Shown: positions 1 to 64,000 of the stretch, one piece after another
Numbering within the stretch: the first letter of the stretch is position 1
How the letters are laid out: the number at the start of each line of letters is the position of its first letter
Assembly: GCA_965202585.1 (NCBI GenBank)
Contig: OZ241834.1
Coordinates: forward strand, 9,858,001-9,922,000
Length of the DNA: 64,000 bases
Source of the DNA: Thalia democratica
Taxonomy: Eukaryota
Direction: 5' to 3'
Notes under the pieces: model-generated
Told to the model about the DNA's origin: nothing
Database searches by the model: none
The model's input: only the letters and a program-made list of their open reading frames with translations
Program-made: the position numbers and the translations under genes

Positions 1-1979
1 TAGTCGAACCTTTTTAACTTTACTGAGAAACTCATAAAACTCGTTTAAACTTGATGTGTGTTTAATTTGAGCATTGTTATAAAACTCATAAAAAAACAAA
101 TAAAAAAATATTTATTAAACTAAAAATTAAAAGCGGTAATACATAGTAGTTTCTAGGCTATTTAATTAAAATTTGAAAAAGTTTTGAAGAGAGTAGATAC
201 AAACAACTAAATTAAATAGTAGGAACATTTTCTTATGGAACTTAAATGACTGTACGAGTAAACTTTAACTAAAACCGTTAATAAAAGTGCCTTGTTTTGA
301 TAAGCTCATTGGGAAATTAAAATTAGTTGTCTAGTGTTTGGTTTTTCCTTTTGAAAAGTTGTTTAGCTTTAACGCGGTTATTATATCACAGGTTCAATTG
401 AGGTTAGGAATTGCTGGTCTTAATTTTATTTATTGAAAAAAAATCTGTCGCAAAGCCACAATTTAAATTTCGTTGATTTCGTAACCTTATTTATATACTT
501 CAAGATTGGGAAAAATTAAAAAACATTTTAAAGTTGTTTGTATTTTAATACTTTCACAAAAAAGTTTTAGTTGCATTTGTTCATTGTTTAAAATAGTAAT
601 TTTACAATGTATACTTTAAAAAGTATTAAACATTTTTCTCAAGCTTTTAAACTTTAAATCTCATCACAAAAGTTTCAGTAATTAAGTCTAATTTCATCAA
701 GTTTTTAATAATACAGATTTTGCTTTAAACATACAAAAAGTACGCTGTTAATATAAAGTTTTCTTAAATTTTTGTTCTTGTAAATATATTTAAATAAGTT
801 TTCAAATAGTGTTTACCTGTTAGTTTATTAAGGCATGAAACTTATTTGTTATAAACGATTACAACCTGTAGCAATATAATTCAAAATATATGATGTATTC
901 TTTTTCATGCTCTCTAGTGCGTGTAAATCTTTTATTAAAAAAAACCTGTGTTTTCTTTCTAATATAGTAAAAAAAAACTTTAATACCAAAGCAGTTTAGA
1001 CTCAACAGTTTTTTTATCATATAACTCTATATTTATTACAGAACTTTACGTCATGTTTTTGTTGTTTTTGAAAAATACCTTAATTAGCATAGAAATATGT
1101 TCTAAACTTTTGTATAAACCGTATACTCGACTTAATTCATTTCTAAGTTAAATAAAGTTTATAAACTCAGACTGTAAAGATATAAAGTATGCAACTTTCG
1201 CATTATTTTGCTTAAAATTTACTTAAGTGTTAAAACTTTAGAAAATTCTAAAATTTTAATTCTTGATTAATTGATACAAAAAGCCTTGTTATCTCAAAAT
1301 GTTTCTACAACAAAAAACTTTTGTCTTAAACAATCGAACAGTTCTATTTAAAAGTTATATTTGTTTTAAACTACATGGAACAACTGTTTAAGAACAAAAA
1401 GAAATTAAAACGTTTGTTGAAAAGAAATTGAAACTTAAAAAAATATTTTGTTAAAATTTATTACTTAAATATAAGATTTGAAAAAAAAAGAAAAATATAT
1501 GTATAAGTTACAATAAATATTAAAAAACGATGCTAAATGTCATGCTGCTTCAAGTAATTTACTCATATTTTAAATGTAAAAATATACATGCAACCATACA
1601 AAATAACTTTAATAAAACTAGCTTGTTGCAAACTATTTTGTGTATATAATACATATATAGCTTGCAGCAGTATATTACACAAGTTATTTTTATTTACTTT
1701 GTAAAGTAGACTATAAATTCAACATAAAAAAAAGACTATAAAAAATTAGTTCTTGAAAGTATTACTTATTTTGCTGCAAATAATTAAGTTAGTATTACAT
1801 TTAAAGTCTGCATGTATTTCTGAGTATTTTTGTTTGAAAAGTTTTAACCACTAAAAACAATTACTGCGTCTTATATAACTAAAACCGACAAAACTAGTTT
1901 TACGTCACAAAAATTTTAAACATACTTTTAACAATGTTGCAATATTTTATTCAATATTATTTAAATGTTTTTCTTTATT

Positions 1980-3800
1980 GTTTTTTTTTTTCACGGCAGC
2001 TTCACTGCACGCGTGGGAACAAAAACAAGAGTCTTAAAAACGCCTTACAACGCATATTTTCATTCACTGTTTATTCAAAGTCCCGTTGCTTTGTTCACAT
2101 CTTGTGTAAACTGGCAAACAAAAAGGCGACTGACAAAAGCAGAGGTGTCGCGGAAGCACTACACAAATCGCTTGAACTCTCTGGTGCTGGGATAAAAGGT
2201 GGAATTTTGTGGACTAACAATAACACACACTGCTTATTTGTCAACTGGTGTGCCTCACAGCTAGTCGTTGGGCAAACATTTGAACCCGAGAGTTTTTGTA
2301 ATAAGTTTGTTTTTCTGCGCTAACTTATTAATGTTTAGAAAACGCACTAAGTTCTGAAGATGAGAGGAAAAAGGGGGTTGTGAACAAGAAGCGATGTTAG
2401 ACGTTTGTTTTTGTAAACACATACAAACTATTAAAGGTACCATATTTCAAAAAAAAAGTTTAAAAAAACTTTAATTGATTGATTTAAAAAATTAGCCAAT
2501 TCAATTCAATTATTTAGTTTTAAAATGTTAAATCAAATTACAAACAAGTATTTCTTATGTTCACTGAAATAATGAAAATAATTGAGGAAGAAAACTTCGT
2601 ATAAGCAGCGGGAAGAAGAGAAGTCAATGCAATTAAGCGAATATAAGCAAATAAAAAGTGGCAGGGTCACATTTCCCACAGAGACAAAAATGACCATGTT
2701 ATTAACGTCTCGGACTCTGGAGTGATTGACGTTTTTAAATTGGGTTTCGTTTCGCTTTAAATTAGAAGATAGATGTGAACAGTTGAGATTGTTGAAGTGT
2801 GCCGTGTGACAAACTTGTTTATGTTATACTGCAATATTTTACTTCTAATTATTTCTCTGAATATATTGTGGAAAACAAATGGTACGAACAGTATATAATT
2901 ATTAAATAATTAAAAAAAAAATTATCAAATTTTTTTATGATAAAACTCCTTTACGAGCTAGTTAGTAGCCAACTAATCAAAATATTTCTTTCCATTCGAT
3001 TTTAAAGTTAGAACAACCAAATCCGGTTACAATTTGTCAAATAAAACAAATCCTATTGTCTTCGTGAAAGCTAAACTAAACAAAATAAACTATCCAACAA
3101 AAAGCTCTACGTAATTTCGCAATTGCATCATAATAGAACATTTGGTAAAGTTTCTTACGCATGTTATTAATTTTGACATTAGGCTAAACGATATGAGTAT
3201 TGGAATTATGAATACTTCCTTGCACCTGCCAATACTTCTTTTTGTTTTGTGAATGTCCTTTTGTTATCAAAATTGTAGTTAAAATAACATTAAGGGCACA
3301 TGATAACATTTAAATATGTACAACTACCAATTCTTTTTAAAATTTTTTTCCAAAATTTCAAGTTTGTTAAAAATGATTAAATTATTTCAGTTAGCTCTAG
3401 AATAGTTTTTTACCTTTAAATTAGAAACGTATTTTCAAAGTTTGTGTTTTTACAGCTAAATAAAGAGTTATATATAAAGTGTACTTTATTTATATCAGGT
3501 AGAAATTAAAAAAAAATTGTTAAAACTTCAGAAAAAAAAAAACAGTTTAAAGCCAGCATAATACGTAGCAAGTGCACAGACAGCTTCTAAGTAGCCAACT
3601 TGAACGACTCAAGTCGTGACAAAATTGTGTATCAACAAAAGTTCCAATCAGTGAACTTTCCCTTCGTTAGCATGAATTCACAGCACGAATCTGAATATTG
3701 AATGAACTTGATACAAGTTGAATATACGCTCTGTATGTTTTAATACTTATTGCGTTTGCATAACGACTTTTGCAAAAGCATGATTTGCTGTTAGTTGACT
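1980..3800. other. Four conserved islands (~1980-2410, 2590-2860, 2950-3300, 3545-3800) at the distal end of the unit
   Basis: Collinear with 45390-43570 in copy B. The reading frames tested are not shared between copies. Confidence 0.5.
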
Positions 3801-4449
3801 TGCATGCTTTATTTCGTTTGCTTCTTAAAACAAATATTTATAAATATTCCTTGTTGCATGATTTATATTATGTTTGTTCTATGAAAGTTTAATGCATTAT
3901 TTTTCGAAAACATCCCTAGAAAATTGTTGATAATTTATAAAAAAAAAGTTGTTGTTAACAAAATTAAATACTACGAATTATTAAAATATACGTTAGTGAT
4001 TTATATGATTTTGTTATACTAATATCAAGAATGAACTTTTAGTATAGAAGGTGTGAAGTTGAACTTAAGTAATAAAAGTTATTCAATTATAAATTCTTCA
4101 TAACTGTGATCTTTTACCAAAAAACTACTAATTAACTTTAGCTTAAGTATATTAAAGTTTATCACGCAAAGAGTTAATTTCATAAATTTTGAAATTTTTA
4201 AATCGATATTAAAGTTATTTGTTAAATCAGAAATAATTTCATTTTGACTTTATCTATAAGTCTGCAGAATTATTAGTTACTTATTTTTAATATGAATTTA
4301 GCAAATATAAATTAGAAAGAAGATAGTAATTTTATTATCTAAGTTAAGCTTGAAGTTGTACAACTTTTTGTGATTGTTAGTTTCTAATTATAGCAAGCAT
4401 GACTCCTTCTTAGATATTTTAACTCTTATTTTTAATTTTATCGTTTTTT

Positions 4450-4680
4450 TTTTGGCTAAGCCTGACGTCACCGATAATCAAGACTAACTATCGCTTCTCA
4501 GGCGCCAATAAAAACAACTTTCTGTTTTCCTACAAACAAAAAAATCTTTTGTCTTTTTCAAACAGCCTTATAGGTAAATACTTGAAGCTTGCTAGAATAA
4601 GCTTACTTTTTATTACTTCCCATTTATTAAAAGTTAATGGTCTTTACTTAGTGTGGGTCGGAGATAAGTCTTGTTTGTTC
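4450..4680 (+). promoter_or_regulatory. Conserved island with CRE (TGACGTCA 4463-4470), an E2F-like TTGGCGC on the minus strand and a donor AG|GTAAAT at 4574
   Basis: All three motifs are retained in copy B (CRE at 42875-42882). Confidence 0.5.
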
Positions 4681-6099
4681 AACCAATTAAAACATTTTTG
4701 TTAAACTTATTTTTAAAATTTTTATCAAGTAAACAACGATGATATATTAGTTGAAAATAAAATTAAACAAACTAAAAATTGGTATTGAAGAAACAAGATA
4801 ATTCTTTTTTTAATTTAAGGCTGCTATATTTTCAACTTATTAAACTATTTATTTTTTGTTTTAACATATTATATTTTGAACTTTGTTTTTTACCCAAAAT
4901 TTTTGATACTTGAAAAAAAATACGAGACTTGCCAAAAATTTGTTTATAACTAAAGATGAAATTGTTTACTATAAGAACTTATTGTTTTTATAAAAACAAA
5001 AACTACTTGAAGCACTTTAACTCTTCTTTAATCATGCTAATTATAAACTATGAAATAAATATGCTGTTTAGTAGTTAAATAAAAGCTATTAAAAAAAATT
5101 GAAAAAAAAAGTGTTTCTTTGTTGTGAAAGTAATAAGTAACAATGACCATAATTTAAGCAAGCTTTTTAAAAAACTAATATCATAAATAAACTATTAATA
5201 TCTACTAATAGTAAAAATTAAAAATATTGTACAATCAATACACATTTAAGATTTCAAAACATCTTCTAACTTATTGATAACATAAAGATAGCTCAAAAGT
5301 TTCTTTTTTTTAAGTTAAAGAAGTTTAAACTTTTTTAATTAAGAAATAAAAAATTAAACCTAATCACAATTACCTTTTAAAAAAGCTTTAAAAACTCAAT
5401 TTTTTTTCGTTCTTACAGGAGTAATTACAAGTAATTGATTTACAAAACTTTCAACAAAGAAATTTTTCAATGTTTGCAGCAGAATAAAATTAAAGCGTAA
5501 ACTAAAACTATGTTATTTTGAAAAAGTTACGAAGTATGTCAAATATTTAAACGAATAGTTTATTTAAAAGACATTTAAGTAAAAAAACAAATAACTAAAC
5601 CAACTTACAATAGGTCGTTTTATAGCTTAAAAATAATTATACAAGCAACAAATAGTAAGTATTTTCTTTTGATAATAGTATATTTTTACCAAAAGCTACA
5701 ACTAAATAAAAAATCAATGGTTAAATATGAACTTACAAACATTATAAAACCAATTGACGGTATAAAAATTTGCTCTAAAAGTAATGTTTACTTTAAATTT
5801 AAAATATTTTATTAAATTTATAACTTATACAGGATTAGTATAAATTACCTCAAATATTTTTACTTTTTTTTTAAATAAGTGCTTTAAATATTTAAAAAAA
5901 AAAAAAAAAATAATGCTAAGTATAAAGAAATATTACTTTTGGTAATTAAAATTCACCACTATCTGTGATTTACCCTAAATTTTGTAAATCTTTTTTTTTT
6001 TTCATAACGATCCATACGACAAGTTTTCAATTAGTTTCTAATCTTGTCATAAAGTTGTTTTGAGTGGTTTTAATTTTCGTACAAGTGTAAATCTATATT

Positions 6100-6660
6100 A
6101 TAGTTTAAAACCTTACTCTCCCAAGATTAAGAGAAACAAGACAGCAAATACCTCAAAATTCCCGATAATTAACATTGAATTTTGAGATGAGTGACATTGA
6201 TTGTTGCCACTTGAGCGCTAATTAACAAAAAGGAGCGACACAATCACGAGTTATCGAGTCTAGCGAGATTTTTAATTTCACTTCTTCCTCAAGTATTTGT
6301 TGCTTGTTATTGTAAGACGACGGCTGCTCGCCGGTTATTTGCCTTCAATTGACGCATTAATGACACTTAATACTGCTAAAAATACCGAAAAATTCCGGCG
6401 ATACAAAGATAATTGCAGTCCGAACTCCGTTCGCAGATTATCTTAATTACTCGCTCCTTCAAAGTGACCTTTTGAGAGGGTTGATTTTGCTGCACAAAAT
6501 ACACACAGTTTGCTGGGAGGTTAACTGGAGGTGTCAGTTGTGTCTGCATTTTGTATATAATACTTTTGTTACTGTAAGCTAATAAAAATAAACAAAGTGC
6601 AGCCGACTATTAACAGAGGTTATGATGGTTAAAAAAATATACTTTTTTTGGTCTGGTAGT
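6100..6660. other. Conserved island of unknown role (possible antisense small ORF, see findings)
   Basis: Conserved at 40680-41260 and 62110-62700. Confidence 0.5.
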
Positions 6661-7274
6661 TTTGTTTGCCATTGCATTTGAATTAAATATTTTTAAAGCA
6701 AAATTGTAAAGTATTATTTACTTATAAACAACCAAGTTAAATAGTTTGTACTTAAAAAAAATGCTTTTTCAATTTTTTTATTAATCAGACTGACAAACTA
6801 AGAAGTCAATTTTTCTGAAAACTTTTAAAACTCTTCTTTTAGTTTAATTAAAATTATTTTACAAGACTGAATTGTGTTGAGCTATTAGTCAAAGCTCAAA
6901 TTACTTTAAATAGTTAGTTACAGTATTATAAATTTCAATTTTCAGTTCACAATCCACATCTAAAGTAGAAACCTGTGCAAACCAGATTAACTCTGTGAAC
7001 TTTTTTTTTCATCTAGTAAAATAAATTTATTGTATCTTTTGTTTGTTAAACCGAATTTGAAGAAATATTTATAGATGTCAAAATTTGTGACTTTTACTTG
7101 TGATATTACATTAAATATTATAATTATGAAAATCAGTAACAGTATATTCACAAATTAAGAAACTCATGTATATTTTTATTTTCAGAAATATTTTCAAAGT
7201 TAGGAAGTAGCACAATATGTTTTAAACTATTTTAGTCTATTTATTTTTATAACTTTATGTAATATGCTTCGTAT

Positions 7275-7870
7275 TTTAAGCACGATTTATTAAACGTGAT
7301 TGGTTATAAGCGTGCTTAAATAAAATATATTTTTTATAACGTAAAGTTACTAACAGGTTAAGGCTTACTAAGAATTTGGAAAATGTTTGCAATAAACACA
7401 CAATCTTGTTAAAAGCTTATCTGACTAGTAGTTTCAAGGGTTTTGTCAACAAAAAAAAACGTTAAAATAATGATATGTTATCTACACAGGCAGCAAAAGC
7501 ACGAGCACACAATAAGTATCGATAGAAAAGTAGGCTGAAACAGCTATTTACTGAAAACCACCGTTGTTCTGGCGGCGGCAAGATAATGCGATATGACGTC
7601 ATAATAGCACCAGCAGTAGTATCACTCTCTCTTTTTGCGTCGTTGAAACCGGTGGAGCGGAAAAGACTGAAACGCGTTTTTCGTTTCTCTTTAGTCGGTG
7701 AGAAGCCTGAATTGAGATTAGTTCATTGGCAATTCACTCTGGTGACAGTCAAGTGAAAATCACAATGTGAAACAATTAACTTGAACTTAGCAAACTTTTT
7801 TGTTGTTACTAACACTCGGCAATTGCCTCTTTTTTAAGTCGGCTCAAAATTGTTTTGTTTCTTAAATTAA
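7275..7870 (+). promoter_or_regulatory. Conserved GC-rich island with reverse CCAAT box (7299-7303), 12-bp palindromic CRE TATGACGTCATA (7592-7603) and donor CG|GTGAGA at 7698
   Basis: Conserved in B (CRE 39749-39756) and C (61180-61187). Confidence 0.55.
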
Positions 7871-8919
7871 GCTGAAAATTTCACTTTTGATACAGAAAAA
7901 GTCTTTTGTTTATAAAAGTCCTAAGAGCAGATTGTTTGTACTTGAGATTTAAAAAGAAAAGACAATAAAAAACAAGAAAAAAAAGTAATGGTTGCAGATA
8001 TTTAAATGATAGTAAAAAAATGGTGGAGAATCTACCAATAAAAAAAGTTAATCATATTTTTTTACGAAAGTTAATGGTACAAGTAAATTTTTATCTAAAT
8101 GAGAGTATAAAAAACAGTTCAAAGGTTTTGTATTAACTTATACGACACATTTTACTCATCGAAACTTTTCGAAAAGTATGAGAAAATTGATTGTTTATCA
8201 TAGTGTTTATTTAAAAAATCTATGTTGTTTGTAAAAAGATAAATTTGCAGCAGTTATCTTTAAGATAAATATTTGTTTATCGTTTAAACCATAGAAAAAC
8301 ATGCTATTTTTGATAAAAAAAGTTTAAAAGTTTCAGACGTTTTTAATTTTAGTTTTTACTATTTTACACAGATAAGCATTTCTAAAAGTTAAGTTTATTC
8401 ATTTTAAGAAAAACTTTTTTGTTTATTTATAATTCAAGTAAAACAATTTTTAATCTGATTACTTAAATACCAGTAAGAAAATTTGAAATAAAAAAATTTA
8501 AAGTAATTTACTATGCAATGAATTAGTTTTTTTAATTAGTAAGTATATAAACCTTTGATTTTTACTTAACAGATTTTCTAAAACATAATAAAATATTTTG
8601 ATGGAGCTTTTTGTCATTATCTTAAATTGGTTATAACATTTAGAAAAAAAAAAATTAAGTATAGTATGTTTTTACTATAAAACTTATCAATTACTTTACA
8701 ATTAATAACACTTTATTGTATTCATAAGAACAAATTACAAAAAAAATAAGAAAAGTATTATGATATAATCTTTAAAAACTATTTTCTAGTTAAAACAGTA
8801 ACGAATATATTTTATAATAAACTGAACAAAAACAAACTTCAAAGTAAAATCTGAAGCTTGAAAAAGCAAAATATTGTTTGAAAAATAAGTTATAAGTTTT
8901 GAAGTGTTGTAACACTTTT

Positions 8920-9480
8920 CTATCTGAAACGTACAATGCTTTTTCCTTGTTCAACACAAAAAACGCTTCATGATTTTCGGTGCTCGAACTTTAACCGAGA
9001 TCTCGAACTTGATTGAGAATTGCTACTTTCTCGCAAATTAATCAGCTGATAACCGGCCTGCAGCGAAACCTGTTTGTGAGATAAGCAAAAAGTGTGTTGA
9101 TGAAACAACTCAACTGGCACTGAGCAGTTACTTTCTTGTTTACCTGTTTAACTGCTTTTGCCGGACTCGAGTCTCACAGTGAAACTAAATCGGCAGCATG
9201 AACTTTCGCACGGCTGTTTTGAAAGTGTAGAATCAGCAGTTAAAATGAGTAGTTAAACGAGCGAAGAGCAGTAAAAACTGCACAGTAATTTCACCGGATG
9301 CTTTTTGAAGTGTTGAAGTTCAAAACTACTCATTTTTGAAAATGAAGCAGGTCGTAATATCATTGGTTTCGGAAGTAGTTCTGTTTTTAATGTTTTACGC
9401 AAACCCAGCAGAAACTTTAAAAGGCAAAAGAGAAAAGATATTTTAACCAAAACTGTGTTTTTTAGTTTATTTTCCAATCT
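8920..9480. promoter_or_regulatory. Conserved non-coding island (several CAGTTA/TAACTG, CAGCTG, GACTCGAGTC palindrome)
   Basis: Highly similar at 37860-38440 and 59280-59870. Indels of 5 and 7 bp between copies argue against coding. Confidence 0.45.
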
Positions 9481-10909
9481 CTTGAATACTTATTTAGTGC
9501 AGATTTAGTATTAGTGAGTGTATTCTATTAAATTTTTCAATCAAACTATCTAGGTATGACCAAAGAATTAAAGTAATAAATAATTAAACATACGTTATTA
9601 TAAGTTATGTAGTTTACCAGTTTTTTTTAGTATGTTTTTGTTAATTTGTAAGTTCTACTATTTTTTGATGTTCCTATATTAAATTAATAATTTTTAAATA
9701 AAAGAAAAGGATTTTGAAAATTTACTATGTATCTTGTTAGTTAAAAGAGTTGTTGTGTTGACATAAGTAAATATTTTTATGATATTTAGACAGCATCTGA
9801 AAATCAATACTTTGAAAAATTACACACAATTTAAAATAATTTTTTAATACGTTTAATTTTTCTTAATGAATTGAAACAACACATACTTATATAAAGCATA
9901 ATTTCAAATTGTTGATTTTTTATGATTATTTTCTAATTTTTTTGTATATTATTAACAAAAATCTAGTGCTGTTTTTATAGCCTTAGGTGTATTTAAGAAT
10001 GGCTGAATCAATTGTTAACAAGCTATAAAAAAGTACCATAAAAAAGTCACGTGAGTTAAAAAATATTGCTATAAAATAATGTGTATAAAAGATTTTGGTC
10101 GTTTTACGTACAAAAGTATACATTTATAGTCTAAGTTCAAGTAACTCACTTTTAAGTATTCATAAGACAGCTTATGAAGTATTTTTCAGTTAGTTTTTCA
10201 GTGTAAAACAACTGAAATATGTATGAAAAACTTTTTGATAAAAAATGCGTAATTAACATTATGACTTCTGCAATGCAGTGGTTTGGTTTATCATGACAAA
10301 ATTTCAAGCTTTGTTTTGAGAGAAAAAAATCTATTATGTCTAAGTTTTTACAGCTGCATATGAATTAATTTAAAACATAAGTATTATTTAAAATTTTTAT
10401 GTATTTATTTATTCTGTATTTACTTTTACTTTTTACTTTAAAGTTATTGAATTACTTTAGAATTTTTTAGAAAAATTGTTAGTTTTTATATTTACAATAA
10501 ATAAGCTAAGCAAATATTGCCGTGAACAAATGATCAAAGAAAAACTGATTTAAGTACAGAACTAGTTTTTGAAACACATCAATAATATTTTTTGACAACT
10601 GTTACAAGCTACTACAAATACAATCTAAATATTTTTGTTTGCATCATTGATAAGTTTTTCATGTAGTTTATTTGAAATTTTTTTGTTCAAGTTCAATTTT
10701 AAAATGTTTTAAATTGTTTGTTAAAAATAAAAAAATAATATAATTTTGTAAAAAAAGCGTAAAAGAAGTTAAACTTTTGTAAAAAATCAAGTTTTAATTT
10801 AGAAACAGTATATTTAAATATACTACAATGAAAACAAATAAAGTGTTTAAAACAAGTTTTAAAAGAAGAAATGTACTGTATTTTTAAACTAATTGAAAAT
10901 TACTGTTCA

Positions 10910-11190
10910 ACGCGGTAACAAAAAAAACTTCTAGTAACAACAAGTTGCAAGGAAATAAGCGATAATGTCAGTGAACGGCTCAGTGTGGTGTCACAATCAA
11001 ATTGCTACTCGATTGTTGACTCGCCCGGCCCCCACCTGCCGCCGACGACAAAAATGGATGCATTATGACGTCACAACGGCAGCTGGACGATGCGACTCTT
11101 TCTGATGCTTGGCCGCTGAAACGGGTTTTTAATAATTCATAAGAAAATCAGTGCACTGTTGAGTCTTTTATGAACACAAGTGATACAGTT
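10910..11190 (+). promoter_or_regulatory. Conserved GC-rich island with CRE (11066-11073) and a weak donor at 11180
   Basis: Conserved in B (CRE 36282-36289) and C (57710-57717). It is the most CpG-dense stretch of the unit by eye. Confidence 0.55.
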
Positions 11191-11712
11191 GGTTTAACTT
11201 GCTAGTATTTTTGTTTAGCAAGTATCAAAAGGATTAAACTGAAGTTGTGGTTAAAACATTTTATTGCATTCAGTTTAAAATATTTCAAATTCACCATACA
11301 TACAATTTGATTAAAGTTAGAGAATGTGTGTTTTATGATTTCAAGTCTAACACATATGGTACAAGTTTTCTTGATTTTTAATAAAGGACAAACAGTGACA
11401 AATATACGTTGCATTAAAACAGAAATATTTTGTGGATTTCGCACTAAAATAGTTTAGTAGATTTAGGACAGCTGATATTTGAACTTGTTTTTTAAATACA
11501 TGAACTCACATCTTAGCATAGTTTTGTGTAAATTTTGTTTTTAAAGCTTAAAAGTAGTTTTGTTTGAAAATATATTACAACTATTTAAATTTATTTTAAG
11601 CAATAATTGTCTTTAAACCATGTTGAAACTTAGACTGCATGACTTAATCCTTGAAAAAAAAAAGTTAAGTAATTTTTCATACATTTTCAGTGATATTGAT
11701 ATATAGTTTTAT

Positions 11713-12070
11713 AGATAGAATTAACTATAATCTCGGATAAAAATTTAAATTTATTATTATTTATTTTGAACAGATAAACACCACAATAAAATTTATTTGT
11801 CTTGAAAAAAATAACTCTTGAAATCTACAAAACTTTTCTAAATTATTTAATTATATACTTGATGGAACAGCTTTTTAATAAATTTGTGTTAAAAACTATT
11901 TATTTCTTTAAAAGTTGTTCCATCGGGTATATAACTTAATAATTTAGAAAGGTTTTGTAGATTTCGTGAGTTATTTTTCAAGACAAATAAATTTTATTGT
12001 GGTGTTTATCTGTTCAAAATAAATAATAATAAATCTAAATTTTTATTCTAGGTTTTAGTTAATTCTATCT
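11713..12070. repeat. Foldback / long inverted repeat (arms ~165 bp, loop ~30 bp), copy A only
   Basis: 11713-11876 is the reverse complement of 11909-12070, including a perfect core atttattattatttattttgaacagataaacaccacaataaaatttatttgtcttgaaaaa. Confidence 0.9.
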
Positions 12071-12618
12071 TTAAAATTTATTGTTTAATTTAAAACAATA
12101 AACCAAAAGTGTTCTAATTTGAATTGAAGTAGGCTCTGTAAAGTGAAAAGTTTCAAATTTAAAAACTACTAAGTGACTTATTTTATTGTTTTAGAAGTTT
12201 TAGTAATAAAAACTTTTACCTTTAGACGTATTAGTATTTTAGACGATAAAAGTTTAATAACTTTTTTTTAGTTTACATACTCATGCAATAACTGAACTAC
12301 TTGCTTTAAAAATGATTTTTATACTAGATTTCGAAAAAGAAAAACAAAAAACTCTTTAAAAACTAAATATTATTGTGTTGTTTATGTCAACACAAACAGA
12401 AAAATCAAACTTATGTAAAAGCTTGTTTTTACATGGTACAGCATCAGTATAAAAGACAGGTAAAATCATTATTTACAAATAAAAAGGTTTAACCATACAC
12501 ACACGCACATTGAAAGAGTGACGCAAACTTGAATAATTAATCCGGTGACTTAAACAACTTCATTTCGTCTTTTCGCAGGTATTAACAATAAAACAACAAA
12601 ACAAGCAAATAGTCTGTT

Positions 12619-15600
12619 ATGACTTCGAAATCATCGCAGAGTCGGTATGGCATCAATTCACGTCATAGCGAATCTACTTCCTCGAGAACTTCAAGGAGCG
12701 TGAGTTTTTGTTCATTTTGTGGGTGGCAATAACAATCTTTAATGTATAATTGCCAGTATCAAGTTGCACTGCAATTTTGAGAAGAATAGTAATCTGCCCG
12801 CTTATTATATGCTTGTAATTTGTTGTTTTGATTCTTGTGAGACGGTAGTTATATGTGACGTGTAACATTAAGTAAAAAACATTTTATTTTTAAGTCGTGA
12901 TTAGCTCAGGCTATATATAATTAAGAACGTCTGTGGCAATTTTAAGATGCATTTTGAGTTTTATTTTAATAAATTTTTCAAAGTCATACTTATTGGAAAA
13001 GATAAAAGTTGTCGAAATTTAAATAGCAAATTTCAACTTGTAGCATTTTACAGCTGACAAAAAATTACAAACAAAAAAAAGTTTAATTGTAAATTATTGA
13101 AACAAAAACAACGTTTTATTCAAACATGTAAACAATTTATTTAGATAATCTGATATAAATTAATCAAACTGAGTTAGCTAAAAGCCAAAAACTTAATTTT
13201 ACCGTCATAAGAAGTTATTATAAAGCTAAAATAAGTAAAACACTAATAATTTTTTTTTAATTTTATAAAAAATTTAAATTTTGTCTGTATAGAATAAAGA
13301 TAGACTAAACAATGTTTTATCAAAATGAGTTTTTACTGAATTGTTGTATTTATTAGAATGCGGACATGGTACACTCCAGTTACACTCGTTTAGTTGAAAA
13401 GATTCAGCGAGTTGAAGATGAAAACAAAAATCTGGTTAAGCTCGTTGAAAACTTGAAGGTTCAAAACGAAAAAGTAAGTAATGTTAATATGTTTGAAACA
13501 TTTTTAGTTATTTTCTAAAATATGTTAAACAACTTCCACACAACAAGAAACAAGACTAAAATGTTTAAATTTTTTCAAAGCTAGTTTTTATGTTTTATAC
13601 TTAATACAGTATAAAAACTAAATTGATCGAAAAGCGACTTAAACGTCATCAAAACAACTTGAATATTTTTTTAAATGCAGTAAAACGGGTTGTATTACTA
13701 AGATTATGAAATAAATTAATCAAATAGAAACGTAATTTTAACATTAACTTGACATTAGGGCGATTAAACTCATTTTAATGTACAATTTTCGAATACTTTA
13801 AATGCTTTAGAAAGTATTTTTTTTAAACATGTATAGGTTTGTATTTATAAATATCTTTTTTGTAGTACTGAACACTTTTTAATTGCAAATTAAATGAGTA
13901 TTTTGAATATAAATTTCAATGTAAATTAGGTGGAAACAGAAAAGATGCTTGTTGAAAAAGAAAGGGATGAACTATTTGATGAATGTGACATGTTGAGAAT
14001 CCAAGTGGAAGAACTTACCAACAAAAACAAACTAAACACAAAAAGTAAGAAATTTGCATACATCATATTATACTTATTAGTTATTGTACCTATTTAAATA
14101 GGTTGTAAAATAACATAATGAGAGTGTTAATATCAAAAACTAAATTTATTAAATTTAGTTGCTAAACTTAGTCAAGTAAAAAATAAATATAAAATAAATA
14201 AAAGTTAGTTAACTTTTTAGAAATATGGATCAAAGTTTTTTTTATTGTCTTTAATATAACTATACGTATATATAAAATAAAAGTAAGAGTTAAATATAAC
14301 CTAAAAGCTGTCTCATTAAACATTTATATACTTAATCTTAGACAAAGTTTTCACTAAAAAAGAAAGAATAAACTCTTCGAGTGAGCTGATACAAGAAAAC
14401 AAGGAGCTTAAAAGAAGCGAAACTTCGGCGAACTGGAAACAACTTGCTGAACAAACAGGTTATTATAATTGAAAATAAAATTCCGAATGTCAAAACCTAA
14501 CAAAAAGCTTAAAGTATATATATATATATGTGTATATATAAGCGTGATACAGGAGTTTTTCTGTTTTGTTTCAAATCAAAAGAATCAAAAGACGTGCCGA
14601 CAAGGTTAAAAACATTTTTGCTGGCAAACATTGAACAGGTTTTTGATCAAGTCGCAAGAAAAACACGCATGAAAGAAATCCCTTAAAAATGTCTTTTCTA
14701 CTTTTTCAGTTTCAGCTACTAAATAATCGCACGTAACGAATATCCAACTTTACCTTGCACTTGAGGTAATTTTACAATTTAGACTTTCAATTTCTCCTGT
14801 TAGTGTGGAATTCCTCACTCGTTATGTCATTTTCTTCGCCTAATTTCCATCTTAAGGCGCAAAAATTAAAAGACGTTTGTAATAAAAGAGCAAGGTAACT
14901 GTATAACTAAACAATTTATGTCATTTTGACATTTAACTGTTAAATTACTCCTGTAGTTAAGATTTGATATTTTTTTCATAAATGACTTTTTAGTTGTAAC
15001 TAGTAAAGTATTACGTAAACATTATAACTACTTTAAACTTATTTCGAAATTCTTTTTTTTATATATACCTTATACCAATAAAACATTAAACTAAATGTTT
15101 TCGATAAAATATACATGTTTATGCTCTTTAAAAAGTTGTTAACTACTTGAAAAACCAAACTAAAAATAAAAATAAACGAAATAGCTTTGAAAAAAAAATA
15201 ACATAATAATAAATACAAAACAAGATAAAAACGAAAACACAAAACATATTTTTAAAATTTATTGCAGGTATGCCAGACCAACTTATTGAGCAGCTTTTCA
15301 CGAAACTGGCTCCATTCCTCTCCCTCCTACTTTCCACTAAACCGGCAGAAAAGATTAATAAAACCGAAGTTAAACCCTCGGAAGACAAAACCGCAGAAGA
15401 AGATCTGAAGCATTCCGACTGTAGCGGGAAAATGAACTGCGAACCGCAGAGAACCGACGAGATGAAACCAAAGATGGCAGTGAAGGTGGCTGAAGATGTG
15501 GAGACAAACATCAAGAAGCAGGTGGAGAGCGAATCGGAAAGTGAAGAAGTTTTTCACGAAACAGAAGAACGTCCAATCAAAAGCAGGCAAAATTCGAGGT

Positions 15601-18600
15601 TCAAAAATCGAGGCTGGTCTTCGACGGAAATCGACAATGTTACAAGTAATTATAAATGATTTAATACTATTTATAAATTATTAGATAAACATTAAATATT
15701 ATCAAAAGTACTATAAAAATATAGCTATACTAAGTAGTTATCAAATAGTGTGTAATCAAACAGTTTCTAAACTCTAAAAACTTAGATATAAATTAGGTTT
15801 ATAAGTTTAAAAAAAAGTTAAAAAAAAATTTTATTTTGAAAAGTACCGATAAAATTTACTTAAAATATACTTTTTTAGTTGTGAATTTACTATGTATCTA
15901 GTTTTAAAAGTATCAGCTAATTTCAGATAACTTAAAAACATGTAAAAACCATGTTCCTACGATTTCTAGACGCTGTGATTTTTAAGTAAACGATTAGTTA
16001 AGATTATGTGATTTTAGTCAAAATTTTTACCAGATAACGTCATTAAAGCCTAATGATTATTTGCAAACACTTAAAAAAGCGTGTGACAGTTTTTATAAAT
16101 AAACCAATTGTCTTTTGCTCGGTATTACAGTTGTTTATCTTTGTTTACCAGATCTTATTTTTTTAAGCAAGATTCGTGTTTGGTGGTATTATTTTCCTGC
16201 CTTAAATTAAATAGTTTTTTATTTAGTTATTAGTTTATATTTTTTTAATTTTTACAAATTTTTATAAAATTCAGTAAGTATTCTTATAATTAGTGCTTTT
16301 AAAATAACCTTATGTCAGTCTTTAACTCTTAAACTAATAATCTATTGTAAATGTTCTGACGAAAGTTGATACATTTAAGTTTAGTATACTTAATATATTA
16401 ATATAAAGGGTACACAAACGGAGGTAAGATACTTGTCAAGGCGGAATCACAAAAGAGATGTGTGAACGTTGTGGTGGAAGCAGATGATGTTTCAAACAGA
16501 AATTCTTTCTACTCGAATAATTATTTAGTTGAAGAAGGTTACCAGCAAAACGAAAATCATCTAAACAAAGATGACGAAGTGTAAGTAAAGTTTTTTTAAG
16601 TTTTAACTATAGCTCAATCTTAAAATTATAACTATTTAAAATGTTTAGTATTTAAAATAAAATATTTAAATACTTTTTGAATTTGATAAAAAAAAATGTT
16701 TAGATTTGGTTTTTATTTTTTTATTAAACTAGAGATTAAAAAAAACAAGTCCTACAAAATATAGAGAAAAATTCAAGTAACTTAACTGCTTTATTTCATA
16801 CTAAAATGGTACTTTAAAATATTAAAAAAAATTATTTGATATTTTTCATAGTTTTGAAATAAGAATATTACTAAAATACATATGTAAACAAAATATGTAA
16901 AGGGTACACAAAAAATAAATTAACTGATCAATGATGTTTTTATAAAACAACATCAAAAAAATATTATAAAAACAGATATTATACTGAGGAGAGTTGTGAT
17001 GATGCATGTAATGATGAAGAAGAAGCGATAAGACTGCTGGGTAAGCATCAATAATAAATAAGCTAAAATTTGAACTACGACGCACCGTTTACAATGGCCA
17101 ATAAAAATAATGACGAGGTTTTATAGGCAAAATGTTAAAAGTTTTACTTACGTAAATAAAAAAATCACCTTATTCGAAAATTCAGAGTAAAAAACTTTGA
17201 TAAGAATAATATTGATATATAAAGTTCATAATAAAACTATTGACTAATATAGTTGTTTGAACCACTTTCTTCAAGAAAACTTTATAAATATTTAAGTATG
17301 TAGAAAAAAGGTTACTCAGATAACAAGTGTTCATTAGTGTGCTCAAGGCAACTAATAGTTCCTAACATAATCTGTAAATCGGACATAACTTAATTTATTA
17401 CACACAAAGTACTTTTCAAGGGCATGAATCATTGAAGCTGATTTTGCAAGATTTATGTTTTCTCGTTTATCAAAGTTTTACATTGATTTACGATACACAA
17501 AGCAAACAGATCAGATCTGATTTATGTGATTAAGTTAAACTTTTATTGCATTTAAAAAAATAATTGAAAAACTTATGAAGTATGAGTAATTTAAATTAAT
17601 TTATGAACTATTTAAACAAAATCATACAGGTATAGCTTAAGCCTAAAGTAACAAAAACGCTCTTTCATTTACATACTGTAACAATTTTTTTAAATTATAA
17701 ATAAAAGAAATAAATTTAACTAAGTTTGCAAGAAATTAATGTTTAAAATTTCAGACCAAAGTTATTCTCATTCAAGTGACATGGATGCATTCAAAAATTA
17801 CGCGACAATGGAAGAAATTAATTTGTGTCAAAAAAACATGATGCAGAGAGAAAATAAAAAAACAGAGTCTTTGCCAGTTGGGATGTTTTTGCAACAAGAT
17901 AACATGGTTAGTTTTTTTCTATGAACACAATTTTAAACCAAAAAAGTTTTTCTGTTTTTAGTTAAATTAGATGAGCTGGTAGTATTTTATTTATATATAC
18001 ATATTTTTTTCGAATTACAGTTTAAGCCGGTTTGCAGTTAAAAATCATGAATTAACAAGTATTTCTAAACTATGGTTTTATTGACATAGCTCGAAGAATC
18101 GAAAAATATTTACCTACATGAAAGAAAGGCGTTTTGAATTAAAAACTGAATTAACTCTTTTATTTTCAAAAAAAACCTTAAACTAAGCGTGAAATTTTCA
18201 CAGATGCAAGATTTCGACAATTTTGCAGTCGAGGACGACAACTGCAGTGAAGACAATTTCGTTTGTCCCCAGCAAAGTTTGTTTTTATTATTAAAATATA
18301 ATTATATCACTTTTTAAAATTGGGTTTTAAATATATTATCAAAAATTTTTTTTTACGCCATAAAATTGAATGTCTTGTTACAAACCAACAAACAATTCAT
18401 TGGTTTAATATTTCACTCAAAAATACTAAAAATAAGAAAAATGCAAGCTGCACAGCTAAATATAGCGTTCTTTTCACGTTTTTCAATACTTTTCATTCAT
18501 GAACTTTAAAAATGGTATTTAAGTAGTTTCATAAACTTTCTGAAAAATGTTTGAGTGCTGTAAACTTGACATAAACAACATGGAATATGATTGTGATGGG

Positions 18601-21600
18601 ATTGAATTAATTCAAAAACATTAAAAATATGCTGTTTAATGGTTATAAAGCTTTCCTAAGTTTTTAGCATAACAAATAAAAAATCAATTAAAAAGTTTTG
18701 TTTAATTAGTTCTATGAAGTCAAAAGAAAACTGTTTTGGTACCAAACTTGCATACTTAAGTGTTTTTTAATCTCATACGCATTATACTGTTTGCGGTTTT
18801 TTTTTTATTACTCTGATATATTTAACCACATATAGCTAGTAATTTACCAATTATGCATAAAATTTTAAAACGTGCAGACTAATTATACTAATTTGCAGAT
18901 TTTATGATGCACAAAGCATCGCAAGAAACGTCGAAAGTCACGTGCTACAACCCTGAAACAGGGGCCAAACAGCAGTTCAGCAAGTTTAACAACTACAACG
19001 ACGATTTGCAACACAGGAGAACACTCACTGAAAACTGTTAGTTCCTGCAACAATTTAAAAGCACATTATATCACAATGTCGCAACGTTAAATTCATTATC
19101 GGCATCAAAGCGAACTCGTGTGTTTACAAATAATGTCACGTAAACACAAACATTATTAAATTTCACAAACATTAAATTCACACCCTTATTGTTTTATGGC
19201 TTCAATTTAACACGCCTTGCGTTTCAAGTGCCGTGTAACGAGCACCTGACCGCACTAATTATTTTTGTAAAACTCTGAAACCCGACACTTTGTCAGTTAA
19301 CTTTGTTTACTGCTCATTACTAACAGGCGAAAGGGCGCCACTGAAACCACAAAGCGACTTCTACAAGAGGGAAATTCCCTTCGACTACCACCGGTCGGGG
19401 TCGTTCGACTTCAACATAATTCCTATCAACAAGGCAGTTTGCCCTAACCTGAATGGTGGTTCCCCGTCAGCGAGGGAAACAAAACCTCTGGCGCCGCTGC
19501 GCGGAAGCACAAGCTCCAAGTCGATCGTGGGAATAATGAAGTCCAAGTTCAGCAGGTTGTTAGAAATTAGTTGGAAGGATAAAATTGTTTAAGTTGTATA
19601 ATTTAATGATTTATTGTTTTAGATATGCAAATTGTTTTAGGAATATTGTTTATTTTGAAACTAATTTTACTATTTACCGGAAATTTATGATTGAAGTAAT
19701 TGCAAATTATGTTTTATGTTGAATTTGTACACGTATCATAAATTTTTAAAACTGTATACCATATATTTTTTACTTTTTTAAACTTTCAACGAAAGAAGTT
19801 CACCTAATATGTTGTAAGTTCCTAAATATTTTTTTTAGTTAAACAGTTTTATGTATTCTACCTTTTTTAGAACTATATCATGTAATTAATTTCAACCAAC
19901 ATTAACTTCAATTTTTACAACTGAATATATACTTATGGCAGTTAAAAAGCAAAGAATGTAAGCAAAAACCTACATTATTAAAGCCAAGTTAATCTTAATT
20001 CGAATTTTGTTCTTAGAGCATCTAAGGAAAAAACTAAAGACGCATCTAAAGAATTCACATCAAACAAGATTCCTGCTTCTAGTGGTTATGTCAAATCAAA
20101 GCCACCTATGGTTTCTAAAGTTAAGCTGACAAGCTGTAAGCCCTTACAGCAGGAAAAAATGTACCAGGAGGACAAAAGTTTGGTTGAAAATCGCGTAGCA
20201 GAAGGTAGTTGTTTGATCTCAAATTTAAATCAAAGCTTTAATACACACTTTCATTTTTTCAAACGTGTATATTAATCAAACTTTTAATATTACAAGCTAT
20301 GCTTTTAAATTACAATTGTTCTAGTTTGCTTGAAAACAGTGGTTTTAGTAACCTCCTTAACAATGAAAGCTGGATAATTGTAATAGTGTTTTAATCCTAA
20401 TTAAGATTATTTCAAAGGCACACAAGACGTGGAGGCACTGAGTGATGAGGGATTTGGTGAGAGCAGCACGATAGAGCGGATGGAGAAGGAGGGAACACTA
20501 ACACAGAACGCAGTTTCGCCCAAGAAGAAGCAAGATGAATATAAATACGTGGACAGATTATCGAGTTCTGCCCGGATAAATGAAGAAACTCCAGATAACA
20601 GTACGTAGAAAACTAATGTATTTCGTTGAGAATTAGTTTAATTAAAAAATTATGTTTTACTATTTAACAGATGAACGATGTAGCTGTAAACTATTTTTTT
20701 TTATTATAGCTAAATTCCATTTAAAAAAAAACTCTACAAAATGACATTCTAACAGGTAAACCGGCAAGAATAGTCAGTAAAGTGAAGGTTATAAAAAAGC
20801 AGTCCTTGTGTTCCAAACTATCGTCTCCTGCCAAACTGCAGCAAAAGCAAAACGGTAACAAAAGCATAGCTGTTATGAATCACAGAAAGATACCTTTGGT
20901 GGAAAGTCAACACTCGATTGACGCTTCGCGGCTGAATTTAATGCAGAAAGAAAAACAAGCAACTGTTTTGTCGAAAACAAAAGGAACCCAGCCTCTCTCG
21001 CCCAGGGGACTGATAAAGTAATAATTTGTTACTCAGTCAACAAAAATTAAAACATAATACTAAAAGTAAAACTATACTGAATAAAAAAATAAATCTAACT
21101 TTTACACTTCAAATATTTAAAAATATTAAAAAATGTTATACCGACTAAATGTTCTTTACCAAGCTAAATAAAATAATCCTAAAAAACTATTTAGACGAAT
21201 TGAATCGCCGTCTAAATCGATCAAACCGAAGCAGCAGCTCATCAGGCAATACAGCACACCGGTCAACGTTGCTGCTGATGACAAGAACAATAGAAACAGC
21301 AAAAAACCTCTTTTCATCTACAAGAGGCTCCCGTCCTCCTCTGCAATCCCCCTAAACAGCAACCAGCCGCTCAGGTCACCGAACTCACGACTTTCCTCGT
21401 CGCCTAGAACGCCAAACCAAGATTACAACGGGTTCCACGGCAGCCAGTACCGAAGGTTTTAAAATAAAAACTGAGTTTATTCTGTACATTGAGTTATTCT
21501 TAAGTTTTATGTTATCTTAAATTAAATAATTTAGAATATATGAAACACATAAATTTTTTTTATATTATATCTTATCTTACAAAATTCGGTGAAAAGTGCA

Positions 21601-21885
21601 AAACTTTTGTTCACTCTAAAAAACAAACAGTTTTTTTTATTTTAATAAACTTTGGTTGTAACAAGAGCTCTTTTGTTTTAAGAAGTGTATGAAAAGGAAT
21701 TAAGAAATATTATAAGAAATACAAAGACAAACAACTTGACTAAACATATTCGCAGGTCATCAATGTCGCCAGGAGAACAAAGCAAAAAATTTCCTTCTAC
21801 TTACAACGAAAGAAGCAAAACAAAAAAGCAACAATCATGTTTGTCCCCACCGACAAGAATATCCCGATTGAAAAAATCTACCTGA
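12619..21885 (+). CDS. Copy A of an unrecognised 16-exon gene, ~886 aa: Ser-rich N-terminus, coiled coil, long low-complexity tail
   Basis: Hand-joined exons: 12619-12699, 13357-13473, 13930-14044, 14342-14458, 15268-15645, 16409-16580, 16976-17040, 17755-17906, 18204-18276, 18899-19036, 19327-19555, 20017-20204, 20418-20600, 20756-21017, 21195-21455, 21756-21885. Total 2661 nt, every intron GT..AG, phases agree, no internal stop. Starts MTSKSSQSRYGINSRHSESTSSRTSRS|NADMVHSSYTRLVEKIQRVEDENKNLVKLVENLKVQNEK|VETEKMLVEKERDELFDECDMLRIQVEELTNKNKL and ends SRLKKST*. There is an in-frame stop just upstream of the ATG and an acceptor at 12577-12578. Several exons match the supplied ORF track. Confidence 0.85.
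14540..14900 (+). promoter_or_regulatory. Conserved intron-4 island ending in donor AAG|GTAACT (14895): candidate alternative first exon
   Basis: The donor is conserved at 32249 (B) and 53645 (C). The next exon opens with GT-ATG. Confidence 0.4.
15940..16200. promoter_or_regulatory. Highly conserved intron-5 element
   Basis: ~90 bp nearly invariant in all copies (B ~31100-31200, C ~52530-52620). Confidence 0.4.
17421..17525 (+). CDS. Candidate extra or cassette exon 7b, copy A (GHESLKLILQDLCFLVYQSFTLIYDTQSKQIRSDL)
   Basis: ttttcaAG|...|GTgatt, 105 nt, phase 1-1 matching exons 7 and 8. Open in all three copies. Confidence 0.6.
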
Positions 21886-21929
21886 TTTTAATTTGTTTTC
21901 TTTTTTTATTTACTTTTAATTTTTTGTGT

Positions 21930-21935
21930 AATAAA
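21930..21935 (+). terminator. Polyadenylation signal AATAAA ~45 nt after the stop
   Basis: gtAATAAAca context is conserved after the stop in B (~25625) and C (~47065), preceded by a U-rich tract. Confidence 0.45.
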
Positions 21936-22769
21936 CAATATAAGTACTAGTGAAGCTGGTTTTTTTAAATGTATAGCTGAACTATTTATACTTTTTATTT
22001 TCTCAATCATGCCTAAGATGTTTATATAACTTGCACTTTTTGAAAAGCGACTATTGGACTAATCTTTAATTACTACTATGACTAGCTCGCTCAATAACTG
22101 AAAAACCAAATACGAATATAAATATTAGTTTCACTTCATGTTGCTTAATACTTCAAGAAATTTCCGAAATTAGCATTTAAAAATTAAATTATTTTGATGG
22201 AAACTATATGTGGCATCATGAATAATAAAAGCGTATCCATATTTTCCTGAAGAATTAAATTTTAAAACAGATAAAGTAGAATTTAAACAAGAGAGATTTA
22301 ACATAGCTGCAACTTTACTGCAAGATGGAGGTTATTTGATTCTAAATATTTCACTTTCACAACTTGTGTTTTAACTTATTTATTATATTATATCAAAAAA
22401 CTAAAAACAAACATTTCACAGTCTATAACAAAATAATTTGCTCGAACAATACTGCTCCAGCCAGAAACAGTATTGGAAAAGTGCTTTGGGTTAGTTTGAT
22501 AGTATAGACTTACTATTTAAAACTTAGAAAGTTCTTTTCAATAAAAACTATCTGCTAGTTTTATATACTAGTAGTTTTCATTAGTCAGTTTTAAATAGTG
22601 GTAGAGTTTTAAACAGTATGATAATACAACAGATCAGTTGCAGCACTTGTTAAAGGAACTACCATTTTACTTGTCTGGGCTACATACCGTATTAATTTGA
22701 GGCAATAAATAAGAGCTCTTATTGTTGTAGCTAATGTAATTATGTTAACTATTAACTTTTTAGTTTTGT

Positions 22770-25455
22770 AGTGTGTTTTATTTAAATTAGTTCTAATTAT
22801 AACCATTTTTTTAATTGTGTAAAGTGGTTAATAAAAGTATACTTTTTTTTAATAAGTGTTTGACGTATGTAATACATTAATTAATTAAAAAAAAACAACT
22901 TTTTAATTATTTTATAGCTGTTATTAACTGTGAATTTTCGTTTCGTTTTTGTTTTTTTTGTTTGATTGAAGTATTTTTGATTAATTTTTTTTTTTTGTTA
23001 ATATAAACACTTAACATTAGTATGACTTAATTTTGCAATCAGAGTAACTTCTTCCGTATTAAAACAGTATAAATTATGAATTTTTTGTTTTTTTTAGTTT
23101 TAATTTATGACATAAACACTTTTCGTTTTTAAATAATGCGCGAACTTAAAGATTGAAAATAAAATAAACACTCAATGCGTAGCAAATAATTTGTAAATAA
23201 ATTAAATTTAAATTGTAAGTGCCAAATCAGCGACTACTAAAACTTTACTACCATTTTAGTTGATTTTAACTGTATGAATACACTTTAATCATTTAAATAC
23301 GAGGTTTGTTAGCATTAGGTATGTAAGTTAAAGCTATAGAAAAATTTTTGTCACATCATATACAAAAAAATCATTCAAATTTAAGCGACTAAAAACTGAA
23401 TTGCAAAACTACAGACCTTGGGTAAGGCGCCAATACCATTTTCAAAAACCATTTTTGACTCACATAATATAATTAGCCGATAAAAGATTACATAAAATAC
23501 TACTACACTAAAAGCTGCAACGTAATCTTTAATAAGTATATTTTTTTGAAACTTTAAAACTTTATTTCAAAGTAACATAAAGGCAAACTATGATTAATTT
23601 ATCTAACATAAAATTATTTTTTTTAACAACAATAAATCTTAAAGCTTAAGGGTAAATATGTATGATTTGTTAAACTTAGCATAAGTTTGAAAAAATAAGG
23701 TATTTATACAAAATTTATCATAAAAGCTCAAGTTATATTTAGTTAATTATCGTTTAACAACCATGGCTAATTTTTTATATTGATGTTTTTAAAACAAAAT
23801 TTTTTTATTTTTTATCTTAATTGATAAGAAGTAACCAACATGTTTGAAAATATAAAGATTATTTAATGTAATAAACATATATACTGTTATATTCTATTCA
23901 AGTTTTTCCTTCATAGATTGTTTTAAACTATTTTAAATGTCGTTTTACAAAGTTTTTTTTATATTTTTATTTATTAAGATAATCTAAAATTTTCATAACT
24001 ATTTACCCTTATAGTTATATTTAGATTTTTACTTAGTTTGAACTATTAAAACTTTAGTATTTTATTTATAAAGTTAAAAGAATAAAATACTTTAAGTTAT
24101 TATTTTATTTTCACAACAAGTTTGAAATTTCGATAATTTTATTATAAAAACTCTATTGATAATAGAAGCATCTATACAAACTAAAAAACCTAAAAGTAAA
24201 TGATTGAATATTAAAGTATAACAATGCTTCGAGTTAGATTAAAACTAATTTTTGTTTCTTTAAGACAGCTTTTATTAATACACATTAAATAAGGTTTTAG
24301 ATTAAGGTTTATATTCAAACTTTAGTTTGCTTAAAAAAACTAATATTTATTTAATTTTTAGGTTCAGCTATTAGCTTAATTTATAAAAAAAATTTCTTTT
24401 TAGATATGAAAATTCTAAATTTCGTATAAAAAAAAGTTCTTTTCTCAAACCAATAGAAGAATTTATGACTAGATGTTTCAGAAAGTTATTTTAGTTTTTA
24501 AAATCTCTAAAAAACATTACAGTTGCTTTAATTAACACTATGATTTAAACAATTACAAAATTTTATATAATTATAAAATTTTTTAAACAAACTGTTAATA
24601 AATAATAGAAGTTAAATTATGTTAGTACTTCTTTTACTTTCAAGGATTGTAAATTGTTATGCTAGTAGAAGATTGAAAAAGTTAGCACAAATTAAAATAA
24701 GCTGTTATTGTGTTTGTAATACATTTAAAACATTTATTTTAAACATTTTGTTTCAAACTTTGTTAAAAACATAGTGTTTTGCTTTAATTTTAAATTTTAA
24801 AGTATTAGTTTAAACAATTATATTTCAAAAACTTTTAAATTAAAACAGGTTTTAAGTACAAATATTTTTGTTTCGAAAACTTATCTAAAAGCAATTCTTT
24901 GTAGTATTAAATAGTAGTAATTTTTAGTATACAACAGAAAATATACTTTGCTTTTAGGATTTACAAAACATTAATTTTTTTAAAGATTAAAAAAAAAATT
25001 ATTTAAACTTAAGTTCATGCTGCTTATATTTAGTTTATATGACGTCGAACTTGCGTACTATCGAGTATATTAAAGATCTGATACATTATATACTTATATA
25101 AAAAACTATGGGTAGTTTCAGATTTCAACTACTTTTTTTTTTAAATAGCTTGAAATCATGCAACCATTAGCATATAAGAAGCATATCATATTTGCTGAAT
25201 CAGCAAAAAATACTTTTTTTCATACTATTTCTGATTAAAAAAAAAATTTGATTATACTTTTTTATTTTTGGGTAAGGTAGAATAGGGATAGTGATATAAG
25301 TATAAAAACAAATTTAAAAAATACTTAAGATTCTTTTTATTGACTAAGCAAATATGTAAACGACTTGCATAATTTTCAAGCTATTTAAAAAAATAGAGGA
25401 CATCTGAAGCCACCCAAAAACCTATAATTAACAACAGATACTTGCTTTTTTGATA
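22770..25455. other. Unique AT-rich spacer at the centre of the A/B inverted repeat
   Basis: No match to the unit seen and no ORF in the supplied track. Confidence 0.6.
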
Positions 25456-25671
25456 ACCATGCGAGCTAGTCACAGTAGTACTTTGATACTATATTAATTG
25501 TCGTTTTCTAAAAAGGCGCAAGTGATATAAACATCTAAGTTATAAAACTACTTGATGGAGATAATAAAAAGTTAAAATCTTTCTACTATACATAAAGAAA
25601 ATCAGCTTCACTAGTACTTATAATGTTTATTACGTAAAAATTAAGAAGAAAAAGACGGTAATAAATTAAAA

Positions 25672-28600
25672 TCAGGTAGACTTTTTTAATCGGGATATTC
25701 TTGTCGGTGGGGATAAATAGGATTGTTGCTTTTTTGTTTTGCTGCTGTCATTGTTTGTAGAAGGAACTTTTTTTGTTTGTTCTCCTGGCGACACAGATGA
25801 CCTGCGAAGCATGTTTAGTTAAATTGTTCGTTCTGTATTTTGTAACATGAATTTTAAGTTTCTTATTAAACACTTCTTAAAAAACAAAAGTTTAAATAAA
25901 TGAAAAACTGTACTTTATTTTAGAATAAATAAACTTTCTGTACGAAAAACTGAGAAAATAAGTTATAAAAGATTATTCATTCAGTTTGTTATAGCTTTTT
26001 TTATTTCAAACCTTCGGTACTGGCTGCCGTTGAACTCGTTGCAATCTTGGTTTGGCGTTCTAGGCGACGCAGAAAGTCGTGAGTTCGGTGACCTGAGCGG
26101 CTGGTTGCTGTTTAGGGGGATTGCAGAGGAGGACAGGAGCCTCTTGTAGGTGAAAAGAGGTTTTTTGCTGTTTCTATTGTTCTTGTCATCAGCAGCCAAA
26201 TTTACAGGTGTGCTGTATTGCCTGATGAGCTGTTGCTTCGGTTTGATCAATTTAGACGGCGATTCAATTCTTCTGAATAATTTTTTAGAGTTAGTTTGCT
26301 AAGCTTGGTTAAGAATATTTAAAAGAATTTTTGCATGAGTACTATATAAAAGATGGTAATTTTAAAAATTATTATATTTTAAGTATTTTGTTTATAATGT
26401 TGTTGACTGAATAATAAATTATTACTTTATCAGTCCCCTTGACGAGAGAGGCTGGATTCCTTTCGATTTCGATAAAACAGTTGCTTGTTTTTCTTTCTGC
26501 ATTAAATTCAGCCGCGAACCGTCAATTGAGTGTTGCCTTTCCACTAAAGGTACCTTCCTGTGATTCATAACAGCTATGTTTTTGTTTCCTTGTTGTTTTT
26601 GCTGCAGTTTGGCAGGAGACGACAGTTTGGAACACAGGGACTGCTTTTTTATAACCTTCACTTTGCTGACTTTTGTTGTCGGCTTACCTGTTTAAAATTT
26701 CATGTCGTAGTATTTTGTTCAATGGAGTTTAGCTAAAATAAAAAGAATCAGTTTACAGCTATCTCCGAAAACTAATTCTCAACGAAAACTATTAATTTCT
26801 ACGTACTGTTATCTGGAGTTTCTTCATTTTTCGGTGTAGAACTCGATAATCCGTCCACGTATTTATATTCATCTTGCTTCTTCTTGGGCGAAACTGCGTT
26901 CTGTGTGAGTGTTCCGTCCTTCTCCATCCGCTCTATCGTGCTGCTCTCACCGAATCCCTCATCACTCAGTGCTTCTACGTCTTTTGTGCCTTTGAAATAA
27001 TTTTGATTAGTTTTAAAACACTATCACAATTATTCAGCTGATATTTTTAAGTAGAATACAAAAATCACTGATTTAAATACTAAACAAACTAGAACAGTTG
27101 TAATTTGAAAGCGTAACTTGTACTATCAAAAGTATATTGATATTAAACTTGAAAAAAAATTGTGTGTATAACAATTTTTTTTCATTACTCAGGTTTACCA
27201 ATTTGAGATCAAAAAACTTACCTTCTGCTACGCGATTTTCAATCAAAATTTTGTCTTCCTGGTACAGTTTTTTCTGCTGTAAGGGCTTACAGCTTGTCAG
27301 CTTTACTTTAGAACCCATAGGAGACTTTGACTTAACATAACCACTAGAAACAGGAACCTTTTTTGATGTAAACTCTTTAGATGCGTCTTTAGTTTTTTCC
27401 TTAGATGCTCTAAGAAAACGTTTTCAAATTAAGATTAACTTTGTTTTTAATAAAACATATTTTTGCTTAAATTTTTATACTTTTAATTACTCTTAGTAAA
27501 CATTCAGTTTCTAATGTTTATTTTAATTTTTATTATAATTAACTGCAGTATAGAGTTTTAAAAATGATAAAATAAACCGTTTATTTTTCAAAAAAATATG
27601 TTTTTTAGTGACTTACAGTATATTAGGTAAACTGATTTGTTAAAAGTTTGAAAAAGTAAAAACTAATTATATATAGTTTAAAAATTTATATTAACAAGTA
27701 CAAATTTAACTAACAAAATGATTTGACCTTATTGTTTATATAAACAGATTTTCGAAAATTAACAACTTAATTAAATAAACAAACTCTAAACAATTTTATT
27801 TTTCCAAAACAATCAATCATTAATTTATACAACTGAAACAAATTTATTCTTCCAACTAATTCTAACAACCTGCTAAACTTGGACTTCATTATTCCCACGA
27901 TCGACTTGGAGCTTGTGCTTCCGCGCAGTGGCGCCTGAGGTTTCGGTTTTCTCGAAGGGGAACCACCATTCAGGTTAGGGCACACCGCCTTGTTGATGGG
28001 GATTATGTTGAAGTCGAACGACCCCGACCGGTGGTAGTCGAAGGGGATTTCCCTCTTGTAGAAGTCACTTTGTGGTTTCAGCGGCGCCCTTTCGCCTGTT
28101 AGTAATGAGCGGTAAATAAAATTAACTGCAAAAGTGTCGGGTTTCAGAGCTTTTAAAAAACAGTTAGTTTTGTCAGGTGCTCGTTACACGGCACTTGAAA
28201 CGCAAGGCGTGCTAAATTGAAGCCATAAAACATTAAGGGTGTGAATTTAATGTTTGTGAAATTTAATATTGTTTGTGTTTACGAGACAGCATTAGTAAAA
28301 CAAACGAGCGATAAGTTGTAAACAAGTTCGCTTTGATGCCGATAATGAATTTAACGCTGCGACATTATGATATAATGTGCTTTCAAATTGTTGCAGGAAC
28401 TTACAGTTTTCGGCGAGTGTTCTCCTGTTTTTCAAATCGTCGTTGTAGTTGTCAAACTTGCTGAACTGCTGCTTGGCCCCTGTTTCAGGGTTGTAGCACG
28501 TGACTTTGGACGTTCCTTGCGATGCTTTGTGCATCATAAACTCTGCAAATTAATATTGTTAGTCTGCATGTTTTTAAACTTTTAACTTATAATTAAGTAG

Positions 28601-31600
28601 CTTTGTGTGATTAGATATAAGTGAACCGCAAACTGTATTAAGCGTATGTAATTAAAAAATAATTAAGTATGCAAGTTTATACTAAAACAGTTTCTTTTTT
28701 GACTTTACGCAACCCATTAATCAATTTTTCTTAATTTATAGTTTTTTTTTATTTGTTGTGCTAAAAACTTAGGAGAGCTATACAACCATATAACAGCATG
28801 TTTTAAACGTTTTTGGAATTAATTCAATCCTATCATTATTACATTCCAAGTTGTATATGTCAAATTAAAGCACTCAAACATTTTTCAGAAAGTTTATGAA
28901 ACCACTCAAATACCATTTTTGAAGTTCATGAATAAAAAATATTGAAAAACGTGAAAAAAATATATATATAGTTGTGCAGCTTTTACTTTTCTTATTTTTA
29001 GTATTTTTGAGTGAAATATTAAACCAATGAATTGTTTGTTGGTTTGTAACAAGACATGCAACTTTAGGGCGTAAAAACGAGTTTTTGCTAAAATATTTAA
29101 AACCACATTTTAAAAAGTGATTTAATTTTATTCTTATTTATAAAAACAAACTTTGCTGGGGACAAACGAAATTGTCTTCACTGCAGTTGTCGTCCTCGAC
29201 TGCAAAATTATCGAAATCTCGCATCTGTGAAAATTTCACGGTTAGTTTAAGTTTTTTTTTTTGAAAATAAAAGAGTTAATTCAGCTTTTTTACTCAAAAA
29301 GCCTTTTTAATACGTAGGTAAATCTTTATTGATACTTCGAACTATGTGAATAAGTTAATAACTTAGAAATACTTGTTACTTCATGATTTTAAACTACAAA
29401 CCGGTTTAAACTGTAATTCGAAAAAAAAAAACCGAACATGGTAAATAATACCAGTTCATTTAATTTAACTCAAAACACAAACACTTTTTTTAGTTTAAAT
29501 TTTGTTCATAAAAATATAATTTACCATGCAATCTTGTTGCAAAAACATCCCAATTGGCAAAGACTCTGTTTTTTGATTTCCTCTTTGCATCATGTTGTTT
29601 TGACACAAATTAATTTCCTCCAGTGTCGCGTAATTTTTGAATGCATCCATGTCACTTGAATGAGAGTAGCTTTGGTCTGAAATTTTAAACATTTATTATT
29701 TTACACATTTTATTCAGATGAATTCTTTAATTTATGGTCTCAAAAACATGTAGTAACAGTAAATAATTGAGCATTTTTAGTTACTTTAGGCTTAAGCTAT
29801 ACCTGTATGGGTTTGTTTGAACAATTCATAACTTAAGTTAAACTACTCATACTTCATAACTTTTTTATTTAAATACCATAAAAGTAATATAGTCACATAA
29901 ATCAGTCAATCTGATCTGTTTGCTTTGTGTATCGTAAAACAATGTAATATTTTGATGAATGAGAAAATATAAATCTCGCAAAGTCAGCTTCAATGATTCA
30001 TACCCTTGAAAAGTACTTTGTGTGTAATAAATTAATTTGTGTCATATTTACAGATTATGTAAGGTGCTATTAGCTGCCTTTTGTTATAACATCAAAGGAA
30101 CACTTGTTATTTCAATATCATTTTCTTTACACTAAAACATTATAAGTTTTGTTCAACTAATGGTTTAAGCTATTAAATTGGTTTTAAATGTTTACATAGC
30201 AATATTGTGTTGTTTTTATTAAAGTCTTTAAGTTTGCATTCAGAAAATTTATTTCTGTTTACGTAAGTATAACTTTTAATCTTCTGCCTCTAAAACATCG
30301 TTTATTTTTATTCGCCATTATAAACGGTGCGTAGTAATTTTAGCTTATTTATTATTGATAGAAACTAACCTAGCAATCTTATCGCTTCTTCTTGATCGTT
30401 ACATGTTTCATCACAATTCTCCTCAGTATAGTATCTGCTTTCATAGTATTTTTTTGATTATTTTAAAATACACAACAGTTAGTTTTATTACTATTCAAAC
30501 TTAAAAAAAAATAATATTGACAAGTTTTTAAATGTTTACCTGAGTGTTTAGTAGAATTTTAAACCTTTCGTTTTAAAGCGGTTATTATCTACTATTTGAG
30601 TTATTAAACTTAAAAACAAAACAAAACTTTACATACACTCTATCATCTTTGTTTTGATGGTTTTCGTTTTGCTGGTAACCTTCTTCCACAAAATAATTAT
30701 TCGCGTAGAAAGAATTTCTGTTTGAAACATCTTCTGCTTCCACTACAACGTTCACACATCTCTTTTGTGTTTCCACCTTGACAGGTATCTTACCTCCGTT
30801 TGTATACCCTTCATATAAATACTTTTAAATATATAAGACTTTTAAGTATCATGTTTCATTATGATACTTAAAATGACTTATTGGACTTTAGTTTTCGGCA
30901 TTAACGGAAAGTTGTTCACCTATAATATTCAAAAAGATTTGTAAACACCAAACCAAATTATTTTATAAACTAAATTACAACATTTAAACAAAACAATTTA
31001 GTTTCGGGCAGAAAAATGATACCACCAAACACGAAACGTGATTTAGGAATTAAGATCTGGTAAACAAAGATAAACAACTGTAATACTGACTAAAAGACAG
31101 TTGGTTTATTTATAAAAACTGTCACACGCTTTTTTAAGTGTTTGCAAATAATCATTAGGCTTTGATGACGTTATCTGGTAAAAATTTTGACTAAAACCAC
31201 ATAATCTTATCTAATCGTTTACTTAAAAATAACAGCGTCACGAAATCGTAGGAACATGGGTTTAACATAATTGTAAGCAATCTGAACTTAGCGGATATTT
31301 TTAAAACTAGATACATAGTAAATTCCCACTTAAAAAAATATTTTAAGTAAGTTTTATCGACACTTTTCAAAAAATTAAACTTTGCTTTTCTCTTTTTAAA
31401 ACTTGTAAGCCTAATTTATATCAAAATTTCTAGAATTTAGAAACTATTTGATTACACACTATTTGATAACTACTTAGTATAACTTTTATGGTAGTTTTGC
31501 TGATATTTACTATTTATCTAATAATATGTTACCAGTAAAAAATCATTTATAATCACTTGTAACGTTGTCGATTTCCGTCGATGACCAGCCTCGATTTTTG

Positions 31601-34600
31601 AACCTCGAATTTTGCTGGCTTTTGATTGGACGTTCTTCTGTTTCGTGAAAAACGTCTTCACTTTCCGATTCGCTCTCCACCTGCTTCTTGCTGTTTGTCT
31701 CCACATCTTCAGCCACTTTCACTCCCATCTTCGGTTTCATCTCGTCGATTTTCTGCTGTTTGAAGTTCATTTTCCCGCTATAGTCGGAATACTTCAGGTC
31801 TCCCTCCTCTGTGATTTTGTCTTCCGAGGGAATCCCTTTGATTTTATTAATTTTTTCCGCCGGTTTAGTGGAAAGTAGGAGGGAGAGGAATGGAGCCAGT
31901 TTTGTGAAAAGCTGTTCGATAAGCTGGTCTGGCATACCTGCAATAAATTTAAAAAAAAGTGTTATGTTATGTTTTTTTTTTTTTATAATTGTAGTGGGGT
32001 AGTATAAATGGTTAACACTTTTTAAGCAGAATAATGTATATTATGTTAAAACATTAAGTTTAATGTTTTAAAGGTAGAAGATATGTAAAAAAAAATTCGA
32101 AGTATTTTTTAAGTAGCTATAGCGTTTACGTAATACTTTGCTAATTACAATTTGAAAATCATTTATGAAAAGCATCAAATTTTGACTACCGAAGTAATTT
32201 AACACTTTTAAATGTCAAAATAGTATAAAATATTTAGTTGTAAAGTTACCTTGTTCTCTTATTACAAACGTCTTTTAATTTTTTGCGCCTTAAGATGGAA
32301 ACTAGGGTGAAGAAAATGACATAACGAGTGAGGAATTCCATACCAAAAGGAGAAATTGAAAGTCGAGAAATGAAAATTAGCTCAAGTGCAAGGTAAAATT
32401 GGATATTCGTTACGTGCGGTTATTTAGTAGCTGAAACTGAAAAAGTAGAAGAAAAGATAAACTTTTAGTGATCTGCTTCATGCGTGTTTTTCTTGCGAGT
32501 TGGATGAAAAAGCGAGGCTGTTTGCCCGCAAAATGTTTTTAACCTTGTCGGCATATCTTTTGATTCTTATACAGCAGCTTGCTTTGTTTGAACAAAACAT
32601 GAAAACTCCTGTATGACGCTTATATCTCGTGTATATATCAATATATTTGTTCGGTTTCGACATTCGGAATTTTTCAAATATAATAACCTGTTTGTTCAGC
32701 CAGTTGTTTCCAGTTCGCCGAAGTTTGGTTTCTTTTAACTTCCTCGTTTTCTTGATTAAGCTCACTCGAAGACTTTATTCTTCCTTTTTTAGTGTAAACT
32801 TTATTTGATGTTAAATATATAAATGTTTAATTAGACAGCTTTTAGGTTTTATTTAACTGTTAATTTTAATTTTAATAATAAATATAATTATATGTTTAAT
32901 AAATTATAAAGTTTTTGACCCATATTTCTAAAAACATATTATTTGATTTTTATTTTACTTGACTAACTTTAGTAACTAAATAAAATAAACTTAATTTTTG
33001 GTACTAAAGCTCACATGATGTTATTGTACAAATTATCTAGATAGGTACAATAATTAAAGTATAATATGTTTGATGGAAATTTCTTACTTTTTGTGTTTAG
33101 TTTGTTTTTGTTGGTAAGTTCTTCCACTTGGTTTCTCAACATTACACATTCATCAAATAGTTCATCCCTTTCTTTTTCAACAAGCATCTTTTGTATTTCC
33201 ACCTAAATTACATTGGAATTTATATTCATAATACTCCTTTATTTTACAATTAAATAGTGTTTTAGTACTTCAAAAAAATATTTATAATCATATACGTATA
33301 CATTTTTAAAGAGTTCTATCTAAAGCATTTCAACTATTTAGAAATGAAACATTGAAAAGAGTTTAATCGCCCTAATGTCAAGTTAATATTAAAATTACGT
33401 TTCTATTTGAATAATTTACTTCATAATCTTAGTAATACAACCCGTTTAACTGCAATTAAGAAAAAAACATTTGTTTCATACGCCTCCCCTGACAGAATAT
33501 TAATTTGATATAATTATTTTTGTACAAATGATTTTGTGTGTACTAAGTTATCGCCTTTTATATCAACCAAATGAGTTTAATCTTGTTAATGAGTTTTTTA
33601 AATTTTAACTATGTTTGATGTTTTGTTTATGTTTATTTGGTCTTGAATATAAGTGTTTTAATTTTCATTATTCCCATTGTGTGTCTTGATTAAGTGGCTC
33701 AGGTTTTGATGCCTGAGTCTAACTTTGCACAATAAACAATATAATAATTATAAAAACAAGTTGGTTTGATGATGTATAAGCCACTTTTCGATTTATTGTA
33801 GCAACTCAGCGTTTTATACTACATTAAGTATAAAACTAGAGAATTTGTTTAAAAAAAATCTAAACATTTTAGTCTTGTTTCTTGTTGATCAAAAATTCGT
33901 TAAAATACTTTAAAAATGTAATCAAAACTATTTTAAATACATTAATGTTTTTTACTTCTTTATTTTCACCCTTCAAGTTTTCAACGAGCTTAACCAGATT
34001 TTTGTTTTCATTTTCAAATCGCTGAATCTTTTCAACTAAACGAGCGTAACTGGAGTGTACCATGTCCGCATTCTGATAAAAAAAAAAACAATTTGGTAAA
34101 AATTACTTTTAATAAAACATTTTAAAGTTTATCTAAACAGACAAACGTTGAATTAAAAAAAAAATAAAAAAGTAATTAGTGTTTTACTTATTTTAGCTTT
34201 ATAATAACTTCTTATAAGTGTAAAATTAGTTTTTGGCATTGAACTTATTAATTTTGATTATTTTTTTGTGAAATTAGTTAATTAAACTGTTTACATATTT
34301 TAAAAACATGTTGTTTTGGTTTTGATAAATTACACTGAAATTTATTGTTAGCTAAAAAATGCAATAAATTAGAACTTTCTGTTAAGATTCAACAACTTTT
34401 TTCTATTTAAATGAATTTTATTTCAAAATATTTATTAAAACAAAACTCAAAAAGCATTTTGCTACAGACGTTCCTAATTATATATAGCCTATGCTAATCA
34501 CGACTTCAAAAATATAATGTTTTTTATTTAATGTTCACACGTCACATATAACTACCTTCTCACAAGAATCAAAATAACAAACTACAAGCATATAATAAGC

Positions 34601-34781
34601 GGGCAGATTACTATTTTTCTCAAAATTGCAGTGCAACTTGACACTGGCAATTATACCTTAAAGATTCTTATTGCCACCCAAAAAATGAACAAAAACTCAC
34701 GCTCCTTGAAGTTCTCGAGGAAGTAGATTCGCTATGACGTGAATTGATGCCATACCGACTCTGCGATGATTTTGAAGTCAT
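25672..34781 (-). CDS. Copy B of the same 16-exon gene (intact ORF)
   Basis: Exons 5'->3': 34781-34701, 34072-33956, 33202-33088, 32798(backup AG)-32688, 31937-31557, 30808-30637, 30434-30370, 29676-29525, 29224-29152, 28542-28405, 28095-27870, 27409-27222, 26989-26807, 26687-26426, 26272-26012, 25801-25672. Lengths equal copy A except in-frame differences (+3 exon 5, -3 exon 11, -6 exon 4). No stops or frameshifts found. Confidence 0.82.
29897..30004 (-). CDS. Candidate exon 7b, copy B
   Basis: 108 nt, AG..GTgact, open, with a 3-nt in-frame insertion relative to A. Confidence 0.6.
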
Positions 34782-37700
34782 AACAGACTAACTGACTGTT
34801 TGCTTTGTTTTATTGTTTTATTGTTAATACCTGCGAAAAGAATAAATGCAGTTGCTTAAGTCACCAGATTAATTATTCAATATTTGCGTCAGTCTTGTAA
34901 TGCGTGTGTGTGTATAGTTAAATCTTTTTATTTGTAAATAATTATTTTACCTGTGTTTTGTAATGACGCTGTACCACGTAAAAACAAGCTTTTACATAAG
35001 TTTGATTTTTTTGTTTGTGTTAAGATTAACAACACGATACATTTTTAATTTTTAAAGAGTTTTTTGTTTACTTATACGAAATCTAGTATAAAAACCATCT
35101 TTGCAGAAATATGTAAACGCAAATAAAGTTTATTAAACTCTTATTTTCTAAAACACAAACTAATCTTAAAAGTAAACTTTTCCTATTACTAAAACTTCTA
35201 AAAACTATTATAATAAGTCTATAAGTATTTTAAAAACTTGAAACTTTTTATTTTAAAGAGCTTACTTCAATCAAACTTAAAACATTATTGGTTTATTGTT
35301 TTAAATTAAACAATAAACTTTATAGAAATTGTTTTCAATTATCCAATTAAGTAATTTGTGTATATTACCAACCAGTATTAAGAATTCAATTTTTATTTCT
35401 CTAGTTTACCTAATTGTTGCAATACTTTAAAATTTAATATTATGTTTGACCTAATATATAGTTTTTAGAGTTAAGTAAAATTTAAATAAAAGTTTAAATT
35501 TGTTGTGATTTATTTTGTTTAGACAAAAACCAACAAAAAAATTATTTGCTTTAGAAACTAATTTGCGAAATCTACAAAACCTTTCTAAACTATTTAGTTA
35601 TATATCTGATATAGTTAATTTTTAATAAAAATGTATTAAAAAGTACTTTAACTTTTTTTCAATGATAAATTCATGCAGTCAAAGTTTAAAAAAAAATTAA
35701 AGACTATTAGTGCTTAAAATATTCTTAAACAATTGTTATATAATTTCAAACAAAATTAACTTTAAGCTTTCAAAAAAAAACTTACACAAAACTATGCTTA
35801 GATGTTTGTTTATGTATCTGATTTGTTTTTAAACAACTAATAGTTAGATTAGTCCATCATTAAAAAAAGTTCAAATTTCAACAGATTTTACTTTTACTTT
35901 ACTATTTTCAGTGCGAATTCTAAAAAAATATTTTTATTTCTATGTAACGTATATCTGTTACACATTTTTCCTTAACCTAAAGTCAAAAACTTATACTATT
36001 TGTGTTACACTTAAAATTCTAAAACACACATTCTTTAACCAACTTCAAAGTTGTCTGTATGGTGAATTTTAAATATTTTTAACTGATTAAAATAAAATAT
36101 CTTAATCAAAACTTCAGTTTAATCCTTTTGATACTTGCTAAACAAAAATACCAGTAAGTTATACCAACTGTATCACTTGAGTTTATAAAAGACTCAACAG
36201 TTCAACGATTTTCTTATGAATTATTCAAAACCGTTTCAGCGGCCAAGCATCGGAAAGAGTTGCATCGTCCAGCGGCCGTTGTGACGTCATAATGCCTCCA
36301 ACTCTGTCGTCGGCGGCAGGTGGGGCCGGGCGAGTCAACAATCGAGCAGCGATTCGATTGTGACACCACAGTGAGCCGTTGACTGACATTATCGCTTATT
36401 TTCTTGCAACTTGTTGCTACTAGAAGTTTTTTTTTTACCGCGTTGTACAGTAATTTTCAATTTGTTTTAAAATACAGTTTCTTCTTTCCAAACTTGTTTA
36501 AAACACTTTTTTTGTTTTCATTGTAGTATATTCAAATATACTGTTTCTAAATTAAAACTAGATTTTTACAAAAGTCTAACTTCTTTACCGCTTTTTTTAC
36601 AAAATTATATTATTTTTTTATTTTTAACAAACAATTTAAAACATTTTAAAACTGAACTTGTACAAAAAATTTTAAATAAACTACATAAATAAATTATCAA
36701 TGATGCTAACTAGTAATTTTAAACTACGTTTGTAGAAGTACAACAATTTTGTAGTAGCTTGTAACAATTGTCAAAAAATATAATTGATGTGTTTTAAAAA
36801 CTAGTTCTGTACTTAAATAAGTTTTTTTTTTTGATCTTTTGTTCACGGCAATATTTGCTTAGCTTATTTAGAGTAAATATAAAAACTAACAATTTTTATA
36901 AAAAATTCTAAAGTAATTCAATAATTTTAAAATAAAAAGTAAAAGTAAATACAGAATAAATAAATACATAAAAATTGAAATAAAAGTTATGGTTTTTATT
37001 AATTCATATGCAGCTGTAAAAACTTATACATAATAGATTTTTTTCTCTCAAAACAAAGCTTGATATTTTGTCACGATAAACTAAACCACTACATTGCAGA
37101 AGTCATGATGTTAATTACGCATTTTTTATCAAAAAGTTTTTCATACATATTTCAGTAGATTTTACACTAAAAAACCAACTGAAAAATACTTCATAAGCCG
37201 TCTTATGAATAATTAATAGTGAATTACTTGAACTTAGACTATAAATGTATACTTTTGTACGTAAAACGACCAAAATCTTTTGTATACATTATTTTATAGC
37301 AATATTTTTTAACTCACGTGACTTTTTTATGGTATTTTTCTATAGCTTGTCAACAATTGATTCAGCCATTCTTAAATACACCTAAGGCTATAAAACAGCA
37401 CTAGATTTTTGTTAATAATATACAAAGAAATTAGAAAATAATTATAAAAAATCAACAGTTTGAAATTATGCTTTATATAAGTATGTGTTGTTTCAATTCA
37501 TTAAGAAAAATTAAACGTATTAAAAAATTATTATATATTGTGTATTACTTTTTAAAGTATTGATTTTCAGATTCTGTCTTAATATCATAGAAATGTTTAC
37601 TTATGTCATCACAACAACTCTTTTAACTAATAAGAAACATAGTTAATTTTCAAAATCCTTTTCTTTTATTTAAAAATTGTTAATTTAATATACAGCCATC

Positions 37701-40700
37701 AAAAAATAATAGAACTTACAAATTAACAAAAACATACTAAAAAAAAACTGGTAAACTACATAACATATAATAACGTATGTTTAAACTATTACTTTAATTC
37801 TTTGGTCATACTTAGATAGTTTGATTGAAAAATTTAATAGAATACACTAAGTCTGCACTAAATAAGTATTCAAGAGATTGGAAAATAAACTAAAAAACAC
37901 AGTTTTGGTTAAAATATCTTTTGCCTTTTAAAGTTTCTGCTGGGTTTGCGTAAAACATTAAAAATAGAACTAGTTCCAAAACCAATTATATTACGACCGG
38001 CTTCATTTTCAAAAATGAGCAGTTTTGAACTTCAACACTCAAAAAAACATCCGGTGCTGTGAAATTACTGTGCAGTTTTTACTGCTCTTCGCTCGTTTAA
38101 CTACTCATTTTAACTGCTGACTCTACACTTTCAAAACCGCCTTGCGAAAGTTCATGCTGCCGATTTAGTTTCACTGTGAGACTCGAGTCCGGCAAAAGCA
38201 GTTAAGCAGGTAAACAAGAAAGTAACTGCTCAGTGCCAGTTGAGTTGTTTCACCAACACACTGTTTGCCTATCTCACAAACAGGTTTCGCTGCAGGCCGG
38301 TTATCAGCTGATTAATATGCGAGAAAGTAGCAATTCTCAATCAAGTTCGAGATCTCGGTTAAAGTTCGAGAACCGAAAATCATGAAGCGGTTTTTTGTGT
38401 TTAACAAGAAAAAAGCATTGTACGTTTCAAATAGAAATGTGTTACAACACTCCAAAACTTATAACTTCTTTTTTAAACAATATTTTGCTTTTTCTAGCTT
38501 TAGATTCTTACTTCGAAGTTTTTTTTTAATCAATTTATTATAACAAAAATACATTGATCCTTATTTTAACTAAAAAATTGTTTTCTTAAATTATATATTA
38601 ATACATACACTTATTTTTTTATAATTTGTTCTTATGAATACAATAAAGTATTTTTAATTGTACAATAATTGAAAAGTTTTATAGCAAAAACATATTATAT
38701 TAATTTTTTTTATTAATGCTATAATCAATTTAAGATAATGACAAAAAGCTCCATCTAAAACTTTTTATTATTTTTCAGAAAAGTCTGTTAAGTATAAAAC
38801 AAAGATTTCTATACTTACTAATTAAAAAAACTAATTTATTAAATATTAAATTATTTTGAATTGCCTTAACTCAAATTTTATTACTGTTATTAAAGTAATC
38901 AGATTAATTTTTTTTTTTTTGATTTAAAAATTAAAAAAAGGTTGCATTTAAAATGAATAAACTTAACTTTTAGAAATGCTTACCTGTAAAAAATAGTAAA
39001 GAACTAAAATTAAAGACTTCTGAAACTTTTAAGCTTTTTTAATCAAAAACAGCATGTTTTTCTATGACTTAAACAATAAACAAATATTTATTAAAGAGAT
39101 AATTGCTGCAAATTTATTTTATTAAAAACTACACGTATTTTTAAAATAAACACTATGATAAACAATCAATTTTCTCATAAATTTCGAAAAGTTTCGATGA
39201 GTAAAATGTGTGGTATAAGTTAACACAAAACCTTTAAACTGTTTAAAAAAACTCTCATTTAAATAAAAAAATTCCTTGTACCATAAACCTTGATAAAAAA
39301 AACTATTAACTTTTTTCATTAGTAGATTCTCCATAATTTTTTAACTATTACTAAAACATATACAACTATCACTTTATTTTCTTGTTTTTATTCCCTATTC
39401 TTTTTTAATCTCAAGTACAAACAAACTGCTCTTAGGACCTTTATAAACGAAAGACTTTTTCTGTATCAAGAGTGAAAACTTCAGCTTAATTTAAGAAACA
39501 AAACAGTTTTGAGCCGATTTAAATCAGAGTCAATTGCCGAGTATTAGTAACAACAAAAAAGTTTGCTAAGTTCAAGTTAATTGTTTCAAATTTGGATTTT
39601 CACTTGACTGTCACCAGAGTAAATTGCCAATGAACTAATATCAATTCAGGCTTCTCACCGACTAAAGAGAAACGAAAAACGCGTTTCAGTCTTTTCCGCT
39701 CCATCGGTTTCAACGACGCAAAAAGAGAGAGTGAAGCTGGTGCTATTATGACGTCATATCGCATTATCTCGCCGCCGCCAGAACAACGGTGGTTTTCAGT
39801 AAATAACTGTTTCAGCCTACTTTTCTATCAATACTCAGTGTGTTCATGCTTTTGCTGCCTGTGTAGATAACGTATGATTATTTTAACGTTTTTTTTGTTG
39901 ATAAAACTCTTGAAACTACTAGTCTGATAAGCTTTTAACAATATTGTGTGTTTATTGCAAACATTTTCCAAATTCTTAATAAGTCTGAACCTGTTAGTAT
40001 CTTTACATTATAAAAATATTTTATTTAAGCACGCTTATAACCAATCACGTTTAAAAACTCGTGCTTAAAATACGAAACTTTTACATGATATTATAAAAAT
40101 AAATAGGCTATAACAGTTTAAAACATATTGGGCTACTTCCTTATTTAAAAAATTAAATCTGTAATAAAAAACTTACTGTAACATACTGTTAATGTTTTTC
40201 ATAGTTTTAATGTTTTATGTAATATCACAAGTAAAAGTAACATATTTTAATACCTATGAATATTTCTTCAATTTCGGATTAAACAAAAAAAGATACTAAT
40301 AAATTCATTTAATTAGATAAAAAAGAATTGGTTCAATAAAAAAAAGTTCACAGAGTTAATCTGGCTTGCACAGGTTTCTACTTTAGAAGTGGATTGTGCA
40401 CTGAAAATTGAAACTTATAATACTGTTTTTAACTATATAAAGTAATTTGAGCTTTGACTAATAGCTAGACATAATGGATTTTTAAATTCAGTCTTGTAAA
40501 ACAATAACTTTTAAAATTTCAGAATAAAATTATATTTTCAGTTTGTCAGTCTGATTTTTAAAAAAGTTAAAAAAAAATATAGTTTTAAAGTACAAGCTAT
40601 TTGACTTGGCTATTTATAAATAGATAATCTTACATAGTTTACTTTAAAAATATTTTATTAAAATGCAAGGGCAAACAAAACTACCAGACCAAAAAATTTA

Positions 40701-43700
40701 TATTTTTTTAACCATCATGACCTCTGTTAATCGTCGGCTGCACTTTGTTTATTTTTATTAGCTCACAGTAACAAAAATACTATAAACAAAATGCAGACAC
40801 AACTGACACCTGCAATTAACCTCCCAGCAAACTGTGTGTATTTTGTGCAGCAAAATCAACCCTCTCAAAAGGTCACTTTGAAGGAGCGAGTAATTAAGAT
40901 AAGCTGCGAACGGAGAGCGGGCTGCAATTATTTTTGTATCGCCGGAATTATTCGGTATTTTTAGCAGTATTAAGTGTCATTAATGCGTCAATTGAAGGCA
41001 AATAACCGGAACGAGATGGGCTTCAACCACTAAGCAGCCGTCGTCTTACAATAACAAGCAACAAATACTGGAGGAAGAAGAGAAATTAAAAATCTCGCTA
41101 GATTCGATAACTCGTGATTGTGTCGCTCCTTTTTGTTAATTAGCGCTCAAGTGGCATCTATCAGTGTCACTCATCTCAAAATTCAATGTGAACTATCGGG
41201 AATTTTGAGGTATTTGCTGTCTTATTTCTCTTAATCCTGGGAGAGTAGGGTTTTAAACTATTATATATATTTACACTTGTACGAAAGTTAAAACCACTCA
41301 AAACAATAACTTTATGACAAGATTAAAAACTAATTAAAAATTTGCCGTATAGATAGTTATGAAAAAGTGAAAACTAATTAAAAGATTTTCAAAAATTTAG
41401 GGTAAACCACATATAGTTGCAAACATTAATTATCTGAAATACTATTTTTTTAAACTTAGCTTTAATTTTTTTTTTCAATATTTTACCAAATATTTTAAAC
41501 ACTTATTTTAAAGTAAAGTAAAAACATTTGAGGTAATTTATACTACTCTCCCTCCTGTATAAGTTATTGATTTAATAAAATATCTTAAATTTAATCAAAC
41601 TATACTTTTAGAGCAAATTTTTATACCGTCAATTTATTTAATGATGTTTGTAATTTCATATTAAACAATTGATTTTTTTATTTAGTTGTAGCTTTTAACA
41701 AAAACCTATTATCAAAAGATAACATATACTAGTTGTTGTTTGTAAAAAATTTTTTAAGCTATAAAACGACTTATTGTAAGTTTATCTAATTAATTGTTTT
41801 TCTTACTTTAAGTATTTTAAATAAAGTGTTCGTTAAGAAAATTGAAATACTTCGTAAGTTTTTTTAAGTAAAGTATTTTTAGTTTACGCTTCGATTTCAT
41901 TTTGCTGCAAACATTTAAAAGTTTTTTTTTGTAAATCAATTACTTGTAGTTACTCTTGAAAGAACGAAAAACAAATACAGTTTTTTAAGCTTTTTTAAAA
42001 GGTAATTGTGATTAAGCTACAATTTTATTTTTAATTAAAATAAGGTTAAGCTTCTATAATAAAAAAAAAAAGAAACTTTTGAGCTATCTTTATGTTATCA
42101 ATAGTTAGAAAATGTTTAAAAATCATAAATGTCTATTATTTATAGAAATGAATATCGTTATTTTTTAACATTATTAGATATTAATATTTTTTATGGTATA
42201 AGTTGTTTTAAAAGCTTGTTTAAATTATAATCATTAATACTTATTACTTGCACAACAACCAAATTAAAATATTTTTTTTTAGTAGCTTTAATTTAACTAC
42301 TAAATAACATTTTTATTTCATAATCTATAATTAGCTTGATTAAAGAACAGTTAAAGTGCTTCAAGTAGATTTTGTTTTTATAAAAACAACAAGTTCTTAT
42401 AATAAACAATTTCAGCTGTAGTTAAAAACAAATTTTTGGCAAGTCTCATAACTTTTTAAGTATCAAAAATTTTGGGTAAAAAACAAAGTACAAAATATGT
42501 TATGTTTAGAAAAGAAATAAATAACTTAATCAATTAAAAATATAGCAGCCTTAAATTAAAAACACTTATCTAGTTTATTTAATATTAAATTCTTAAGTAA
42601 CAACCGTCGCTGTTTTCATAATAAAATTTTAAAAGTATGTTCAACAAAAAATGCTTTAGTTGGTTGAACAAACAAGACTTATCTACGACCTACACTAAGT
42701 GAAGACCATTAACGTTTAATAAATGGGAAGTCATAAAAAGTTAACCTTTTCTAGCAAGCTCCAAGTATTTACCTATTAGGCTGTTCGAAAAGTCAAAAGA
42801 CTTTTTTGTTTGTAGGAAAACAGAAAGTTGTCTTTATTGGCGCCTAGGAAGCGATAATTAATCTTGATTATTGGTGACGTCAGGCTTAGCCAAAAAAAAA
42901 CCAATAAAATCAAAATTAAGAGTTAAAAATATCTAAGAAGGAGTACTGATTGCTATAATTAGAAACTAACTATGACAACAAGTTGTATAACTTCAAGATT
43001 AACTTAGATAATAAAAATAATATTTTCTTTCCAATTTTTACATGCTTTATTTAAGTTAAAAATAAGTAGTTGACTAATAACTCTGCAGAGTTTTAGATAA
43101 AGTTTTCAAAAATCATTTATTTTCAAGTTTAATGACTAACTTTTATATCAGCTATGGCTGATAAGTTTTATAGTTTATGAAATTTCCTTGTTGCATGATA
43201 AACTCTAAAATATAAGAATGGTGTCAAGTTAATTAGTAGTTTTTTGGCAAAAGATTACAGTTATTTTTTTAAAGGTAATTAACTTTTATTACTAAGGTTC
43301 AAACTTACACCAGCTTTGTTAAAACCTTCCACACTTAAAGTTCGTTTTTGATGTTAGTATAACAGAATCATACATTTGACTAATTTATTGCTTTAAAAAT
43401 TCGCATTATTTTACTTTGTTAACAACAACTTTTAATTTAACTTAAGTATCAACTATTTTCGAGGATTTTTTTCGAAAAATAATGTATTAAACCTTCATAG
43501 AACAAAGATAGTATAATTCATACTAACAAGAAAAATTTCTAAACATTTGTTTTAAGACACAAACAAATAGTGCATGCAAGTCAATTAACAGCAAGTCATG
43601 ACTTTACAATAGTCGTTATAAACACACATATGCAAACGCAATAAGTATGTAAAACATACAGAGCGTATATTCAACTTGTATCAAGTTCATTTAATATTCA

Positions 43701-46700
43701 GATTCGTGCTGTGAAGTCATGCTAACGAAGGGAAAGTTCACTGATTGGAATTTTTGTTGATACACAATTTTGTCACGACTTGAGTCGTTCAAATTGGCTA
43801 CTTAGAAGTTGTCTGTATATTTGCAACGTATTATGCTGGCTTTAAATGTATCATACAAATTTTCTAAAGTTTTTTTAAATGGTGTTTGAAATAAATAAAG
43901 TACAATTTATATATAACTCTTGATTTATCTGTAAAAACACAGACTTTGAAAAAAGTTTCTAAATTAAAAGTAAAAATCTTATTTTCAAGTTGACTGAAAT
44001 AGATTAATCATTTCTAATGAATTTAAAATTTAGCAAAAAAAAATGTTTAAAAGAATTATTAGCTGTACATATTTAAATGTAATCACGTGCTCTTAATGTT
44101 ATTTTAACTACAATTTTATTAACAAAAGGACATTCACAATACAAAAATATATATTGGCAGGTGCATGGAAGTATTCATAATTCCAATACTCATTGTGTTA
44201 AGGCTAATGTCAAAATTTTTAACATTCGTTTGAAATTTACTCAGATGTTCTATTATGACGTAATTGTGGAATTACGTATAGCTTCTAGTTAGGTTTTTTT
44301 TTTTGTTTAATTTAGCTTTCACGAAGATAATGGGATTTGTTTTATTTGACAAATTGTAACCGGATTTGGTTGTTCTAACTTTAAAGTCGAATGGAAAGAA
44401 GTATTTTGATTAGTTGACTACTAACTAGCTTGTAAAGTAGTTTTATATAATTTAGTTTTACTAACTTTTTTTAATGTATTAGTACCATTTGTTTCCCATA
44501 ACATATTCAGAACTATAATAGAAGTCAAATATTGCAGTATAACATAAACAAGTTTGTCACACGGCACACTTCAACAATCTCAACCGTTCACATCTTTCTT
44601 CTAAATTAAAGCGAAACGAAACTCAATTCAAAAACGTCAATCACTCCAGAGTCCGAGACGTTAATAACATGGTCATTTTCGCCTCTGTAGGAAATGTGAC
44701 CCTGTCACTTTTTATTTGCTTATATTCGCTTAATTGCATTTACTTCGCTTCATCCCGCTGCTCATACGCAGTTTTCTACTTCAATTAATTTTTATTAAAA
44801 TTTTCAATTCAACATAACATCGCTTAAATACTGGTTAATTATTTGATTGCACATTTAGAAAGAAAATATCTAAACCGAGTAGATCAATTAATTTTAATTT
44901 GTTTGAAACAATTTTAAAATAAAGTACCGTTTATCGTTTAAATTTGTTTAAAAAATCAAACACCTAACATCGTTTCTTGTTCACAATCCCCTTTTTTTTT
45001 GCTCACATGCAGAGGCTTAGCGCGTTTTCTAAGCACTAATAAGTTAGCGCACAAAAACAAACTTATCACAAAAACTCTCGGGTTAGAACGTTTACCTTAC
45101 GACTAGCTGTCAGGCACGCCAGATGGCAAATAAGCAGTTTGTGTTATTGTTAGACCACTAAATTCTGCCTTTAATCTCAGCACCAGAGAATTCAAGCGAT
45201 TTGTTTAGTGCTTCCGCGACACCTCTGCTTTTCTCAGTCGCCTTTTTGTTTGCCAGTTTACACAAGATGTGAATAAAGCGACGGGGCTTTGAATAAACAA
45301 TGAATGATAAAATGCGTTGTAAGGCGTTTTTAAGACTCTTGTTTTTGTTCCTACGCGTGCAGTGAAGCTGCCGTGAAAAAAACAATAAAAAAAACATTTA
45401 AATAGTATTGAATAAAATATCGCAACATTGTTTAAAATATGTTTGAAATGTTTGTGACGTGAAACTTGTTTTGTTGGTTTAAGTTTTATGAGCAGCAGTT
45501 ATTGTTTTTTAGTGATTAGAACTTTATAAATAAAAGAAATTCACAAATAAATGCAGACTTTGAATATAATACTACCTTAAATACTTGCATTAAAATAAGT
45601 ATTAACTTCAAGAACTAATTTTATATATCTTATACAATTTTAACTCACATACCTAGTGCTCAAAAACATGGTATTTTATTATTAACTGTGTGATAACAGG
45701 TTTAAAAACAAATATGCGCTGATTTTGCAGTTACAAATTAAATTTAGTATACTACAAGCATGAGCAACGCTTCAAGTTTTTAATTTATTTTCATATATTG
45801 AATTATCACGCTATTTACAAACAAAAAATATTTGTGTCACACAACTAAAACAAAAAAAGGAACGACAGTTTCACTATTAATACTATTTGAAAAAAGAAAA
45901 ACTTAATCTGATAAAAATCTTATTTGATATATATATCAAGTGCTTATATTAGTAAAAAATTTATTTGATAGAAAAAGTACCTGAACCAAAGAATTTAAAC
46001 AAAAAACGAATTTTAAGAAAATTATTAACAATTCTAAAATAAAAGAAGTTATTTTGTTTAATAAATTAATGTTTTACATACGGTAAGTTTTTATTTTATT
46101 AAAAATGTTTTCTTAATTTACACAATTAAAATGATATAACAAAAAATGTCATAACTAAAACTATTTAAATAAATTAAACTCCAAAATTAATAAGTTGATT
46201 GTTACCATTATTAAGAATAGCGACAATAACAAGAGCTCTTTTTTATAGCCTCGAAATAATACGGTCTGTAGCCCAGACAATTAACATTTCCTTTCACAAA
46301 AGCTGCAACTGACCTGTTAGAATATTATACTATATAAAACTGACTAATGAAAACCACTAGTATTTTAAACTAATAAAAAGCTTTCATTGTAAATAACCTT
46401 TTAAGTTTTGTATAGTCAGTATCAAACTAACCCAAAGCACTTTTCCAACACTGTTTGTGGTTGGAGCAGTATGGTTCCATTCATAGCAAATTGTTTTGTC
46501 ATAAACTGTGAAATGTTTGTTTTTAGTTTTTTTGTACAATATATTTAATAAGTTTAAATAGATCATAAAAGAAGTTTGTTAAAAGATACGTTGTGGAAAG
46601 CGAAATGTTTAAATAATATTTAAATAAGTGAAAGCGAAATATTTAAAATCAAATAACCTCTATCTCACAATAAAGTTGTTGCCATGTTGAATCTTTCTTG

Positions 46701-47097
46701 CTTAAGGTCTGTTTAATCTGTTTTCAAGCTTATTTCTTCAGGAAAACATGGATACAGTTTTTATTATTAGTAATGCCGCCTGTAGTTTCCATCAATAATT
46801 TAATTTTAAAATGCTAATTTGGCGAAACTCTTGAAAAATTAAGCAACATGAAATGAATATATTATTTATATTGGTGTTAGGTTTTCAGTAATAATGCGAG
46901 CTAGTCACAGTAGTACTTTGAGGTTGTTTTAATTTCGCTCTGGAAAAAAAAGTACATAGGGTATAAACATTTTAGTTGCAAAACTACATAATGGAGAAAA
47001 TAAAATTATAAAGTTATTCAACTATATATTCAGAAAACCAGCTTCAGTAGTAGTACTTATATTGTTTATTACACAAAAAAAAAAAAACAAGTTAAAA

Positions 47098-50000
47098 TCA
47101 GGTATACTTTTTTAATCGGGTTATTCTTGTCGGTGGGGATAAATAAGATTGTTGCTTTTTCGTTTTGCTGCTGTCATTGTATGTAGAATGAATTTTCTTG
47201 GTTTGTTCTCCTGGCGACACAGATGACCTGCGAAGCATGTTTAGTTAAACATTTCGTTTTGTATTCTGTAATATGAATTTTTAGTTTCTTTATAAACACT
47301 TCATAAAACAAAATACCTCTCAATACAACCAAGATTTATATAAACTACAAATTGTATTTTATTTTGTAGTGTATAAAGAATTTTGACTTTCGAATGAAAA
47401 ATTAAGAAATATCAGTCATACAATATTATTCATTCAGTTTGTTATGGTTTTCATATTAAAAACCTTCGATACTGGCTGCCATGGAATTCATTGTAATCTT
47501 GGTTTGGCGTTCTAGGCGACGAGGAAAGTCGTGAGTTCGGTGACCTGAGCGGCTGGTTGCTGTTTAGGGGGATTGCAGAGGAGGACGGCAGCCTCTTGTA
47601 GATGAAAAGAGGTTTTTTGCTGTTTCTATTGTTCTTGTCATCGGCAGCCACGTTGACCGGTGTGCTATATTGCCTGATGAGCTGCTGCTTCGGTTTGATC
47701 GATTTAGACGGCGATTCAGTTCTTGTGAATAGTTTTTTAGAGTTAGTTTGCTAAGTTTGGTAAAGAATATTTAAAGAATATTTGCAGAGTAATATGTAAA
47801 AGATAGATAATTTTTTAATTAGTATATTTTTAGTATTGTGTTCAATTTTTTTTTACTGAATAACAAATTATTACTTTATCATTCCCCTGGTCGAGTGAGG
47901 CTGGGTTACTTTTGTTTTCGATAAAACAGTCGCTTGTTTTTCCTTCTGTATTGAAATCAGCCGCGAAGCGTCAATCGAGTGTTGACTTTCCACCAAAGGT
48001 ATCTTTCTGTGATTCATAACAGCTATGTTTTTGTTACCGTTTTGCTTTTGCTGCAGTTTGGCAGGAGACGACAGTTTGGAACACAGGGACTGCTTTTTTA
48101 TAACCTTTACTTTGCTGACTTTTGTTGCCGGTTTACCTGTTAGAATGTCATTTTGTAGAGTTTTTTTAAATGGAATTTAGCTATAATAAAAAAAAATAGT
48201 TTACAGCTACATCATTCATCTGTTAAATAGTTAAACATAATTTTTTAATTAAACTAATTCTCAACGAAATACATTAGTTTTCTACACACTGTTATCTGGA
48301 GTTTCTTCATTTATCCGGGCAGAACTCGATAATCCGTTCACGTATTTATCTTCATCTTGCTTCTTCTTGGGCGAAACTGCGTTCTGTGTGAGTGTTCCGT
48401 CCTTCTCCATCCGCTCTATCGTGCTGCTCTCACCGAATCCTTCATCACTCAGCGCCTCCACGTCTTGTGTCGCTTTGAAATAATTATATTTAGTTTTAAA
48501 ACACTATCACAATTATTCAGCTGACATTTTTAAGGAGGTTACTAAAACCACTGTTTTTAAAACAAACTAGAACAATTGTAATTTAAAAGCATAACTTGTA
48601 ATATTTAAATTTTTATTAATATACACATTTGAAAAAATGAAAGTGTGTATTAAAGCTTTGATTTAAATTTGAGATCAAACAACTTACCTTCTGCTACGCG
48701 ATTTTCAACCAAACTTTTGTCCTCCTGGTACATTTTTTCCTGCTGTAAAGGCTTACAGCTTGTCAGCTTAACTTTAGAACCCATAGGTGGCTTTGATTTG
48801 ACATAACCACTAGAAGCAGGAATCTTGTTTGATGTGAATTCTTTAGATGCGTCTTTAGTTTTTTCCTTAGATGCTCTAAGAATAAAATTCGAATTAAGAT
48901 TAACTTGGCTTTAATAATGTAGGTTTTTGCTTACATTTTTTGCTTTTTAACTGCCATATGTATATATTCAGTTGTAAAAATTGAAGTTAATGTTGGTTGA
49001 AATTAATAACATTACATAGTTCTAAAAAAGGTAGAATACATAAAACTGTTAAACTAAAAATAAAATTTAGGAACTTACAGCATATTAGGTGAACTTCTTT
49101 CGTTGAAAGTTTAAAAAAGTAAAAAAATATATAGTATACAGTTTTAAAAATTTATGATAACAAGTACAAATTCAACATAAAACATAATTTGCAATTACTT
49201 CAATCGTAAACTTCCGGAAAATAGTAAATTTAGTTTCAAAATAAACAATATTCCTAAAAGAATTTGCATGTCTAAAACAATTAATCATTAATTTATACAA
49301 CTGAAGCAAATTTATTCTTCCAACTAATTCTAACAACCTGCTGAACTTGGACTTCATTATTCCAACGATGGACTTGGAGCTGGTGCTTCCGCGCAGCGGC
49401 GCCAGAGGTTTCGGTTTTATCGAAGGGGAACAACCTTTCAGGTTGGGGCACACCGCTTTGTTGATGGGAATTATGTTGAAGTCGAACGAGCCCGACCGGT
49501 GGTAGTCGAAGGGGATTTCCCTCTTGTAGAAGTCGCTTTGTGGTTTCAGCGGCGCCCTTTCGCCTGTTAGTAATGAGTGGTAAATAAAATTAACTTCCAA
49601 AGTGTCGGGCTTCAGAGCTTTAAAAAACAGTTAGTGCGGTCAGGCGCTCGTTACACGGCACTTGAAACGCAAGGCGTGTTAAATTGAAGCCATAAAACAA
49701 TAAGGGTGTGAATTTAATGTTTGTGAAATTCAATAATGTTTGTGTTTAAGTGACAACATTTGTAAAACAAACGAGCGAGTAATTGTAAACAAATTCGCTT
49801 TGATGCCGATAATGAATTTAACAGTGCTGCATTGTGATAAAATGTGTTTTCAAAGTGTTGCAGGAACTCACAGTTTTCAGCAAGTGTTATCCTGTGTTGC
49901 AAATTGTCGTTGTAGTTGTTAAACTTGCTGAACTGCTGCTTGGCCCCTGTTTCAGGGTTGTAGCACGTGACTGTGGACGTTTCTTGCGATGCTTTGTGCA

Positions 50001-53000
50001 TCATAAACTCTGTAAATTAGTATTGTTAGTCCGCAAGTTTTTATACTTTATGCATAATTGATAAGTTACTATTTTTATGTGATTAAATATACCAGAGTAA
50101 TAAAAAATAAACCGCAAACAGTATAATGCGTATGTGATTAAAAAACACTTAAGTATGCAAGTTTGGTACCAAAACAGTTTCCATTTGACTTCATAAAACT
50201 ATTTAAACAAAAATTCTAAGTATATTTTTCTATTTGTTATGCAAAAAACCTAAGAAAGTTTTAAAGCCATTTAACAGCATATTTTAAATGTTTTTGGAAT
50301 TAATTCAATTCTACCACTATTATATTCCAAATTTTATATGTCAAGTTTAAAGCACTCAAACATTTTTTAGAAAGTTTATGAAAACACTCAAATACCATTT
50401 TTGAAGTTCATGAATGAAAAGCTTTGAAAAAATGTGAATAAAACTTTATATATAGCTCTGCAGCTTGTAATTTTCTTATTTTTAGTATTTTTGGGTGAAA
50501 TATTAAACCAATGAATTGTTTGTTGGTTTGTAACAAACCATGCAATTTTGCAGCGTAAAAACAACTTTTTGATAAAATATTTAAAACCAAATTTTAAAAA
50601 GTGATATAATTATATTTTAATAATAAAAACAAACTTTGCTGGGGACAAACGAAATTGTCTTCACTACAGTTGTCGTCCTCGACTGCAAAATTATCGAATT
50701 CTTGCATCTGTGAAAATTTCACGGTTAGTTTAAGGTTTTTTGAAAAAAAAAAGTTAAATCAGTTTTGTTATTTTTTCAAAACGCCTTTTTATTATGTAAG
50801 TGTTTTTTTTAATTCTTGCAACTATGTCAATAAGTCTATGAGCTAGAAATAATTTGTACTTTGTGATTTTTTATTACAAACAGGTTTAAACTATAAACCG
50901 AAAAAAAAATATATGTAATATAACCAGTTCATTTAATTTAACTCAAAACAGAAAAACTTTTTTGGTTTAAAATTGTGTTCATAGAAAATAACTAACCATG
51001 CTATCTTGTTGCAAAAACATCCCAACTGGCAAAGACTCTGTTTTTTGATTTCCTCTCTGCATCATGTTGTTTAGACACAAATTAATTTCCTCCAGTGTCG
51101 CGTAATTTTTGAATGCATCCATGTCACTTGAATGAAAATAACTTTGGTCTGAAATTTTATATATATATATTTTTGCATACGTTATTTAAATTTATTTTTA
51201 CATTTTTAAAATAAATGTTACAGTAAATAAACGAGCGTTTTTAGTTACTTTAGGGTTAAGCTATACCTGTATAAGTAGTTTAAATAATTCATAACTTAGG
51301 TTAAACTACTCATACTTTATAATTTTTTGATTTTTGTTGTTTAAATACCATAAAAGTTTAACTTAATTACATAAATCAGTTAATCTGATCTGTTTGCTTT
51401 GTGTATCGTAAAACAGTGTAAAGTTTTGATGAATGAGAAAATATAAATCTTGAAAAGTCAGCTTCAATGATTCAAGCCCTTGAAAAGTACTTTGTGTGTA
51501 ATAAATTAATTTGTGTCACCTTTAAAGATTATGTAAGGTGCTATTAGCTGCCTTGTATTATAACATTAAAGGAATACTTTCTATCTGAGTAACTTTTAGT
51601 TTACATATTTGAGCATTATAAGTTTTGTTCAACTAATGGTTTGAACCATTAAATTAGTTTTATTATAATGTTTACATAATTGTATTGTGTTGTTTTTATT
51701 AAAGTTGTTTAACTTTTCATTGAACTTATTCACCATTATAAACGTTGCGTAGTAATTTTAGCCTATTGATTATTGATAGAAACTAACCTAGCAATCTTAT
51801 CGCTTCTTCTTGATCGTTACATGTCTCATCACTATTCTCCTCAGTACAGTATCTGTTTTTGTAGTAATTTTTAGTTTATTTTAAATAAACTACAATTAGT
51901 CTTTTTACTATTCAAAATGATATTAAAATAAAATAATACTGACAAGCTTTTAATTTTTTACTTGAGTTTTTTGTTGGATTTTAAAATTTTTGTTTTAAAG
52001 CGGTTATAATCTACTATTTGAGTTATTCAACTTAAAAACAAAACAAAACTTTACTTACACTTTATCATCCTTGTTTTGATGATTTTCGTTTTGTTGGTAA
52101 CCTTCTCCAACAAAATAATTATTTGCATAGAAAGAATTTCTGTTTGAAACATCATCTCCTTCCACTACAACGTTCACACATCTCTTTTGCGTTTCCGCCT
52201 TGACAGGTTTCTCACCTCCGTTTGGGTACATATATATAAATATACATATACGTAGATTAAACTTTTAAGTATCATCTATCATTATACTACTTAAAATGAC
52301 TTATTAGACTTTAGTTTTCGGCATTAACGGAAAATTATTCCCTACTAATATTCAAAAAGATTTGTAAAAAACAAAAAAAAATTCTACAAAAAGATTTGCA
52401 AAATTAAAACAAAACAATTTAGTTTCAGGCAGAAAAATGATACCACCAAAAACGAATCGTCATTAAGGGATTAAGATCTGGTAAACAAAGATTAACAACT
52501 GTAATACTAAGTAAAATACAGTTGGTTTATTTATAAAAACTGTCACACGCTTTTTTAAGTGTTTGCAAATAATCATTAGGCTTTAATGACGTTATCTAGT
52601 AAAAATTTTGACTAAAATCACATAATCTTATCTAATCGTTTACTTAAAAATAACAGCCTCACGAAATCGTAGGAACATGGCTTTTACTTATTTGTAAGTT
52701 ATCTGAACTTAGCGGATACTTTTAAAACTGAAATACAAGTAAAAAAACAATTAATAAAAAAGTAGTACTTTAAGTAAATTTTTAACCAGTAGTTTTCAAA
52801 AATGAAACTCTAATTTTCCTCTTTTCCGATCTTTTAAACAAATTTATATTTAAGTTTCTAGATACAGTTTGATTACTCACTAACTGATGAATACTTAATA
52901 AAGCCTGATTCATTTCAGTTTTCGTAATATTTGCTTATTCAAAAGTGTTTATAATCACTTGTAACGTTGTCGATTTCCGTCGAAGACCAGCCTCGATTTT

Positions 53001-56000
53001 TGAACCTCGAGTTTTGCTGGCTTTTGATTGGACGTTCTTCTGTTTCGTGAAAAACGTCTTCACTTTCCGATTCGCTCTCCACCTGCTTCTTGATGTTTGT
53101 CTCCACATCTTCATACACCTTCACTCCCATCTTCGGCTTCATCTCGTCGATTTTCCGCTGTTCGCAGTTCATTTTCCCGCTGAAGTCGGAATATTTCATG
53201 TCTTCTTCCTCCGTGGTTTTGTCTTCCGACGGTTTCCCTTCAGTTTTTTGATTTTTTTCTGCTGGTTTAGTGGAAAGTAGGAGTGAGAGGAAAGTAGCCA
53301 GTTTTGTGAAAAGCTGTTCGATTAGCGGGTCTGGCATACCTACAATAAATCAAAAAAAATGTTATGTTATGTTTTTTTTCTTATAATTGTAGTGGGGTAG
53401 TATAAATGGTTAACATTTTTTAAGCAGAATCATGTATTTCATGTTAAAACATTTAGTTTAATGTTTTAAAGGTAGAAGATATGTAAAAAAAAATTCGAAT
53501 TATTTTTAAGTAGCTATAGCGTTTACGTAATACTTTGCTAATTACAATTTAAAATCATTTATGATAAGTATCAAATTTTGACTACCGAAGTAATTTAACA
53601 CTTTTAAATGTCAAAATTGCATAAAATATTTAGTTCTAAAGTTACCTTGTTCTCTTATTACAACGTCTTTTAATTTTTTGCGCCTTAAGATGGAAACTAG
53701 GGTGAAAAAAATGACATAACGAGTGAGGAATTCCACACAAAAAGGATATATTGAAAGTCGAGAAATGAAAATTACCTTAAGTGCAAGGTAAAGTTGGATA
53801 TTCGTTACGTGCGATTATTTAGTATCTGAAACTGAAAAAGTAGAAGAAAAGATAAACTTTTGGTGATTTGCTTCATGCGTGTTTTTCTTGCGAGTTGGAT
53901 CAAAAGCGAGGCTATTTGCCAGGAAAATGCTTTTAACCTTGTCGGCACGTCTTTTGAATCCTATACAGCAGCTTGCTTTGTTTGAACAAAACAGAAAAAC
54001 TCCTGTGTGACGCTTGTATCTCGTGTACATATCAACCTTTTTGTTCGGTTTCGACATTCGGAAATTTTCAAATATAATAACCTGTTTGTTCAGCAAGTTG
54101 TTTCCAGTTCGCCGAAGTTTCGCTTCTTTTAACTTCCTTGTTTTCTTGATTAAGCTCACTCGAAAATTTTATTCTTCCTTTTTTAGTGAAAACTTTATTT
54201 AATGTTAAACATACAATTGTTTAATTAGACAGCTTTTAGGTTTTATTTAACTGTTAATTTTTATTTTAATAATAAATATAATTATATGTTTAATAAATTA
54301 TAAAGTTTTTGACCCATATTTCTAAAAACATATTATTTGATTTTTTTTTTTTACGTGACTAACTTTAGTAACTTAATAAAATAAACTTAATTTTTGGTAC
54401 TAAAGCTCACATGATGTTATTGTACAAATTATGTAGATAGTTACAATAATTAAAGTATAATATGTTTGATAAAAATTTCTAACTTTTTGTGTTTAGTTTG
54501 TTTTCGTTGGTAAGTTCTTCCACTTGGTTTCTCAACATATCACATTCATCAAATAGTTCATCCCTTTCTTTTTCAACAAGCATCTTTTCTGTTTCTACCT
54601 AAATTACATTGGAATTTATATTCATAATACTCCTTTATTTTACAATTAAATAGTGTTTTAATCCTTCAAAAAAATATTTATAATCATATACGTATACATG
54701 TTTAAAGAGTTCTTTCTAAAGCATTTCAACTATTCGTAAATGAAACATTGAAATGAGTTTAATCGCCCTAATGTCAAGTTAATATTAAAATTACGTTTCT
54801 ATTTGATTATTTACATCATAATTTTAGTAATACAACCCGTTTAACTGCAATTAAGAAAAAAACATTTGTTTCAAACGCCTCCCCCTGACAATATATTAAT
54901 TTAATATAATTATTTTGTACAAATGATTTTGTGTGTACTAAGTTATCGCCTTTTATATCAACCAAATGAGTTTAATCTTGTTAATGAGTTTTTTATATTT
55001 TAACTATGTTTGATGTTTTGTTTATGTTTATTTGGTGTTGAATATAAATGTTTTTATTTTCATTATTCTCGTTCTTGTGTCTTGATTAAGTGGCTCAGGT
55101 TTTGATGCCTGAGTCTAACTTTGCACAATAAAGAATATAATAATAATAAAAACAAGTTGGTTTGATGATGTTTAAGCCACTTTTCGATTTATTGTAACAA
55201 CTCAGCGTTTTATACTATATTAAGTATAAAACTAGAGAATTTGTTTAAAAAACATCTAAACATTTTAGTCTTGTTTCTTGTTGATCAAAAGTTCGCTAAC
55301 ATACTTTAAAAATTAATAAAAACTGTTATAAATGTATTGATATTACTTACTTTTTCGTTTTTAACATTCAGGTTTTCAACGAGCTTGACCAGATTTTTGT
55401 TTTCATCTTCAACTCGCTGAATCTTTTCAACTAAACGAGCGTAACTGGAGTGTACCATGTCCGCATTCTGATAAAAACAACAATTCAGTAAAAACTCCTT
55501 TTGTTAAAGCATTTTAAAGTCTATCTAAATAGACAAACGTTGAATTTTTTCAAAAATTTAAAACAAGTTATTAGTGCTTTACTTATTTTAGCTTTATAAT
55601 AACTTCTTATAAATGTAAAATTAGTTTTAGGCTTTGAACTTGCTATGTTTGACTATTTTTTGTTAAATTACCTAATTAAGCAGTTTACATATTTTAAAAA
55701 CACGTTGTTTTGGTTTTGATAAATTACACTGAAATTTATATTATGAATAATTTTGTTGTCAGCTATAATATTCAACAAATTAGAACTTGCTGTTAAGATT
55801 CAACAACTTTTTTCTATTTAAATGAGCTTTATTTCAAAATATTTATTAAAACAAAATTCAAAAAGCATTTGAAAATTGCTATAGACGTTCCTAATTGTAT
55901 ATAGCCTGAGCTAATGACAAATTCAAAAATATAAGGTTTTTTATTTAATGTTCACACGTTACAGATAACTACCGTCTCACAAGACTCAAAACAACAAATT

Positions 56001-56198
56001 ACAAGCATATAATAAGCGGGCAGATTACTACTCTTCTCAAAATTGCAGTGCAACTTGACACTGGCAATTATACCTTAAAGATTCTCATTGCCACCCACAA
56101 AATGAACAAAAACTCACGCTCCTTGAAGTTCTCGAGGAAGTAGATTCGCTATAAAGTGAATTGATGCCATACCGACTCTGCGATGATTTCGAAGTCAT
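47098..56198 (-). CDS. Copy C of the same 16-exon gene (ORF intact if three shifted acceptors are used)
   Basis: Exons 5'->3': 56198-56118, 55467-55351, 54598-54484, 54192-54082, 53339-52959, 52215-52059, 51852-51788, 51148-50997, 50707-50635, 50009-49872, 49563-49338, 48875-48688, 48472-48290, 48136-47875, 47721-47464, 47227-47098. The A-type AG is missing at exons 4, 6 and 15, but an in-frame AG lies 6, 15 and 3 nt downstream. Confidence 0.78.
51371..51478 (-). CDS. Candidate exon 7b, copy C
   Basis: 108 nt, AG..GTaatt, open reading frame. Confidence 0.6.
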
Positions 56199-59100
56199 AA
56201 CAGACTATTTGCTTGTTTGCTTTGTTTTGTTGTTTTATTGTTAATACCTGTGAAAAGAAAAAATAAATTTGTCTAAGTCACCAGATTAATTATTCAATAT
56301 TTGCGTCACTCTTGTAATGCGTATGTGTATGGTTAAACCTTTTTATTTGTAAATAATGATTTTATATGTCTTTTGTAATGACGATGTACCATGTAAAAAC
56401 AAAATGTTTTAAATAAGTTTGGTTATTTTTTGTTTGTGTTGAGATAAACAACACGATGCATTTTAATTTTTAAAGAGTTTTTTGTTTACTTATACGAAAT
56501 CTAGTATAAAAACCATTGTTGCAGAAATATGTAAACGCAAATAAAGTTTATTAAACTCTTATTTTCTAAAACCACAAGCTAATCTTAAAAGTAAACTTTT
56601 TCTATTACTAAAACTTCTAAAAACTATTATAATAAGTCTATAAGTATTTTAAAAACTTGAAACTTTTTATTTTAAAGAGCTTACTTCAATCAAACTTAAA
56701 ACATTATTGGTTTATTGCTTTAAATTAAACATCAAACTTTATAGAAATCGTTTTCAATTATCCAATTAAATAATTTGTGTATATTACCAAACAGTATTAA
56801 GAATTCAATTTTTATTTCTCTAGTTTACCTAATTGTTGCAATACTTTAAAATTTAATATTATGTTTGACCTAATTTATAGTTTTAATTTATAGTTCATAA
56901 GTAAAATTTAAATAAAAGTTTAAATTTGTTGTGATTTATTTTGTTTAGACAAAAACCAACAAAAAAATTGTTTGCTTTAGAAACTAATTTGCGAAATCTA
57001 CAAAACCTTTCTAAACTATTTAGTTATATATCTGATATAGTTAATTTTTAATAAAAATGTATTAAAAAGTACTTTAACTTTATTTCAATGATAAACTCAT
57101 GCAGTCAAAGTTTAAAAAAAAATTAAAGACTATTAGTGCTTAAAATATACTTAAACAGTTGTTATATAATTTCAAACAAAATTAACTTTAAGCTTTCAAA
57201 GAAAAACTTACACAAAACTATGCTAAGATGTTTTTTTATGTATCCGATTTGTTTTTAAACAACTAATAGTTATATTAGTCCATCATTAAAAAAAGTTCAA
57301 ATTTCAACAGGTTTTACTTTTACTAAACTATTTTCAGTGCGAATTCTAAAAAAATATTTTTATATCTATGTAACGTATATCTGTTACTCATTTTTCCTTA
57401 ACCTAAAGTCAAAAAACTTATACTATTTGTGTTACATTTAAAAATTCTAAAATACACATTCTTTAACCTACTTCAAAGTTGTCTGTATGGTGAATTTGAA
57501 ATATTTTTAACTGATTAAAATAAAATATCTTAATCAAAACTTCAGTTTAATCCTTTTGATACTTGCTAGACAAAAATACCAGTAAGTTATACCAACTGTT
57601 TCACTTGAGATTATAAAAGACTCAACAGTTCACCTATTTCCTTATGAATTATTCAAAACCGTTTCAGCGGCCAAGCATCGGAAAGAGTTGCATCGTCCAG
57701 CTGCCGTTGTGACGTCATAATGCCTCCATTTTTGTCGTCGGCGGCAGGTGGGGGCCGGGCTAGTCAACAATCGAGTAGCAATTCGATTGTGACATCACAG
57801 TGAGCCGTTCACTGACATTATCGCTTATTTCCTTGCAACTTGTTGCTACTAGAAGTTTTTTTTTACCGCGTTGTACAGTAATTTTCAATTAGTATAAAAA
57901 TACAGTACATTTTTCTTTCCAAACTTGTTTTAAACACTTTTTTGTTTTATTGTAGTATATTTAAAAATACTGTTTCTAAATTAATACTAGATTTTCACAA
58001 AAGTCTAACTTCTTTTACGCTTTATTTTACAAAATTATATTAAATTTTTATTTTTAACAAACAATTTAAAACATTTTAAAATTGAACTTCTACAAAAAAT
58101 TTTAAATAAACTATCAATGATGCAAACGAAAATATTTAGATTGTATTTGTAGTAGAGCAACAATTTTGTAGTAGCTTGTAACAGTTGTCAAAAAATATGA
58201 TTGATGTGTTTTAAAAACTAGTTCTGTACTTAAATTAGTTTTTCTTTGATCTTTTGTTCACGGCAATATATGCTTAGCTTATTTAGAGTAAATACAAAAA
58301 CTAACAATTTTTCTAAAAAATTCTAAAGTAATTCAATAATTTTAAAATAAAAAGTAAATACAGAATAAATAAACACATAAAAATTGAAATAATAGTTATG
58401 GTTTTTATTAATTCATATGCAGCTGTAAAAACTTATACATAATAGATTTTTTTCTCTCAAAACAAAGCTTGAAATTTTGTCACGATAAACCAAACCACTA
58501 CATTGCAGAAGTCATGATGTTAATTACGCATTTTTTATCAAAAAGTTTTTCATACATATTTCTGTAGGTTTTACACTGAAAAACCAACTAAAAAATACTT
58601 CATACGCCGTCTTATGAATATTTAAAAGTGAATTACTTGAACTTAGACTATAAATGTATACTTTCGTGCGTAAAATGACCAACATCTTTTGTATACATTA
58701 TTTTATAGCTATATTTTTTAACTCACGTGACTTTTTTATGATATTTTTCTATAGCTTGTCAACAATTGATTCAGCCATTCTTAAATACACCTAAGGCTAT
58801 AAAACAGCACTAGATTTTTGTTAATAATATACAAAGAAATTAGAAAATAATCATAAAAAATCAACAATTTGAAATTATGCTTTATTTAAGTATGTGTTGT
58901 TTCAATTCATTAAGAAAAATTAAACGTACTAAAAAATTATTTTAAATTGTGTATTACTTTTTAAAGTATTGATTTTCAGATGCTGTCTAAATATCATAGA
59001 AATGTTTACTTATGTCATCACAACAACTCTTTTAACTAATAAGAAACATAGTAAGTTTTCAAAATCCTTTTCTTTTATTTAAAAATTATTAATTTAATAT

Positions 59101-62100
59101 ACAGCCATCAAAAAATAGTAGAACTTACAAATTAACAAAAACATACTAATAAAAAATTGGTAAACTACATAACTTATAATAACGTATGTTTAAACTATTA
59201 CTTTAATTCTTTGGTCATACCTAGATAGTTTGATTGAAAAATTTAATAGAATACACTCACTAATACTAAATCTGCACTAAATAAATATTCAAGAGATTGG
59301 AAAATAAACTAAAAAACACAGTTTTGGTTAAAATATCTTTTCTCTTTTGCCTTTTAAAGTTTCTGCTGGGTTTGCGTAAAACATTAAAAATAGAAGTACT
59401 TCCGAAACCAATTATATTACGACCGGCTTCATTTTCAAAAATGAGCAGTTTTGAACTTCAACACTTCAAAAATCATCCGGTGCTGTGAAATTACTGTGCA
59501 GTTTTTACTGCTCTTCGCTCGTTTAATATTCATTTTAACTGCTGACTCGACACTTTCATAACCGCCGTGCGAAAGTTCATGCTGCCGAATTAGTTTCACT
59601 GTGAGACTCGAGTCCGGCAAAAGCAGTTAAGCAGGTAAACAAGAAAGTAACTGCTCAGTGCTAGTTGAGTTGTTTCATCAACACACTGTTTGCTTATCTC
59701 ACAAACAGGTTTCGCTGCAGGCCGGTTATCAGCTGATTAATTTGCGAGAAAGTAGCAATTCTCAATCAAGTTTTAGATTTCGGTTAAAGTTCGAGCACCG
59801 AAAATCATGAAGCGTTGTTTGTGCTGAACAAGAAAAAAGCGTTGTACCTTTCAGATAGAAAAGTGTTACAATACTCCAAAACTTATAACTTCTTTTTCAA
59901 ACAATATTTATCTTTTTCAAGCTTCAGACTTTTATTTCTAAGTTTGTTTTTTATTCAAATTAATATAACAAAAATAAATTCATCATTTTTTTAATAACTA
60001 GAAAATATTTTTTTTGTTTAATAATATCTTGTTAATTTTTCTTTTCTTTTTATAACTTGTTATATAAATACAATAAAGTGTTTTTAATCGTAAATCAATT
60101 GAAAAGTTTTATAATAAAAAAACATACTACACTTTAGTTTTTTCCTAAATGTTATAACTAATTTAAGATAACGACAAAAAGCTCCATCTAAAACTTTTTA
60201 ATATATTTTATAAAATCTGTTAAGCATAAAACAAAGGTTTTGATACTTAGTAATTAAAAAACTAATTCATTGCATATTTAATCATTTTTAATAGCTTTTT
60301 TTTATTTTTTTTTACTTTTGTTCAAGTAATCAGATTAAAAAAATTTAATTTAAAGTTCAAAATTCAAAAAAAAGTTTTATTTAAAATGAATAAACTTAGT
60401 TTTTAGAAATGCTATCTGTATAAAATAGCAAAAAATCAAATCAAAACAGTCTGAAACTTTTAAGCTTTTTGTTTTTATCGAAAAGAGAATGTTTTTCTAC
60501 GTTCTAAGTTGAACAATTAACAAATATTTATTTAATAGATAATTGCCGCAAATTTATTTTTTACAAACAACACGGGTTTTTAAAGTAAACTCTATGATAA
60601 ACAATAAATTTTCTCATACATTTCGAAAAGTTTCTTTTAGTAAAACGTGTGGTATTAAGTTAATACAAAACCTTTGAACTGTTTTAAAAACTTTCATTTA
60701 AGTAAAAAAGTTACTTGTACCATTAATTATCGTAAAATGTATAATTAACTTTTTTTATTGGTAGATTATCCACTATTTTTCAACTATCACTAAAACATAT
60801 AAAACTATTACATTTTTTGTGTTTTTATTGTCTATTCTTTTCCAAACTCAAGTACAAACAAACTGCTCTTAGCACTAAACAAAAGACTTTTTCTGTATCA
60901 AGAGTGAAATCTTCAGCTTAATTTAAGAAACAAAACAGTTTTAAGCCGATTTAAAAAGAGGCAAATGCCGAGTATTAGTAACAACAAAAAAGTTTGCTAA
61001 GTTCAAGTTAATTGTTTCACATGGGGATTTTCACTTGACTGTCACCAGAGTAAATTGTCAATGAACTAATCTCAATTCAGGCTTCTCACCGACTAAAGAG
61101 AAACGAAAAACGCGTTTCAGTCTTTTCCGCTCCACCGGTTTCAACGACGCAAAACGAGAGAGTGATGCTTGTGCTATTATGACGTCATATGGCATTATCT
61201 CGCCGCCGCCAGAACAACGGTGGTTTTCAGTAAATAGCTGTTTCAGCCTACTTTTCTATCAATACTCAGTGTGTGCTCGTGCTTTTGCTGCTTGTATAGA
61301 TAACGTATCATTATTTTAAAGTTTTTTGTTGACAAAACCCTTGAAACTAGTAGTCTGATAAGCTTTTAACAAGATTGTGTGTTTATTGCAAACATTTTCC
61401 AAATTCTTAATAAGCCATAATCTGTTATTAATTTTACATTATAAAAAATATATTTTGTTTAAGTACGCTTATAACCAATCACGTTTTAAAGCTTGTGCTT
61501 AAATTACGAAACATGTTACATAAAATTATAAAAATAAATAGCCTAAAACAGTTTAAATCATGTTGAGCTACTTCCTAATTTATAAAAATAATTCTGTAAT
61601 TAAAAACTTACATGAGTTCCTTAATTTGTGTAACATACTATTATTGTTTTTCATAGTTATAATGTTTTATGTAATATCACAGGTAAAAGTCACATATTCT
61701 AATATTTATGAATATTTCTTCAATTTCGGTTTTAGCAAAAAAAAGATGGTAGTAAATTTGTTTAAATAGATGAAAAAGAATTGTTGCAATAAAAAAAAGT
61801 TCAAATAGTTAATCTGGCTTGCACAGGTTCCTACTTTAGAATTGGATTGTACACTGAAATTTATAATACTGTAATTAACTATTTAAAGTAATTTGAGCTT
61901 TGACTAATAGCTCAACACAATGGATTTGAAAATTCAGTCTTATGAAACAAGATTTAAAAAAAAATTCAAATTAAAAGTATATTTTCAGTTTGTCAGTCTA
62001 ATTAATAATAGATAAAAAAAAGTTTTCAAGTACAAGCTATTTGACTTGGCTATTTATAAGTAAATAATACTTCATAATTTTTCTACAACATTATTTTATT

Positions 62101-64000
62101 AAAATGCAAGGGCAAACAAAACTACCAGACCAAAAAATATTATATTTTTTCAACCACCAAGACTTCTTTCTGTTAATCGTCGGCTGCACTATGTTTGTTT
62201 TCATTAGCTCACAGTAACAAAAATACTATAAACAAAATGCAGACACAACTGACACCTGCAATTAACCTCCCAGCAAACTGTGTGTATTTTATGCAGCAAA
62301 ATCAACCCTCTCAAAAGGTCACTTTGAAGGAGCGAGTAATTAAGATAATCTGCGAACGGAAAACGGGCTGTAATTTTCTTTGTATCGCCGGAATTTTTCG
62401 GTATTTTTAGCAGTATTAAGTGTCATTAATGCGTCAATTGAAGGCAAATAACCGGAACGAGATGGGCTTCAACAACCGAGCAGCCGTCGCCTTACAATAA
62501 CAAGCAACGAATACTGGAGGAAGAAGAGAAATTGAAAATCTCGCTAGATTCGATAACTCGTGATTGTGTCGCTCCTTTTTGTTAATTAGCGCTAAAGTGG
62601 CAGCAATCAATGTCACTCATCTCAAACTGTGAATTATCGGGAGTTTTGAGGTATTTGCTGTCATGTTTTTCTTAATCCTAGGAGAGTAGGGTTTTAAACT
62701 ATTATATGAATTTACACTTGTATGAAAAGTAAAACCACTCAAAACAACTTTCTGACAAGATTAAAAACTAATTGAAAATTTGTCATATGGATGGTTATGA
62801 AAAAGTGAAAACTAAAAAGAAATTTACAAAAGTTTATAGTAAACCACAGATAGTTGCAATGAATAAACAACAAATTTTTTTTTTATATTTAGTTATATCA
62901 TATTCTATGTTAATATTTTAAAATTAGTTAAAACACTTATTTTGTAAGAAATTTAAAAAGTTCAAGGTAATTTATACTAATCTTCTACCTGTACAAATTA
63001 TTGATTTAATAAAAAATTTAAAATTTGAAAATAGAATATACTTTTAGAGCAAATTTTTATACCGTCAATTGTTTGTAAGATTGTATTTAACAATTGATTT
63101 TTTTATTTAGTTGTAGCTTTTAATAAAAAACTAATATCAAAAGAAAATACTTACTAGTTGTTAATTGTATAATCATTATAAGGCTATAAAACGATTTATT
63201 GTAAGTTTATCTAACTATTTGGTTTTTCTTACTTTAATGTTAATTAAATAAAGAGTCCGTTAAAAAAACTGAAATACTTCGTAAGTTTTTTTTAAAGTAA
63301 AATAGTCTTAGTTTACGCTTTGATTTTATTCTGCTGCAAACATTGAAAATTTTGCAAAACATTTACTTGTAATTACTCCTGTAAGAACGGAATTCAAATA
63401 CAATTTTCAAAATTCTATAAAAAGGTAATTTGTGACCAGGTTACAATTCAATTAAAAAAAAAGGTTAAGCTTCTTTTACTTTAAAAATAAGAAACTTTAG
63501 AGCTATCTTTATGCTATCAACAAGCTAGAAGATGTTTTAAAATCTTAAATGCCTTAAATTATTAATGTGTATTATTTGTAGAAAAGATTATCATTACTTT
63601 TTAATATTAGTAGATGTTAATGATTTATATCTGGTATAAGTTGCTTAAAAGCTTGTTAAGTTATAGTCATTTTTACGTATTATTTGCACAACAACCAAAT
63701 GTTTATTTTTTCAATTTAATTAGTAGCTCTAATTTAATTACTAAACAAAATTTTATTTCATAATCTATAATTAGCATAATTAAAGAAGAGTTAAAGTGCT
63801 TCAAGTAGATTTTGTTTTTATAAAAACAATAAGTTCTTATAGTAAACAATTTTAGCTGTACTTATAAACAAATTTTTGGCAAGTCTCATAACTTTTTTAA
63901 GTATCAACAATTTTGGGTAAAAAACAAAGTTCAAAATACAATATATTAAAACAAAAACTAAATAACTTAATCAATTGAAAATATAGCAGTCTTCAATTAA

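Follow-up and report, generated by a model that had tools for sequence, protein, structure and literature searches.

A probable old seven-member gene cluster with patchy gene conversion in Thalia democratica

Introduction

The window analysed here, a stretch of 64,000 nucleotides from the marine animal Thalia democratica, holds three long copies of a multi-exon gene, two of which face each other tail to tail. A sequence-only reading had described them as a triplicated cassette of ~21 kb and a selectively maintained amplified locus, by analogy with mammalian Y-chromosome amplicons. Arms of Y-chromosome palindromes are more than 99.9% identical and are homogenised arm-to-arm. The locus raises the question of whether it is a palindrome of this kind or a gene family of another sort, and whether its copies are real, intact and under selection.

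Results

The window contains three units of a seven-unit cluster

Self-BLAST of the window recovered three collinear copies, A on the plus strand and B and C on the minus strand (72–88% identity over as much as 17 kb per alignment, well above what chance would give), which is the layout originally proposed. Copies A and B are arranged tail-to-tail with a spacer, and B and C head-to-tail with an 85-bp junction (Table 1). Similarity between the inverted arms of A and B stops at 22090 and 25461, and the centre between the arms contains no ORF of at least 90 aa. Rfam and tRNA scans of the whole window gave no match.

The apparent triplication proved to be an effect of the window's edges. The gene is present as seven units in a single cluster of ~177 kb (C10:9829239-10006314) on one 40-Mb contig, and a genome search found no gene copies outside this cluster. 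Copies A, B and C are units U2, U3 and U4 of the array; U1, the neighbour of copy A, lies outside the window. Two of the seven units are on the plus strand and five, arranged head-to-tail, on the minus strand, with both groups converging on the A/B junction, and the sequences that flank the array on its two sides are homologous to each other in inverted orientation. Each unit comprises ~11 kb of non-coding upstream DNA and one gene of 16–17 exons encoding ~889 aa. BLAST of the ~2.9-kb inter-unit "spacers" showed that these are also homologous between units (86–88% identity), and the repeat unit is therefore ~24.4 kb rather than ~21 kb. By the same homology, the first 1731 positions of the window are part of the ancestral unit. 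Some units carry unit-specific insertions, and a Pfam search with two ORFs from such insertions, in U1 and U6, gave no match. The cassettes are genuine old copies within this larger cluster.

Table 1. Features of the window, with positions counted from its first letter.
Feature	Position	Strand	Remarks
Last part of ~2.9-kb inter-unit segment U1/A	1..1731	.	homologous to segments U4/U5, U5/U6 and U6/U7, 86-88% identity
Copy A (U2)	1732..23232	+	self-BLAST
Upstream region of A, non-coding	1732..12577	+	conserved islands, without codon periodicity
CRE palindrome TGACGTCA	4463..4470	.	~8.2 kb upstream of ATG; kept in 5/7 units
CRE palindrome	7594..7601	.	~5 kb upstream of ATG, in 91-97% conserved island; exact in 6/7 units
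CRE palindrome	11066..11073	.	~1.5 kb upstream of ATG; exact in 7/7 units
Coding region of A	12647..21885	+	17 exons, 889 aa, all splice sites canonical; 5' end (exons 1-2) uncertain
A exons 1-5	12647-12699, 12757-12814, 13357-13473, 13930-14044, 14363-14458	+	
A exons 6-10	15268-15645, 16409-16580, 16976-17040, 17755-17906, 18204-18276	+	
A exons 11-14	18899-19036, 19327-19555, 20017-20204, 20418-20600	+	
A exons 15-17	20756-21017, 21195-21455, 21756-21885	+	
3' UTR and 3' tail of A	21886..23232	+	common to C and units outside window; B retains part up to 22090 only
AT-rich centre between convergent arms	23233..25458	.	unique, 21% GC
Copy B (U3)	25459..45631	-	self-BLAST
Coding region of B	25672..34753	-	17 exons, 889 aa, frame open, all splice sites canonical
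C/B head-to-tail junction, 85 bp	45632..45716	.	~2.9-kb inter-unit segment deleted here
Copy C (U4)	45717..64000	-	cut by window end; upstream continues ~3.3 kb further
Coding region of C	47098..56170	-	frame open, 889 aa projected; two canonical acceptors lost
Lost acceptor, C exon 7	52231..52232	-	TA for AG; next AG 15 nt downstream, in frame
Lost acceptor, C exon 16	47725..47726	-	AC for AG; next AG 3 nt downstream, in frame

Gene model, intactness and transcription

The gene model was built by comparison between the copies and refined with RNA joints. A single exon chain is compatible with both these joints and an open frame, giving 17 exons and 889 aa. Exon 2 has weak support, and leaving it out reduces the count to 16, with ATG 12619 joined directly to exon 3 as a candidate alternative to a start at ATG 12647. 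The 16-exon gene proposed from the sequence is real, with a count that depends on exon 2. An earlier 18-exon dynamic-programming (DP) model was rejected, as RNA joints changed five of its boundaries. A frameshift in exon 12 of copy C, which derived from that model, was discarded as well: the RNA joints put the acceptor at 19327, and the 1-bp deletion is intronic.

Exon lengths and phases are conserved among A, B and C, all indels are in frame (B has two, +3 in exon 6 and -3 in exon 12), and there are no stops, all as first described. The further statement that all three ORFs are intact holds fully for A and B; the frame of C is open, but its exons 7 and 16 lack canonical acceptors. Across the cluster, six of the seven copies have an open frame over about 2.66 kb, and the length of every indel is divisible by three. 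Outside the window, the frame of U7 is interrupted by a premature stop at codon 694. The exon 2 donor is lost in U1, and U5 carries a 27-bp deletion.

Transcription was assessed over exons 7–17 from contigs of two metatranscriptome runs on wild plankton samples. These contigs lie on exons only (depth 76–1237 in exon bins versus 0–8 in intron bins), and 11 junctions are supported by GT..AG joints or loose ends. The contigs are 90–99% like copy A, and they differ from it mostly at sites where A alone departs from the other copies, so that they are not assigned to individual paralogs. The family is transcribed and correctly spliced, a result that applies to the family and not to each reference paralog.

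Coding sequence is under purifying selection

Pairwise dN/dS was 0.22–0.38 in all 21 pairs, well away from 1, with dS of 0.11–0.19, and it was also low in pairs without recent conversion. Exons were 2–3 times less diverged than introns (0.05–0.085 versus 0.084–0.22), in line with the clearly diverged introns noted in the sequence-only reading, and 6–40% of intron columns were in indels between copies. Codon periodicity was observed in the larger exons and was absent from introns and upstream islands. In windowed analysis, dN/dS was 0.1–0.6 nearly everywhere, and we found no signal of positive selection or of an arms race. Purifying selection acts on nearly all of the coding sequence. The gene has the marks of a functional protein-coding gene rather than of a pseudogene or chance ORF: its transcripts are spliced, its dN/dS lies under 1, and its exons are better conserved than its introns.

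The upstream DNA carries conserved CRE sites

The window contains eight exact CREs versus 0.3 expected, at positions conserved across units, and the upstream DNA of each unit has three conserved CRE sites. An inverted repeat was not found in the neighbourhood of any of the CREs. We found no sign of another gene within the 11 kb of upstream DNA, where windows of synonymous excess, conserved long ORFs and codon periodicity were all absent, and no copies of the upstream 10 kb elsewhere in the genome. Judging from the sequence, the upstream region of A is likely to contain promoters together with 5' non-coding exons that would be joined to a conserved acceptor near 12577.

Units exchange DNA in patches

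The nearest-neighbour unit changes along the unit, with different pairs reaching 95–99% identity in different segments. Trees of four segments contained mutually incompatible clades at 100/100 support: the upstream segment gave (U3,U6)+(U4,U7), the 5' end of the gene (U3,U4)+(U2,U5), and the 3' half of the gene (U4,U6). Such conflict at full support indicates that the units exchange DNA. High-identity tracts also occur between opposite-strand copies (U2~U5, 93–96%; U2~U4, 95–98%). The nearest neighbour of A is B in one 1-kb window only, at 92%.

A protein with no recognised family

Sequence features suggest an N-terminal, heptad-like coiled coil at residues ~40–140, followed by an acidic disordered middle (pI 5.2) and a basic Ser/Pro-rich tail (pI 10.1), with 12 S/T-P sites as well as RxxS motifs. 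In the AlphaFold model of exon 6 (mean pLDDT 59), a single helix (pLDDT about 80) precedes a disordered stretch.

Homology searches were run exon by exon, a design that is weak for distant relatives. Ten exon ORFs gave nothing in Pfam at E < 0.001 or the family cut-off (best E 0.0086), an Atlas search with exons 6 and 12 gave no usable match, and PDB sequence searches with three exons gave no match. Searched against 1.84 billion representatives, a HMMER profile of exon 6 matched two near-identical metagenome genomic fragments; P0001 is encoded on a metagenome node of 1.4 kb, which offers no context. Another match of this profile, P0003, was dismissed as spurious, being a Glu/Ser-rich repeat protein. 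A word-based search with exon 16 returned two fragments, ~90% identical. The description of the gene as an unrecognised orphan is consistent with these searches, in which the only relatives are near-identical metagenome fragments, and by such sequence comparison no occurrence of the gene appears to be known outside this marine animal and its nearest relatives.

As to function, it is possible, and we offer it tentatively from composition and motifs, that the N-terminal coiled coil dimerises, that the protein is a mostly disordered phospho-regulated scaffold whose basic tail would be a binding site for an acidic polymer or partner, and that it is expressed from CRE-type promoters. Candidate tail partners in such a scheme are microtubules, nucleic acid or 14-3-3, and the putative phospho-regulation is suggested by the S/T-P sites and RxxS motifs. 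PSRC1/DDA3 and NCKAP5 are microtubule-associated scaffold proteins with a coiled coil and a Ser/Pro-rich disordered region. Scaffolds of this type share with the protein a short N-terminal coiled coil and a long low-complexity basic S/T-P-rich region, but no sequence similarity was detected; the resemblance is one of architecture and not of membership.

Discussion

We consider it probable that the window holds units 2–4 of an old seven-member tandem and inverted gene-family cluster of ~177 kb that has undergone patchy gene conversion. A tandem array is recognised by at least three adjacent paralogous units with gene and flanks, and seven are present here; the mosaic identity and incongruent segment trees are those of concerted evolution. 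The ancestral unit of ~24.4 kb would have comprised ~11 kb of CRE-bearing non-coding upstream DNA, the 16–17-exon gene and the 3' tail. An inverted duplication would then have produced two convergent arms, which would explain why the outer flanks are inverted homologs, although gene conversion blurs the segment trees as to the order of this step and the tandem array. Unequal crossing-over could subsequently have enlarged the arms to two plus-strand and five minus-strand units. The dS values suggest that these duplications are old. Later, tracts of a few kb would have been swapped by non-allelic gene conversion or unequal crossover, leaving the mosaic. Some members look as though they are beginning to decay, with a stop in U7 and lost splice sites in C and U1.

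Many animal multigene families evolve by birth and death together with non-allelic gene conversion. The cluster resembles tandem clusters under partial concerted evolution, as found in many animal families, in its head-to-tail paralogs, mosaic similarity and strongly conflicting trees, and in the purifying selection on its coding parts while a few members decay. It differs from them in that the gene has no known family, the units form two convergent arms with inverted outer flanks, and duplication and conservation extend over all ~11 kb of upstream DNA.

The analogy with mammalian Y amplicons would make the locus a palindrome whose copies are kept near-interchangeable for dosage of a germline or conflict gene. 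Several open frames with low dN/dS speak for it, as do conversion tracts that in some cases join opposite-strand copies and the conserved CRE sites; some germ-cell genes typically have promoters driven by CREs. The human Y palindromes P1-P8 (DAZ, CDY, RBMY) likewise combine an inverted arrangement and a short unique spacer, here the centre between A and B, with a multi-copy gene with open frames and some conversion between copies in opposite orientation. However, amplicons of this kind have near-identical inverted arms (> 99%), whereas the A/B arms are 72–85% identical and among the most diverged pairs, which sets the cluster apart from Y-chromosome palindromes. Arm identity here is 72–88% rather than > 99.9%, and conversion is patchy and mostly between other unit pairs. 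Such amplicons are further marked by sex linkage and germline (testis)-restricted expression; the transcripts of the present family come from mixed plankton. The missing signal of positive selection in windowed dN/dS also counts against the analogy, and with a stop in one copy and lost splice sites in two, copy number is not strictly protected. We regard this reading as unlikely; of the proposed selective maintenance, purifying selection is supported and maintenance of the Y-amplicon type is not. We are equally doubtful of a variant in which the cluster is a lineage-specific amplicon in the form of a diverged palindrome, its seven CRE-driven copies together providing one cell type, such as gametes, with a new phospho-regulated coiled-coil protein at high dosage, and conversion rescuing copies from decay. 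If true, it would be an invertebrate autosomal counterpart to sex-chromosome amplicons.

Decay could also have gone much further than we suppose, leaving one or a few functional copies among young pseudogenes, with low dN/dS a product of past constraint and conversion. The U7 stop, the two canonical acceptors missing from C, the lost U1 donor, the U5 deletion and RNA contigs not assignable to individual reference paralogs would all fit. Yet six of the seven frames have stayed open over their full length despite dS of 0.11–0.19, with indels only in multiples of three, both lost acceptors of C have in-frame AGs nearby, and dN/dS is low in every pair, including those without recent conversion; such advanced decay seems improbable to us. 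Uncollapsed haplotypes or a falsely duplicated region are hardly credible as the source of the units. The contigs from the DNA runs carry no copy-number information, but haplotypic duplication leaves at most two near-identical copies, whose junctions show gaps or contig ends, and here there are seven copies, more than two haplotypes can provide, whose introns differ by 8–22% with abundant indels and unit-specific insertions, in 264 kb of sequence without a single N. Divergence and copy number together exclude such an artefact, bearing out the earlier expectation that at least one duplication is real. Contigs of DNA runs X1 and X3 moreover match stretches of A with 0 differences, one of them an intron at 16778–17009 that is poorly conserved among the copies. 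It is just as implausible that the unit is a mobile element, or the cargo of one, multiplied locally. The long repeated unit and the private insertions with ORFs in some units might suggest this, but the gene and its upstream 10 kb have no copy outside the cluster, the shared unit contains no transposase- or RT-like ORF, and contiguous collinear copies are what unequal crossing-over predicts.

The preferred reading, an old tandem and inverted cluster with patchy conversion, replaces the initial picture of a special triplicated palindrome. Its biology is ordinary for a gene family, and would become more interesting only if expression were germline-specific or the role of the protein new. The analysis provides an RNA-supported curated model for a gene that homology-based annotation would miss, and the locus offers a clean and well-resolved case of a taxonomically restricted gene that was multiplied through inverted and tandem duplication and then evolved by patchy conversion under purifying selection.

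The gene copies belong to a seven-unit array

Self-BLAST of the window, which is AT-rich (27% GC) and has no N, recovered three collinear copies of the gene cassette in alignments of up to 17 kb at 72–88% identity. Copies A and B lie tail-to-tail, with inverted similarity stopping at 22090 and 25461, and copies B and C lie head-to-tail, 85 bp apart; the layout described in the sequence-only reading is therefore correct. That reading's triplication holds for the window but was bounded by it, as a DNA search of the 801-Mb assembly followed by comparison with the 200 kb flanks identified seven units, U1 to U7, on contig OZ241834.1 (C10). Protein searches of the genome with exons 6 and 16 of the orphan gene carried by each unit returned exactly these seven places and no copies elsewhere.

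Most units are separated by 'spacers' of ~2.9 kb that are homologous to one another (86–88% identity), so the ancestral unit measured ~24.4 kb. The B/C junction has lost this inter-unit segment, and between A and B its place is taken by an AT-rich centre of 2.2 kb that is unique. The sequences flanking U1 and U7 on their outer sides are inverted homologs over 4–6 kb. Taken as a whole, the cluster is therefore an old, large palindrome that has diverged and whose two arms expanded in tandem to two and five units.

An assembly artefact is excluded because of copy number and divergence, in agreement with the earlier argument that misassembled alleles could not explain all copies and that at least one duplication should be real. 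The 264 kb examined are free of N runs, and DNA-run contigs matched the copy A intron at 16778–17009, a stretch poorly conserved among copies, with 0 differences. This match came from DNA run X1 ('organism A'), and run X3 ('organism B') likewise matched copy A with 0 differences at 17929–18156; the two labels probably denote one species or very close ones.

Several other features were observed in and beside the array. The U5/U6 and U6/U7 inter-unit segments carry an extra ~2.3 kb containing a degenerate minisatellite; read in long ORFs of either strand, it gives 'GHFCT/SLLHE' repeats. Private intron insertions in U6 and U1, whose ORFs had no Pfam match, are probably mobile-element remnants. 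Directly past the array, a further pair of genes is inverted, with nearly identical ORF fragments (KVIYAGFPKTGTK...) that resemble a sulfotransferase-type family, and beyond it come a NEK-like kinase exon and LTR-retrotransposon pol.

Features of the array and its surroundings (C10, contig positions; otherwise window positions)
Feature	Position	Strand	Remarks
Copy A (U2)	1732-23232	+	self-BLAST
Copy B (U3)	25459-45631	-	self-BLAST
Copy C (U4)	45717 to window end	-	self-BLAST; cut at window end
U1, U2	within C10:9829239-10006314	+	genome search, flank comparison
U3 to U7	within C10:9829239-10006314	-	genome search, flank comparison
Gene, copy A	12647-21885		17 exons, 889 aa; comparative model with RNA joints
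CRE palindromes, copy A	4463-4470, 7594-7601, 11066-11073		matching sites in B and C
Proposed exon '7b'	17421-17525		in frame
Extra ~2.3 kb, U5/U6	C10:9949359-9951855		L019-L020
Extra ~2.3 kb, U6/U7	C10:9978754-9981083		L022-L023
Intron insertion, U6	C10:9962785-9963924		L021:785-1924; 380-aa ORF
Intron insertion, U1	C10:9848112-9848771		L016; ORFs 110-145 aa
Inverted pair, first gene	C10:10013014-10017946	-	L026-L028
Inverted pair, second gene	C10:10027263-10030265	+	L026-L028

Transcripts refine the gene model

The exon chain was built as a comparative model from the seven-way alignment and refined with contigs of two marine metatranscriptome runs, examined together with two DNA runs over 15900–21899. 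RNA contigs were confined almost wholly to predicted exons (depth 76–1237 in exon bins versus 0–8 in intron bins), and the DNA runs covered the region evenly throughout. RNA joints and loose ends yielded 11 junctions, with splices joining exons 7 through 17; they shifted five boundaries of the first comparative model and, once applied, left only one chain whose frame is open and whose splice sites are canonical GT..AG. An additional hidden exon, '7b', also in frame, was considered and rejected as unused in the transcripts seen, given near-zero metatranscriptome depth (0 at 17300–17499, 0.23 at 17500–17699) and a direct RNA joint, 17038 to 17753, that bypasses it.

Exons 1–6 lie upstream of the region compared with RNA and are predicted from conservation, and the 5' end of the model is uncertain. 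All seven copies are open from ATG 12619 and from ATG 12647; the former has a poor sequence context and would join directly to exon 3 in frame, and the latter has good context and requires exon 2. Given a conserved polypyrimidine-CAG acceptor at ~12577, the two open ATGs and weak constraint on exon 2, a 16-exon version starting at ATG 12619 is therefore as possible as the 17-exon one, and may be what the sequence-only reading counted when it described 16 exons.

Most copies are open and the protein is constrained

We projected the gene model onto all seven units. A and B have open frames and canonical splice sites throughout. C also has an open frame, but direct sequence checks confirmed that two of its AG acceptors are gone, exon 7 having TA and exon 16 AC instead, so that the earlier description of three intact copies applies fully to A and B. 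The next AGs are in frame, 15 nt (exon 7) and 3 nt (exon 16) downstream, so C may still be productively spliced. Elsewhere, in U7 a stop ends the frame prematurely at codon 694, in U1 the doubtful exon 2 has lost its donor, and U5 has an in-frame 27-bp deletion. As had been noted for the window, coding indels are in frame: in every copy, all are multiples of three.

Across all 21 pairs (Nei-Gojobori), dN was 0.036–0.063 and dS 0.11–0.19, giving dN/dS of 0.22–0.38, not near 1 in the comparison that the earlier reading had proposed. Divergence was 0.05–0.085 in exons versus 0.084–0.22 in introns, where indels occupy 6–40% of columns. Substitutions in the larger exons were concentrated at one codon position (p down to 8e-7), a periodicity absent from introns and upstream islands. 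In 40-codon windows pN/pS was 0.1–0.6 almost everywhere, and the single window above 1 had very low pS. Purifying selection therefore acts on the whole length of the protein, with no arms-race signature among paralogs in these windows.

Conserved CRE sites upstream

The ~11-kb upstream region showed no coding signal and no Rfam or tRNA match, and a genome-wide search found no copy of the upstream 10 kb outside the cluster. It contains islands 90–97% conserved among units. Inside these non-coding islands, roughly 1.5, 5 and 8.2 kb upstream of the ATG, lie exact CRE palindromes (TGACGTCA), the proximal site being exact in 7/7 units, the middle in 6/7 and the distal in 5/7; the window holds eight, versus 0.3 expected by chance. 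The two proximal islands are alike, with a CRE, then ~45 nt, then a GTTGAAACCGGT-like box, and no inverted repeats were found near the CRE sites. The islands may be alternative promoters with non-coding first exons, which would be consistent with their conservation.

A protein of apparently restricted distribution

No significant Pfam family was found for ten exon ORFs, and neither two exon searches of the Atlas nor three of PDB sequences gave a match. An exon 6 profile searched against 1.84 billion representative proteins returned two near-identical metagenome exon fragments, one spurious repeat protein and nothing more; exon 16 returned two fragments ~90% identical. On these matches, and within the reach of searches made exon by exon, the gene occurs only in this animal and its close relatives. 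The protein has a heptad-rich segment (residues ~40–140), a conserved amphipathic helix where exon 6 begins (pLDDT about 80 in the model) followed by disorder, an acidic middle (pI 5.2), a block of invariant motifs near residues 475–510, and a basic tail (pI 10.1) with 12 S/T-P sites and RxxS motifs. Our best guess from these features is a protein that dimerises through a coiled coil, its long arms being disordered and regulated by phosphorylation, with a basic tail that would bind an acidic partner.

Copies exchange sequence

Identity along the unit is a mosaic. Within the window, identity between B and C rises to 95% over the gene's 5' half, and that between A and C to 95–98% at 19.7–21 kb. 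Among the seven units the nearest neighbour switches between segments: U3 pairs with U6 (99%) and U4 with U7 (98%) in the upstream region, U3 with U4 (96%) at 9.5 to 14 kb, U2 with U5 (93–96%) at 10.5 to 13 kb, and U4 with U6 (96%) over the gene's 3' half. When four segments were analysed by maximum likelihood, their trees contradicted one another on clades that all had 100/100 support, a conflict characteristic of non-allelic gene conversion or unequal crossing-over.

Exchange tracts include pairs of opposite orientation, and A and B, the inverted neighbours, are among the least similar pairs. The locus shares an inverted layout and short spacer with sex-chromosome palindromes, but it lacks their defining near-identical arms, homogenised arm-to-arm, and the reading as an amplicon of a germline or conflict gene is not supported. 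In its behaviour the locus matches classical gene families in tandem array: evolution is partly concerted, and birth-and-death is incipient. The gene family is new and uncharacterised, and its genomic arrangement is of a familiar kind.

Follow-up and report, generated by a model that had tools for sequence, protein, structure and literature searches.

Introduction

A window of 64,000 nucleotides from the salp Thalia democratica (assembly GCA_965202585.1, contig OZ241834.1) holds a unit of ~21 kb three times, and the question raised by this locus is whether the third copy, C, is a patchwork of tracts resembling copy A and tracts resembling copy B, assembled by gene conversion between inverted and tandem copies, as the original prediction proposed. 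Interlocus conversion between duplicated genes results in partial concerted evolution (review, PMC3924818), and the GOT1 paralogues of copepods provide a case in which such conversion is accompanied by divergence islands (PMC3728101).

Copy Layout and Gene Model

Self-BLAST and a three-way MAFFT alignment place copy A on the forward strand and copies B and C in tandem on the reverse strand, all three inside 62 kb and with pairwise identities of 80-97%, depending on the region. The copies and the modelled coding region are as follows:

1732 to 23332, forward strand: copy A, full repeat unit (self-BLAST)
25459 to 45631, reverse strand: copy B, inverted relative to A; open reading frame intact; last ~1.2 kb of the 3' flank missing
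45639 to 64000, reverse strand: copy C, tandem neighbor of B, truncated at the window end; open reading frame intact; 3' flank common to A kept (45717-47097)
12619 (ATG) to 21462 (stop), forward strand: coding exons of copy A (gene model)

Copies A and B stand tail to tail around a spacer of ~2.1 kb of unique DNA (23333-25458), and their arms are 82-85% alike overall (long aligned blocks of 80.8-85.1% in self-BLAST, with one 217-bp block at 74%). The ends of A (1732 and ~23332) coincide with the junction between B and C (45631/45639). The copies are old (dS ~0.17) and, given that C is cut by the window end, the array may extend past the window. A stretch of 3' flank had been said to be common to A and C and missing from B; the alignment agrees, with A 21903-23232 corresponding to C 47097-45717 at 71% identity and homology in B ending at 25459.

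The gene was modelled with 17 exons and 900 codons as an ORF-length exon chain anchored on splice joints from an RNA contig. The reading frame is intact in all three copies, and a dN/dS of ~0.3 across them points to purifying selection on each. The RNA contig matches copy A at three sites and therefore backs the exon structure, not the expression of C. An upstream acceptor for exon 11 at A 19243 was dropped, as it frameshifts C. The gene is an orphan, taxonomically restricted and without a known domain: a Pfam search with ten exon ORFs returned no match above threshold, two ESM Atlas look-ups gave scores of at most 0.70 and no family, HMMER with the large exon against 1.84 billion representatives matched two marine-metagenome fragments only, BLAST against a phage collection gave no match, and an exact-pattern scan of JGI metagenome contigs for a conserved 35-mer of exon 13 gave 0 matches.

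Tracts Shared by Two Copies

The principal tracts in which two copies are far closer to each other than to the third are listed below, together with two islands of opposite type:

19621 to 20924, forward strand: A/C tract, copy A side (177 of 233 variable sites common to A and C; HMM map)
47968 to 49273, reverse strand: A/C tract, copy C side (site scan, alignment, HMM map)
48072 to 48124, reverse strand: B/C-like island of copy C within the A/C tract, in exon 14, corresponding to A 20768-20820 (HMM segmentation, alignment)
48494 to 48529, reverse strand: second B/C-like island of copy C within the A/C tract, corresponding to A 20361-20396 (HMM segmentation, alignment)
35040 to 36162, reverse strand: first B/C tract, copy B side (177 of 202 sites common to B and C; score 88.6)
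56459 to 57590, reverse strand: first B/C tract, copy C side (site scan, distances, window identity)
31957 to 33928, reverse strand: second B/C tract, copy B side, with a mixed gap at B 32520-32729 (site scan, alignment, HMM map)
53357 to 55323, reverse strand: second B/C tract, copy C side (site scan, alignment, HMM map)

The A/C tract begins 65 nt past the donor of intron 11, continues through exons 12-13 and introns 12-13, and takes in most of exon 14. Over A 19560-20950 (C 49333-47942), where C had been described as close to A, the two copies are 95.0% identical, against 83.3% for A and B and 84.3% for B and C, and 18 of the 24 indel events in this interval are private to B. Distances in intron 11 are 0.057 for A-C, 0.252 for A-B, and 0.238 for B-C; in intron 13 the A-C distance is 0.017 and those of the other pairs are 0.186 and 0.203. 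Intron 13 likewise shows the predicted near-identity of A and C beside a B copy short by some 40 bp (2 differences over 118 aligned sites; 35 bases missing from B). A and C are truly closer here, rather than B merely farther: the branches over introns 11-13 are ~0.033 (A) and ~0.014 (C) per site, versus ~0.06 in the star-like introns 8-9, where every pair lies at 0.12-0.19.

The first B/C tract lies upstream of the ATG exon in non-coding DNA and corresponds to A 11194-12370, with a B-C distance of 0.044 versus 0.18. The second, which runs up to the large-exon acceptor, comprises introns 2-4 and exons 3-4, and its introns have B-C distances of 0.045-0.062 versus 0.16-0.21 for the other pairs. 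The closeness of C to B anticipated over B 35030-36200 and B 31940-33900 amounts to 97.0% and 94.8%, respectively, against 80.7% and 83.9% for A and B and 79.8% and 84.0% for A and C. Shared B/C indels, also anticipated, were recovered: in every tract, the majority of indel events separate the outlier copy from the two close ones. The data-derived borders of the A/C tract and of both B/C tracts fall within ~60 bp of those first proposed; the wording "nearly identical" and "almost letter-for-letter" was too strong, since the close pairs are real but reach 95-97% rather than 99-100%.

Shorter patches were also detected:

18696 to 18822, forward strand: small A/C-close tract in intron 9, corresponding to C 50212-50086 (20 of 25-26 variable sites, p <= 0.0005)
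15710 to 15814, forward strand: tentative A/B-close patch in intron 5, corresponding to B 31492-31393 (22 of 28 sites; permutation p ~0.005)
47741 to 47794, reverse strand: B/C-like patch of copy C with shared indels in intron 14, corresponding to B 26289-26344 (alignment, HMM map)
47398 to 47448, reverse strand: B/C-like patch of copy C directly after the stop codon (alignment, HMM map)

For the A/B patch, the tree with an outgroup favors no grouping. Two further claims concerned the 3' end. The A-like character given to exon 15 is visible as likeness but is due to B-private changes, and the outgroup tree gives no clear grouping; the "exon 16" described as B-like is a putative exon that sits downstream of the inferred stop codon, where the single RNA run examined gave no depth.

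Statistical Support and the Exclusion of a Single Tree

In a GENECONV-type test with 2000 permutations of site order as the null, maximal-segment scores of 111 (A/C), 88.6 and 35.8 (B/C), and also 19.1 were obtained, compared with null maxima of 12.9-15.4. The three site classes are heterogeneous over 37 windows (chi2 = 660.7, df 72, p = 5e-96), and the tracts are thus statistically discrete, beyond chance clustering. In tract introns the close pair is separated by 0.017-0.08, versus 0.16-0.25 for the other pairs; because the closeness is most strongly shown by introns, selection on the protein is not its cause.

The mosaic would be refuted by one tree topology fitting all windows, a test with no discriminating power when three taxa are compared without an outgroup, and marine-metagenome relatives were hence added as outgroups. 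Two incompatible topologies are supported. The tree of intron 13 and exon 14 groups A with C (97/96), the AU test rejecting (B,C) at p 0.0055 and (A,B) at p 0.037, and its shared-derived sites number 13 for A/C, 1 for B/C, and 5 for A/B. The tree of intron 4, with L001 as the outgroup, groups B with C (98/97), with the alternatives rejected at p ~0.025 and 18 informative sites for (B,C) versus 3 and 2.

These results bear directly on the view that no exchange took place and that region- or copy-specific rates, through selection or local mutation, simply made one copy distant. With three sequences, a site called "shared" can always be read, formally, as a change private to the third copy, and the outgroups do reveal this pattern in the last exon (9-11 B-private changes versus 2-4 shared-derived A/C sites) and in the 3' flank, where the B/C likeness is mostly A-private (27 A-private sites versus 2 shared-derived B/C sites), an excess that does not look like simple clock-like conversion. 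For the main tracts, however, such an account is extremely improbable: they carry the shared derived states counted above, each grouping has 97-98% support with its alternatives rejected, and the branches of the close pair are 2-4 times shorter than in neighboring introns, most strongly so within introns.

Assembly error and unseen family members were weighed in the same manner. C could be an assembly chimera of copies or haplotypes, or could have been polished with mis-mapped A and B reads. Of the 31-mers sampled from C 46900-52899, the three public runs contain only about half; their Logan contigs span 150-460 bases and none bridges a tract, such that the long-range arrangement of C is taken from the assembly; and paralogue cross-mapping accounts for many of the variants on C, with several variant letters on C equal to the A or B state and an X1 contig at 50471-50651 matching copy B at four listed variant sites. 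Nevertheless, pasting or polishing errors would give ~100% identity, whereas the tracts are 95-97% identical with private substitutions and indels; short X1 and X3 contigs (C 47772-47952, one mismatch) cross the 3' border of the A/C tract and carry A-like sites together with B-like indels along a single path; and mosaic patches are found for every pair of copies and are not confined to C. A chimeric origin is accordingly regarded as very unlikely. The tracts might instead be by-products of conversion from members of the family located beyond the window, for example a fourth copy, which is a highly improbable origin for them. Marine metagenomes contain no fewer than five additional sequence types of exon 14 with its flanks, one of which (L004) is sister to A, B, and C together and matches A at 96% over the last exon, and the truncation of C leaves room for such a copy; yet an unseen donor would set one copy apart without raising the identity of two window copies to 95-99%, and no metagenome contig exceeds 84% overall identity to A, B, or C, the contigs looking like other species or distant copies.

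The Large Exon

The sharpest border lies beside the exon numbered 5 in the original prediction:

15268 to 15638, forward strand: large exon, copy A
31564 to 31937, reverse strand: large exon, copy B
52966 to 53339, reverse strand: large exon, copy C

The first ~190 nt of this exon vary three ways and the second half is conserved. The alignment bears out the abrupt end of the tract at the acceptor (A 15268), with a first half that differs in all three copies. Synonymous divergence reaches 0.29-0.62, versus 0.14-0.16 in the rest of the gene, and dN is ~0.10 over the first 64 codons. The suggestion that the exon possibly escaped homogenization is consistent with this deep dS. The four-taxon tree of the exon is star-like, and in the first half L001 is no more distant from A, B, and C than they are from each other. 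L001 and L002, which come from different samples, differ at 10 positions, all within 86 nt of the large exon and 9 of the 10 in amino-acid-changing codons, and at 0 positions across the other ~440 aligned bases.

The variable first half may simply never have been converted, or conversions there may have been purged by selection. A B/C tract that ends within ~20 nt of the acceptor, next to the deepest synonymous divergence of the gene, would fit a reading of this half as a recognition-like or diversity-selected segment, actively shielded from homogenization as its surroundings are converted. No sign of positive selection was seen among A, B, and C in the large exon, and their dN/dS of 0.16-0.34 argues against such a segment, which is at present a doubtful proposition.

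Probable Interlocus Conversion and Its Limits

The mosaic very probably reflects interlocus (non-allelic) gene conversion among the three copies, through several events that differ in age. Repeated kilobase-scale exchange, between A and C as inverted partners and between B and C as tandem partners, as originally proposed, fits best with the discrete tracts, the introns, and the conflicting topologies. The portrayal of C as the patchwork holds in part: the mosaic is real, but with three sequences it is not assignable to C, donor and recipient being indistinct for most tracts. For the 3' tract, distances hint at A as the donor of a stretch received by C, in that the distance of the (A,C) tract to B (0.19-0.25) is like that of A-B in the flanks (0.23-0.27) and not that of C-B there (0.15-0.17).

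In mechanistic terms, homology-directed repair would have used one copy as a template and overwritten a stretch of another with no crossover, in an exchange that is presumed non-reciprocal. A reciprocal crossover between inverted copies was rejected by reasoning, as it would swap parts and invert the intervening DNA, not create likeness. The spread of distances (B-C 0.044-0.14, A-C 0.017-0.08) indicates that the tracts differ in age and, together with the opposite-type islands in the A/C tract, that several events are needed. At least four, of differing age, are required: one or two between inverted A and C, over ~1.3 kb with introns 11-13 and exons 12-14; at least two between tandem B and C, over ~1.1 kb upstream of the ATG exon and ~2 kb of introns 2-4; and short later patches inside the A/C tract. 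Tract ends appear to fall preferentially at conserved blocks (exons and a 2-kb conserved non-coding block), as would be expected if repair needs homology. The present identity of donor and recipient in flanking introns (75-85%) is low for efficient conversion, which requires the events to be old or to have been anchored in conserved exons.

GC bias commonly accompanies conversion, although it is not obligatory. Neither GC enrichment of the tracts nor an excess of strong bases in the converted pair was seen: at shared sites, strong and weak bases number 79/57, 50/74, and 78/68, and the intron GC of the converted pair is not consistently higher.

Comparison with Known Systems

The salp locus resembles described cases of interlocus conversion in its discrete tracts, where two paralogues are far closer than in the flanks, introns included; in the conflicting trees of adjacent regions; in copies that lie on one chromosome within 30 kb at >80% identity; and in the first half of the large exon, a divergence island beside a converted tract. 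Tract sizes and identity above 80% are within the reported range (PMC3924818). The locus differs in that no GC bias was seen, in that one copy exchanged with both an inverted and a direct partner, in that the gene is taxonomically restricted and without a known domain, and in the length of its tracts, as experimental conversion tracts are mostly 50 to several hundred bp (PMC3924818); the salp tracts of 1.1-2 kb are longer than most such estimates and may be composites of several events.

Two other systems offer looser parallels. Arm-to-arm conversion homogenizes large palindromes, such as those of primate sex chromosomes, and A and B are likewise inverted, tail to tail, and separated by a short spacer. 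Unlike such palindromes, A and B are 82-85% alike with at most one 105-bp patch of extra likeness, and the exchange involves the outer copy C. The A/B pair is not a homogenized palindrome, its arms being far from near-identical, and the analogy originally drawn is a loose one. As a lead only, inverted triplications of the DUP-TRP/INV-DUP type are a possible origin of the three-copy layout; they share with it the threefold occurrence of a unit with a single inverted copy, and ends of A that coincide with the junction between B and C, and they differ from it in the age of the salp copies.

Implications

Trees and divergence dates drawn from A, B, and C depend on which kilobase is taken, and paralogue-specific read mapping fails inside the tracts. 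The locus offers a clean, outgroup-tested case in which one copy has tracts common to both an inverted and a direct partner, as well as a tail-to-tail pair, A and B, that does not behave as a self-homogenizing palindrome. The process is a textbook one, and the case is clear but ordinary; the exon segment that stands diverged beside converted DNA, in this window as in the metagenomic relatives, is the sole lead with room to grow.

Layout of the copies and gene model

Self-BLAST of the window, which is AT-rich (27% G+C) and free of N runs, found one ~21-kb unit present three times:

1732 to ~23332, + strand, copy A
25459-45631, - strand, copy B
45639 to window end, - strand, copy C, in tandem with B

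The tail-to-tail pair formed by A and B has ~2.1 kb of unique DNA (23333-25458) at its centre. Both ends of A correspond to the B|C junction (A 1732 = B 45631; A 23285-23332 = 45685-45639), and A spans exactly one tandem period, inverted. As originally predicted, a 3' flank is common to A (21903-23232) and C (47097-45717) at 71% identity; its final ~1.2 kb, missing from B, is a loss on the B side. Copy A is 297 bases shorter than B and C in intron 2 (A 13474-13929; B 33955-33203; C 55350-54599), and it also differs from them by large indels in intron 6 (192 bases) and upstream of the ATG exon (242 and 198 bases). A 2-kb block without a long ORF (A 9113-11184 = B 38240-36172 = C 59665-57600) shows 94-97% identity across the three copies (pairwise d 0.047-0.060), against 80-88% for the DNA on either side. 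Constraint on a regulatory or untranslated region would account for it, as would three-way homogenisation of the stretch; similar but smaller conserved blocks lie at A 7341-7941 and A 6202-6481.

Marine metagenomes, and a metatranscriptome too, contain sequence words of the window. Placed on C at identities of at least 97%, RNA contigs of marine metatranscriptome origin gave four canonical GT..AG splice joints on the - strand, the dinucleotides of which are kept in A, B and C. They also gave a fifth joint (48470/48687), which has CG..TA and one letter unplaced; a donor and an acceptor one or two bases off are kept there in all three copies. With these joints as anchors, conserved AG/GT sites were chained with frames open in every copy, yielding a model of 17 coding exons and 900 codons, open in A, B and C (coordinates on A):

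12619-12701, +, E1
12757-12859, +, E1b (basis: frame and conservation only)
13357-13473, +, E2
13930-14044, +, E3
14348-14458, +, E4
15268-15638, +, E5, the large exon
16034-16088, +, E6a (basis: frame and conservation only)
16424-16580, +, E6
16976-17040, +, E7
17755-17906, +, E8
18204-18276, +, E9
18899-19036, +, E10
19297-19555, +, E11
20017-20207, +, E12
20418-20600, +, E13
20756-21017, +, E14
21195-21462, +, E15, the last exon

An upstream exon 11 acceptor (A 19243) is usable in A and B, adding 18 codons; within the corresponding stretch (A 19243-19296 = C 49593-49646), C has a 1-nt deletion that would cause a frameshift, and the acceptor further downstream (A 19297) is thus the only one with which all three copies stay open. 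Three variant sites in an RNA contig show copy-A states, and the contig therefore backs the exon model rather than expression of C in particular. Whole-gene dS is 0.165-0.176 and dN/dS 0.26-0.32 for every pair. Ten exon ORFs gave zero family matches in Pfam, and two ESM Atlas look-ups gave no family; HMMER with the large exon against 1.84 billion representatives, and a word-indexed search with exon 14, returned two and five marine fragments, respectively, and nothing else. The gene is an orphan, comprising a coiled-coil-like N-terminal part and then a long low-complexity remainder.

Mosaic structure among the three copies

Pair-shared sites in the three-way alignment (B/C 1236, A/C 799, A/B 717) are ordered far from randomly along the sequence. 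Maximal-segment scores, tested against 2000 permutations of site order, delimited the following tracts, in addition to smaller A/C and A/B segments:

A 20924-19626 = C 47968-49268, A/C, 177/233 sites, score 111 (null maximum 12.9)
B 35040-36162 = C 56459-57590, B/C, 177/202 sites, score 88.6
B 32832-33922, B/C, score 35.8
B 31961-32308, B/C, score 19.1

A four-state HMM agrees with this map at a finer grain and, within the A/C tract, places a pair of short islands (36 and 53 bp) that are B/C-like; site classes are heterogeneous across windows (chi2 660.7, df 72, p 5e-96). The original prediction, that C is nearly identical to A in one window and to B in two, thus holds (close pair 95.0%, 94.8%, and 97.0% vs. 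80-84%), its tract coordinates being correct to ~60 bases, and the majority of indel events in those windows separate the outlier copy from the close pair.

Because just one unrooted tree exists for three sequences, the refuting test named beforehand (a single topology for all windows) is empty on A, B, and C alone. Outgroup contigs were accordingly traced in marine metagenomes from protein fragments matching the large exon and exon 14, two (L001 and L002) carrying the former with flanks and seven (L003-L009) the latter with flanks; at 74-84% identity to A, B, and C, they are taken as other species or distant copies. With these outgroups, no one topology fits all regions. Intron 13 plus exon 14 (shared-derived sites: A/C 13, B/C 1, A/B 5) yields an ML tree uniting A and C (97/96), the AU test rejecting (B,C) at p 0.0055 and (A,B) at p 0.037; intron 4 (informative sites: B/C 18, others 3 and 2) unites B and C (98/97), with both alternatives rejected at p ~0.025. 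Outgroup trees for the large exon, last exon, and intron 5 settle on no pairing. From intron 13 through exon 14 and intron 14, there is no difference among L007, L008, and L009; in the last exon, L007 and L008 are just 97% alike, and upstream of exon 14 neither L007 nor L009 aligns with the window copies; the metagenome relatives seem to be mosaics as well.

Alternative explanations

Selection as the cause of the tracts is ruled out by distances by feature, introns included:

Intron 11 (RNA-supported): dAC 0.057; other pairs 0.252, 0.238
Intron 13: dAC 0.017; other pairs 0.186, 0.203
Upstream non-coding tract: dBC 0.044; other pairs 0.18
Introns 2-4: dBC 0.045-0.062; other pairs 0.16-0.21
Introns 8-9 (star-like): 0.12-0.19, all pairs

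The A and C branches in the A/C tract are 2-4 times shorter than in introns 8-9; the pair is therefore truly closer, and not merely B farther. Pasting during assembly, or polishing, could also have made copies alike, but the tracts retain 3-5% divergence from the partner copy, which argues against such an artefact. Short contigs from two public sequencing runs (X1 and X3; 47772-47952, one mismatch) link A-like sites with B-like indels over the 3' border of the A/C tract, and one from a further run (X2; 48853-49312) extends ~20-40 nt beyond its 5' border. Reciprocal crossover between inverted copies would exchange the inner portions of the two and flip the intervening DNA without making copies alike, and unequal crossover between tandem copies would alter copy number. 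Likeness of two present-day copies over an internal patch calls for non-reciprocal copying, which leaves interlocus gene conversion as the best reading, in which tracts would have been copied between A and C, and between B and C.

The large exon and the 3' end of the gene

A B/C tract had been predicted to halt at the exon 5 acceptor, and it ends, shared deletions included, within ~20 nt of A 15268. The first half of this exon was likewise correctly said to differ three ways, the ~190 nt after the acceptor holding all three site classes; the second half is conserved. Values over the first 64 codons (dS 0.29-0.62, dN ~0.10, dN/dS 0.16-0.34) compare with dS 0.14-0.16 and dN 0.04-0.05 in the remainder of the gene, and addition of L001 gives four near-equal branches (9, 9, 13, and 11 private sites). 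Given the high dS and equal branches, this half is more deeply diverged than any other part of the coding sequence, consistent with its having escaped homogenisation; among A, B, and C, the segment gave no evidence of positive selection. Between L001:860-1389 and L002:1-537 (A-equivalent 15448-15991), from different samples, all 10 differences fall in 86 nt of the large exon, 9 of them in amino-acid-changing codons, with zero over the other ~440 aligned bases, intron included.

The prediction of an A-like exon 15 and a B-like exon 16 stands only in part. The last-exon protein of C does equal A at seven positions that differ in B, but these changes are B-private (9-11 B-private vs. 2-4 shared-derived A/C); the supposed exon 16 would fall past the stop codon, in a stretch with no depth in the RNA run. 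B and C are close, with indels in common, in intron 14 and in the 100 nt that directly follow the stop codon, and the B/C likeness of the 3' flank reflects almost wholly A-private changes (27 vs. 2). In C, the last-exon acceptor AG is gone (47700-47724; vs. A 21193-21195), CAC standing in place of TAG/CAG, and another AG follows in the same frame, 3 nt further on. The three copies have different stop codons as well, their proteins ending in ...RRF (A), ...RRFLI (C), and ...RRFEIKKAITN (B).

Ages, direction, and extent of exchange

Several conversion events are needed because the partners differ, the tract ages differ (dBC 0.044 to 0.14; dAC 0.017 to 0.08), and B/C-like islands sit inside the A/C tract. 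Unconstrained divergence reaches 0.25-0.32 in some introns vs. 0.12-0.19 in star-like regions, which suggests that the latter too were homogenised once, after triplication. Published interlocus tracts mostly span 50 to several hundred bp, with events mostly at >80% identity (PMC3924818); by comparison, the tracts described here are long and may be composites. Their ends adjoin conserved blocks (exon 11, the end of exon 14, the ATG exon, and the 2-kb non-coding block), positions that fit a need for homology at tract ends and at which border calls are also least precise. GC bias was looked for in the tracts, and none was found. Direction is arguable for the A/C tract only, from which B stands at 0.19-0.25 (flanks: A-B 0.23-0.27, C-B 0.15-0.17); these distances, from a few introns, favour overwriting of C by A.

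Homogenisation of a palindrome, to which the original prediction had appealed, does not describe A and B, as their arms are just 82-85% alike. Repeated conversion between inverted and tandem copies, its central proposal, is supported by discrete tracts, intron distances, and conflicting topologies. In summary, the evidence supports well-marked yet ordinary interlocus gene conversion among three paralogues.
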